Made by a program: the position numbers and the translations under genes. Source: Raillietiella orientalis (lineage: Eukaryota). Taken from it: a DNA stretch of 64,000 nucleotides. The stretch is taken from the NCBI GenBank assembly GCA_036172245.1, contig JAYWIR010000012.1, positions 2,728,001-2,792,000 on the forward strand. Reading direction: 5' to 3'. Of this stretch, positions 1-64,000 are shown piece after piece (the stretch's first letter is position 1; the number at the start of each line of letters is the position of its first letter). The notes beneath the pieces were generated by a model. The model was not told where the DNA came from. It ran no database searches and saw only the letters and a list, made by a program, of their open reading frames with translations.

Positions 1-559
1 GCGCGCGCGTGCCGCTCGCCAAAAAAACGGGACAGACGAAAACCACGTCCCCCGAGCTGTCCTGGTAGGTGTTCCGTCTTCGCCATTTGTCAAAGTCGCG
101 CTCCATTTTCTTAACCGCCGCCGCCATGAATGGCCGCCGCCTTGTCTGTCGAAGCGGGGCGCGACCTCATGTCTGACGGGGATCGAGTGGCGCCCCTCCC
201 CCCTGGAACGGTGCGCCTGGCTCTCCTTGCTAGAAACATGGAGGAAAGCATGTTGGTTGCTCGTCGGTTTCCCGGTCCTCAAACGCGCATGGGAAAAGTC
301 GCCTTCCAGCACCTTCTCCCCCTCCCCCCCCAGAATGACGTCAGCAGAGTATCGCTCGCGATGAATATCTCGTCTGCTTTCTCCCACTGGTATTGGGAAG
401 GGAAAATAAAAAACAAAACGTGGGGAGTAGGCACTCTCAGGGTCCGAGGAAAAGAGTGGGGAGGCGAGGCTTCCCGGAAGCGACCGCGCGAAGCTTCCCA
501 CCACTCCGAAGAAATCCTCTAATGCTTTCGGGCTACCTGAGATAGCGAGCATCGGAGGA

Positions 560-1750
560 GGAGCTGCCGACGAGTAGCCGCCGCCGCGCGGGGAAGTCCA
601 CCACGAGTGGCACCAACCATCCGAGCGCTCCACACGGAGAACCCGGAAAGCAACAAGCGTCCCCTTCTGCAGACAGCCATCCCCCATCCCGAGCAGCCTG
701 CTTCCATGGAATGGATGGAGACAGCTCGCTGGAATCCGTCCCGCCCGAGAAAAAAATCGCCGGTAGGTGTGAGGATCCTGGAGGCATCCGAAATCACGTG
801 AGGGATGGGGCAGGAGGAGGATGGAGTGTCGTTGCTGCTGTTGCTCAAGAAGAGGGACTTTCCGATCACGACCTTCGTGCTTCCGGAACTGGACATCTCT
901 CTTGCCGCCATCTACGATCCTGCGTTTCTCTCGATGGCGATCTTCGGGGAAGAGCAGACGACAACGGAGGACTCCAGGGAATCCGAGCAAACGCTGACCG
1001 AACCGGAGAGTCCCGGTAAGGGAAGATCGCTCGGCAAGCCAGCTGCCTCTTTCCTTGATCGCGAAGACACGTCTTGCGAGTGCTGTGGAAGGATGCAACC
1101 GGCAGAGGACGCAGCAGGCGCGAAGCATCCAGCCTAGAGCCGGTCAGGACCTAGGTGAAGGGCGCTCGCGTCCAACCTCCCGCCCTTTCCCTTTCCGACT
1201 ACCCGGCGAGGCGCCGTCCCATCCTCAAAGATAGTCGGGGGAGGGAGGGGGGTTCTAGGCAGCTGTATGAAGACAAGGAAGCAGGAACCGAGCTCCAAGG
1301 CGGTAGCTGTCCCTCCAGGACCGGCGTCGCAGAGTCTCTGACCACGGAGGAAGGCGGAGGAGCAAAGGGGAGAAGGGAGGATGGGCAGCCGTCATTCCGC
1401 AGCGCCCCCCGAGTGCGGCGGCGGCCGCTTGCGCAAAAGACGAGTTTTTCCTCTCCGCCACCGGAAGCGGAAGCGCCAGCCTCCCTGAGGCATCATCTCG
1501 GAGCTACAAACAAAACCATCGAGGTGGTGAATGAGACGGGTCCGCACGCTCGTTCTTTGCCACCCGCGCCCTCCGGCACAAACGGCAGGCGCAGGGAGGA
1601 CCGGCAACTCCGATAGAGGAGATGCAGGAGGGCCTTCGGTGGTCGGCCTGCCACGTTCCGCGAGGCTGCCGGCATCCCTGCGGTGAGACACGTGCGTCGT
1701 CGAAAGGAACTTCTTCTGCTCCCTCTCCCGACACTACGAAGCTTCCGAGA
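560..1750 (+). mobile_element. Decayed L1/Tx1-clade LINE ORF2 fragment (EN + linker)
   Basis: ORF 805..1137 has GVSLLL...ISLAAIYDP, resembling EN GVAIL...IYAP. ORF 1155..1616 has ILKDSRG...RQLYEDK...SLTTEE, resembling the EN-RT linker (I..L.D..G / FY..LY / T.EE). Motifs are degenerate and judged by eye. Confidence 0.5.
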
Positions 1751-4349
1751 CCCGTGGCAACGGGAAGAGGGAAGCGCGCCTCAGCGAGGGTCCTCTCCGT
1801 CTGCTCTGCGCCCATGTGCGTGCGTGGGATTGAGCGTCTTCTTCCTTTTTCCCCTTCCCCCTCCGCCCGTTTCGCGCTGGAACCCGCTCCCGCCTCCCGG
1901 CAGACCGTTCCGACCAGGTGACTGCCCTCTTCCATCTTCTTGCAGAGTCTCTTCGTGTTCCGGAAAGCGCCCGGCACCCTCTCCGTTTCCCCTTCCCCTC
2001 CCTCCGAAAAATTCGGGAAATGCGCAACCGCGCATACTCTCCGAGGGACATGTGATGCTGAGGAGTTCCACTTTGAGGCCAAAATTAGAAGGGAAGAAAG
2101 GAAAGGGGCAAGCAACGACGAGCCTCTCTTCCCGGCAGGAAGGCGCGCACCGTGGCAGAACGCATGCCAGAGGGGACATGGAAAAGAGGGGGAGATGCGT
2201 GTGCGCGTAGGGGGGTCGGGATTTCCTCTTCCGCCGCAGGCTGATGGATGACACGAGAAACCCCGACAAGCGCCTCCGCCGATTCGGAAATTCGCGTGAT
2301 GAATCGTCGCGGAAGGGGGCGGCTGTGACCGTGGCGTGCGGACGGGAGGGCTACGTGGGACACGACCCGGCGCCACGTGCGCAATACGTGCTTTCACCCC
2401 CACCCGGAGCGGGACTGGGTGACTCCTTCCGTGGTCACGGTTAACTCTGACCTTAATTTGCAGGCTAGAAAGACCGCGGCGACGACGACGTGACGGGGTA
2501 AGGAGCAGGACGCATGTGGCCGCTCTTCCTCCTCCTCTCTCACTTCGGCCTAAACAGGAACGCCGAGCGCCCACCTCGGTTGCCTCCTCCGCTGTCCTAC
2601 GAGCGCGCGCTGCCTCTCCCGGAAACCCTTTGCACAGCGCGCGGGAAGCAGCGACATTTGACCCGCCGCTTCCTTCCTGTGGGCACGTCCCACACATCCT
2701 CGTCGGTTCAGGAACGGCCTGATCCTGGACGTGTGCGTGCCGCGTTTTGCGGTACATCAGGGGTCTCCGCAGAAGGCGCGTCGCTATCGAAGCTTTCCTC
2801 CACGTGTGCGAGGGCAGCGGAGAGTTCGGACTCAGCAGACGGCTGCCCCCGGCTGAGATCTACCCCGGCCCCATATGTACCCCACGTTCCGGCGAGTCGA
2901 ACACGGCGGACGGCTGCTCTGGCCGAGGTTTGCCCCATGCTTCGGGGAGCCGAACGCAGCGGAAAGCTACCCCGGGACGACGGCAAAGCTCTGCCTATGC
3001 CCGGAAAGGTAGATGGGAGCAGTCAGGAGTCCATGAAAACGGGAAGTCCGCCCCTCGCGCGCGCGCGTCACGCAGGAGCGGGTTGGTTAGTGGTGACAGC
3101 GCTGCTGGAAGGGCAGGAGGCGGCAAGCTGTGTGACCCTCCCCTGTCGATCCTCAAGTAGGAGCACGCCAGTGACCCCTCTCCTCCCCGCGCATGCCCCG
3201 CTTTACCGGTTGGCCGACCGGCTCTTCCCGCCAACTCAAGAGGGGGCCTAGCCTTCGATCGAATCAGCCCACCTGCAAGAAACGAATGCCCTTTGAGCTC
3301 GGCTGCTGCTTCCGCTTCCCGCCATTAGCATGCTGACTTTCGCCTCTCGGCGGATGTCCGAGATGATCCGAAGGGGCAGTCAAGAGTTCGGCCTGTCTTC
3401 TCGCATGGAGAGCCCTCAGTGGTCTCTCCAAAGTCTTTTTTTTTTCCGCCGCACCTCCGTTTACTTAAAGGAGGGGAGGGAAGCGGACCGGGAGGCGACG
3501 AAGGAACTGGATTTTCCAGAACGAAAGGAGCGCGCGTCCCCTAAAAGCTGCCACGCGAGGCAGCTTTCAGGGACACCCGTCGCCCTCGGAAGGTGAGAAC
3601 GAAAAAAAAAAAAAAAAGTGGAGGAAGGGGGGGGGGGATGGGGGAGAGGGGGAAGGTAAGAGAGAGAGAAAAGCCCAGCGTGTCAAAATACGAGCGCGTT
3701 CTGGGGGAGATCGCTCTGCGGCACAGGCCAACGACCGCTGTTTCTTGACGCGCGAAGCTCTCCCGCCGCACTCCTTGTAGGGCCCGGGAATAAGGGGCTC
3801 CAGTCCGTACTGACCGCTAGGCACAAGATCGCTGGCCCCGAGGAACACGAATGCGCAAAAATTCGGCACGGCGGCCCGCGGGAGACGTCCGCACGTTCGC
3901 GAGGCGTCGCCAAGGATACGAAGGGGGGAGGAGCATTGGAAGGCTGCCGGTGCGCTTACCAGGTGACTCGGTCTCGCAGCCCTTGTGCCACCCTGGTCAA
4001 CGAGAGGCACCTGCCGAGTTGGCGGTTCGGCTGGTGCTGCTCCCGCCTTATGGGTCGCTCCGATACGCAGAGTCGCACCAGACGTCCTGCCCGCCCCATT
4101 CGCCCCCCCCCTCCACGGAGTGCACGGGCTGCCCGCATTACTCGAAAGGATTTTCCAGGCACCTGAAATAGGAGAGCCGGAAAATCCGGGAGACCACAGG
4201 TTTTCTTTGTTTTTGTTTTTGTTGTTATTTCACTTCGTCCCTTGAAGATGAAAATCGCTCCGGGAAATCCAGGTAGTCTGACCACTTTGCGTTTGCGTAA
4301 CTCTCCCAATACCGCGCATGCTTCCTCGTGTCTTCTTGCGCATCAGAAC

Positions 4350-5100
4350 GGAGAAACCGATTTCCACCGGACCTGCATTCGATCCGGTGACCTTCCCTAG
4401 AGGACCACTCTCGGCTCGATGGCCCAGAATCTGCTCTGCCAAAGAGCCAGCCCACCGGAGAGCCACGCACTGCGGCCGCCGTCAATCGCTGGGGGACCAA
4501 CCCCCCCTCCCCTCCTTTTGCTGTGGGAGACAACCGCGGCCGAAGACCTCAGCAAGCGATTCCCAAGGACGGATCATAGCTCTTCAGCACCTGGCTCTTC
4601 TTCTTGCTACCTCCACTGACGCTGCGACTGCGCCCGCTGCTCTTCATCAGCATCCTCTGTTACACGAGGAAGCTGTCCCGCATGCTCGGACCGGGCTTCG
4701 ACTGCTGGAGATCACCGGGCCGCGGAGGCTGCATGTACCGCCTATTTCATCGCCGGCAGGAAGGATCACGCTACCGAGCTCTTCTGGGAACCGAAAACTC
4801 CACCAGAAAGACGGACTTCCTGAGAGACCAACGGAGCAGCAGCAACTCCAACCGCTCTTCGCAGAGCGCCTGCCGTTGGCACGCTGCCTCCTCCCCGAGT
4901 CAGCTCACCTTGCGCAGCATCCTTCTCTCGTTCTCTCAGACCGTTTCTGGCCTCCTCTTCTTCAGAGGAGAACCCCCGAGGCACGCCGACCCTTGCCGTG
5001 ACAGGAAGCGACATGAGTCGACTGTCGTCCATCCGTTCAGAGGGTGGCTCCCCCCCGAGCCTCTGACGGCGGAAGGAGCTTCGTCGCACGAGTGTCTTCG
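4350..5100 (-). mobile_element. Decayed LINE ORF2 linker / pre-RT fragment
   Basis: Minus-strand reading gives PRLSPTAK...LTAAAVRG...LFGRADSGP (ORF 4225..4533), resembling pkLs...lT..Ev..A...GKspGPDG. The same region has codon-like GC3 periodicity and in-frame stops. Confidence 0.4.
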
Positions 5101-8100
5101 CCGCCAACACGCCTACAGGTAGCCAAGGACGGCGGGCGGAAGGGTCGCATTTCTCCTCCCGGTCCTTTGACTTGCCTGGAAGCGGAAATCTACCGAGGTC
5201 TCTGGGAAGCAGGCAGTACCGCTTCGCACTCTCGCAAAGACTTCCGGGAGGGCCGAAGCTGTTTGGAATTTCGGGGAGGATCGCGCATCCCGAGCGCACG
5301 TGTCTGTTTTTCCTAAATCCCACCCTAGTGGCTCTTCCTCCCACCTCATGCGCCGCCGCCGAGGGCGCAGTCTTCGGGAACGAGGCCGGTCGGTCGCTGC
5401 TGTCTTCTTCCTCTCGGCAGGGGGAGCACGGCAATGCCACCCAGTCTCCCGGAAAAAAAACATGGGTCATTCAATCCGACGCTCGCCCCCCCTCCTTTTT
5501 TTTCAAAGGACACGCCCCTCCTGCGTTCCGTGGAATGCCGAAGGATAGAATTCCGGTAGCGGGGAAGAAGAACCGACTTCCGCCACCCGATCCCTTGGGA
5601 TGACTCGTCCGACCGACGAGATCCCGAGCGGGCGGGACGGCGGCGCTTGGAACTCGTCGCTATTCCTTGTAGGGAAGGGGAGGAGGAGGAGGAGGAGAAA
5701 GGAAAGACGGGAGGAAGGGAAAAAGAGGAGGAGGAAGGGAAGAAGGGAGGGGAGGGGCACCGTCAACTTCTGCAGGAGGGCCGTCACCATTGCCCTTTCT
5801 CTTTCTCCTCCTCTTCGTCCTGGCAGGCCGCCCGTCGAACCCGCTGGCAGAAGGACGCCTTCCGTGCCATCCCCACGCCCTGCCTCGTTCCTCCCGTCAG
5901 CAGGAGGGTCCGCGGAGTGCCTCACCTCCGGACCCGCGACTGAGACGGCAGTCAAGGGCTGAACTCGTGCACGAGGGGACGCCGCGAATTCCGCTGAGGC
6001 AGCAGCAACGACGGGCGCGGGAACCTCCACCCGTCCCCTACGCAGGAGACCAGCAGCGGCCACCCTTCTTCTTCATCCGAGAAAGAGCTGCACCAAAAAG
6101 TTTCATCTGCGTGCTCGGGCGCTGGGGCTGAAGGGGAGGGAGGCGCGACCTGGCGCGAGGGTTGGGCCCTCCGGTTACTCGCGACGAACGCTGAACAAGA
6201 AGAAAGGAGTGGGGGATGGGGGGAAGAGGTGCGAAGAGGAGAGCGAACGCCTCCCTTGAGGACGGTCCGGATGCTTCCGCGAGCGACCGTATCTGCGACT
6301 GCATCCTGGTCTTCCGAGGAAAGAGGAAGGAGGGAAGGCAACGCAGGGTGGATCCTTCCGAAAGTGCAACTCAGTCGGGAAAAGGGGCGGGGGGAGGGGA
6401 GGGGTCATCGACCATCGGAAGGGCGCGCATCAGCAAGAACTCCGTGTTTTGCTGGCTCCCGGCAAGCCCTCTTCTATCGTGCGCGCGGGGTGCGCCCCTC
6501 GACCAAAGCCGGTGCGGCCCCCTCGAAGATTTCCCGGGGCGGATTCCGGCCACCAGCGCGGACCCGTCGAAGATCCTCAGCCCCGCCCTCTCCCCTGCGG
6601 GCAATGGGGTTTTCGTGCCGCGCTGCTCTTCTCCTCTCTCTCTCCCCACGGAAGGGAGGAGGGAGGGTCCAAGGGAATCCCTCGAGTCTGTCGAGGGAAG
6701 GGAGGGGGGGTCGCTGCGTGCGAATTCCCCTGCACCCCCGCGCGACCTCGCGCCGCATTTCTGTCGCGCCGTCGACGTGCGGGGACTCCCGGACGTCTCT
6801 TCCCTTCCGCCCAATCTTTGCCTCCTCCCATGAAATGATCGGCGGAGGGAACGTTCGCTGGTCCCCCCGACAGGATGCGCTTCCGCTCCGGACCGTCCCT
6901 CACTTAACAGTGCACTGGCTCCCTCCCTCCCCTACTTATCCAACGAGGGGAGCAGCCTCTCCCTCTTCTCCCGCTTCCGAGACCGCTGACGGGAAGGGAC
7001 TCCGGGACCGCAGCGCTCGCTGCCATCCCGTTCGATCGTTCCCTAAAGTTTCGCGTTCAAACGGTTTTCGTCCGATCGATTTTTTTCGCCGATTCCCACT
7101 ATCGCATTTCGTCCCGTTTAATCCCGTCCCGTCTTCGCTCCCGCCTCCGATGACAAAGGCGCGCGCGTTCCTTCTGCGGACCGTCCTCCGCCATCCTCCG
7201 CGTCGGCTTGGCAACCCCACGTTCGAACTCAGATGCCCCGAAGCAGATCCGGAGCGTAGGCGGCCCTGCAGCCCAGTACGATCTCAGGAAGAGCGCGGTG
7301 CGGTGCCGGGGGGAGGGGGACAAAGAGGGGGAGCGGGAGGGAGGGAGAGAAGAACGCGTTGCGCTCTCTCATCCCCCCCGCGGGCGGCGGCGGCCAAGCG
7401 GGTGGGAGGGGAAAGGGTTCCTGGCTTACCTGAGCCCTACCCTACGCTTTGCCCCACCAGATGGCTCCACCCTGTCGGCGTTAGGGAACGTTTGCAGATT
7501 CGGCATCCGAACTACGTCACTACCGACGCAGGATGCGCGCGAAACGCAGCCCCCCAGCCGTTACTAAGGCATCCAGCTGCTGCCCGGTGTTGTTGCGGCA
7601 CCGCCCAAGGACCAATTATTCCCTCCCTGCCCCCCCTCCCCCACCGCGACCGGACGAGAAACGAGCGAGCTTCCCGCGGAAAACCGCCGAATTCACTGAT
7701 CTCTGCACGACCCTGCTGCTCTCAGCCCACTGCTTTCGGACTCTCTCGAACACGCACACGCCCTCCCGGCACGGAGTCCGCAGAAGTCGCGAAGCAGAAG
7801 ACTTCCAGCGCCGCGCCGGCCGCGTCAAGCTCTACTGACGCGGCGCGAAAGACGGTCCAGACTTTTGAGCAGAGTCCCACGTCTGCACACACGACGGAAG
7901 GCTTCCTGCTGGAGAGCGGCGGTTGGGGGAAGGGAGGAAGACGAGGAAGGAGGGAGGAGAAGGAGAAGGCGAAAGGGGGGAGGAGGAGGATGAAACCCGC
8001 TGCTGGCCGCCTCGACAGCCGAGGAGGGGATCGAGCGCCGTTCGGGAAGAGCCGTGTCGCGCCCTCCCTAGCCGTGGCTGGCGAAAGGGGAAAAGAAAGT

Positions 8101-8975
8101 GCGGAGAGGTTCTGGCCACTGTGAGCGGAAAGCCCGGGGAAAACGTGCGACTGCATTCCCTGCCCTCCCATGCCCCCGTCGCATAACTCCCTCCTTCGTC
8201 CGGTACCTGCGAGCGTCCAGCTTGAGCGCGCAGTGCCACCACCACGCCAGCGGTTACTCAGGGAACGAATGCACCCTTCCTCCGAGCCGATCCTTGGAAG
8301 CGTCCACGGCGTGCGCGAGACAGAGAGAAGGCAACGCTGGCGTCCGCGTCACTTCCAAGGCACGGTGGAAGCGCGGCGGCACCATCTGCGCGCGGTTTCT
8401 CCCCCCGTCGCCACGGCAACGGCGGAGGAGCCCCGTCCGAGGGGGGAAACATCCGGTTCGTTCGTTCCCGCCTTCCCGCGCAGGAAACCGCACGGCGCCC
8501 TGCGGCTACGGGCTTTGCGGGGCGCGAGCGTCGGCGTCGGCGGTAAGGCGGTCTCCTCCTCCTGCTGCGACCCTCTCCGCGCTCCCGTCTCTCGGGAGAA
8601 TACCCCCAGAAAGCCCCCTCTCGCGCGGGGCAGTGGAGCGCGTGCGGACCCCAGACGGAGTGCGGGACGCCCTTGGCCGTGCGTGCGTGCGTACGTGCGC
8701 GAGCTCCTTCTCCCTCCGGCCGTGCCTCGGCGAAGTGCCGCGTCCTCGCCGCCTCTTTCTGCCGTTTCGGGAAAAACAAAAAAAAAAGCGAAAAGAGCGG
8801 AGCAAAACGGGGCAAAAGAGAGAGAAAATCGAAACGCTCGCGCGCGTGCGCATTGCGCGTCGGGGTCACGCCAACGTTTGAGAAAGGAAAATCGTACTCA
8901 CACACTGCGACCTATTTTCGCACCTGCCTATTCTGAATCTCTGTCCCAGAACCGAGAGAAGCCAGTCCGACTTAC

Positions 8976-9070
8976 GACGAATTTTGACCATGTACCTCCA
9001 GGCGCTGCATTCCTTGCTCCTCATGCTCGTGGTGCCAGCGCGCGGTCCCGACAGAACTCCTCCGGAAATT
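8976..9070 (-). other. Candidate short first exon (MRSKECSAWRYMVKIR..., phase-1 donor)
   Basis: Minus-strand ATG at 9024-9022, 16 open codons plus 1 nt, then a consensus GTAAGT donor at 8975-8970. A CpG-dense segment lies upstream. No homology recognised. Confidence 0.2.
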
Positions 9071-9079
9071 GATCAACGG

Positions 9080-9600
9080 CGGACGCGAGACCGCGCACGG
9101 ATTCCGCGGCTGCTTCCGTGCGAAGTGCCCGCGAACGAGGAGGAAGATATTCGTTTCTTTCCTCTTTTTTTTTTCCTTTTTCTTACGCGCCGTGCGCGCA
9201 GCAGCGGCGAGGACAGCCTCTCTTTTTGCGATCTCCCTGCAGCGCGCGCATCACCCGCGCATGCGCCCGCGGCGGAGCGCAAAGTGCTTTTTAGTCCTCC
9301 TAGAGAGCCCGTCACAAGCCGCCGCAGCGCGCGCTCGCGGAAAGGGGGGAGGGGGGCGGGTGAAGAGGAAAAGGCCTCTTGAGGAACAAAGGGAGTGGGC
9401 ACGGCCCCTCTGTACTGCCCCCGCCGCCGGCTTCAGAGCTCCCCTTCTTCCTCCGGGTGCAAACACGTGTCCCCGCGGCAGGAGGGAGGGACGCGCGGCT
9501 CAAGCAACGCGGACGGAGGATGCGAGGACGCCGCGCGACCTCGCGATGGAGGGGATGGATGCAGGCCCCTCGCTCACGTTGTTAGGAGATCCCGCCGCCT
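9080..9600. promoter_or_regulatory. CpG-dense segment with an NRF1-like GCGCATGCGC palindrome
   Basis: gcgcatgcgc near 9257-9266 within a CpG/GC-dense stretch with no visible TE motifs. Promoter function is inference only. Confidence 0.2.
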
Positions 9601-9949
9601 CCTACGCTTCCCGCTGCCCGGAATGAGAAGCCGGGATCCACGAAGTCGCCCGCCTTCCTTCCATTTATCACCGCGTTCATCAAGGGACGGGAGCGACAGA
9701 TGGTGCTCCGGAAAGGGGAGGAGGTGGAGGAGACAGGGAGACCGAACGACCCGCGACGCGAGCGGGAGCTCTAGAAACCCCCGTGTGAGATACGCCGCCT
9801 CCCGAGCGAAACGGCAGGCTCCCGAAGGAGTCCAGCTGGATGCTTCCGTCCGTGGCGGGAGAAGGGCGATCTGCTTCGCCGCCGCCGCCCCTGCGGTGGC
9901 CGCGGCCGTGGGGAAGGCTCAGCGACCGATGCAAAGGGACTGTTGGACG

Positions 9950-12900
9950 TGACCGCCAGTTCGACACGGGAGGAGGGGGGAGGCGCTAAAAGGAGGGAAG
10001 GCGAAGACGGGAGTGGAGGTTGTCGCAGCGAGTCCTACTCCTGCTGCCGGATCCCGAGGCTCGGAGTTGCCGAGGTTCCAGGAAGGGAAGGGAGACGCTG
10101 GCTTCGCTTCCGGGCATCCGGCGTGGGGCTGCGGTGCATCTTCCGAGAAGAGCCGGAGTGGAAAGAACAGGATGTGGATCTTCTCCTTGCTCTTGCTCTT
10201 CAGCCTCCGCTTCTCCCGCTCGGCTGTCCCCAGGCGCCTCGAAAACAGGGAAGAGGCCGCCGCTGCGGGAAGTGGTCCAAGTTGCTGCCAAGAGGCGCCA
10301 GGGAGTGCCCACCATCTTTATGCAGGTCTCGAACGCGTCCCGACCTGCTCTTCCGCCCCCGTTGCCTTGAGCCACACCCTTCCTTCCCTCCGACTCCAGG
10401 ACCGGAGGGTGGGATGACCGCCTTCCGGAAGAGCCCCTTCCGGGTTCCTCCAAACGACTCTTCCGCTGCGTGCCTTCCGTCGTCGAAACGCGGATCGCAA
10501 GGCAGCCCTCCACCACTCGTCTCCTCCGCGCCTAGGATGCCCTTGGGTAGCTGCTCTTCCGATCGCCGTCTCCTCTCAGAGTGAACTTCCGGCAAGCGCT
10601 CTCCCTCCGGGTCCTCCCTCTCTCCCTCCTTCCCTGAGTGACCAAAGGGCCGCGTTCCTAAGGAACCCCTCTCTCGTTCCCTGAACAACCGCCGCCGTGG
10701 TGCTCGCGGATCCGATTCCGGACCTGCTGAGTCCTTTGCCGCCACTCCTCCCTCTCCTATGGCTCTTCATCGCCCACTCTCCCCCAGCGGCGATCGTCAC
10801 CATGTGGAGCTTTCCCTCAGCCACCGCCCTTTCGGCGCCCTTGGGAGAATCGCCCTCCCGGTTCCATCCCGTCTCCTGGGATCACCTGGATGCAAGCACC
10901 GTGGTGGGAAGAGGAGCCAAATGGTCTGTTCTTGCCTTCGGCATCGGATTTCCCCTGGAGCATTTTCTCCTGTCCTTTCCCTCCCTTCGCGAGGTGGCCA
11001 CGGGATCGTGTCGAGCTTCTCTTCAGCTTCCCTGGCGCGTCCGGGAATCTAAGCGAATTCCGGAGGACTCCTTTCCCTGCATCTTCCGTGAAGGCGGCGC
11101 TCAGACGGGACTGCAGGATCATTCATCGCATCCTGAAAATGCGACCCTCTTTCTCCCCAAGACCTCTCTCCGGAGCTCTTCTCTGCTCCTAGCTCGCACC
11201 GGGGACTGCAGCCAGTCTCCCCTCCCCCTCCTTTCAGGGCTCCCGGGCTGGGGATAGCTTCTTGCCACCTTGTAGCGTACAGCGAACAGGTAGTTGACCG
11301 CCTTCCCTCCGTGAAGATCGGCTCTGCCGGAGACCACTCCCGACTGGAGCTCTGGCGAGAGACTGAGGAGCTATAAGGCGTATCTCCACATCCGCCGTTT
11401 CTCCAGGCAGCCCAATGTCCGCAGCCTGGCAAATGCAAGGCCGGGGATGAGCAGCCTGGCAATCCGGGTAGGCCAGCTTGCTGGACGACCAGGGCCAGGA
11501 GTACCTGGCTCCAGCGGAGGTAACGCGCATCTCACACAGTTTCCATTCCTCCCTGAGCGCGGGGGTACCTCCGGAGCGGCACGTTGTGCGGCTCTTGCTG
11601 ACCGGAGGCACGCCAGCTTTAGGGAACGAGGAGCAGAGAAGTCTCGGCGAGCCGTTCACGGTGGCTCCAGAGGCGGAAAACACCAGGAGAGGACGGCCTG
11701 CCTGCGGAGCATCACCGACCGATGCATCGCGGCAGAGCTCGGTCTCCTGGTGCACCACCGACTGTGCACGCTGATCCTCGAAAGAGGCGACGCACCCGGA
11801 GGTCAGCAAGAGTACGTCTTTTCCCTTCCAGAGGAGACCTTCGCAACGCTGGCAACTGGCGGCCTATCACGGTAGTGAAGGTGGATCCCAAGCTGCTTCC
11901 CAAACTGTGGGTGGAGCGACCGGGGCGGGTGGCTGAATCATTGGTCAGGCCAGAACAGACATATGCTGTTCCCGGGCGAACCATGAAGGCCAGCCTGTTC
12001 CTCGAGAGCACATGGTGGCAGTTGCTACCGCGGGTTGAGCCTATGGGTCACGAGAATCCTGGATTCTAATCTGACCAGGGAGAGGAAGGACACCAGGGAG
12101 CGGACGCGCCCGGAGCCCTTGCGGTCGCAGTCGATGTGCGCAAAGATTCTAGTGAGTCGACCACGAACGCCTTCTGAAGCTCCTGGAATGCATAGGATCT
12201 CCAGCCGTCTTCCGGGTCTATCTGAGCTCTTGTTAGTGCAACATGCTTATCAATATTGCTTTCAGAGGTGGGCACGTGCATGGCATGCCCGTACGACGCA
12301 ACATACGGCAAGGTGACAGCCTGAGTCCCCTGCTCTTCAGGGCCTACTTTGAGTTGGTGCTGAGAGCACGCAGGGAGACTCTGGGCAGCCTGCCGAGTTC
12401 GTGCCTGGGCACTCCCCTGTCGTCCTACCCAACGATCTTTTAATCATGCCCCCCATGTCCAACCCGGCGTCAGCAGTCGAGGGTTTCTTCGAGTTGTTGA
12501 GTAGGGGAGTGGTCCTAGAGGGGAAGAGGACGAAGTCGCCGTTGGTACCGGTTGATGCGGCGTGGACTGGACGGTCGGACTGGATCCCTTTGAGAGTCTC
12601 CACAGGCGGGTACTTGAAGCACCTTGGCGTTTCGTTGCGTAGCAGATGCCTTGTCTGGCCGTCTCCAACAAGTAGAGATGGTGCTGGACCCGTTCTGGAG
12701 CGGCAAGTTTCACTTGTCGGAACGGGACGCGATGTGGAACTCATTTGCAACTCCCCTCCTGACACCAACAGAAGGGTTGAGGACCTTCTGAGGACAGCCC
12801 TGTGAGGCACAGGGACGCCCATAGTCCGGTTCAAAGACTTGTGTGCTCCTCATAGGGATGGAGGAGTGGACCTTCTTATACTGGAGTGGAGGGAGCGTCA

Positions 12901-14175
12901 GCTCCAATTTCGAAGACGCACCCTTGCGGCGAAGCTGCGGACGGTGCCATCCTTGGTGCGCGCCAACACGCCTCCTCACCAAGAGAGCTACCGGCTGCGA
13001 CGGACTGACATCGGTCCTCGTCGGCAGCCACCGCAGTGCGACCCTGTGCGGACGTCAGCTTAATCAGATGGTGGCCTTGGTGAAGGACAACGCATAGGTC
13101 TCCTGCCTCTCTGCGAGCTGCACTACCTGGATTCAGAGATCTGTTGGCTCGCAGGAGAAGACCTACAGCGCGCGAGAGACGGAGTTTGTCCGCAGAGTGG
13201 CAGGAACGCGCATTGTCGCTGCAGGAGATGCTTAGCAGCCCGCGCAAGATGCTGTAGGCTTCGTCCACTCCCCCTGTCCCAGTACTACCCTCTCTGAGGG
13301 AAGCGAGGGACGGCGACATCCCAGAAAGGTGAGAAGTGACGTGCTGCGTTGCGGCAAGAAGGGAACTTTCGGGTGCGTAGAGCCAACGGAAGCTGAGACG
13401 CCGAGTGTCCCACCCAGAGGATTTCTGCGCTGGGGAGAGCTGATCGCAGTCCCTCCTGAGGAAGTGAGGTGGTCCCCAGCGTGCTGGAGCAGTGACGCCC
13501 TCCTCCTCAGGTGGCGGGAGTTGGCACTGCTGGTCGTGCATCTGGGAACCCCATACAAAGAAAGTCTTCATCATCGGGCCCGAGGGCGTGAGTGCGCGGG
13601 GCGACAGCTATGGGGAGATGAAAACTCTCCCGAACCTGCTTCTCAACTGCGCTGCCCTCCGACCCCCTTGGGATTGCCTTGCAACGATCCTAGGAATCCC
13701 GGAGGGCAGCCCTAGGATACTTTGAAACTCCTCTTCGTGCGTGGTGCCTCACTGCCGCCAGCGCTTGCGTCCCTCGCCGTCCTCTGTGGTGCTTGAGGGA
13801 TGGTGATGTACTGAAACGCAGGAAGAAGAGGAACGCCTCCACTGGTCCGGAATCTCCTTGAGGACCACCAACGAAATGGCCCCATCTGGGCAACATCCGA
13901 AACAATCTCTACAGCATCCTGGACAGGATGCAGAGGAGGCCTGGCAGCGAACTGCGACCCTCTCCCTGATTTCGCGCCCCCACATCCTCCCCGAGAAAAA
14001 CATTCCTGCAGTTTTTTTTTTTTTCGGTCGTCCCTTCCTCCCTTTCGCTGTCGGAATGGACCTCGCCGCTTTGCATTCCGAAAACCTGGCAGGCTCAATG
14101 CGTTTTCTTTTTAGTTCGTGGTAGAACCACCTGACCTATCACAAAAATGTATTTTTTCTGATTCCATATAATAAA
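9950..14175 (+). mobile_element. Near full-length decayed Tx1/L1-clade LINE (ORF1 knuckle remnants, EN, RT, zf-RVT, 3' UTR)
   Basis: Motifs in LINE order: RRCGK..ARECP / GSAHHLY (~10250-10325); LLDDQG...SFHSSL...LGEPFT (11478-11670); GDLRNAGNWRPITVVKVDPKLL...EQTYAVPGR (11830-11980); RVDHERLL...RQGDSLSPLLF (12155-12340); KHLG (~12620); PHRDGGVDL (~12850); GEMKTLPNLLLNC..PW (13610-13670); T-rich 3' UTR with AATAAA at 14170-14175. Many stops and frameshifts. Confidence 0.9.
11450..12900 (+). pseudogene. Non-LTR reverse transcriptase domain (frameshifted), part of the LINE at 9950-14175
   Basis: NWRPI, QTYAVPGR, RVDH, RQGDSLSPLLF and KHLG motifs are split across frames (ORFs 11722..12069, 12243..12443, 12401..12805). 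The YADD position is degenerate (LPND). Confidence 0.88.
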
Positions 14176-14199
14176 TGCTACGACAAAAGCGGGTGAAAA

Positions 14200-17100
14200 G
14201 CCTGAGGGGTTCTTTCGTCATCGCAAACACCGGGGCAATGGACGAACCCTTTCTACCCCCCCGCTCAAACGGAACCCCAAGCCTGCCGCAACCCTAGTCT
14301 TCAGGTCGTCCCATCGGCAATGCGCATTTCCAGGAGACATGGTGATCCCCCTTTTGGAGGACCCTCCAGAGGTCACGGACAGCGGGGAGGAAAAGGGCGA
14401 TGATCAGGAAGGACGGTACGATCCGGTGCGGCCGTAGAGGGAGTCCGAAAGCGGAAAAGAAGGTGGGGGGGGGGGGGGCGAGCTGTCACTTCTGGACTCT
14501 TCTCTGACACGCCCGAAAGGTGCTCATCCGGAAGCAGGCAGATTTGATGACCAGGTCGGAGGCGGGCACGCGGGCTAGGAGTCGTCTGTCAGCACAGGCG
14601 CGCTGCTCCCCAAACTGGAGACCGCGTGAAGAAGCTGCATCTTCCCCCTGCCTGGCGTGGTTGAGCGAACAAACTCTCTGGAGGTCACCGCTAGTGATGG
14701 GCAACTCAATCTGGATTGGGGTCAGGATCAGAGGTTGGTAAGGGTGCATCTACAGGGGAGGAGGTGGGGAAAAGGAAGCTCCTAAAACAGCCTGCCCGAC
14801 CCCGGGCATCATCTGCTCGGATGCTGGGTACTCCTTAGGGGCAGCGCGGGCAACAGTTGTGAGGACGTCCTTCGAACACAAGAGGGAGGATGGCTCCCCC
14901 TAGCGTCCTCCCGGCGCGCAGAACAAATGGCGTTTGTGAGGGATGGGGGACCACACCAGGAAGGAAAGGGTCTCATTACCATGAGACCCTTAGGAGGAGG
15001 GGGAGAAGGGGACGGAGGAGCCGTCTGTGATCCTCCTTACTGCACCATTAAGCGAGGGGACCGATGCACGTCCGCCACCCAGCCGGGTCCCTCTACAGCC
15101 GGCTCTCTCGGTGCCGGGCTCGAGGAGGAGGCGAGGAAGAAGGAGAATCGCTGGGAATTTCTGGCAATGATCATCCGGCTCGCTTCCCAGGCCTCACCGA
15201 CTGCACTCGTCCCCTTCAGTGGCTGGCGAATGGCTCACCTCCGGCCCTTCCAACAGCCCTTGCTCCCCCCCTTTTCCACTCCGGTCCAGGATCTTCTAGA
15301 GTTCCGTCCTCGCCTGCTCCCTCCGCCTGGAAAGCTTCTCCTTCTAGAGAGGGTCCACACCTTGCGGTGGTTGCCCGGAAGCTTCCCTGCTCGTTTGGGG
15401 CTCCCTTCTTTCGGGTCACAGGGAGCTTTTCTAGCACCAACGCACCCTCGGGGACGGAGGCACTAGTCAAGGAAGCATCTTTCGCGCCCTCTTCAGAAGA
15501 GACCGTTCGAGTTGGGGGTCCCTTGGTCTTCCCGCAGCCCGCGGGTCCATTTCTTCTGAGAGATCGAAGAGCGCCTTGGAGAAAGGAGGCGTCAGAAGGG
15601 CTCAGGTCGCGCTGAAGGCCGTGACTAGGGGAAAGTAAGCCCCAGGGCTACTGTGGTTACGGGAGCCGGTTCCGCCTCCGGACCGCCATGGAGCTACAGA
15701 GCGTCTCCCGAGAAGAGCCGAGGAATCTCGCGGGGCGCTGCTGCCGGATCCGGAAGTGCGCCGTTCGTGACGTAGGAGGCCTAGTCTTTCTTCCGGGACC
15801 CGGAAAGGAAGAGCGGACTGCGATCCGTCAGCAGCTCTCGCCCCCCCTCTAACTTGTCCATGTGCCCCCAGCAGAGCAAAGGCGAGGCCAAGGAAAGGAG
15901 GACGTTGGGAAGGGAAGAGCCGGGTTCGAAGAGAAAGGGACAGCCTGGATGCGGAGGACCTCAAATCCTTCTGCAGTCGGAAGGGGGGGAGGAAGTGGAG
16001 ATGGGAGAGAGGATGCAGAAAGGGAAGACACCTTATATCACCCCAACTCCCAAGACCAACTGCTCTTTTGCTTCTGAAGGCGTCGTCGATCGGAAGACCA
16101 GCTCACGACCCTGACATGGCCTTGACCTTTCTCCGCCTCCCAGTCTCCCTTCTTTCTCTCATCCCGACCACCGCCAGCACATGCACCACTCCCAGTGGTC
16201 ACCTCTCCCCACCACCAATCTTCCGGGGACTGCGGAGGCCGTTGGCGGCGGAGGCACGAAGCGCGCGCGAGCAGGGCGGTGCCACCCCAGCGATGCAGCA
16301 GAGGGCAAATTTAGGCCCTTTTCGCGATCCTTCGTGCATATCTGTGCGGTGGGAAGGAGAGGAAGGATCACCAGACTCTCTTGGAGAGAGGAGGGGAGGC
16401 CGAAGAGGGGAAACCGATCGCTGCTGGGAAGATCCGGGAACGCAGACGACTCCAGAGGCAGGATCCAGCATCCTCCGGGTGCCAGTGAGGGAGCTGCTCT
16501 CCCTGAGGGGTTATGGCCAATCGAAAGAAGCAGGGGAGATCCTGCGTTATCCTCGAGGCAGCGAGGAATGGAAGGGAGTGGGAACGCTGCACATGCGGGT
16601 GGTTGGGGAAGGGCGGGTGAGTTCCATTGTGACCGAATAGCGAACGCGGAGCCCGAGGATTGGTTCGCCTTCGTAGGTGTTCCCTTGGGGCTTTGGGAGG
16701 GGTCACTTGCGGAGGTAGGCGAATGCGTCCGGCCTGCTGTTCATGCCCTGCTGCGACTGCTGCAAGTGTGATGGTGAGATACGGAAAAAAACCAAAACAT
16801 GCCGTTCCCGAGGGAGGAGGAAGGGAGGAACTGGAAGAAAAAGTTGTGCCTCAGCAGAAGAGCATGAAAGGGAGAGGAGACAAAAGGTCAAGAGCCCGCT
16901 CCTCTGCGTGGAGCTCTTCTGGAAGCTCAATGGGCCCAGGAACGAAGAGGTCCCGGGGAAAAGGAGGGAAGGGGATGAGGGATGGAGGCTGCAGAAGGTG
17001 ATGAGCTCTGGTTCAGTCCTCGAGAAGGAAGTCGCGGATGGAACTCTCGCGAGGGCACCACCGCCGCCGCATCCGGCATAGTGCGAGCCACTGGGAGGGG

Positions 17101-19000
17101 GGAACAGGATGGCTACCAAGGAACCCTTCTTGGACACAGAACTTTCCTTCAGGACAACTGAAAAAGCCACAGATAGTGGCGAAACAGAAGGAATGGGCTG
17201 AGGAGCACGCGCAGGCAGAAGGGCTGGAGGAGACTCTAACAAAGAGGGAAGGGAGCAAGTGGAAGAGAAGTGCGACCCTCCGCTGGAAGGATGGGTGAGT
17301 CTGCCTGAGAGTATCCGCCGACCTGCTACCCCTTCCTCCACCCACTCCCTTGCTGGCTGACCGAGCCGCAATGGCTGGCCTACGAAGGGGATGCCTCGCT
17401 TCGCCTGCCTCGTCGTTCACTTCCCGAGGGCCGAGTCGCTCCCGCACCGCCTTCTTTGGACCGAGAGTCCAGCGATGGAGGCCACAGGTGTACCCGTCGG
17501 ACCTGCAAAGAGGGTGTCGTGCGGGGCCACGTCATTTGCCAACCTTTTCCTTTCCCTCGTGCTTTCCCGCTTTCACTTTGAGAAAGCGGGAGGATGAAGA
17601 CGAAGGATCGAGACATCCACTCCACCCTCGTCCCGTGACTCCTGCTTTGAATCAGCTTCTTTCGTTTGTCCCTCATTTTGTACCTGTTCTGATTGTCTCA
17701 GAGAAGAAGAGTCTCCCAAGGCTGTGTGACCAGTTGAACTCTGCTGACCTCGACATCCCCTGCTTTTCCTTCTTGCTTTCCGAGTTCTCTCGCTCCAGGT
17801 TCCGAAGTGGAACAGTCGTTCCACTTCAGGCTTCCTTCCTCCCCTCTCCTCCATCCCTCCTCCACTCCTGTTCTTCCTGTCCTCCTCCTCCTTCCCTCTT
17901 CCTCCTCCTTCCTTCTTCCTCCTTCTCCATTCCTTCTCCCCTCCCATTCCTCCCTCCCTTCCTCCTCCCTTCTGACGGATGAATGCGAATTCCTGAATTT
18001 TTGCTTTTGGCCCGTGGGTTTCTTGCAGCTGCATGTGCGGAAGCCCCGAACAAACGGCGCCTGCTCTCCTCGTTTCCGTTTCTTCGCCCCCGAAACGGCT
18101 GGTTTCCAGAGACGACGGGGGAGTTGTGTGGGTTAGCAGGCTCGGCGAAAGAAGGAGGCAGGCAGTTCTGTCTCCTTCCTTACTTGAAGCTACGACATGG
18201 TTCAGCTGCCGTCCTGGCGTCCACTAGAAGGAGGATCGGTCTCTCCAGACAATGCAGGAAGGATCCAAGGATCCTTTCGAGGAGAGCCCACAGGAGGTCA
18301 CTTTCTCAGGACCGATGAAGGGCCACCAAGAAAGGCCCAGGAAAACCAGGAATGCACCGATACCTTTGGGGCTTCCGTCCGCAGTGGATCTTCCGGTCTC
18401 TGCCAGAAATTCATCTCTCCCCTGGCGACGTGTGTTCCCTGGAGAGCATCCGCACGCAAACCGGGAGTTGACGTCCTCCAGCTGGCACCAGACGGCCCTC
18501 TCCAGAAAGACGCGTTTCTCCTGTTCTTATTCCTGTACTCCATCTATTTTCCTCAAGGGGTGCCGTCAGCGGCGACTTCGAGTCCCTTCTTTCGCCCATC
18601 CGAACCTCCGGCCATAAAGACAAGGACCCCTCGCTCATTCCCGTGTCGTCGTCTCCCCTTCTTACGATCTTCCCTCCTTTTACAGGAACGGGAGCACGGA
18701 TTTCCGAGCCCATTTCCGTTCCCCTTCTCCGTAGGCAGATCAGGATAGCCAGAGGGACTCCTGAGGGGTCTGTATCTCGGAGCCACACGAGAGGAGGCAG
18801 AAGGGATCTCGAGGAGGAAGCATCTCCAGGAGTCTCGAACCTGGCTCACGAAGACGGATTCCTTCAAAGAGATCCAGCCATGCTGGATACGGGAAGCGAG
18901 GGTCTGGGGGAGGGAGGGCTGTAGGAGAGACAGCAGAAAATGCAGCTCACGAGATCCAGGTGGGGGATGGAACGACGTCACCGTGCCAGAGGGAAAAGGA
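14200..19000 (-). mobile_element. Decayed LINE 5' portion (ORF1 remnants + start of EN)
   Basis: Minus strand: ELPASFF (~18150), then RRLFGASAHAAARN (~18060-18020) with CX2CX4HX4C spacing but substituted cysteines. LQRVCSLNHARQG (ORF 14486..14749) resembles the EN start l.v.slNvrG. May be more than one element. Confidence 0.4.
17820..17972. repeat. Polypyrimidine/polypurine low-complexity tract (CCT/CTT-type)
   Basis: Almost pure C/T on the + strand: cctcctcctccttccctcttcctcctccttccttcttcc... Confidence 0.85.
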
Positions 19001-20089
19001 AACGGGATCGCTTCCAACTGACAGGGTAGGGGTCATTCGCGGAAAGAGAAGTCCCTCTCTCCCTCCTTCTCGTCTCCTTCTCTTCCTCTACCCTACTCCG
19101 ACCGAGCTCCTCCCGCGAATTCACCTTGGAGTTTTCTTCCTCCCATAATATCTCTCAGCAGCTTACTGGATGAATGCCCCCGGGCTGATTGCCCCAGAAG
19201 CTTCCCATCGGCTACTTATAGAGTATGAGGATCTTGGGAATCTGGGAGGATAGGGACAACTCGCCCGCCACGTCCGGAACCGCTGCGGAGGATTCGCGAC
19301 TTCCTCTTGCTGGCCAGGGGAGCCGGATGGTTTCGGCCATCCACTCCCCCATGTTCCAGAGCCAGAGGAGCTCCAGAACAGCAGTTTCGGGACACGGTCC
19401 GTCTCCGAATCCCACCCTGCATCACCCCCTGCCGTCGAAGAGGAGAGCCGTTTTCCGGGAAACGTCCTCAGCATCTTCCTGGGTCGCTCCTGCCGGGGTT
19501 TTCTCCCCTTCTTCGTCCTCCGTCCACCGGAGGTTTTCTGGGGGAGAACCACGAGGCGAGTCGCTTCGATCTCGCCGTGCACCTGGAAAAGAGAAGCAGC
19601 GAAAGATGGAGCAGCATCAGCGACGACGAAAGGTGGGAAGGAAGGGGGGGGGAGGAAAGGCCCGAGGAGAGGAAGGGGCTGCCGTGCCGCGAAGGGAACC
19701 GACGCGCATCTCGCGAGCGATGCCTCCTCGTCCCTCGAACGCCGTTCTTTATTTTCGCTCCGTTCGGCGATCTCAGGCAGCAGCTCCGGCGATAAATCCG
19801 TCCGGAGTCACGAGAGGTGGGGGAGGGAGGGGGAACTTCGCCACGCCGATCCCGGAGGCGGGAGCTGCCGCAGCACGGATCCCCTTGCGGGGACGCGCGG
19901 CTCTTCCTGATTTATCCGCCGCACGGGGAGAAGCTGCTCCTCACCCTCTCTCCTGCGACGGCGAGGCGCGGGATCGTCTCGGAACTTCGGCTGCGGAACT
20001 TCCAGTCTTCCTCCCTGACGCGGAGTCAGGGCGCGGTTCGGCTGCTGTGGAGAGCCCTCGGACTTCACCCTGTGTGGATGGGTGTGGAC

Positions 20090-20600
20090 GGGGTGCGAAC
20101 CGCAAAGTGGATGCGGTAGGTGGATGTGAAGCGCTAGATGCAGACAGGCTTGTCGGTCGCCAACACCGCGTACGCAGATATAAAATAGGCAGCAGATGTA
20201 CGTCGATAGGTGTGGATGTTGAGTTGACCACAAACAGGGACGAGTGACTTGGTGGATATAGATAGACAGATGGGAACAGACAGACGTGGACAGGTAAAGG
20301 TGCGCACACGGACGTGTGTGGATGAACTCAAACGCAAGTGGACAACAGATGAGCGCATGCACAACATGGACAGCCAGGTAGGAATTGATGCACCGGTGGA
20401 CCGACGTAGATGCGTGCGCACATATAGAGACAACAACAAATAGGCAGGGGCAGGCAGATGTACACAAACGAATAGACAGGTAGAGATGCATACACGGACG
20501 TACATAGATGCAGACAGATGAGTTGCATTCACAGCGAGATCTGAAGAGGTGGACGCAGTTGACAAGAGATGGAGCTGGCAAGTGCAAATACGCATAAATA
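20090..20600. repeat. Decayed (AGAT/AGAC/GGAT)-type microsatellite-like region
   Basis: Recurrent gatgcagacag, atagacag, gtggacag and acacggacgt motifs; A-rich relative to the flanks. Confidence 0.6.
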
Positions 20601-20604
20601 GATG

Positions 20605-21210
20605 GTGGTCTCTCGCATCGGCCACTAAGTGGCAGCGATCTCCGCGCACTCACTGAGCGTCGCGGGTTCGAATCCCGCCCGGGGAACGAATGGCGCCGAG
20701 GGATGGAAGGTGCGTATCGAGGTTTCCAGTCTCGCAGGATGACGCTGGTTGGCCCGTGGACTTCGAATGCAGCACCGGTGGAAGCTCGAAACCGGATACT
20801 CCCCACTGACTTTCCAGGATTGGAAGTTGACCTTCCAGGGTTCTTCCAAGAATCAAGGAACTCTTCGGGGTTCCCCTCCGGTTGTGAAAATGGAGCCGTT
20901 CTCTTCCTTGGAGGAGGAGCAGGGACTTACATCGCGTACCATGGATCTGCTTGATACCCCTATAGGGTGTAAGAAGCGCAGAGAAATTGAGAAGTATCCC
21001 TTTGGGGTTTTCTTCGGAAAAGAAATGAGGAGTGGCTGCTTCCGGGTGGTCCCTCCGGAGAGAATAAGGAAGACTTTCCCTTCCGGGTTCTCTTAGGAGA
21101 CAACCAGAGCGAGTTCTCTCCCAAGCGTAAGAGAAACGGATTCCTTCCTCTGGAGCTTTCCTGAATTTATGGGATAGTCCCTCCAGAGTTGCCCCTTAAC
21201 TTAAAGAGTT
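20605..21210 (+). mobile_element. tRNA-headed SINE-like element, copy A
   Basis: Pol III B-box GGTTCGAATCC at 20665-20675 in a T-arm context (gcgggttcgaatcccgc). The body shares blocks such as taccatgga.ctg.ttgatac and ggagctttcctg.att.at with the other copies. Confidence 0.8.
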
Positions 21211-21359
21211 TCGTGAGTCCCCCTAAGGAGGAGGTTCTTGAATACTTAACAAACCCTTCTCCCTCCCCCCTCAAAAAAAGCAGATGGACATTGGTGAACG
21301 CAGGTTGATGGACGCGGGCACTATGAATAGACAGGTACGAATGACTCTTGTATTTATCC

Positions 21360-22210
21360 GTGGACAAGGAGGAGGCTTCTGAGCTTCCGAAGAGTGAGGA
21401 GGAAGAGACAGATGGAAGAAGGCCTTCCGTGGTGCCAGCCAGAGGAGCCCGTACCGCGAACTTCTTGCCAGTCGAATTCTGGCTCTTCACCCACTGGGGA
21501 TTCCCGTGTAACGAGCGACGGCATCGAGTTACCGGGGGGGTTGTATCCCCGAGTTGTGCGAGGTGCGAGTTGGCAGAGTCGATCCGGCCGCACCTGTTTT
21601 TGGACTGTGGTGCGCTCCAGGAACTGTGGCGGAGGCTGGCAGCAGCACTCCTCTACCAGGACACCGTCGAGACGTGCTGCGGCGGTTTTTTTCTCCAGGA
21701 GGCGTCCCGATGGCTGTAGTTATTGCAGCCGTGGGTTGCTTCCGTGCAATCATTGAGGCCCGTCAGATGCTAAAAATCACCATGCAGAGAAGGGAAATCA
21801 CCAGGATGGCAGTCTCCTACATCAGGGAGGCTTCAAAGTGACCGCATCTGGAAGTGGAAGCGGGGAGATCATAGGCAACCACCGCCAGTTAATGGACGGC
21901 TTGGAACGGCAGACCCAGTGATCCTTATCCCCTCTGTCTCTCTATTATTATTTTTTCTTATCCCCCGTCCCCATTCGCTCTGTAACTTTCTTGGTGCTTT
22001 TTGTTTCTATCCCGGTGAATACGGAGAGAAAGCAAAGATCCCAGTCCCTTCCACCCACTTTGTTTGTTTTTGTTGTCCCCTTGTCCCTCTCCCGTTCCAG
22101 ACTTTCCGTTTTCCCGACCTGCGTGACGTTAGACCCTCCCTTTTGTTTCTTTCTGTCTTCTTGCGGCTGAAAACAGTTCCCAACTGGTTTATTCTTATAA
22201 AATAAAAAAC
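21360..22210 (+). mobile_element. 5'-truncated LINE 3' end (zf-RVT + 3' UTR)
   Basis: ORF 21348..21719 has WLFTHWGFPCNERR...SPSCARCELAESIRPHLFLDC..LQELW. It is followed by a T-rich UTR and AATAAAAA at 22201. Confidence 0.85.
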
Positions 22211-22214
22211 ACCC

Positions 22215-25200
22215 TGGCGTAACTGGATGAAAAAATTCTGGAGAGGAAGCAACTCGGAAGACGTGAGCTCACGAAAAACTCAAGGCACCACTCGCTTCAG
22301 GAGGATGCAATGGATCTCATAGACAAACACATCTCGATGCAATCCTCAGATAGAGAGAGAAGGTGCCGGAACCGGTAGCCACCCCAGAACCCTTCCATCA
22401 ACAGAGGGAAGGGAGGAAGATTTTTGGCAACTTCATCCCCTGGACTACTCAGACTCCAGCTCCGATGGAACGACGCAGCTCTTTTCACTTAGCTCGAAGT
22501 TTTCCCTGAGGGCACTTCCCATTACAATGATCTCTTTGACTGCATCCTTGCTGCGCCTGTTGTATGTAACCTTTTAGTCCGAACTAGCCAGGTCCTTTGG
22601 TCCTCGATTTGTCATGATCCAAAGAATATTCCTCTTGTTCTCGTTTCGTCTTTGCATGGAATACGCAATGCCTTCAGTCGGGGAACAAGTGGTTTCCGGG
22701 GAAACCTGTGTGTGGCGCGCAAGTATCAGATCCAAGTCAGAGCCGAAGGGGAGACCATCTCCTTCCTCTTCCTATCGACCGCCGATGAGTGTGCAGTCTT
22801 CCCTTCCCTTCCCTGCTCTCCAGTCAGTTGCTCCCTTTTCCGAAACAAGCCTTCAACCCCTATCCATCCCATGAATTCCTCTTCACCCTCTTGACGAGGG
22901 ACACGGAGGTCAATGACTGCTGCTCTGAAGGCGTGCGAACGTCTGTTTCCGCCTTGATTAGCCGGCGTCTTTCATCCTTTCTCCCTCCTTCTGGCCGAAG
23001 ACAGGAGCGATCCTGGAAATCTCTTTCCGTGGTTCAAGGTCGCTCGAAAAGGGGAAGGCCGCGTGAACGGAACGTGCCCTACCGTTCCCTGGCGGCCTGT
23101 CTCAGGTCTCGCTCACTGTCCGCTTGCCAGGAAGGAAGGAACCCGGACATGCCTGCGGCGGCGACAGCACCTGGTTCCAAGCAAGTCTCCGCTACTGCTC
23201 ACAGGAAACCCGGGCGAAACGACCGGATGCTAACCAAGGACAGCGGATCCCGCACGCACCGGAAGCTTCCTGCTGATGCGACCGCCGCGCTATTTATAGC
23301 TTCGTCTCCTTCCCTGCTTTCGGTGGAAACTCCAGAAACGACGCTCTCCATCATGCGCTAAGCAGCTCCGCAGCATCCTGAAGGCTGGATGGCGGTTCGA
23401 GAGACACGAAAAGCGCGCACGAGAGGAGCAGGTTCGCCGGGACGTGTCCAGTCTAGGAGTGCCTGGGAGGGCCACGGCGGCGTCAGGTGAGGAAAAACCT
23501 CCAGCTCCGCCGGAAAGGACCAGTCCGGAACTGCAGCGAATTCGGGGATCGGACGGAAACGAAAAAGCGGTCGGCAAGAAATTCATCCCCCGTTTCATCT
23601 CCTTCAGATTTCCCGGGAAGGCCCTACGAAAACCAACGCAGAGGTCCGCCAGCACGTGCTGGCGCAAGCCCCCTTCCGTTTGGAGCGCGCACTTCGCTCC
23701 CTTCCAGCGACAGGTGACGCGAGTTTCGCCTGCCAGAAGGCCCGTCTCTTCCCCTTGGATTCAAACACCCTCGCGGTGCTGAGACGAGCCCTCCCCAAAT
23801 ATCCGGGCCAAGCGAACTCCTCTAGGGAGCAGGAGGGATTCCACAGGAGGCTCGTGAAAGGAACCCCTTCCCCTCAATTCCCCAGCCAAGACCAGTAGGA
23901 GGAGACGTACTGACCTCTCGCTCTCTTGGTGGTTTGCTGTCCGGAGTGATTTCCGTATCGTCGATTCCTCTGACGTGCTGTTGGATGGGGAAAGAAGGCG
24001 ACAAAGAATGGAGAAATTGAAAGCTCAGAACAGGAGGCGCCGAAGACCCGCGCACACAACAGAGGAAAGGTGTGCCTAAGAAGAATCGAGGTGGACTTGC
24101 GATCGATTAACCGTGCCCAAGGGCTGCCCGCAAAGGAACCTTCGCCACACATGGCACTCCGCCCCGATCTCGCCGGAGAACTCGCTGCCACCATCACAAG
24201 GTGAAGACGGCCGCGGCTCCAGGGGCGAGTTCGCTCCCACGAGTCCTCTCCCCCCCCGTACACACGCACCGCCACGACCCTCCTCTTTCCTTCCTTCCTT
24301 CCTCCTCCTTTCCTACTCGCTCCAGCCTGCCGTGTCCTCCCGACGACGATGGAACGCCCTTAGGCAGCGACGGACGCGCGTCCTGGCGGGCCGGGTGCGG
24401 TCGTCGTGGACCCGACACTCGAGCGACACCCGTCTTCCCCGGCTGCCCCGTCCCTCTGCACTCGACGACCGACGCCTTCCGCGGGACCTGGCGAGCGGCG
24501 TGCAGGGACGTCTCTGGGACGCACGCGCGGATCCGCCAGAGCGAGGTCCAGGCTTCTCGCGAGTCGGCTGTCTCGCCCGTCTGGAGTCGAGGAGCAGGTC
24601 GAGGTCGTTTGGACCCCGAGGTCTCGGGCGATTTGCCCCGCGGAAGGAGACTGCGTTTAGCCCTTCCTTCCCGGCGAGTTCCCGCCTTCCCAGTGGCGAA
24701 TTCGGAGGGAACCAGCAGCCACCTGGTGGTTCGGCTCGTCTTTGAGTCCCAGCAAGACCGTCTCGATTCTGCTGCATCTATGAGTGGCTCACGTGTTCTT
24801 CCAGAGATCCCGCAACTGCCAGTTCTCCGCTGGGAGCTGCTCGGTCACGTGGATAATCACGGATGCAATTCGTGACTCGCTGAATGGGAGTGTGGAATGC
24901 CGTTCCGACGTCGCTCCCCCTCCCCCCTCCATGTTTCCTGAACAGAAGTGCGTTCGCAGCAAAGCGCCGCCTTTCGGATCTGGGTTCTATTTTTAGACCT
25001 CCATGCAACGAGAGGGACATCCTCTCTCGTGCGTTCTCTCGCCAGCTGGCCCGATCGGTTCGTCTTGAGCAAACGAAAAGCGGAGAGAGAGCTCCCTCGA
25101 GGCGCGCTCACGGCCGTCTCTCCATTCCCCTGGACGCGGAGCGCGAGGACGCCCTCCCGTCGCGCTGCGTAGTCCCTGAACGCGTTGCGGATTCCGGTTG

Positions 25201-25400
25201 TGACGCCGTTCCGTTGCTGTGCACAATACGAATCCGCAGCAACGAAACCGCGACTTAAGCAGGCAGCGTCTTTCTTCCGTTGCGACGGACTTTTGCTCAG
25301 GGGATGAACGCTCCGAGGAACACGCACGCACCCTGGAAGGACGTCCGGGCGATCCTAGAAGGACGCGAGAGCAAACTCTGAGGCTTGGAGGAAGAGAAAA
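22215..25400 (-). mobile_element. Decayed Tx1-like LINE (ORF1, ORF1/ORF2 junction, EN, start of RT); hosts repeat copy 1
   Basis: Minus strand in order: LSRGFV...NGVTTGIR...RSGQLARE (ORF 24857..25327; ORF1 GV.TG.R and a knuckle remnant); RVVAVRVYG..LHLVMV..STSILLR (EN start, ORF 23874..24275); LADL..FRRAFP..RLD (ORF 23290..23667); NGKCPQG (~22520); GYRFRHLLSL (ORF 22297..22488, NYRPISLL-like). Confidence 0.6.
24181..24734 (+). repeat. ~555 bp near-identical dispersed repeat, copy 1
   Basis: Matches 58152-58713 directly and 60353-60909 as reverse complement; contains (TTCC)4. Confidence 0.97.
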
Positions 25401-25469
25401 CCACCGGCGCGAGCGTGCGGCGGTGGAACACCGCGTCTTGGATTTACAAGATCCCCTCCAGGGATGTTG

Positions 25470-26230
25470 GGCGTCGGCGGTCGCGTGGCTGTAGCCTCTG
25501 AGAGTGGTGTCAAGAGTTGCGGATTTGAATACCACCCGAGGGAAGGAATCGACGCTGAGAACGGGGGTTGCGCCGTTAGTTTCAAGTCGTCCCTCAGGAT
25601 GATGCAGTGGGTTGGCTCCGAGTATGGTGGCACGGGCGGAAGACGGAAACCCCTGGATGCTCCCGCTGACCGGCCGGGATTAGAAGTCGACCGTCCGAGC
25701 TCTTTTCAAAACATCAACGAGCCGATTCTCTTCGGTGTTTCCCTTCGGTTGTGAAGATGGAGCTGTTACCATGAAGCAGGTTGATACTCCCTTGGTGGAG
25801 TTGCCCCTCCTGAGTATAAGTAACGCGATGCTCCCTTCGGGGTCTTCAGAGGAGGAGGAAGCCAGGAGTGGATCCTTTCCTGGTTCTTTCTGGAGAAGAA
25901 ACGAAAGGTGACCCACTCCAGGGGTCCCTCCGAAGAGGATACGGAAGAGGCTCCCTTCGGGGTTCCCTTCCCAAGCGTGAGAAGAACGGATTCTTTCCTC
26001 TGGAGCTTTCCTGGATTCATGGGGTGGTTCTCTCCCAGGCACCCCTAGCTTGAAGAGTTAACACGTACCCTCGGGTGGCATGGGCAGAGTTAAAGAGCTC
26101 CGTGGCCTCTCCTCCCTCCCATTGAAGAGGCGAATGGACCAAAAAGAAGACAGCCAGAGTTGTTTGGGGTCGACTCTGAGTGGGAGGCTGAAAAGTCATG
26201 GGGGAAGCTGAATCTGGAAGAAGCGGCAGG
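25470..26230 (+). mobile_element. tRNA-headed SINE-like element, copy B (degenerate B-box)
   Basis: gagttgcggatttgaatacc (~25514-25533) aligns with the gcgggttcgaatccc head. Shared body blocks include taccatgaagcaggttgatac, ggagctttcctggattcat and accctcgggtggc. Confidence 0.75.
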
Positions 26231-27544
26231 CATTCAAGAAACATCGTTGCCCCTGACTTCCCGTGCAACTTTGCCAGATCTGCCAGCCTGGATCTTTTCC
26301 ACTGCCAGCTGTGCTCTTCCAGAAACTTAAAAAAAAAAAATCTCTTCCTTCTTGAAGGACGGATGCCCTTTTTTTTCCTTTCACGAGAGGACGGCCCCCG
26401 CGTGGGCCCAGACCTCTCTCTCGGACGAGCACAGGTGGAAGCGGGTGTTCCCGTGCACACAGCTCCTTCCGATCTTCCCTCTTCCATGTCCCCATGGCCG
26501 GCCGCTTCGTCTCTCCGGTTGGGTTTCCCTTCTGAACGTTGCATCCGGCGAAGGACGGTAAGATGCTGCTGCTGTTGCTGCTGCTGCCCGCCCAATTCGG
26601 GTGCCGTAACCGCCGAGGCGCTGCCGGATCCAGGATCCCTCAGAACTCTCCCGAAACGGAACGGTTCTTCTTCCCGTGGGAAAAGTGTGAGGGGAGGGGG
26701 GGGGAGGCCCTTCCCCGCAAACAGCACGCGACGACGGATGGCGGTTTCCCCGTTCCGCTGACAGGCGGAGCAGATCACTCCGTCACTGTCTCTCCCTGCG
26801 CATCATTCTCGTCTCCCAGAGCTCCCCCCGCTTTGTTTTCCTCAGCGCCTTTGACAAAAAAGGAAAAGAGAAAAAAACCGTGGTTCCCTACCGGGACGGT
26901 CTCTTTGTTGTCCCCGAAGCTCGAGGGATCGATTGTCCCCTTCAAAGAAAGTTTTCCAGGAACTGTTAATTCACCTCCTTCTTCACGCGAGATGCGGAGG
27001 TTGTTGCAAGGCTGCCATCATCTGTGAAGGGGAAATCGAGATGCCGGGTCCCGGTGAGACATCCCTGCGCGGACCGCCTGATACGCGACCAGCTGGAGAG
27101 AGGTGCATTCTTCCCTCCCCCCCATTCCCCAGATCTGCATCCGATGCAAGAGTGGATCCAGGGGGATCCGTCGCAGCTGACCCCTTAGGAAGCGCATGGA
27201 CCCCGGAGCTGCCTTCGAGGCCAACAAACACGAAGCCTGATTCCCTTCCGCGTCCGGGCTAAGCAGCCCGGGAAGGGGCAGATAAATCCTCGTGGGTTCT
27301 TGCGGGAAGCACGACCTCGAAGAACCCGCAGTCTCAGAGGACAGAGGAACGGCGGTTGTGCGATGCCCACGAACGCGAGGGGATCCTCGCATCCTCGGCG
27401 ACCTTCCCTCGCTCATCCGCTTTGCATCTGCATGCGCGCAGGAGTGGGTGGTGAGGTTTGCGGATGCTGTGCGGCTAGGTCAGAGCGGACCGCGTGATGA
27501 CTGCACGGAGGCGGAGGTGGAATTGGTCGTCGACTTATAGGATA

Positions 27545-28170
27545 CGGGAGCGGCAGCACTGGTTGAAGTCGGAAACTGGATGACCACGTTGACTGGTCGG
27601 GACTCGAAATTGACCCTCCGGGGCCCTGCCAGGACATCAACGGGCCAGTTTCCTTCGGAGTTCCCCGCCGGCAGCGAAAAGGGAGCCGTTACCATGGAGC
27701 TGGTTGATACCCCTTCGGGAGTTGCCTCTCCAGAGTGTCAAGAAGCAATCTGCTCCCTTCCTGAGGAGGAGTAAACAAGGAGGGCTTCCGTTAAAGGTGT
27801 CCTTCGAAGAAGAATTTCTGGGAGCGCATCTTTTCCGGTTTCCCTTCGGGGAAGAAATGAGGAGTGACGCTCTTCGTGGAGTCGTAAGAGGAACGGACGC
27901 CTTCCTCCGGAGCTTTCCTGGATTCATAGGATGGTCCCCTCCCGGAACATCCTCTAACCTGAAGAGTTGCACGCGAGCCAAAAAAAATGGAAGACAATCA
28001 GAGATGTTCGGGGTCGACTCTCAGTGGGAGGCTGAAGAATCGTGGGGGAATCTGAGTCTGGAAGCGGCAGACGGAGCCTTCCTGGATTCATAGAGTGGTC
28101 CTCACGAGGTTGCTGCCTCACTTGAAGAGTCATACGCACCCTCGGGTGGAGTCGACAGTGTTTGAAGAGT
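27545..28170 (+). mobile_element. SINE-like element, copy C (no recognisable head; internal duplication)
   Basis: Shared body blocks taccatggagctggttgatacccc and caccctcgggtgg; ttcctggattcatag occurs twice (27915-27929 and 28079-28093). Confidence 0.75.
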
Positions 28171-28289
28171 TTGATGTATCCAGGAGAGATGAGGTTCGAA
28201 TCAAAGCCTCCCAGTCGCTCTGTGAAGTGCCATCTGGGAGGGGGAGGAGGAGGAAGGGGAAGAGGAAGAGATTAAGTGCCATTCCTGGT

Positions 28290-28470
28290 ACCTCAGGAGG
28301 GTACCACCGTATGAATCCGGGAAGGCTCTGGAGGAAGATGTCTGTTTCTATTAGGCTTGGAAAGGGAACCCCTCTTCCTTCTTCTCTCCGGAGGGACTTC
28401 TCGGAGGGAGCCACTCTTCATTTTTTCTCCAGAGAGAACCCGGAAAGGATGCGCACCCGGAACTTCTGCC
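28290..28470 (-). mobile_element. SINE-like family body fragment in inverted orientation
   Basis: Reverse complement reads gcgcatcctttccgggttctc...gaaaaaatgaagagtggc...ttcctccagagccttcccggattcat, matching 27825-27930 and 21020-21170. Confidence 0.7.
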
Positions 28471-28559
28471 AGACTACTTTTCTGCGGAATGGATGCGAGA
28501 AAGATGCAAATTTTTCTCTGATGAGGGATGGCATCTGTCGGAACTCCCATTCCTCTTCT

Positions 28560-31500
28560 TCCCAAAGTTGCCCGGAAACGCATCTTGTCCCGGGAGGCGA
28601 GCCCCGCTTCCCGTGGAGCAAAGGAAGCGATCTATTGCTCCTTTCCTTTAATCAAAAGCTGCGGGATCTGCAGAGTATTTGGACGCTGCGGGTGCTGCTT
28701 CACCAGCAGAAACAGTGATGAAAGGCCTTGAGGAGATTTTCAAACCGAACGGCGAGTTGTCGAATTCGAAGGTCCCCTCTGCGTTCGACCGTGACAAGGT
28801 CACTCGGATCTTCGCGGGAGTGACCAAGCAGCAAAAATGACTGGAAACCGGAAAGTGCAGTGTAACGACTGAGAAGACACAGTTTATCGGATGCTTGGAT
28901 CAGTGGATAAGCGAAAGACAGTAAGTAACGAAGTGTTAAACAAAGGGCACATGGGGGGAGAAAGGGCATTGCGTCTCGATGACACCCAGAAATCATTCAG
29001 CTGAGGCCTTTTCGGTCCACCTCCACGTCGACGGACTCTGCTCAACGAAGATACTTTGACATTTTTGGTGGAAGCTCAACAATGGAAAGTCCAAAATGCT
29101 TCGTCACCAGTTCCTTGGGAACGTCACAGCCCTTGGGATCCTAAGGTGGTGCTGCATCTGAGTTGTCATTCTTCTTCCCCGTCTAAAAAAGAGATGGCGC
29201 CAGAAAGAAAGAACCCACCAATCCCGATGGCTCGAAGACCGACCCAAAGGTTGCGGACTATCAGGAGAGGATCTGAGGGAACTCCTCGAGGGGAAGGACT
29301 CCGCCCAACCGTACAATCGAAAAATCCGCATGCTGGTACGGCAGGTCCCCTTTGCTACTCAGATCGAGGTTAAATCCATACTACTGGAAAGAGATCCGAG
29401 AAACAACCTGAGGAAGCAGGAAAACGGAGTCTGCGTGCACAGCGAGAGATTTCAGCAGCTTCCGCGAGTGTTTCCATTGTTCTTTCTTGCTCCTCTTCAC
29501 TCCCCCTAAGGATGCCATGGTTCTGCCGAGGAGCAAAGAAGCTTCGTCCTTGATTTCCAGGTCTCAGAAGGAACCGAACCACGGAGGAAGGGGGGGGGAG
29601 GGGGGGAGAGTTTTGTGAGGTGACACGGAAAGCACGGGATTCCCGTGAAGATGGCCGAACTGAACCCAAGCTTTCTGAAGGAGGAATCACTCACGTGCCT
29701 CCTCGAGCGTCTTTTGATGCTCAGCTCTCATGCATTCCGCCGATAATCTCCCTCCTCCTCTTTGTCTTCCCTACCCTTTTTGCCTTCCTGAACCAGTGAC
29801 GACTTCTCTTCCCATCCATCGCTGAGGATGCCTATTTTTTTTCCGGCTTCCCATTAGGAAGACCGTCTGGCTCACTCGAGCAACGGTGCTATCGATTCTG
29901 TTGCTAAACGGGAACGCAAAGAGGAAGCTCAAGTGACGTAGAGTTGCCTTGCCAAACTTTGTCCGGGATTATGGGTTTCCAAACTCTGAGACCATTCATC
30001 TCAGATACGTCTGCCTGGGATCGAGCTCTGAACACCGCGTCTCCATGCACCCCTGGCCTGCTCTTGCTCGAGTGCGAAGGCATGCCTCATCATTCCGATA
30101 GCAATGGAGAGGCGTCCAGAAGAGTATCCTTTGCCAAAAAAACAACGAAAATTTGACGCACCGAATGAAAAGACTTGGAACACGATCAAGAGGTTCGGAT
30201 CACGTGACACTTTCCGTTCTGGAGTGTCGCTCGGTTTGCACGCTCCTCGTCCCACCGTTCCTCTTCAGCGCTTTTGGGACCTACGATGCAGGAGCCTCAT
30301 GAGGTGTCCAGAATTGCAACCTCAGCCTGCTGTTGCAGTAGATTCATCCATGCATCCAGTGGATGCATCTCCTCTCTGTGCCTGAGCGCTGGAAGGGATC
30401 ACCCGTTCTTTTAGCGCTCAGACGAAAACTCCTGTGATCGATACCTCTCGTGACTTGGAAAGCCTTCATTATCCCGAAAAGACAAGGAAGCGGATGAGGG
30501 TGCCTGACGAGACGTTTTCTTTTTTCTGTTCGCTTTTCTATTTTTCCTGAGAATACCCATCGATCTTGGGGCCATTAGAAGCTGGCGCTGGCAGCGTGCC
30601 CTATCATGTCGGCAAGACGGAGACTTGCATCTTCAAGAGGATTTCCTGGACTGGCCCTGCAGCTTCCCCTCGGTTACCGCAGGCTTCTGGCGGATGGCTG
30701 TGCGACAGCAAGTAGGATGTAGCTCCCTTGCGACGTCAGTTTGCTGCAAGAAAGCGAACAGGAAGGTGACTGCGAGCACGGCCTGCGGGCAGTTCCTCAC
30801 GGTCCCTCGCGACTCTCTCCTCGGCGGCATCCAGTCCAGCATCGGCGGCGTGCTGAACAGCTGATGGACGACGATGCCAGAAGTCACCTGCGGCAGAGAC
30901 TACCTTTGGCGGCGTCTTCCAAATACACTCGCTCCCTACCTCCTTGGAATTGTTCCTGCAGAGAACCAAAGAATCCAGCCGCCCTGCACTTCGTTCGGGA
31001 ATGCTGTTGAACCGTGGATTGCTCTAGTCTGACACATCTTCTCCTGAAAATGCCCACATTGGCGGCCGTGTGGCGACGCCCTCCATGCATGAAGCGTTGC
31101 GGGTTCGAATCCCGCCTGGGAGAGGATCGACGCCGAGAACGTGGGGTGCGTCGCGTGATTTCGAGTCATCCCTGCAGGACGATGCTGGTTGGCCTGCAGG
31201 CTTCGGGTGGTGGAAGCCGGAAACCGGGTGTCACTGTTGATTGACCGGAATTTAAAGTTGACCCTTCGTGGTCCTGCCAGGAATCAAGGAGCCGTTTCCT
31301 TCGGGCTTCCCCCCGGTTCTGAGAATGGAACCATACCCTGGAGCTGGTTGGTACTCCCCTCGGGGGTGGCCCCTCTAGAACGTTAAGTCCGCTGCTCCCT
31401 TCGCGGAGCGCCCTTCAGAGACGTTTGAAAGCGTCCCTTGGGAGTACTCTTCAGGGAAGGAAACAGGGAGAGGATCCTTCCCGGGTTCTCTTCGGATACA

Positions 31501-32140
31501 ACCAGGAGAGGGTTCCTTTTGAGGTTCCCCACGAAGAGCAAGAGAGAAACGGACTCCTTCCTCCAAAGCTGTGCTGGATTCATCGGATATCAATCACCCG
31601 CTGTAACTTAGAGTTAGAAGCACCCTCGGATGGCGTGGACAGCCTTTGTCAGATCCTCCTAAGGAAGTGAACAGTTCTCTCGCATTTGGCGAACCAAAAA
31701 AAAAAAAAAGGAGAAAGAAAAAGCTGGAAGGAAAGCGGCGAAAACAGAACCCAAAAGAATTTCAATAGCAACCTATCCCGATCACGGCACGCTGTTTCTC
31801 CCTTGCCCCATGGCTGCCCTCCTTGAATAATGCAAAGGACAACGTAATCCAGGCAAGGTAGAAAGTGATGTGCTGCACAGCAGCAGCAATGACGGAGCTT
31901 CTGGGTAGGTGGGCAACTCGGGAGGTGACGGATACATACTCCGAGTATCCCACCCCACGGACTCGTACGCTGGGGAGAGCTGCTCAACATCCCTCCGGAG
32001 GGAGTGAAGTGACCCCCAGATTGACGATTGACGGGAGCTGACATTGCTGGCGGTGCATGAGGGAATCCCGTGAAAAACGCACCTTCACCAGTGGACACGG
32101 GGAAGCGCGGACGTTCAGTGCGACAGAAGAAGAAGACCCT
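28560..32140 (-). mobile_element. Decayed LINE ORF2 (EN to RT), interrupted by SINE copy D
   Basis: Minus strand in order: SVALNVRAS (~32125, EN start); VVSAAGDFW (~30890, GDFN-like); LEQEQARGAWRR (~30060, linker); and an RT-like stretch in ORF 28700..28996. Confidence 0.6.
31055..31710 (+). mobile_element. tRNA-headed SINE-like element, copy D (most complete: A-box, B-box, poly-A)
   Basis: A-box-like tggcggccgtgtgg at ~31060-31073, B-box GGTTCGAATCC at 31102-31112, shared body, and an ending aacc plus A-run at ~31696-31709. Confidence 0.85.
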
Positions 32141-32768
32141 CCCGCACCTGCTGTTGGACTATGTGCTGCCCTCCGACCCCTTTGGGATCGCCTTGCGACG
32201 ATCCTAGGAATCCCGGAGGGCGGTTCCAGGGACATTTCCAAGCGCCTCTTGATGAGTGGTACCGCACTGCCGCCATCCGCGTGCGTCCCTCGCAGTTCTC
32301 TGCGGTCTCTGCGGGATCGTCACGGTCTGCAACGAGGGAAGAAGAGGCGGAAATGGCAGGGACGCCATCCGCTGAGCCAAGATCTTCGTGAAGACCGTCT
32401 CGAGATGACCCCACCTGGGCGTTATACGGACGGAACTTGCCAGCATCCTGAACGGGATGCAGTGGACGCCTGGCAGAGTACTGTGATCCCTCCCTTCCCC
32501 GTGTAAGAATTCCTCTCGCCTGTTTGTGCGTTTATTTTTATTTTTATTTTTTGTTTTCTCCTCCCCCACGCTGCTGAAGCGGACCTCGTCGGTCTGCTCA
32601 CCGCTCTTCTGCAGGTTCCTTGCGTGTGGCAGAACCAAGGGTTCCTCCACACCAATGTATTTTCATTACCTTATGTAAGAGATGTCCTGGAATAACTGGG
32701 TGATAATCTTCAATAGTAATGATCTCCTCGTGAGGTCCCTACTGGCCTCTACAAAAAAAAAAAAAAAG
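32140..32768 (+). mobile_element. 5'-truncated LINE 3' end, same family as 13600-14175
   Basis: CAALRPLWDRLATILGIPEGG closely matches CAALRPPWDCLATILGIPEGS at 13650-13710. Shared ggatgcag.gga.gcctggcag block, then a T-rich UTR and an A-run at ~32753-32767. Confidence 0.88.
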
Positions 32769-33399
32769 AGCTGGAGGCATTTTGCTTGGAGAAACGGATT
32801 CATAGCATCTGACACGCTTTGGTGAAGAGGAGCAGACCGCATCAATGGATGTACATTCCTCAAGAAAACAGAAAGAAAATGGGAAGATGATGAAAGTACA
32901 TCAGTTGGTTCCAGATGCAGCAGGCAAAGGCAGCGAATGGTCCAAAAGTGAACTCACGACCTGCACAGGATGCAATGCACTGACGCCGATGCTAAAGTCC
33001 TCTCTAATAAACGGCCGTTGCTCAAGCCACGCGGTCTCTGGATTTCTTGATCATAAACAGAAGCCTGCTCCTGTCAGCGTCTCTGAGGTGCATGGGAAAG
33101 GATTCTGCAACCAGGATACGTGAGAATCAGTTTGGAGTGAATCTGGAAAAAAGAAGGCAAGGGAGCTGGAGTTCACGGACACACCTGAGACAGCTTGAGT
33201 ATAAGTTATCTTACCGGACCTCCCTCCGCCTCCATAGCAACACCGACTTGGGCTCTGAAACAAGTGGTAGGGTTCCTGGGATCCAAAGATCGACAAGGAT
33301 GGATCAGAGAACTGGAGGTCCCTCGCACTCAGATAAAACATCTAGAAATGTACTAGACACCGAACATGTACTAGATACACCTTTTGGATCACCAGCCAG

Positions 33400-36300
33400 G
33401 AAGAGCAGTGTTTACTCTGACCACGAATGAGGCGCCCTCTTCAGCGGACGGAGAAGTCTCGGATGTGGACTATCTCGGACGGCTCCACATTTGGAGCGTT
33501 CTTCCTGCCCTTGCATCAAATGAAAACGCCATCCAGCCGAGCATCCTCTGGTTTTCGTGAAACTCTGCAGTCTGTCTCAGAAGCGGATCTACCGGAGGGG
33601 AAAGTAGTTCGGGACACGCCTCGTGCTCTTCCTACATGGACTGGATGAAGGCGTAAGGAACAGTGTATACAGACTTAGGGGCTGGAGGAGCATAGGGGTG
33701 CACATTGTGACTCCATCCCCTGGGCAGGTGCAGTCATGAGATTGAAAAGCTACCGTCCCGAAAGTAGAGCCTACAGTGGCCAAGCCGAGCCCTCGAAAAA
33801 GTCGGCCTGCGAAGGTGCTAATGGAAAGGGATTCTTCTCTTGAATGATCTGAATGCAGGGTTGGATTTAGGGAGACACCAGATCAGGGACTGAATTTCCG
33901 GAATGCTCTTGAGGACACCTGTCCCAGCTTACGGAGAAGAACCGTGAGATCCTCGGAATGAAAGCCACCGCGACAGCTGTGCCGGCGGGAAATGGTCGAG
34001 CAGACTTATAGCACGGACAGACAAAAAGGCTGCATTGGTTTCAACTGCAAAAGAGCATTAAGATTCGTACGTGATTGCCAGGAAACCCAATGCCGCTTTC
34101 CGGTCCGTTCCTGTCAAGAAGTATTTCGCAAACGTGTTGGAATCTACGGTGCACTTGCTCCTGCTCTTTCCCAAGGGAAAAAAAATTAATACAGACATGC
34201 TCCAGGTTCCCCAGTCGAACTTCTCCTTTCAAACTCCAGGAAGTGGCCAGAATTCCATACAAGACGGCGGCAACTCCCCCCCTGTTCGGATCACGGAAGA
34301 AATCCGTGGGTGCAGCTTCACGATTTCAACATTTGTCTTTGGGCGGGGAAAATAACCGGACTCTGGAAACATTCCCAAGCAGTGATGCTTCCGAAATCGT
34401 CTCTTCTTGCAATTGTCTCAAGCTGTCTGTCTCACCCGGCGCATCGGGAAGACTGAAGCATCCATCGGAGAGAAGACAAGTATCCGCAAGTAGTCCTGCT
34501 GGGCAAGATCGGGCATCTCTTGATCATCTTGAGCTTGCTGTCTGGTGTGGAGGGTCTTGAGCCAAACCCTCGTAAGCATCCCAAGTCTTTGGTAGTGAAC
34601 AGGGATCAGGAGAGAAAGGCACTCACATCTTTTGATGAAGTCTTCTACCCGAAAAAGCCTGGAGAATGTGGATACTTTCCCGCCTTCCCTGACCACGCCT
34701 TCAGAGGAGGTGAGCATCTTACTTGCCTGAGGACGTGCCCTTCGAGGAGAAGCAGAGTGCATAGCAGTCAAGAAATCCAGGCTCTCTGTAACAGATCAAG
34801 TGGCAGCAGGTGTTTGCAGACATGAGCAGCATGCCGTCCCCTTTCCGTTGTGTTGTTTTTGATCTCCAAGAAAATGAAGTTTGGAGTGAGTCGATCTATA
34901 GTTGTGAGTAGGAGGACGACCTCAGAAAGGGAGTGGGAAATCTACTTCTGGTCGACTGACCGCGTCTACTCCATGATGACCGGTAAGGCTGGCATTCTGG
35001 AGAACGTGGCCGATCGGTTCCCATGGTCCTCCTCGTGGACAACCATGGATGGCAATCAAGTGGAGTAACAGGTGGATTCATGTGTCCAAGAAGAGGTTCC
35101 AGATCTCTTCGGCACCTCGGTTCGCGCTCCGGATAGAATCAGCCTCGGGCTATCCCAGACTCGTTCTCCATCCCTGTCTTCGGGTGGACTCCTTCATCTT
35201 CTCTCACAAGCCTGGGCGTGCAGTCCCTAGAGTGCTCTTCGGACGACGGAGGCGGCGGAGGAGGTCCGGTCGCTGTCGTTGTGATCGAAGGATGCGCACG
35301 AATTTGCTCTTCCCTGCGGGCGAGCAGATGCACGGCTGGCTGGTGTCGTTAGTCTGAAGTCCCTCCGACCATGCGATCAGGCGACGGGACCAAGTGGGAA
35401 TGCCAGCTGCCATACGCTGAAGTTGCGCCTTCTCCACAGTCGACGCGGTGGTGACGCGCGACCTGCCGAAAGCACAGCTCTAGGAGGGTACGCCCTCGGG
35501 CTCTGGGGGTGCGAGTGTGCGAAGGCTTTTCTCAGGTGGTCCCCGAGGGTTATTCAGCCTTGGAGAATTGCGGAGGCCCTTCCGGGGTCGAGTGGGCTAC
35601 CGCAATTTATAGTTGCCGTCCGCAGTTAGCTTTCTCGGGGATTCCAGAAGATAAAACTCCGAGGCAGGGTGGTCTCTGGAGCCACGCCAGCGGGAGTATG
35701 CCTCAGCTTGCGAAAACGAGAAGAGCAACCGAGGGCTCGAGACACTTGCGACATATCCGAGGGGAGGGGGAAGGGAGAAGGTGAACTGGAGCAGGAGGAT
35801 TGGAGTTAGAAAATTCATTCCCTTCCCGCTCCAAAAACAACTGAACTGACATGAGTCGGCACTCCTGGTCTTGCACTGGGGCCTATCGTGCAACGCTCGC
35901 CCCTCTCACTGGACCCAGGAGGCTATGGAACCAAACTGTTACAGGTGTTGGGAACGGGAATCCCTTCCACATCTGCTTATTTACTGTGTTGCCCCCCGAC
36001 CCCTGCGATTGCGCTACGCAGTGGTCCTTGGTGCACCGATGGACAATCCCAGGGACGTGATGAAGCGCCTCTTCGTGCGCGATGCCTTTCGACTGCCGCA
36101 TCCCCAGCAGCTCTTTGCTTCTGCCTGTGCGGGATTGCGGCGGCCTGGAGCCACTCGAGAGGAGGACAGCACAAATGGGACTCCACCTGCTCCTCCCTGC
36201 GCTTCCTGCGGACGGCAGCAAGATGGCCTCACCTGAAGCATACTCAGATGGAACTTGCCGGCATCCTGGAAGGGATGCAGAGGACGCCCTCCAGTTCCCG

Positions 36301-36485
36301 GTGATCCCTTCCGTGCTCCCAGAGTTTCTTTTTTATCCTCATTTTTGTTTGTCCCCCCCCCTCTCCACAGCCGGAGCGAACCTCACTGGTCTGCGTGCTG
36401 GTTACTTGGCAGGTGCCGAATATTTTCGGACGATTGTAGGGCCAATGGACGTACATTTGTAATTTTATCATTTTTATAATAAACG
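33400..36485 (+). mobile_element. Decayed LINE ORF2 (EN remnant, RT remnant, zf-RVT, 3' UTR); possibly composite
   Basis: PTWTG (~33635); QLTEKNREIL (~33930); LLLFPKGKK (~34160); FVFGR (~34335); LVVNRDQERKA (~34590); PLSVVLF (~34840); LHWGLSCNAR...NCYRCWERESLPHLLIYC (ORF 35871..36236); AATAAA at 36478-36483. Confidence 0.72.
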
Positions 36486-37839
36486 CCCCAGCGCGCTTCC
36501 GGGTGATAACCCTTCCCGCCCCAAGTCCCGGAGTGTGGGGTCCTTCAGAGCAGGGAGAGGATGAACGTTGGAGAGAGAGGCAACATTCCCGGAAGGAAGG
36601 AGCTAGGATGAGATCTCGCGTGCAGACGAAGGGTGTGGAGGATCTTGAGCCCCCATCTGTTTCCTAGACTAGCACGTCGGCCATTTTAAGGAACTTGCCA
36701 GAAGCGAGGGGATGGGTGCCATGGCGAGGTGAGTGCCCCACTCCTCAGGAGGGAGTGCATTGGAGTTTCCTCTTTTTTGTGGTCGGGTGATGGCGTCCAT
36801 CATCGAGGATGGAGGAGGATGGAGATGGGAAACCCTCCTCGCATGAAGGGACCTTTGGAGGGAACGGAGTGAGAGACTGCTGGTCTTTTCCAGAACAGAC
36901 GAGGAGCGCCTTTTCAGAGGCGAACCTGAAGAAGCTTCCCGTCTGCATGATAGCCTGCGAGAGGACCTACAACTTTCTCCGAAAGGATGGCTGCCCTCTG
37001 GGTGCTTTCAGTCGTCGTCGAGGCCTGAGGGAGAGAGAAGCGAGAGGGCGCTGCGTGGGAAGCCACGAGAGGTGGGAGGAAGAAAAAGAGGAAGGAAGGA
37101 AAATTTCTCGGCAAGGCCCGCCCACAGATCCTTCCAGGGGAGGGTGCGAGCAGAGAGTGACCTTTCTCGAGCCAAGGGAATGAATCCTCTTCCACCTCTT
37201 CCTGCCTCTAGGACTCAGGAAGAAAGGGGGGACATCTGTGCGAGGCAGAGGAAGTGGAGTGGGGGATGGATGGAAGGGGTGCGGAATGGGTACCAGGGAT
37301 CAGAATTCAGTGAGACTACAGTCTTCAGTCTCCCAGCTCAGAGAAGACAAAGGGACGGAGATACGGAGAAGGAAGGGGGACGCTGTGACGCCCTTTTCCT
37401 GCAGGGGAAGGATGAGATCATCGGGGTCGATTCCTGACAGTCCTTTTCGTCAGCCAACAGGATTTTCTCTATCGCCGACACTTCTGAAACGAAGTTAGGG
37501 GCAATCTCCAGTTTTCCCCGGGGACGGGCGTCGTTTGACCGTCGAACTGTCTTTTCCGGTGGGTGAGGATGCCCCATCTCCTGTACTCGCGTCCGTTTGT
37601 CTCTCGGAATGCAGAAACTGAAAGCTCTTGCTGGCGGGTGATTCGTGCGTGCTCTTTCGAATTCCCCAAGGTACGAACTCGTCTAGAAGAGCGGGATACG
37701 GCGGAACGGAGCCAAGAGGACAGGACAGGACTCCTCGGCAGAGTCGGGTCGCCATTGGAGTGGTCATCCGTGGTGAGAAAAGGGAAGGAAGGGGGAAAGC
37801 TGTTTTTCAGGAGTGACAGTGGAGCCAAGGACGACGACG

Positions 37840-38230
37840 GGCGCGGCCTCTATGGGGAACGCCATTGCGGCCGGACGCGCAGCGGAAAGCACCGCGAGCC
37901 AAGCAGGTCGCGACTTCCGTTCGAGGAAGCCAGTAGCCGTCCGAAAGAACGCCCGAAGATTGCCAGGGCATCTCCGTTAGCAGCTGAAAAGAAAGGGGAA
38001 AAAAAAGGAAAGGAAGTGATCTCGGACGCGAACAAATCATCCTGCCGGCTGCACGTGAAGACGCATCGCAAGTACGGCTACAGACGCGTGCTCTGCCACA
38101 AGAACTTCAACTGCCGGTCCATGCTCAAGGGGCACCATAACGCGCACACGGACTGCAGTGCCTACCGATGCAACCTGTAGCTCCTATGCCATCAAAACAA
38201 GGGCAGCCTGGAAAGGCATAAAGAGGCACG
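37840..38230 (+). pseudogene. Decayed tandem C2H2 zinc-finger fragment (2-3 fingers)
   Basis: NKSSCRLHVKTH / YRRVLCHKNFNCRSMLKGHHNAH / YRCNL(C)SYA..NKGSLERH. The first Cys of finger 2 is CGC (38085-38087), and finger 3 is broken by a stop/frameshift at ~38178. Confidence 0.7.
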
Positions 38231-39299
38231 AGCGGCGCCGCGAAAGGGTGCGCCGTCGACCCAAAGCTGAGCGCCTTCGTGCCGACGAGGGTGTCGGATT
38301 GCTCGCTGTCGCAACCTTGTCCTCCACCCTCCCGAGACGACCCGGCCGGAGCACCTCAGACTCTTCGGGACACTCGCCACCGGATGCGCGGTTTGCCCTG
38401 CGGCGGCAGGGACGCGGAAAATGGCGAGAGGGTGAGCTTGAGGAGGGTCTGACTGCCGGAGGGTGAGCGAAACAAGTTCGGCCTGTGCAGTCCGCAGGAG
38501 TTTTCTTGGCAAACTGCATGCGCGAGAAGTTCGGAGAGCCGCAAGGAACCTGGTCAAGCGGTAGGCGACTGCGCGAGAGGAACCCTTCCGAAGCTTCACG
38601 AGCCAGTCCCTTGAAAGAGGAAAAGGAGTTGCTGAGGAATCACCCACTCGACCCGCCCAGAATCGAATCTTTCCATTACGGCTCCTGGGGAAAGAGGGCA
38701 CGTCGGCAGCCTCGATACTGCCTGCCGCTCGTCCCAGAGTCCACCAGTTCCTCCGAAAAGAAATAAAAGGGGGATGCCAGCTCGAAGAGGGGACGCCTGA
38801 TGCTGGAGCGCTAGGAGCTGCAGAAGACCGTCGAGTGTCGAGCGCTCCAGGAAGCCCCTGGATACGGAAGGAAACGGAAGAGGAATAGGCGAGCGTGTGG
38901 CGCGGCAGCGTCGCAGATTCAAGACAGCACGACTTTTCCATCTGCTGCTGCAGGCGGTGGCGTCAAATTTTGGTGTTCAGTGTTGAACGAAAGCGACTCT
39001 TCAGCAAAATAAGATCAGGGAGGAAGTGGGGAAGAGGGAGGAGCAGAGTGCAAAGATGCTTTCCCGTCCCCCCTCGTCCTAGCCCTCCTGGAAATTCGTC
39101 TGCCTCTTTCTTCCTCGAGGACATGTTCGGTCATTATTTTCCCTGATATCTCCCTTCGTTAGCGCCTCGCCTTTCCCTTCCCGGAATTACGGCGAAGACC
39201 ACAAGAGGGGAGAGAGATCCGTCCTCCAACTCTCCTACCATCGGCCTACTCGAGAAAGAGCCGCGTGGGGCTTTCCCATCCTCCGGAAGTCTGTAGGTC

Positions 39300-40000
39300 A
39301 TCTCCTCCCCACGGGTCACCTCCTTGCTCTCTCGCCCAATTCCAGAGGGGAAGATAAGACTCGGCTCCTTATGCCCTTCCTTCGACCCGCAGAGCCCCCA
39401 CCCGTCTCCTGCTTGAACTTCTCCAAGAGGCGCACTCTGCAGGAGCACTGGGGCTTCCACATTCTCTCCTTCCCTTCCGATGCTCCCCTCCTGGAAAGAG
39501 GCGAGGATTCCTTCATCTTTCCCTTCCCTCAAAGCTCTTCTCCTTTTCTTTCGTAGCCCTTAGACCGGTGTGGGAACCGGATCTTCCAGGAAAAAGCGCC
39601 TCGTTCCTCTCCTCTTGGCGAGGGAAGGAAAAAGACCCGGCCGCCTGGAGACCTCACGGAGGACCGGGAAAACTCTGGCTTCAGGGATGTCAGCAGCGAA
39701 GTGCTTCGCGACAGATGGGAAGAGGCGCAGGAGCGTGATGAGTCCGTCCTTGGTCCTCCAGATGGAACACCCGGCGAACAGATCGTGAGCACCGGTCGAT
39801 GATGTAAGAGATCTCCTCCGCGAGATATTGTCTAGAGGATAGTACATGGCCAGGTGGTAGGCAGGTACCCTCCCCCAAGACAAGCAGCCTTTCCGGATTC
39901 AGCAGCGGGAATCCTCAATCCCGTTCTTGATGGAGAACCACCTTTGCTTGACCCCGCGACCTCAGGTGCACGGGGGGGGAAGCGAGATGACCTCCCACCA
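39300..40000 (-). mobile_element. Decayed Tx1-like ORF1 remnant
   Basis: YLAEEISYIIDRCSRSVRRVFHLEDQG (ORF 39690..39878) and WGLCGSKEGHK (ORF 39134..39532, knuckle-like). Confidence 0.4.
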
Positions 40001-41949
40001 TTGCGGGTCCATGGAGATGCATTCAAGGTCACCCGGCTGTTTGGCACCAGTTTGCGAGAGGGCGACCTCCCTCCGAGTTCCGACTCCTGTCCCCAGAGCG
40101 GAGCCTGGCCCATTCGGAAAAAGAAAAACGAGGGAGCAACCTGCCTCCAGCATTCATGAAGGACGCTGACAGACGCTGGCGCTCTCGACCTCTCATCCAA
40201 CCGCGAGACCCTGGCGATGCAGCCACTTCTGTCGTGGGCATCTCGGGGTCTCCTGAGAGTTTTGAGGCGCGCTGTCCGTGCAGCCCTCCTCCCTTTATCG
40301 TGAGGTGGGCCGGAAAGGGGGGGGGGGAAGGAATCATCCATTTCCCGGAATTCGTCCCCGCTTGGCTCTTCTCCTGGTGGGGAGCCTGCTGGATGAAACG
40401 TCTGACGGAGTGCAACGTCTCGAAGAAGGAGCAGAAGAGGAAAAACTGGGAGCATTCTCACGTGGGTGTCCCGAAAAAGCGCGTCGGGAGGAGATGAATA
40501 GGGAAAATCCTGCTTCTCTGCCCTCCGAGCGGAAGGGGCCGCATCTCTTTCGGACGTCTCGTCTCCTTGAGCTCTCTGTGACCATCGTCTTTCTGGAGAA
40601 CGAGGATTAATCCCATCCTTTACAGCCTCCTGCTGTGCCGCTCTCGGCGTCCCTTCCGGAAGGATGAGAGCACATCGCTGCTCCATCAGTCTTCAAACGA
40701 AGGGAGGACCACCTCAGTGGACGACTTACTTCCGCAGTCCCAGCCGAAGGCTGGACGAAGGTCACGGGGCGCTTTGCCATCGACTCCGCGTCTCCATAGT
40801 TACCCGAGAGGGAAGCCCTTCCCTCCTGGACCTCCCGGTAATCCTTGCCCTCCCTCTCCTTCTGTTGAATCTTCCTCCGCACCCGCCACTGCCTCTCAGT
40901 TCCCGGCGGGGACGAATTCCTATCGATGAAGAAAAAACCCCGGGACTTTGCTCGAGGCGTCCCGTAGAATGCGACCTGTCCCGAAATGAACTCCCTCCTC
41001 CTCCTCCACTTCCCCCCTCCTTTTTCCCCTCTCACGCGGGAGGGAGCCGTCGCGGTCGAGTAGTGATTGACAGGAGCGGCGGCGGGAACCGCCACCGATG
41101 CGCGTCGGCCGAGCCGGCGCGCGCCCGCGGGCAGGGAAGACGCGCCTGCCTCCCGCCGTTCCAGCCGACCGGGAATCGCGCGCGGCAGTGAGCGGTAGGG
41201 GGATCGATCGCCTCCGGCGGCAGTGACTCCCCAGGGCTGACGCTCCCCCCTCGAGCGAGCGCGTCGAGATGAAAGGAAGCCGCGAGACGCACGAGGGGAA
41301 GACGGGAGGGGGAGGAGGGGAGGAGCATCCGCGAGATCGTCAGACGTGAGGGAGGCGCGGCCCGCCGTTCCAGGGGACCGCCGCGCAAGTCTCCCCTTCG
41401 GGGGGAAGGAGGTGGAGGGAGCGGTTCCTTTGCCCTCCTCGCTCCCCTTCTCCGGCTCCGCCTTTCCCTTTGCGGCGGCGCCAAACACCAGAAAGCAGGC
41501 GAGACGTCCCCCGAACCGGAAGTCCCGGAGCCCTCCAGGATCGACCCTCGGCCCAGACCGCTCTCTGGAGATGGAGGGGAAGGGAGGAGGAAGGGCATCC
41601 AGTCTCTGCCCTTCTCTTCCTCCTTTGCTTCTGCTTGCATTTCCCTGGCTCTTCGGCGCGGCCATGGCCCCCGAGTCTCTCCCATCCGACCGGACATCTC
41701 CCTCGAGCTCCACCCTGTCCCTCCTCTACCCACGACAAGGCCCACCCCGCCGGGAGACGGGGGAGGGAAGGATTGCTTCTCTGGCGCGCTTTTCTCCTCC
41801 CCAGGAGGAAGCTGCAGGAAGGGGACCGGCTCGTTTCCACGGAACCGGTGGCAGCGCCTGGAGTAGGATGGGGGGATGGGGATAAAGGGAGTCTGTTCTC
41901 CGGAAGTGGCAGCTCTCAAGGGTGGGGGAAGTCTACCCTGATGCGTGGG

Positions 41950-42250
41950 AGGGAGGGAGATGCTGCTAATGGATCGCAGTGCCTCCTCTCCCCCCTTGTT
42001 CCCGGCTTCCTGCTTTCGGAACGCAGCATCCAGGGACGAAGGGAGGGATGGGGTGAGGGGAAAAGTCGGGAAGCTTGCGGAAGTGCCTCGGAGGAGCGAC
42101 TCCTTCCGCAAAGGACGAAGATGCCCATCGGGAAATGGGGAAGGGTCTTTCTCCAGGAGCAACCGTCGCGAGAAGATCCCAGGAAGGAGAAGTGCGTTGG
42201 GAAAGACAGGAGGGTGGCGAGGGCGAGACGTGAAAGTGGCTCAGGGAGGT
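41950..42250 (+). mobile_element. Decayed Tx1-like ORF1 remnant
   Basis: LSPLVPGFLL...IGKWGRVFLQEQP..KC within ORF 41470..42615, resembling ORF1 P.vpd..l and g.vfY.GQP..C. Confidence 0.35.
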
Positions 42251-45200
42251 CGCTCGAGAGGAGAATGAAGGGGAAAGCACGCGGGACTCTGGGTCCCACC
42301 GGAGCTCTGGAGGACACCTCAGAAAGCCGGGGTAATCCTGTCACCTCCCATTCTCCTCTGGAAGGGGGGAGAGGGACAGGGACCGTTCTACCTCCAGGAC
42401 GGTGGGAAGGAGGGCAAAGAGTCTCCCCTTCCCCCTTCCCACGTACCGCAGGGTTGGCGCATGTGCCCTCTGGAGGGAAAGAGAGACAAGCAGATCAGGA
42501 AAGGGAGTGGAGGAATGGGGAGAGGAAGGTGGGAAGAGAATGGGGGGAGGGAGAGGGGGAGGAAAAGGGAGAACAAGGTAGAGCATCCTTCAGCAGCAGC
42601 AGCAGTCGGCCTTGATCTCCCCTCATCCCTCCCTATTTCCGCTGCTGACACGGAGGAAATAGGGGGGTCTTTTCTCGCGCACGCGCTCTGTTGCACGGGG
42701 AAGTCTAAGAGAGCAGCCTCTTTCCAAGTTCTCATAGTGGCGCGATGCAAACCTCTCGGGGGTGGCAGCAGCGCACAGTCTCGCTCGCTCTCGTGCTGCG
42801 TGCGTGCGTGCGCGTTTCCCTCCGATCCCCCCCCCCCCTCTCCTTCTCTGTTGCTTCCCTTCCCTCCCTCCCCCTCCTTTCCTTTTTGCCCGCCGAACGG
42901 GGTGGCTCGAGGAGCCGCGGATGGCGACGACGCTCGAGCGTTCGTGGCCGCGAGGCACCGCCGCCGCCCCTGCCTGAAAGGGGATCCCCGCTGCTCGAGT
43001 CGGGTGCGGCCCTTTGACACACGAGGCGATCCGCCGCCGCTCGGGCGCCCCGAGGATGAGCCGGGGGAGGAGAGAAGGGAGGAGGCGTCCCGCTGGGGAC
43101 GAATGGAGGGGGCAATGTAGAGGGGGGGGGGAGTAGAGAAGGAGAGGAGAGAAAGGGAGAAAGGGGCTCCCCACGTTCCCCCCTGCTGGGGAATTCCCGG
43201 ACTCCGAAGCTAAGCAAAAAAAGCAGGAAGACTTCCCGACGGAGAACCTGCAAGCATACCGGCCCCGGGGTCTCCCTCCAGCTAACAGGGAGAAGTTTTG
43301 AGAAGTCCTTGGGGAGCTCAGGGTTTGTCGCTCCGATCCCCTTCCCAGGTTTTCGCGTTCCCGCACATCCCGAGGGAATAACTCGCCGTGCGAACCAGGT
43401 TCGTCCCGAAAAGTTTCTCGGTGGAGCCTCCTTCTTTCTGTTACCCCTTCCCCTCGCCTGCGGCCTTCCCCCACGAGGGACTAACGTTCCTGGAATCCCA
43501 CGCGTGGAACCGACCTGGAGGAGGCTGTAGGAAGGGAATCGGCTGGAGAAAGCGTTTCCACGGCAACGGGGTGCATCCTTTCGCCCGCTGGAACTCCCCT
43601 TCGAGAGCATTCCCGGAAAAGCATCCCGCATGCTCCACAATCCCAGGGCGAGGGGGAAGGGGCAGGAGGCATGTTTCCGGTTCGGGCGCCTCCTCCCTGA
43701 GTGGGAGGGACGGGAAGAGCATGGGGACACCCACGAAAGGGGAGGAGAAGATAGGGAGGTCCTGGGGAAGGAAGTGAGAGGAAAGGACTCCTCCTCTTCC
43801 AGGAGTGGCCAGAAAAGGCGCGTTCCTCCCCCTCCGGGGGCCGCCGTGGCGCCACCATCGAAAGCGGGAGCCTCCGCCCGAGGCGGTTTGCGCTCTCCGC
43901 CCTTGTCCCTCTCATCGATCCGGGCGAGCGGACGAAGGAGGCGCCGCCGCAAGAGAGACCGCAGCGGACCGCAAGGGCGCCGTCCGTTCCAGCCCGCCGC
44001 TCAGACGACGCCCCGGGGAGGGAGAGCCGCCTGTGGAAAGAAGGGGACGGAAGCCGACGGGCGCCTCCGGCGATCGCGTCGCGGGCGGCGGTGGGTTCGT
44101 CCGCCCTGCCCTTCTCAATTGGGAGCTTTCCGGCGACGTGCACGCGAACGAAACGACACAGAGGGGTCATAGGGAAGAGGGGAGCAGATCAGGAGGGCAT
44201 GTAGAGTCTTTTTTCCCCCACCTCACCCCAAACTCATCATCCTTGTCGGTGAAGCGGGAAGCGGAAGGAAGTCCTTCCTTGCCTGAGCGCATCCGTGGCA
44301 ACAGCGCGAACCTGCGAGCGCCTCTGAGGAGAGAAGGAAGGAGGAGGAAGGGTCCTATCCGGGCAGGTGTGCCGAACCAGCCCACGGTGACGTCGGAAAA
44401 GGGTGGCTCAGGAGCAGGAGGGACATGGTGACCTTCCGGCAACTGTGGACGCTGACCACCACGGCAGCCGTCCTGAGCACGACGGAATCCCCTCCTCCTC
44501 CCGCTGCAAGGGTCGGTTTAGTGAGCTCACAGGGCTCCTCCTTGGGAATTCCTGCCCCTGTCCATCCTTGAAAGAACTTCAGGAGAGCGAGGAAGTGCCC
44601 TTCACGGGTACAGGGGAGGAAGGCGGGGAGAGAAGAATGCCCGTTCCCGCCGTCTACCCGGATCCGGGAAGCTCCAAATCTAGGCCTGCCGGAATTCCAA
44701 GCTCTCTTTCTTTCTTTTTCCTGGCAAAACTTCGGTCGTCACGCCGCAGGGCAGAGCTGTTGTTTCGTGGGACAGGAAGTAGGGAGGGAGATGGTCAAGA
44801 GCCGTTCCTGGAAGCTGAACTTCGGAAGATCTCCAGGAGCATCTCTTCGCCTTCACCAAAATGGAAGAGGTGGAGGTCGCATCGTGCGGACGGCCAACTC
44901 TCCCTGCGTGTCTGCAGCGGCGCGCGCGCAGGTGATGTCACCTCCAGAAAGGGCGCGCGGGAAAAGAGAAAAGACTTCCTGGAGGGCCCCCGGAGCCGAT
45001 TCCTCTAGGGGAAGGGGGGCGGACCAACAGCGTCCTCTTGTGGCAGATACGGAGGTGCTATCGTCCCGAGAGGGAAAAAAAGTGGTAGAGGAGGGGGATA
45101 AGAGGTGGTGGTTTGAGCCACGCCAGCGAGTTCTTTTCTGCAGCCTCTTCTCGTCTTCCTTTCGTCCTCCCCTTTTTTCCAGAAGTAGCAGGGAACTCTC

Positions 45201-46199
45201 GGATAATAGGAGAAACTTTCCCCCTTTTCCCTCGCCATCCTATCCTCCCGCCTCCCTTCCCTCCAAGGATGGATTTCAGGAGGCCACCTCTCCGGAGTCG
45301 CTCACTTCTTCCGTCCTCTTCTCCTTTCTTCAGTCGCTGCTTCCATCTTCCAGCCGAGTGCGCGCGCTGTCCCACCCTGCAGGAGGTCTTTCGAAAACGT
45401 GAAGTTTCCGCGGAGGCGAAGCCACAGCACCTCCCTTCCCTATTCTTGCCCCTTGCGATCTCCCCCTTTCTGACCCTCTCTTCCTCTCCTCTTCATATCC
45501 CCGCAGGCGAGCGCCAAACCGGCGCAGCACGAGCCAGGGACCTCCCTCTCGCCCGCGGCCCTCGCAGACGAGGAGGAGCTCTTACAGTGCTTCGCGCATG
45601 AGCGAGCACCCACTCGCTCGTTCGCTTTGCAAGGAGGCATCCTCCTCCCTGCTGATCCCCTGCGGCCCACCATCTGAACTATGAGGCCCCTCTCGCAACC
45701 GGTGTCACTGCTGGACGGGAGTACGGTTCTCGATGGGGGGGAAGAGGAGGTGAGAAGGATGGTGGAAAGGATGAGGACGCAACAGAAAGGAAAGTTGTCA
45801 TAGAGATGCAGGCAGCAGCAGCAGTCTCCCCTCCAGTTACGGAAGAGGGAAAGCACTTGTCTCCATCTCCCACCATTTAAAACGTTTGTCTGCCCCTTCA
45901 CCGCGCTGTTGCCTTCGGTTCGCCACGCTTGGTGTGAAAAGCTCCTCCTTTCCTCCCTCCTCTCCACCTCCTCCTTTTCTTCTACCCCTCTCCTCCTCCC
46001 TACTGCGTCCGATCCCTTCTCATACCGTCCGACAGCTCCACACGCCCTAGTTCTTACCTCTGAGAAGATGAAAACCGAAAGGAGACCAACTTTGCGTCTC
46101 TGATGAGTCTGCGTCTCCCCTTCCTGATCAGCTTCTAGAGGGAGCCGCCCTCCCCCTTCCCACACCCCGGTTCCTAAGCCGCCGTGCTCGACTGCTGTC

Positions 46200-46640
46200 G
46201 GCGCTTGACAAGTTCCCCCCACACACACACCGGCTGGTGCTCATCGGCTACCCCCCCTCCCCGCAGGCGCATGGTGGTGTGTGTAGGCGGGTGTAGGGAT
46301 GGCTCCAGCATCCACGGCGCCCTATTCCCGTGGGAGATGCGTCGGCAGCCAGGAACGGAACGTGAGGGCGTCGCGCAGTGAAAGACGCTTTCAAACGTCT
46401 CTGGGGTTGCCGCAGGAGGTTCCAAGGATCGCGGCAAAGCACCCTCAAAGGGGCCAGAGGGCAACACAGTTCACGAGGAGGTGCGGGAGGGATTCCCGCT
46501 CACCGCACCTGCCATAGTTTGGATCCACCCCCACCTCCTGTGTCCAATGATGCCAGCGGGCGTTGTACGCGAGTCCCCAGTGCAGCAGCATCAACGCTGA
46601 CTCCTGCCACTTCAAAGGGAGGGTGTGGGTGTCTATGAGC
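46200..46640 (-). mobile_element. LINE 3' fragment (zf-RVT), closely related to 35870-36100
   Basis: LLHWGLAYNARWHHWTQE...PNYGRCGERESLPHLLVNCVALWPL (ORF 46445..46642). Confidence 0.85.
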
Positions 46641-47014
46641 ACCGGGGGTCACTTCAGGTCTTCCTCTGGAATACTCAGTAGCACGCTCCAGTGCAAAAGT
46701 TCATGGGGTAGAGCAATCGGGGTCGCAGCGTCGGTGAGCTGGCCCGTCGTCCACTCGCCCAGCCCTTTCCTCCTTCAGGAGATTTCCACAGTAACCCCCC
46801 ATCTAGTCGTAAGGCTGCTGCCCGTGTGTTCCCTAAGGGAGGGCAGCGCGGCGGCGAGGGAAGTTCTGCTTGTCTACGCACTCTTCCATGGATCCTCCAG
46901 GATCTCCCGGAGCGGGCAGTTGTTACGAGCGTACTGGAAACGTGGCACCTGTTCTGCGCTTGGCTCCTGGATCCTCGCCCACGTGCGAACGGTTTCCTGC
47001 AACCAGGCACTACA

Positions 47015-47646
47015 GTTTGCGGGTGCGGCACTGATGAAAGCCAGAAACTGGATGCTCCCGTTAATCGGCCAGGATTGGAAGCTGGCCCTTCTGGGTCCTT
47101 CCAGGAATCAAAGAGCTGGTTCACTTCAGGGTTTCCCTACGGTTGTGGAAATGGACCCATCCTCCTCACCTTCAGGAATACCCTCTATCTCGTACCATGG
47201 AGCTGGTGGATCGATACCTCTCCAGAGTGTGAATGAGTGCACTGTTCCCTTTGGGGAGAGCCCATGAGAGGAAATTTGGAAGCGTTTTTTCGGGGTTCTC
47301 TTCAGAGGAGGAAAACAGGAGCGGTTCCCATGCGGGTCCCCTCTGGAAAAGAAATTCCCGGAGAGGAATTCCTTTCCTGGTTCCCTTCGAAGAAACGAGA
47401 AGCGACCCCTACGGTGGTCCACCCGCAGAGAACAAGGAAAAGTCCTCCAAAGCGTAAGAGGAACGGACTCTTTCCTCCGGAGCCTTCCTTGACCCTTTTC
47501 CTCCGGGGTCCCTCTGGGATTGTTCCCTAGCTTGAAGAGTCGACAGGCACCCTCGGGTGGCGTGGATAGTGTTTAAGAGCCCTATGATTCTCTCCTTCTG
47601 AGGAGGCGGACGGTTCTTCAGCACTCAGTAAACCAAGAAAAAAAGG
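47015..47646 (+). mobile_element. SINE-like element, copy E (no recognisable head; A-rich tail)
   Basis: Shared blocks gaaactggatgctcccg, ccaggaatcaa, taccatggagctgg, ccaaagcgtaagaggaacgga and caccctcgggtggcgtgga; ends aaccaagaaaaaaa. Confidence 0.8.
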
Positions 47647-50600
47647 AAGAAAACCCTGACGCGATGGTGCCCCACGACCCGCATCCTGTTGCTCATGACC
47701 TGAACCCTTACCGACCTCCCATTCCGTCATTCCATGTGTGCCGCCGCAAGTTCGGCGCGCGCTGCGTAACAGCCTCCTCGTCAGTCTTTTGCGCCTTGCG
47801 TCACGGATCTCGGACAGCGATCTGGCAGGTCATCTTCCACGGAAAGTCACGCGAAGGACCGGACGACTTCCAAGGGTCTGACCTGCCGCGCGCCTGCTCA
47901 CCCGGAGGCCGTGGTCTCTCTCTCTGTCCGGTGGGACCCCCTCAGGGACGCGGCAGTTCTCCAAGGGACGGAACTTGGCACATGCGGCGGATCATCCCCC
48001 GAGAGAAATCCCCGGAGGTGGCGCCTCGGGGAGTGCCTGCAGCGCTGGAAGATGCGGACGCCTACCACAGAGAAGTTGAGGCGAACTGCTCGCGCTTCAG
48101 GCCTTCCCGGAAGTCTCCCTCAGCAGAAAGGGGGACTTCTTCTGAACCACCCTTTTCCATGAAGAGGATTCCCCACCCTCTTCCTTTTGCGTCGGCCCGG
48201 AAATGTTTGCTTTGCGCACCCTAGTCGCGGTAGTCTCTCTGGTGAGACCGGGCTCGATGCGTTCTCCGACCCACGCCTTGCTGACCACAGCCGGAATTAA
48301 GCACTTCGTGGCCGCAGCCACAGGCGCGCGCTCCCCGCCGCAGGCGCCATCCTTCAGTGCGGACCGGTGAAAAGCATCTACGAAGACCCTAACGAGTGGA
48401 AAGGAGGAAGGAATCCAGGAGTGTGGGCGGGTGGCTGCGTGGATTGCGACGGATGGTCTGGCCGCCTCTCCCTGATGGAGTCCCGTTCAAACTTCTTCGC
48501 CCGCGCCCGCCGTCTCTTCAGAACGCCCCGTGGCTTCTTCGGAGAATCGAAGTGACACTCGTGAAAGACGCGGCGCCCTCCTTATCGAAGGTCAAAGACT
48601 CGGGGAAGCGCTAGCGGGAATGGATCCCACCCCAGAACCGCAACCTCCAGGCAACAGCATGGCTCCCGGTTCCAGGACTTTGCAAAAGTCGGTTGTAAAG
48701 GTCCCCCTTCCTCAGCTTCCCGAGAGGGGGTTCCAGGGGGTCTCGAGGAGATGCCGTCATGCTCATGCTTCCCCGCACCTCGAAACCATCTGCGAGTCAC
48801 CCCTTCTTCGCGATCCATCCCGGCCCGAGACGACGTTCATCCTGTCCCTTTCCGTTGGACATGCGGGTGGCCAGCTGCCTGTCTCCAGTTCCGCGACTCT
48901 GTTGGAGTCAGGAAGGGAAGGAACGTCCCTTCTTCACTGTTCAGGAGCCCTGGGAGCAGCAATCCCCTCTGGTGGTGCCAGGAGAAGAGTTTTCCTGGAG
49001 TCTCTCTTCTTTCCCAGACCAACTCTTTCCTCTTTCCTGTCCCCTTTCCACTTCCCTCCCGCTGGCTCACTTCTCTGGGAGCCGCCCGCCTAGGAGCTCC
49101 AGCGGGCTCGAGAGGGTTTCGGAACAGAGAGGTGCCGCTGGATTTCATTCAGAGGAGCTGGAAAGGGCACGTCCAGAAACGCGTTCTCTCCTCCCCTCCC
49201 CGTCGAACGGGTTAGGAAGAAAAAGGAAGGAAAAGCCCGCGATCAGGGAAAAGGAGCTCCCGGGCCCTGATCGAGGCGCGAAGCGCTCGAGGCCACGGGA
49301 TGGCCTAAAGGAGCGGAGCGGAGGAAAAAGGGGGAGTAGGGGGCAGAGAGGAGCGGGACGGCTCCCTGCAACAGAGCTCTCATCTGTCCCTCGCGCACCA
49401 TTTTCCTTTTTTTCCTCGCTTCGGGCACCGAAGGAAGACCTCCGCGTCACACGAACAGTCCAGAAACGAGGCGCGTGAGGGGGAGGAAGAATTCGGTCGG
49501 ATGCTTCCCGTAGGTTACTCGGCGGACTCAGTAGGGGGGGGGAGCTGGAGCATCCCAGGAGAATGCTTCTGACCGCGTCGCCCCTCTCAATCCGTCTTCC
49601 TTCCCGAGCCTTTTCCGGATCCTTCCCGGCAAACTCCAACAGGAAGAGAGGCGAAGGGGGAGAGAGGAGGACTCTTCCAGGAAGAACGGCAGGCGCACGA
49701 GCTCAACGCCCATCGAAAGCCGTAGAGAAGCGAAGCTCCCGAGAAGGGGGCTTGAGGAGCGGAAGGTCCTGCACGCTCGTGGAAGAAGAGGGAGGAAGGG
49801 GAAGATGTCTCCTGAGTCCAGAAGCGCCTGGTGCTTCCCAACCACCCTGCCCACCACCCCCTTCCCCCACCCTCTTCCTGGCTTCCCCCGGAGCGCGTAT
49901 TTCCTCTAGAGTTTGCCTGCTTCCTGAAGAAAGGAGCTCAGGAAGCGGTTGCCAGGGTCACAAATTCTTCCCTGAAGAGGGGGCTCGATGTTGTCTTTGA
50001 AGATCTCAACAGGGAAGATAGACAAAAGGCGTTTGGCGAGAGCGGAAAGGGGAAGTGGGGTAGGATGAGATTTCCTGTTGGTAACAGAGGAAGAGGGGCA
50101 GAAAGAGGATGGTGATAGGGGGAGGAGGTAGGGAGCGATCCGCACGAGCAGTCGGATGGGGTCTTCAACTCGCTTGAAGGCAGATGACTACATGCTCCTG
50201 CTTCGGACTCCTTGATGGCTCCCAAGCGAGGAAACTGGAGGGAGGGAGAAGGAAGGCAGCCCTGGGCATTGTTCTCCTCTAGCGCCCTCCTGGTCCTCTC
50301 CTCCGGAAGGGCAGTCCTGGAGAGCCACCGAAGCGCTTTCGCTCGTGCGACGCGGACGCTAGGTCCGCTGACTGGCAGAAGTGGGTTCGGGAGAGGGAAA
50401 GAGGGCGGGGTGGACTCCGAAAGAAGGAGCAGACTGGGGAAGGAGGTGGGCCGAAGGAACGCGAAGGACTTTGCCGTCTGGGAAATTCGCGCTCTACCTT
50501 CAGGATTAGGTCCAGCTCACAGTCTCAGCAGCAGCTTCCTCTGGAGTGACTGCCCCATTCCCAGTCCCTCCCCCCGTCAGGGAGTGCTAGTTCGCCCTCT

Positions 50601-50849
50601 TCCTGGCGGGAAAGGCACTTTCTGTCTTTCCAATTTCTGCTACCACCCTAAGACACATCCTGCAATCACCATGAGCACGTGGACGCCTTCGGAAGGGAAC
50701 CTACGAAGTCCCTCTTCCCCTCTCGTCCTTTCCCAACCCTCTTTCTGTAGTCGAATCCTGGCTGCAGAAGGAGCAGACGCTACTCCTCTTTCCAGGGAGG
50801 GCCCTAACGCAGCTCCTCATCATACCTGCCAATCATCCTTTCCCCTTTT

Positions 50850-53300
50850 CCGAAGTCCTAGCCAGAGGCTCCCCTGAAAGGAACAGGAGGATCCTGGGTG
50901 GCACCCACCCACAACTGGGCGTTCGCCAACACTTCGAGATGAATGTCTTCGAAGAGTTGGGAGGCGCGACCAAGATGACAGGAGGAGAAGCAGCACCCCA
51001 GGCATTCCTCTACCCTTGCTGCAGGGCATTGCATTCGTTACCTGGAGAAGCAACATTCCATATGGAGGAGCGGGTAGAGGACGGACTGGGGTGGGGATAG
51101 GATCCAGGACCCCAGGGGGAGGCTGAGCCATCGAAGATCGATAGCAGTGAGGATGATTCGCTCGCTGATTCCCCGGCTGATATGCGGGAGTCTCCTTTTC
51201 TGCGGTCGCGACCACGGAAAAGTGGGAAGGCATCCAGAAGGGAAGAAGGGAGTCGCTGTCCAAGGTCAGCTCCTGATTCCGAGACCGAGTCCCGACCGTC
51301 CTCCAGATGCCACCTCGTCCTTCGGCTTCCGATGCTGCTCCTTCTGAACTCAGAGGGGACCAAGTGAAGAGTGACACATGCAGGGGAGGGTGGAAGTCGG
51401 AGAGAACCCACTGACGCCCTTATGGCGCATCAGGAGAAGGAATGCTCGTGAAACAGAAGAGGCGCTACCAAGGATGCTGCCCTCGATGCTGTTCTGGCAG
51501 CCGGTGAGCCCTACGACGCTGGTCCCGACGGTGATGCGGGTCTTGTTGATGCTCCTGCTGCGCTGCTCCTGAAATGCGTCACGTTCTGTCGCCACTCCCA
51601 GCCCACCCCATCTCAGCCAGCCACGACTGAGGGAGGTCTTCCGCCCTTGCCAGCTCACTCGCTGGTGTTATAAGGAAGATTCTGTCTGGGGCGCTGAGGA
51701 AACTCTCCTCACGGTCTTTCGTCTCTGTCGGTGCCTCCTCCCTACAAGCTCCTTTGCCTTCTCTGGGACGTCTTCTTGGATGCTGGAGCTCCAACAACTA
51801 TCTAACACTCTTTCCTCTGCTCCTCTCCTTCACCGTGCCTGTGATGGATGGACAGGGGCACTCTCCATCTCCTTCCCTGAGGTCCTGCCTTCCAGAGGCG
51901 ACCGGCTCTATCTCGGGGGGGAAAATCTAATTGCAGTGAACGGGAGACAGAAAAATAACTACGGAAAACGACGCTTGTCTTTCAACGGCCTCGAGCAGAA
52001 GCACAAGTGCTCCACGGGGCGGTGCTGAGCGAAGAGACATCATACGGGAGACAGGCGATGGACGTAGAACCTCCCTCCAAAAAAAAAAAAAAAAAGGAAA
52101 CGAAGGATTCAAAGAGCTGTGCTTTCCTCTCGGAGATTCTGGACAGCAGCCGCACATATTCGCCCCTCCTCCCCCTCCTGCTCTTCCTCATAATCCTCAT
52201 CATCATTATCTTATTTCTCCTCTTTCTTTCATCTTTGCTTTCCTCCGGGTTGTGCGGCGGGAAGCAGAAGCAGGGAGGACGGAATACGAGGGTTGCCAAC
52301 TGTCTCAGCATTCAAGATGGTGTTCCCAAAGGAGACCGCGCACTCTCCGCTGACATATCGCATCCCGGGAAAAGATGCACACGATGAAAATGAGGAACAT
52401 TGAGCGGAAGTAAAAACTCGGGTGCTTTCGAGCTCTGGATGGCCTCTGGAAGCGTCCTGTGTCAAGTGGAAAGGACAGCGGGTTGCAGCCGGCGGCACTG
52501 TCCGCAGCGAGCAAGGGCAAGAGGAGTTCAGAGACGATAGCATCCCGGCACGAATGCGGTCCAGTAAAACCGTCGAGAACTGAAAAGAATCCCACTATCC
52601 TCCACACTGCCAGCTGGTTCTGTGGGAAAAAGGGGCAGATTCTTCCGAGAAGTTCGAGAACTCTCCGAAAAGAAACCAAATCGTTGCCCTTCGAGACCTC
52701 ATCGGTCACTGACTTGCAGATGGCAGCGGCATGGCCAGCTCTTTCGGACCATGCCCTCTGCTCTCCCGTAGAAGAGCACTCCGGTGGAAGCCCTCTGACG
52801 TCCACACCCACCTCCTCACTCTTCCGAAGAGCATACACATCACTTCTCTCTCCAGTGCTTCCGCAAGCCCGGGGTGCGACCCACAACGTCCGGTCCTCTC
52901 TGACGCCTTGTAGACCACTTTGCACTCTCAGTCTAGGTTGGAATAGGGGGAAAGAGGAAAGAGGTAGCTTCCATAGAGGCCGGAGTGAGGGAAGGGAAAT
53001 CTCGAAAGGAGGACGGGATCTTCCAGTCCCGCAGAACACCCTTCTCCTGTTCGGATCGCAACTTTTCGGAGTCCCGAGGTTCTCGCTGGTAGTGCTGATG
53101 CTGCATCCGTGTGGAACGGGAGCATCTCCTTGAGGCTCTTATTGTCGGGTCCCACCCATCCATTCACAGGACAGAAAAAAAGATACAGAAAGAAAGCTGT
53201 GGACGCACGAAAGACCGCATCTTCGATGCCGTGAAGAGTGGCGACGATGGATGATCCAGCCGGCTGCACGCACGCTGACCAGTCGTCGAGGAGCTGCAGT
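50850..53300 (-). mobile_element. Decayed LINE ORF2 (RT and post-RT remnants)
   Basis: NDLVSFRRVLELLG...VLDGFTGP (ORF 52305..53039, resembling the DRVsw..L...GF..VNG region) and LRWGGLGV (ORF 51350..51658). Confidence 0.45.
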
Positions 53301-53599
53301 AGGGGGAATTGCCGCGGGCTTCCTCTTCCGTCACAAGCCTGGACGGTTGTGACCTTCGTTGACCCAACGCGGACTCTGGTCGGATCGAAACATCTGCCTT
53401 TCTTCGGCGCCGCTAATCTCAGACCTCGTCCACAGACCGGCACTTCCGCGCGAACTCATCCTCAACCCTTCCCACCCCTCTTCTCATTCCCGCTGAGCGC
53501 TGTGAACTTCCCACGGAGAATCCAAGGATCGCCCGGAGGTACGTGAGCGTCCAAGTGCCCAACCCAAATCACACAACACGCATTGAGCGTCACCTGGCG

Positions 53600-55285
53600 C
53601 TTTTTATGGCCAAGCTGGTGAAGCGACGCCAAGAATACTCGCGCTGATAGTCGTGCGAATGGCGAACCCCCGAGGCCATACCTCGGCGAGATGGGGATGA
53701 TTTCGTTTGGCTCAGAAGGCGGAAGTAGTAAAACATTGAAAAGGTCATGCTGATTTCTTTCCAAACCTAGCAGTAGGAAATAGCCCAGGTGAGAGAACAG
53801 GCGACAGTCTGCTTTCCAAGACACCATCTGGAACAATCTTCTTCCCGTCACGGACAAACCCAAAGTTACAGCTTCAAGGAACTGGAAAAACAAAGGGTGA
53901 AATCAAAACGTACCAGTGCCACCCAAGAGAAGAAGACGGTTGCGGGATAAAGATGCTGGAGCCTACGGTTAGCATCCTTCCCGTTCTCCAACTCCCTAAC
54001 GTGGCATACAAATGGGAGTACTGTGGCCCTGCATGATGCACAGGGTGTGCATTCCAAATGAATCAGTGTGGTTCTGGAGGACTGGCAGTATCTACATTAA
54101 AGGGGAAGAAAGGTCGCACGCCTGTCAGGAATCGGCAGTACAAGACGGAATCCGCCCCCCCTCCTAGCACGACAAGGCGGACCCTTGTATGTGCAACAAC
54201 AGTACCCAGTTATGAGAAACCTCTTTAGAGTGGCCTCCCAAAACGAGGAAGCGGGAGGAAAAGAGCTTTCCGAAGTGATCCCATTCTTCTTCCTTGTGCC
54301 TGGGTCTTCGGCAGAAGAACTGGAAATGAGCAACAACCGAACTAAAAAATGGGTGTGGGGACGGTGGTGGCGCCCACCAAGTGCGTCAGCGCGCACGCGA
54401 AATTGGGATGCGCGTGACACACAAAACGCGCCAGTTGTACCGAAAGACCAAAAGGTCAAACGGTTCGGCCAACGAAATCTGGACCAGACCACCGCAGGAA
54501 GCCCTGGGCAGAGGTGGAATGGTCTTCAATCGCCGAGACGCCAACCCTGTGGCAGTTCGGACAACTCCTGAGAAGTATGACCTGCCCCCGGAGATGCAAA
54601 ACGACCTCTTCATGGTGTCTCCCCCACCCACCCATGGGCAGTTCTTGTGTGAGACCATGCAAGAGAACAAGTTCTACCGATATTTATCATTCGGTACCGT
54701 CTGTTCTTGCCCACATTTACAGAAGATGGATTCTGCAGGAAGGGAGAGTGGGCATTCTACGTTAGTCCACTCGCAGAGCTCTGGATCCACGTCGGGAATC
54801 AGCGGGGCGGTGTAAATGACTTTCAGGAGAAGGCTGGACAGGATAGCCCCGAGGGGGCTGCTAGAAGGAAAGGGAAAGAGCTCGTCGGTGCGATTCCCAT
54901 GGTGAAGACGGCCATCTCCCTCCCCATCGGCACGGATCCCAGCAAGGAGGAGTAACCCGCGAAGAGGCGGCCTACACATGGGCCAGGGCCGCTGCGATGG
55001 GACTGCCGAAGGAAAGAAACCGGACGTCGGAGGATGCAGCAGAGTCCCCACGCATCCACCTGCCGTTACATCCTGGGGGGGGGGACCCAAGACGCATTCC
55101 AGCACGTAGCCAATCATCCTCAGAGCGACGCATGACGCAACGGTCGTAAACATGGAAAGAACCGGTGCAGGATGGCAGGAGGGCGCGCTCCCGTGCGACG
55201 TTCCCAGGGAGCAGTTTGTTTTATTGTTTTTGTTGCTCGTTGTCTGCCCTTCCTTTGTTCTAATTAATTTGTGGATAAATAAACT
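53600..55285 (+). mobile_element. Probable decayed LINE ORF2 C-terminal half + 3' UTR
   Basis: DTIWNN...RNWKNKG (~53820-53897), and a T-rich tail ending in AATAAA at 55278-55283 like other LINE ends here. Weak. Confidence 0.3.
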
Positions 55286-56399
55286 ACCCCGCCACTTGTC
55301 AGGCTGGGGAAAGCGAAGGGCGGAAGCCAAATTCCCATAGGAGGGCTCCACTTCTGACCCGAGTGCAAAGACCCTTGGAGAGGGAAAGGAGGAGAGGCAG
55401 AAAGGAGGTGCGAGCACGCCCGCAGTCTACGGGGGGCTAGGGCGTGCGTAGGGCAGCGCCTGGTGAAGGAGCGTCCGGAAACTCCGGCGCAGGTCCAAGG
55501 CGAAGCTGGAGGGCGAGCAGGGCTGTGGTAGCCGTGGCGACCGAGGGAAGCGAGCCCGAGAAGAAGGGGCAACAAATCGAGGAAGCCAACATCTCAGCTG
55601 CTGCCTTCGTTTCGGCACGTTTGCCTGCTTGAAGGAGCTTCGCTACCTCTGGCGAAGAATCGGAGGGACAGGGAGGACAAATCGGGAGGACAAGGCGAAA
55701 TGCTTCCTCCTTCCAGCACGAGGAGGACTGAAAGGTGGGAGGGGGGAAAGAAACCTCACCTCATCCAGAGCGAGCACGGAGCCGCTGATAGAACCGACCG
55801 TTTCCGAGTTCCTACGGGAAGCGAAGCCAGCCGGGAGGCTGCGTCTTCTTCCTCACTGAAGTGGTTCATCACTTTCAGTGCTTGAGGGGTTATCAAGGAA
55901 TAACCGCCGCGCTCTCCCGCGCTCCAGGCAGGCTGCAGGGGTGACACGGCACTTCAAACTGAGGAAGGCGTCACCTCCTCTTGAGACATGATGTGGCAGG
56001 GAGTAGGAGAATGGGAAGGGAACAAAACGGCGACCTCGCAGAGACGTCGCCATGGCGCCGGAGGACTCTCGTATCCGCGAAGCCTTCGATTCCCCGGTTA
56101 AGCCCGATGATGATGATCGAACTGGCAACGCGAGATGTTTTTTTTTTTTTTTTGCTCCTCTTGGAGAATTCTTTGGCTTGGAAGATCACGGGGATGGGAC
56201 AATCGCGGGGGCGGCGGCTCAGGAGGGGGAAACAGAAAACTCCCAAAAGAGATCATGCGGATCAGAAAAGCCCCGTGCGCTCATCGTATTGCCCCTTGCG
56301 CGCAGCATCTTCCCGAATCCTCACGTTGAGGGACCGGGATCTCTCGGGAAGAGGGAGGCGACGCGGCAGGAGTTTCAAGGGAGGTCTGCTGATCCGTCA

Positions 56400-59300
56400 T
56401 GACGACTCGCCTCTGGCGCTCGCTGGACCTCTCCTTCAGTTTCCTCTCGAATCCACCGCCTGAATCCTCCGGCTTCTTTATGCCGAGCGACTCCAAAAGG
56501 TACTGAGGGAGTGGAAAGGCACTAGGGGAAGGAGTCTTCGCAGCATTCCCGATTCTTCCCGGATTTCCCTTCCCATATGTGAGAGGAAGTTGCAAGAGAA
56601 GTGCGTCAAAGAGCAGTCTAGCCGAGAACGCCCTGAGGTGGTTCCTCCGTGGTCCTTGGGCCGAGTTTCTGTGACCCCTGTAAGCGAATTCGGGTGGGGG
56701 TCTCTCCTGTTTTTCGGATCCCGGATCTCGTTTTCAGGGAGCAGGGTCATCTCCTCCATCAGCAAGTCCCGGAAGGGATCGGCATGGCTCGGATCGGATC
56801 CTTCCTCCTGGTGATTATTTTGTTTTTTATGCCTCCTGCAGGCGGGAGTCGACTCGAGCATTCCTGGGATGCGGGCCCCGAAAGCGGTTCTCCGCTCCAG
56901 CGCTCACGCTCTCGAGGAAATTTCCCTTCTACCTGCGAAGATCTCGTGGAGCACTGACCTTCTGAAATGGCAGCTCTCGTCTCCACCCCCCGGGACGGGA
57001 AAGCGTTCGGCTCTTCGCCTCGATGGTCCGCCGCAACCCAGCGAAAGTTCCTCTGGAAGGAAGAGGAGAGGAGCAGCTTTCAGATGAAGAATCTCTTCGA
57101 CACTTTTGACGATACTGTTGACTCCTCTTTGCCGCTTCCGACGGAAGGTTCTTCTTCGCTCTGGAGGTTCGCAAGCGGCACTCAGGATGATCTTCTTCTT
57201 GGACACCGAGGGTCGGATCGCTCTTCTTCGTCCAGCAGCATGCAGCCGGCCTCCCAGTTTGAGGCTTCTTTTTTTTAGCCGATCCTCCACCTCCCCTCAC
57301 TCGCGTTTTTCACTATTCGCTGTTCTCTTTCCCTCTGCGATAAAAAGAACCCTCCCGTTCTTGTCAGCTTAGCGAGTGATGCACCACCCTCTGGCGGTCG
57401 GTGCACGAAACTACTGCGCGGAACTGGAAGAGACGCTCAGAGCTCGCTTCCCTTTCCATCAAGGGACGGCCACCGATCGGTAGTGCTGCTGAGATCGGTC
57501 CAGCACCCTCGCTTCACGGGAGTAGAGCCACCCAGCGACGCCGAGGTTCTCCAGTAGGAGAACTCGTGCCTTTGAGCAAGACATTTGATCTTAGGAAACC
57601 CCTAGGCATTCACCTGCAGCTCCTAAGATTCCGGTCTGTCCCCTTATATCTCGAGAAGAGGCATCAGAATCCACAATGGATCCGAACTCGCAAATTATTT
57701 GCACAGGCATCCTTCCTTTGCATTCGTCGCGATTTCATCTTGCTGGATTGCTAGATCACAGGCAGGCCGCTGCAACGCTTGCAAAACAATCCGACTTTTC
57801 AGTCCTTCAACCTTGTAGGTTTTCGAAATTTTCCAGGCCCCTTCCGGGTGCCTCCTGTGTTCGAGGTGCATCCTTTCCCCCATCATCTGCTGGATAGTCT
57901 TCCACCAGCCAGAGACCCGGAACCGTCTATGTGGCCGCTTCCCTGCCTGCAAAGGACGATCCCACCTTGTAAGCACGAACAACGGAGTTTCCTTCAGGAC
58001 CTCTACGGAGCCGTCCCGTTGCTCCCTTAGTTTCCACTTGTCGACGGGTGGCTCCTTTCCTTCTAGGCACTGCGACCGATTGACTCCTGACCAAAAGCAG
58101 CAGCTTCGTAAGCTCTCCCCTCGCATGAGGCTTTAAGATCTTTCCAGAAAGCTCGCTGCCACCATCACAAGGTGAAGACGGCCGCGGCTCCAGGGGCGAG
58201 TTCGCTCCCACGAGTCCTCTCCCCCCCCGTACACGCGCACCGCCACGACCCTCCTCTTTCCTTCCTTCCTTCCTTCCTTCCTCCTCCTTTCCTACTCGCT
58301 CCAGCCTGCCGTGTCCTCCCGACGACGACGGAACGCCCTTAGGCAGCGACGGACGCGCGTCCTGGCGGGCCGGGTGCGGTCGTCGTGGACCCGACACTCG
58401 AGCGACACCCGTCTTCCCCGGCTGCCCCGTCCCTCTGCACTCGACGACCGACGCCTTCCGCGGGACCTGGCGAGCGGCGTGCAGGGACGTCTCTGGGACG
58501 CACGCGCGGATCCGCCAGAGCGAGGTCCAGGCTTCTCGCGAGTCGGCTGTCTCGCCCGTCTGGAGTCGAGGAGCAGGTCGAGGTCGTTTGGACCCCGAGG
58601 TCTCGTGCGATTTGCCCCGCGGAAGGAGACTGCGTTTAGCCCTTCCTTCCCGGCGAGTTCCTGCTATCCTAGCGGCGACTTCGGAGGGAACCAGCAGCCA
58701 CCTGGTGGTTCGGTTCGTGAACAGCATGGATTGCCATAACTCTTCTTGAACGCGCTCCGGGAAGATCCGAGGGTTCTCACCGACCGACTTTCACTGCCGC
58801 TGACACCTGACCTCAGTCCTCGCAGGCAGCGAACAGCCTTGGATTCGGAACACCAAGGAGGGAGAGCCGTGCTGTGCTTCCGGCAGGTCGGTCAGCTCTC
58901 CAGGTCGCTGCCAACGAACCGTGGCTAACATCACGTCACGTGTTCAGGCGAGGGTACACGTTAGTCTGCGTTCGTGTGGACAGCGACCACGCGAACTCGC
59001 GCCTTCTAGGCTTGTCGAGTTCCCGACGACGGAAAAAATCGTTTCCCTCAATGCAGCCTGCACTCTCCCGAAGTCCGATGGGGGGTCACTGGGGGCCACT
59101 CTGAGTGCAAACGGCACGTGTGACACGCACCTCCTTTCCTTTTATTTCTTCGCTTTTCCCACGCGTCACCACCAGGGCGCCACGTTGAGGGTACTGCGGC
59201 ATCATCACAGGGCACTCTTTCGCAGCTGCTGTAAAGCTGCGTTTTGGTCCCCGTGCCCATTTGCGGGAACCCGAGAAAATGACGAAGTGGGGAGGACCGA

Positions 59301-59450
59301 AAAGCTTTATGGGAGTGGATAAAATTGATTTCCGTGCAATCTCCATGGAGAGTGCTCTGCTTTGTCTTTATGTCCCTGGTCACGGAGCATCCCGTGTTTC
59401 GTGTGAGACTCTTTGATGCGCCACATGCATTTGCAGTCGCGTGTAGCATG
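56400..59450 (-). mobile_element. Decayed Tx1-like LINE (ORF1, junction, EN, linker, RT start); hosts repeat copy 2
   Basis: Minus strand in order: GTGTKTQL...GACHTCR (ORF 59048..59479); CFWSG and EGAWKISK (ORF 57695..58126, G.WKLN-like); SKARVLLLE (~57560); FLPEELS...FPVPGG (ORF 56904..57290); MTLLPENEIRDPKNRR..PNSL (ORF 56478..56861, ITLLPK..D.KNWRPISL-like). Confidence 0.7.
58152..58713 (+). repeat. ~560 bp near-identical dispersed repeat, copy 2
   Basis: Direct match to 24181-24734; contains (TTCC)6. Confidence 0.97.
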
Positions 59451-59559
59451 GGGGAGGGGAGGGGTCGAAGGTTTTTCAAATGAGTGCCGCTGGTCTTCCC
59501 GGGATCATTAATTACATCCCTATTCTTCTTATTTTTTTTATCCCTCCCTCCGATTGAGC

Positions 59560-61570
59560 TGAAATTATGGTTCCGGCATCACGCGACCTCGCGAAGAGGA
59601 GGTCGGGGAGTCTGGCGTGCCTGGTCTGCAGCCCTCCTTCTGGTCTTTCAATGATTATCCCGTTTAGGGGATCGAAATCAATTGCTCTGCGGGTTCCAGA
59701 TCTCTGGGAATCGGAGCGCCTGGGGGCGGGTGGAAGACGGGATCGCGTGGCTACCGAGGGAGCGTTTCGAGCGGGAAGTCGCAGCGGTCGCAGGTCCCAC
59801 CTCAAGGCAGCTTCTTCTTCGGAAACACCGCAAGGATTCCATGGTTCTCCGGATAAGGTGGTCTATGCTGCCGCTTCTGGACGTGGCTCTGTCCGCGCAC
59901 CGATCGTGGCAATGCGCACTGGAATGGCCGGAGTCTCGCGCTTCCTCTTGCATTCAGTGTGGCGCCCAGTGACTCCCCATCGGGCAAGAGGAAGGGACCG
60001 AGTTGGGATTCCTCGTTCATGGTTTGTGCACCGGGGTGACCTCGGCCATTCGAGCCCAGGCACGGGTGACTTCGAGTGCCCGGTGGAAGCAAAGAAAAAA
60101 AGGAGAGGAGGTGCATGTCGCCCCGCGTCGGCGTGCCTGGGAGCTTGGAAGACGAGCCCTACAACTCATCCTCTGGGTTGGGTCGGCTACTGAGATGACA
60201 GATCTAAATTTCTCCGAATCTCTTTGGTGACTGGGCGCCAAGAAGATGCGATCCAGGGAACACGATGAGCCGTATCAGGCCGGCCAGGACAAGACCAGAG
60301 GGACCTCTGATATGCATCCACAGCGCTGCAGCATGAGACAGAGGAGCGAAAGACCACCAGGTGGCTGTTGGTTCCCTCCGAATTCGCCACTGGGATAGCG
60401 GGAACTCTCTGGGAAGGAAGGGCTAAACGCAATCTTCTCCCGCGGAGCAAATCGCCCGAGACCTCGGGGTCCAAACGACCTCGACCTGCTCCTCGACTCC
60501 AGACGGGCGAGACAGCCGACTCGCGAGAAGCCTGGACCTCGCTCTGGCGGATCCGCGCGTGCGTCCCAGAGACGTCCCTGCACGCCGCTCGCCAGGTCCC
60601 GCGGAAGGCGTCGGTCGTCGAGGGCAGAGGGACGGGGCAGCCGGGGAAGACGGGTGTCGCTCGAGTGTCGGGTCCACGACGACCGCACCCGGCCCGCCAG
60701 GACGCGCGTCCGTCGCTGCCTAAGGGCGTTCCGTCGTCGTCGGGAGGACACGGCAGGCTGGAGCGAGTAGGAAAGGAGGAGGAAGGAAGGAAGGAAGGAA
60801 GGAAAGAGGAGGGTCGTGGCGGTGCGCGTGCACAGGGGGGAAGAGAACCCGTGGGGGCGAACTCGCCCCTGGAGCCGCGGCCGTCTTCACTTCGTGGTGG
60901 TGGCAGCGAACTTTCCGGCGAGATTGGACGGAGGTCACATGTGGAGGATTTCTACGCCATGAGTGGTTCCGTTCTTTGTGCACTCTTGAGGGGTCCTTTG
61001 GAAGCTCCTTGCTCCTGCGCGCCTTCAGTCCAGACTGCACGTGACCGACGCGTTGACGACAAACGCGATGCGTGAGGCACGTAATAGCGGATGCATTCCC
61101 TCCTGTTTGGTGGATGAACGTCTCCAGTAAAACGTGTTACCCCCCACCCCTCCTCCCTATTCTATGTCGGCGCTATGGATTCTGAAGGACTCGGCAGCTG
61201 CCGTCTCCTAAGAGCGCATCGGTACGATGCTGGATGCTCGATGTATCCGCGAGATGCGGAATGCTCCGAGGCTTCCAGCTGAGTATGCCAGGATCCGGAG
61301 TGCCGTCGACCGGAGCAAGGCCTAACCGGGATTGCAGTCCAGAATAGTGGTCAAGTTTTTGCGGGGAAGTTGGAGTGGAGAACCCCGGGCCGAAAGCGTG
61401 GAGGTCCGCAACAAGGTGGGGCGAACCTGACCGACTGCCACGTCTCGAAGCTGGCAGCGACCAGCCGCGGCGCTGAAGTGGCTCTGGCGCTGTCCGCGCA
61501 CCTGTCACGGCCAGGTGTCGAGGCCTCCGAATGACGCGCCATCTAGAAGAGGATGCGCTAGTCTACCTGC
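59560..61570 (+). mobile_element. Decayed Tx1-like LINE (ORF1, junction, EN); hosts repeat copy 3
   Basis: ORF 59567..60193 has PDKVVYAAASGRGSV...GIPRSWFV..GDLGH (GQPR.C..CG..GH-like), then GEEVHVA. After the repeat come RVVAVRV..LHFVVV, GSSLLLR and GLRMTRHLEED (~61525, G.WrlN..L-like). Confidence 0.65.
60353..60909 (-). repeat. ~555 bp near-identical dispersed repeat, copy 3 (inverted)
   Basis: Reverse complement of copies 1 and 2; (GGAA)6 at 60781-60804. Confidence 0.97.
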
Positions 61571-62309
61571 CTTTCCTTTCCTTTGAGCCTGCTTCCTCAC
61601 CCTTAGAGCAAAACGACCCTGGTCAATCGCCTAACCTGCGTGCTGCAAACCGCGGTCTCTTGAGTCCTCGTCCGGCAACTTTCCTCGAGATCCCACGCAA
61701 TTCGAGGGGTCCTATCCGAGGGGCCCGTAGGTAATCCGGTTCGAAAAGGATTCTCTTGGAGAGTCAGATACGTCTCTTTCGCGGTTAGCATGGTTAGAGC
61801 CTCTTGCATTCGCCATCGCGGAGGTCGCGTTGCCACGCGACCGAGAAGTTGCTGGAATCATCTGACCTCCCTGACTGGGTGCGAACTGGGCCGGAGTCCC
61901 GCGCTCTTCGGAGCTTCCCTCCCGGTCCCCTTCCTCGCTGCGTACCGCGAAGGGCATGTTCTCTTCTACTCCAAGAGATGCTCCTCTTCGGCCAGTAGCC
62001 CGACCGATCCTGCTGCCGGCCTCCCTCTGCCGTTCCCGCTCCAGCCCACGCCATCCACCATCTCCGAATCGTCCGACACTGCTTGGTCGATTAGCTGCCC
62101 GCACCCGAAGCCTGTGGGCCAACCAGCGTCGTCCTATTGGGTTTAACACCTGGTTGCCCGGGTCGTTTTATATAGATGGACGTTTTATATATAAAAAGTA
62201 AACATGGAGTTGCCCTTGGGGATCCGCAGGGACGCGGCGAACACAGGGACGTCCAACTGGGGAGGGATGGAGACTCCATACCCATGACGCACCCATTTCT
62301 CGCATCAAT

Positions 62310-62715
62310 CCTCAAATCCGCAACGCTTGGGAGCTCCCTGAGAGGAGTAGCGCGCTTCTTGCACTCTGGAACGACAACCCCCCGAGGGAGGTATCAACCA
62401 GCTCCATGGCACGGCTCCCTTTTTGCAACTGGAAGGAAACCCCGAAGGGAGCCGGCTCCCCGATTCCTGGAAGAACCTTGGGGGGTCAGTTTCCAGCTTG
62501 CAATCCCGGTCAATCAACGGGGCATACAGGGGTTGTTGGCTTCCACCAGTGCCGCCGCATGCGAAGCCAACCGAATCCAGACAGCGTCGTCCTGCGGGAG
62601 AGGAATGGAAACCCACGACTCACTTCCAGTTAACGGTGTCCCGGGCCGGATTCGAACCCGCAACTCTCGCTGCCGCGCGCGGTTGCCGCCGACTCCGCGC
62701 GGCTGCCAGAGCGAG
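62310..62715 (-). mobile_element. tRNA-headed SINE-like element, copy F (3'-truncated)
   Basis: B-box on the minus strand (ggattcgaacc at 62648-62658). The body reverse complement includes ccatggagctggttgatacc and ccaggaatc. Confidence 0.8.
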
Positions 62716-64000
62716 CCTGATATTCCGACTGAGCGCAGGCCAGCGAAGGACCTCTCCGCAGCAGAACCAGCCTGTTGTTCGGCCCTTGCTCCATCCCGTC
62801 GCTGGGTCTCCCGCGCGCTCCAGGAAAGGTCCCCCCACCCCGCCCGCGCGCTCGTTTAGCAGGGGACGCTTCGGGTTTCCGATGCTCCGTCCTCGCTTTC
62901 CGCTTGGCGCGCGCCGGAATTTATGATCCCGTTAATGCAATTCTCAAGATGGATCGCGACTCAGAAGAGCCCCCCCCCCCTCCAAGTTCATCCGAGATTT
63001 CTCGCTTCCTCCATCAATCCTATTCGTGGCATCCGAATTTCCTGCGCTTCGCTTGCAGCGGAGCGGCTGCGACGCGCGCGCGCGAGCGCGCTTGGGTTTC
63101 GCAACACCGTTACGGGATATTTATGGGAAGAAAAGGAGTGAATTGCGGCTGGAGCAGAGCATCCGAAAGACGTTTTCATTTCGGATAAAGGGGGAGTAAA
63201 AGAGGAAGAGGAGAAAAAAATTCTCTTTATGTCGTTTGGGAAGGGAGCGCCGAGGTGGTAGGGGAGGAGGCGAGGGAAGAGGCAGACGGGAATTCCTCCG
63301 ATCTCCGTGAATCCAGCCTCTTCCATCCGACGCAGGTCCCTTTACTGATGGTGGGAGCCGTGGCGGGAATGGCATTCCGCCACGTGCGGTGGTGGTCAGC
63401 CTCGATACCCTGGACCGAAAGGAGGGGGCGCGCAGCTGCCTATGTGGTCACCGTACCGTTGAAGAGCCCCCAGCGATTTTTTCGTGCAACTCTTCCTTCC
63501 CCGTCTCCGCGTTCCCCGCCACCTCCCGTCGAACGACCAAGCAAAAAGAAAAAAAAAGCCCTTGCCGTGCCAGAGCGGGGAGCTCGCTTGCCTTGGGAAG
63601 CAGCGCCCTGCCAGCAAGGTCGACTCCACCTCCAGGGGGGCTCACTTTTCAATTTGTGACCCCTGGGACGGAAAAATGGTGGGACCCAGGAATTTAGACG
63701 AAGCTCGCACTTTGCGAAAATCGAAAACGAATCGCACAAAGTCTCCGGGGAGGTCCCCGGAGGAAAAGGAGGAAGGGCTGGGCTCCCCCTCGAACGCTGC
63801 AACCCGCAAACGAGCACAAGGCGCTGCTACTGCTGCTCGCGGTCAGCACCACCACTCCGTTGTTGCGTGGCGCACGCGGGTGGCACGCGCGCAGCAGCAG
63901 GGTGACACTTGATATACATCCGGGGTCGTTTTGATCCACTGCGAAGCCCGCGTTTGAAACACACGCAACGTGCTTGGGATGCTTCTCACGGATTCTCCTT

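Follow-up and report, generated by a model that had tools for sequence, protein, structure and literature searches.

A near-identical GC-rich core in three copies in Raillietiella orientalis DNA: a candidate case of non-allelic gene conversion

Three copies of a GC-rich core

A GC-rich stretch of ~0.55 kb is present as three scattered copies in a 64,000-nt stretch of Raillietiella orientalis DNA (the window; GCA_036172245.1, contig JAYWIR010000012.1, positions 2,728,001-2,792,000, forward strand), and we judge the chances to be about even that it is a homogenised, GC-rich island produced by non-allelic gene conversion acting repeatedly on a few old local duplicates. The copies were detected by a repeat search and self-BLAST of the window, and their strict cores were delimited by anchor search to 24182-24730 (c1, + strand), 58153-58709 (c2, + strand), and 60353-60909 (c3, - strand, inverted relative to c1 and c2). 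Identity was 96.0% across 582 bp for c1 and c2, 95.5% across 572 bp for c2 and c3, and 93.6% across 592 bp for c1 and c3, and the three near-identical copies reported in an earlier sequence-only reading of this DNA are present where it had placed them. The remaining 26 self-BLAST pairs of at least 100 bp in the window were all ≤75.0% identical. The core is much closer between copies than its surroundings are, as the same reading had claimed. A profile search of the window with nhmmer returned no copy of the core that was older and more diverged. As arms of 572 nt, c2 and c3 are 95% complementary to each other, with 1643 nt between them, and c1 sits 34 kb from this pair. The GC content of the core is 67-68% and its CpG observed/expected ratio 1.10-1.11, compared with 55-60% and 0.87-0.98 in the five flanks. 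All comparisons of the core rest on these three copies, which lie inside the one 64-kb window.

Differences within the core

Alignment of c1 with c2 revealed 9 substitutions and an 8-bp length change in a (TTCC)n microsatellite, which is exactly the count given in the sequence-only reading. Its further observation that three of the substitutions fall early and six cluster near one edge was also upheld: the former are at alignment columns 179, 273, and 550, and the latter lie inside 18 bp at columns 606-623. The (TTCC)n run lies near 24287-24303 in c1, at 58258-58293 in c2, and at 60769-60804 in c3 (where it reads as (GGAA)n), and the run of c1 is the shorter by 8 bp. Private substitutions number 4 in c1, 5 in c2 (4 of them inside 58662-58679), and 17 in c3, where 16 of the 17 are in the outer parts. 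Because 15 of these 17 are transitions, the c3-private changes appear to be real mutations and not sequencing noise. The c3 state at these sites is A/T at 10 and G/C at 7, and there is thus no GC bias.

Across all three copies, the 549 ungapped columns contain 26 variable sites, and their distribution is uneven: the 83 columns at the left edge hold 10 and the 104 at the right edge hold 14, so that 24 of the 26 lie in the outer parts, whereas the 362 columns between them hold 2. The mean distance of the variable sites from the centre was not matched in any of 200,000 permutations, and the longest invariant run extends over 167 columns (P=0.0016). The central near-identical tract corresponds to 58236-58605 in c2, 24265-24626 in c1, and 60826-60457 in c3; its two private changes are at column 273 (in c1) and column 383 (in c3), in addition to the 8-bp microsatellite difference. 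This crowding of the variable sites at the edges is new relative to the earlier reading. Further, the relationship between copies changes along the core: c1 and c2 disagree at a single one of the 83 left-hand sites but at 7 of the 104 right-hand ones, 6 of these inside 18 bp, which is a short mosaic tract. Concerted evolution is usually proved by incongruence with the orthologue tree or by polymorphism shared between paralogs; the differences described here are non-uniform and mosaic in their spread, as expected of a concerted-evolution island.

Core edges, flanks, and the LINE reading

The sequence-only reading had described the similarity as fading outward without sharp ends, and this holds for the left side (in the orientation of the core) but not for the right. 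In local alignments of the 150-bp left flanks, compared with 1000 shuffles, similarity was significant for c1 and c2 (P=0.005) and for c1 and c3 (P=0.001). The fade-out zone of c1 (24098-24181, + strand) is weakly colinear with 58071-58152 of c2, and its final ~35 bp also with 60910-60943 of c3, so leftward similarity beyond the core spans about 35-85 bp. On the right, all three copies end fairly sharply at columns 653-662, whereas the left end is variable. The motif 'ggctca.cgtgttc', reported as common to two copies, is at chance level (P=0.21) and lies at different offsets in them.

Further out, one old patch is common to c2 and c3. It lies in the spacer between them at 58982-59124 (+ strand), 264 bp beyond the end of the c2 core, and has inverted homology to 59933-60084 (- strand) on the c3 side of the spacer, 269 bp beyond the end of the c3 core (nhmmer E 9e-5; blastn 79% over 53 bp; translated E 1.6e-5). 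Its convincing part is 59075-59110 versus 59948-59983, in which 32 of 36 bases are identical. Because this old inverted homology lies 264/269 bp past the core ends, the c2 and c3 arms appear to be older than the identity of the cores implies. Past ~85 bp, neither nhmmer at the DNA level nor composition-corrected translated BLAST related the flanks of c1 to those of c2 and c3, and no pair showed a near-diagonal 6-mer excess over 1.5-kb flanks (z -1.6 to +1.1). The proposal that the flanks are homologous positions of one family is borne out for c2 and c3, by one short patch at matched offset, and not for c1. Likewise, the core is more alike than homologous flanks on the spacer side of c2 and c3 and over the ~35-85 bp to the left of all copies, but this comparison does not extend further out for c1.

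The sequence-only reading had assigned the copies to Tx1-like LINEs, at the junction of ORF1 and ORF2, and our Pfam scans (stops as X, three frames), in which very decayed remnants might go undetected, lend this no support. No Exo_endo_phos or RVT family matched at E≤1 in the ~3.1-3.2 kb downstream of c1, c2, and c3 in LINE sense, which speaks against the remnants of an endonuclease start said to lie directly downstream, and nothing credible for an ORF1 domain was found at E≤1 in the 2.1 kb upstream of c1 or on either strand of the whole c2-c3 spacer. Taken together, the scans covered the left and outer flanks and the spacer in both orientations and the right flank of c1 in LINE sense; at E≤1 they yielded no endonuclease, reverse-transcriptase, or ORF1 domain, whether within 2.3-3.2 kb to either side of c1, outward of c2 and c3, or in the spacer. 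The peptides GVTTGIR, GACHTC, and GIPRSWFV..GDLGH, read as ORF1 remnants, do occur in the translations but match no ORF1, endonuclease, or reverse-transcriptase profile. Only one LINE trace was present in the window, at 21345-21716 (+ strand), where zf-RVT matched weakly. It belongs to a different old repeat; neither it nor repeat X-Y, likewise old and LINE-like, is colinear with the cores.

We therefore consider it barely credible that cDNA-templated repair or a homing-like process has copied a young cassette into dead Tx1-like LINEs at their ORF1/ORF2 junction. Such a cassette would agree with the real contrast between core and flanks and with the one old patch common to c2 and c3, but no LINE coding remnant was detected in the scanned flanks, in LINE sense or in the reverse orientation where this was covered, the c1 flanks are not homologous to those of the other copies, and the cassette neither encodes an endonuclease nor bears poly(A) or another cDNA hallmark. 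Nothing argues in favour of cDNA templating or homing.

Proposed gene conversion and the alternatives

Among the mechanisms put forward in the sequence-only reading, ectopic gene conversion fits best, as the edge-clustered differences and the mosaic 18-bp cluster are in keeping with it. The three cores may be the visible remains of old local duplicates that form a small family, in which c2 and c3 would be the arms of an old inverted duplication of ~1 kb per side and c1 a member 34 kb off, and the likeness of this family would have been upheld by repeated non-allelic (ectopic) conversion. Because conversion tracts must start and stop in sequence that is still similar, the middle of the core would be overwritten most and its edges least, and the homogenised domain would contract with time into an island. 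Here, identity is ~99.5% over the central ~370 bp, ~88-93% over the outer 80-100 bp, and 55-75% over some tens of bp, beyond which there is none. GC-biased repair would account for the GC content of the island exceeding that of its surroundings. We found no support for a LINE as the ancestral unit.

Non-allelic gene conversion is itself a known process, and we infer that it has acted here, repeatedly, as the homogenising force. Several observations argue for this: core identity far above that of other repeats in the window, differences crowded at the edges, a left edge that fades, the old inverted homology of c2 and c3, the GC and CpG contrast of the core, and the transition-rich changes of c3. 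Against it, the homology of the old flanks is confined to c2 and c3 and to one short patch, with nothing beyond ~85 bp for c1, and GC bias is absent at the c3-private sites. Further, the right end, shared and fairly sharp, resembles a conversion gradient less than it does the terminus of a unit that was inserted or duplicated.

That right end, common to all three copies where the left end varies, would suit a younger interspersed element, e.g. a non-autonomous retroposon or LINE 3' end (with c1 and c2 on the + strand) that has a common 3' end, variable 5' ends, and slightly different source subfamilies. The occurrence of three copies at 94-96% identity in 64 kb where other repeats are at ≤75%, the unrelated flanks of c1, and the nhmmer search, which returned no older copy, also agree with it. 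We nevertheless regard this origin as possible but rather unlikely. Neutral decay after insertion cannot confine all but 2 of the 26 differences to the outer third, weak colinear similarity of the left flanks persists beyond any common start, and the c2/c3 patch, at matched offset and orientation, demands a target preference or a longer unit. Remnants of a reverse transcriptase or endonuclease are absent next to every copy, and the hallmarks of a SINE, MITE, or solo LTR (terminal inverted repeats, TG..CA or poly(A), target-site duplications) were not seen: there is no poly(A) tract, c1 and c2, the two copies scanned for terminal inverted repeats, have none in common, and by eye there were neither TG..CA ends nor a target-site duplication at the ends tried. 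In c1 alone, 19-nt arms are located at 24082-24100 and 24752-24770, and these were equalled in 2 of 300 shuffles. The zones that carry the differences, 83 and 104 bp wide, are of short-read scale, and polishing could give the same picture: copies that are truly ~5-10% diverged throughout would have had their centre pulled to a consensus by ambiguous short reads, with flank-anchored reads keeping the outer ~100 bp. We consider such an assembly or polishing artefact unlikely, as the centre is imperfectly identical (column 273, column 383, and the microsatellite) and as copies at the divergence of the edges would still be far closer than the flanks; the artefact would explain the gradient and not the repeat.

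Purifying selection on a non-coding function, such as a promoter-like CpG-rich element or a source of hairpin RNA from c2 and c3, would also hold the centre and relax the edges, and the composition of the core and the complementary c2 and c3 arms accord with this. However, selection alone rarely keeps ~370 bp of paralogous non-coding DNA at ~99.5% beside neighbours that have decayed past alignment, the 8-bp indel lies inside the core, and we therefore hold this explanation to be very unlikely. Rfam gave no match in the window at gathering score and, at E≤1 within 57900-61100, a single chance-level match in the spacer and none in the core. On neither strand did the folding energy improve on that of shuffles (z +1.12 and +1.15), and the substitutions were too few for covariation testing; a structured non-coding RNA gene is accordingly not supported. 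A protein-coding exon of a multi-copy gene is not supported either, because the 8-bp difference shifts every frame of c1 relative to c2 and c3 and no homologs were found: no protein homolog was found for the 287-amino acid minus-strand frame, and the ORFs over the cores have no Pfam match. As the indel disrupts any common frame, near-100% identity at all sites cannot come from selection at the protein level.

Non-allelic conversion, or concerted evolution, among dispersed repeats is documented for Alu, LTR, and Ty/Tf2 elements and duplicated genes (PMC6598467; PMC8230782). Paralogs in such cases are closer than their age predicts, with patchy or mosaic differences, and conversion depends on distance and identity and is commonest for copies <10 kb apart (PMC6598467), which c2 and c3, at 1.6 kb, fit. 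The present case differs in comprising three copies known from the sequence of a single window. Palindromes and inverted repeats, e.g. on sex chromosomes, have arms kept near-identical by intrachromosomal conversion, and c2 and c3 resemble them as inverted near-identical arms with a spacer; here, however, homogenisation is limited to the outer 0.57 kb of arms that measure ~1 kb, and a third, direct copy 34 kb off is equally similar. Site-specific non-LTR elements of the Tx1 type insert at one position of another repeat and would likewise put young sequence at one position within older repeated flanks, but they have two sharp ends and their own or borrowed endonuclease and reverse-transcriptase genes, whereas neither these domains nor flank homology on both sides was found here. 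CORE-SINEs and V-SINEs share with our repeat a conserved middle and variable ends. Their central domain is conserved across families and species at moderate identity, with recognisable tRNA heads and LINE tails, whereas the core showed neither a tRNA-like feature nor a tail.

A further explanation, which we think highly improbable, is that the ~0.55-kb GC-rich, gene-less sequence is a selfish 'conversion rider' that owes its persistence, and possibly its spread from one decayed paralogous site to another, entirely to biased conversion, or that the c2/c3 pair is kept as a source of hairpin RNA; if so, the repeat would be maintained by recombination and not by transposition. If, as we prefer, conversion among old duplicates is the explanation, the locus would display a homogenised domain shrinking from its edges. 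It would gain greater weight only if many such islands were present genome-wide at equivalent positions of one old family. On the conversion reading, the locus would be a clean small example of non-allelic conversion making old duplicates seem young, which distorts estimates of repeat age based on divergence.

Core copies and their setting

The core family comprises three copies of a GC-rich core of ~0.55 kb, for which anchor motifs delimited strict cores at 24182-24730 (c1, + strand), 58153-58709 (c2, + strand), and 60353-60909 (c3, - strand), in agreement to within a few bases with the coordinates assigned by the sequence-only reading. As determined by repeat finding and self-BLAST of the window, c1 and c2 are 96.0% identical over 582 bp, c2 and c3 are 95.5% identical over 572 bp (inverted), and c1 and c3 are 93.6% identical over 592 bp (inverted). 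The remaining 26 of the 29 self-BLAST pairs showed at most 75.0% identity at lengths of at least 100 bp, and the core family is therefore conspicuous against otherwise old repeats. An nhmmer profile built from the three cores detected no additional or older copy elsewhere in the window; all results on the core family are based on three copies in one 64-kb window. Exact-match searches with two invariant central strings returned 0 loci in metagenome contigs and 0 in genome contigs. The comparison of the c2 core with sequencing runs returned only 21 rows, at 0.04 of the sampled words and with no run truly containing it, and four of those runs (X1, X7, X12, and X21) placed no reads on 57900-61100.

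The window has a GC content of 58.8%, zero N, and a CpG observed/expected ratio of 0.86, with a strong depletion of TA (0.39) and an enrichment of GA/TC (about 1.3); the GC content is 67-68% in the core versus 55-60% in the flanks. Throughout positions 1-64000, the sequence is gene-poor and GC-rich (59%), and its repeats are all old except the core family. We note that c2 and c3 together (58138-60924) form 572-nt inverted arms that are 95% complementary and separated by a spacer of 1643 nt, and, if transcribed, these arms could give a long hairpin RNA.

Other identities of the core were considered. A non-coding RNA was not supported: the core had no match in Rfam and its folding energy was no better than that of shuffled sequences (z of +1.12 and +1.15 for the two strands). 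Nor was a protein-coding core supported: an 8-bp indel disrupts every common frame; the longest core frame had no homolog and no Pfam match.

Differences within the core and its ends

The three-way alignment reproduced exactly the earlier count of nine substitutions and a (TTCC)n length change between c1 and c2, the latter being the 8-bp indel, and placed the substitutions at columns 179, 273, 550, 606, 609, 610, 614, 617, and 623. Among the three copies, 26 of the 549 ungapped core columns are variable: 10 in the left zone (columns 97-179, 83 ungapped; sides are given in core orientation), two in the center (columns 180-549, 362 ungapped), and 14 in the right zone (columns 550-653, 104 ungapped). 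Of 200,000 random placements, none gave an average distance from the center as extreme as that of the variable sites, and the longest stretch without variation spans 167 columns (P = 0.0016). The pattern shown by the core family is therefore real and clear in statistical terms. Changes private to one copy amount to 17 in c3 (15 of them transitions), five in c2, and four in c1, and the c3-private sites show no GC bias (10 A/T versus 7 G/C). Further, of the differences between c1 and c2, one falls in the left zone and seven in the right, six of the latter within 18 bp, which indicates that relatedness shifts along the core.

On the left side, similarity fades. Permissive BLAST stretches the c1/c2 match to 24098-24739 versus 58071-58718, and weak colinear similarity was found in the 150-bp left flanks of c1/c2 (P = 0.005) and c1/c3 (P = 0.001) and none in those of c2/c3 (P = 0.69; 1000 shuffles each). 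The right side has a fairly sharp break at columns 653-662 in all three copies, and similarity was above chance in no pair over the 150 bp beyond it; the motif ggctca.cgtgttc, previously taken to be shared, occurs at differing offsets between copies and does not exceed chance (P = 0.21). As regards a mobile element identity, a scan covering c1 and c2 found no terminal inverted repeat common to both, the core contains no poly(A), and no target-site duplication was seen by eye at the ends tried. In c1, 19-nt inverted arms (24082-24100 and 24752-24770; 16/19 complementary, 651 nt apart) bracket the extended unit and were equaled in only 2 of 300 shuffles, but these may be due to chance because c2 has no counterpart.

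Flanks of the core and old repeats

The sequence-only reading had placed the core, as a young patch, at the ORF1/ORF2 junction of dead Tx1-like LINEs. We searched for endonuclease, reverse-transcriptase, and ORF1-type families with Pfam at E ≤ 1, treating stop codons as X, and none was detected LINE-sense downstream of c1 (21000-24200), c2 (55000-58170), or c3 (60890-64000), LINE-sense upstream of c1 (24700-26800), on either strand of the entire c2-c3 spacer, or in the left/outer flanks in the opposite orientation (21900-24200, 55600-58170, and 60890-63460). The ORF1-like peptides quoted earlier are indeed present in the translations but are not diagnostic. For the 287 stop-to-stop ORFs in the whole window that are 110 aa or longer, Pfam gave three matches, all under curated cut-offs (zf-RVT, E = 8e-4; DUF6688, E = 0.0015; and APC_r, E = 0.0044), and no credible protein domain. 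The weak zf-RVT match at 21345-21716 (+) is the only LINE-like or retroelement trace in the window. When this ORF was compared with 1.84 billion representatives, only three weak matches were obtained, all unnamed (a tandem-repeat translation, a 207-aa zf-RVT fragment, and one without a coherent domain), and the protein search therefore provided no usable LINE reference.

The zf-RVT match is situated within X-Y, an old composite repeat that nhmmer detected at, for example, 20618-22220 and 31035-32778, with partial copies at 25450-26392, 27536-28439, 47011-47616, 62313-62719 (-), and elsewhere. Repeat X occupies 20618-21301 and 31035-31726 as well as these four partial copies; repeat Y occupies 21345-21716 (+), with related sequences at 32057-32778, 35754-36360, 13398-13967, and 46392-46583 (-), and directly follows X in two places. 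The X copies are ~65-75% identical, as in an old family, and three of them contain, ~44-64 bp into the copy, a motif that resembles a tRNA T-arm, GCGGGTTCGAATCCCGC (0-1 mismatch; three matches versus 0.34 expected). This motif suggests the decayed head of a tRNA-derived SINE. ARAGORN called no tRNA in the window. The stretch 20080-20610, immediately preceding an X copy, is purine-rich and of lower GC, with loose GATG/GACAG/ATAGA recurrences that Tandem Repeats Finder did not call. Because X, in core orientation, lies after c1 and before c3 and is absent near c2, we rejected it as part of the core's unit. With the flank scans empty and the zf-RVT repeat outside that unit, the LINE-junction framing and a LINE identity of the flanks are unsupported; any remnants may be too decayed to detect.

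The nhmmer flank queries (3 kb each; the 1.5-kb spacer for c2-c3) gave a single core-related match, 58982-59124 versus 60084-59933, inverted (E = 9e-5), which begins 264 bp and 269 bp beyond the respective core ends. In its convincing part, 32 of 36 bases are identical, a pattern that is unique within the window and arose in 0 of 100 shuffles; blastn gave 79% over 53 bp and a translated comparison E = 1.6e-5. This inverted patch at matched offsets indicates that c2 and c3 probably belong to an old inverted duplication whose two arms measure ~1 kb each and have stayed alike only over their outer 0.57 kb. Global alignment of the entire c2/c3 inner arms gave 73% identity, the same as for shuffled sequences under those gap costs, and is uninformative. 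When 6-mers near the diagonal were tested over 1.5 kb, z ranged from -1.6 to +1.1 in all six pair-by-side comparisons. The c1 flanks had no nhmmer match to the c2/c3 flanks, with nothing past the left fade, and no match by translated BLAST with composition correction, under which a c1/c2 downstream match (28% over 120 aa, E = 0.01) was lost.

Origin of the near-identity

An identity of ~99.5% over ~370 bp beside arms that are almost unalignable requires homogenization or recent copying. We give even chances to repeated non-allelic gene conversion, which would produce the edge gradient of differences and the mosaic 18-bp cluster, would accommodate the old c2/c3 arms, and would be favored by the short c2-c3 distance, as such conversion occurs most often between copies less than 10 kb apart according to PMC6598467; GC-biased repair, if operating, would also yield the GC contrast between core and flanks. 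Against conversion, the right end is sharp and common to all copies, there is no old homology around c1, and the c3-private sites lack a GC bias. Further, the zones that hold the differences are of short-read length and could be produced by polishing, which speaks for the near-identity being an artefact, an explanation we regard as unlikely.

A younger interspersed element is a rather unlikely alternative. Neutral decay after one insertion or duplication event could not have concentrated 24 of the 26 differences in the edge zones. Selection on a product could not achieve ~99.5% identity at all sites over ~370 bp, and maintenance of the core by selection is improbable. The exotic mechanisms put forward earlier, homing or cDNA templating, found no support, and we consider them very improbable. 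Overall, with conversion as the favored source, the core family is best read as a small island of concerted evolution in an old repeat, arising by a process that is already known.
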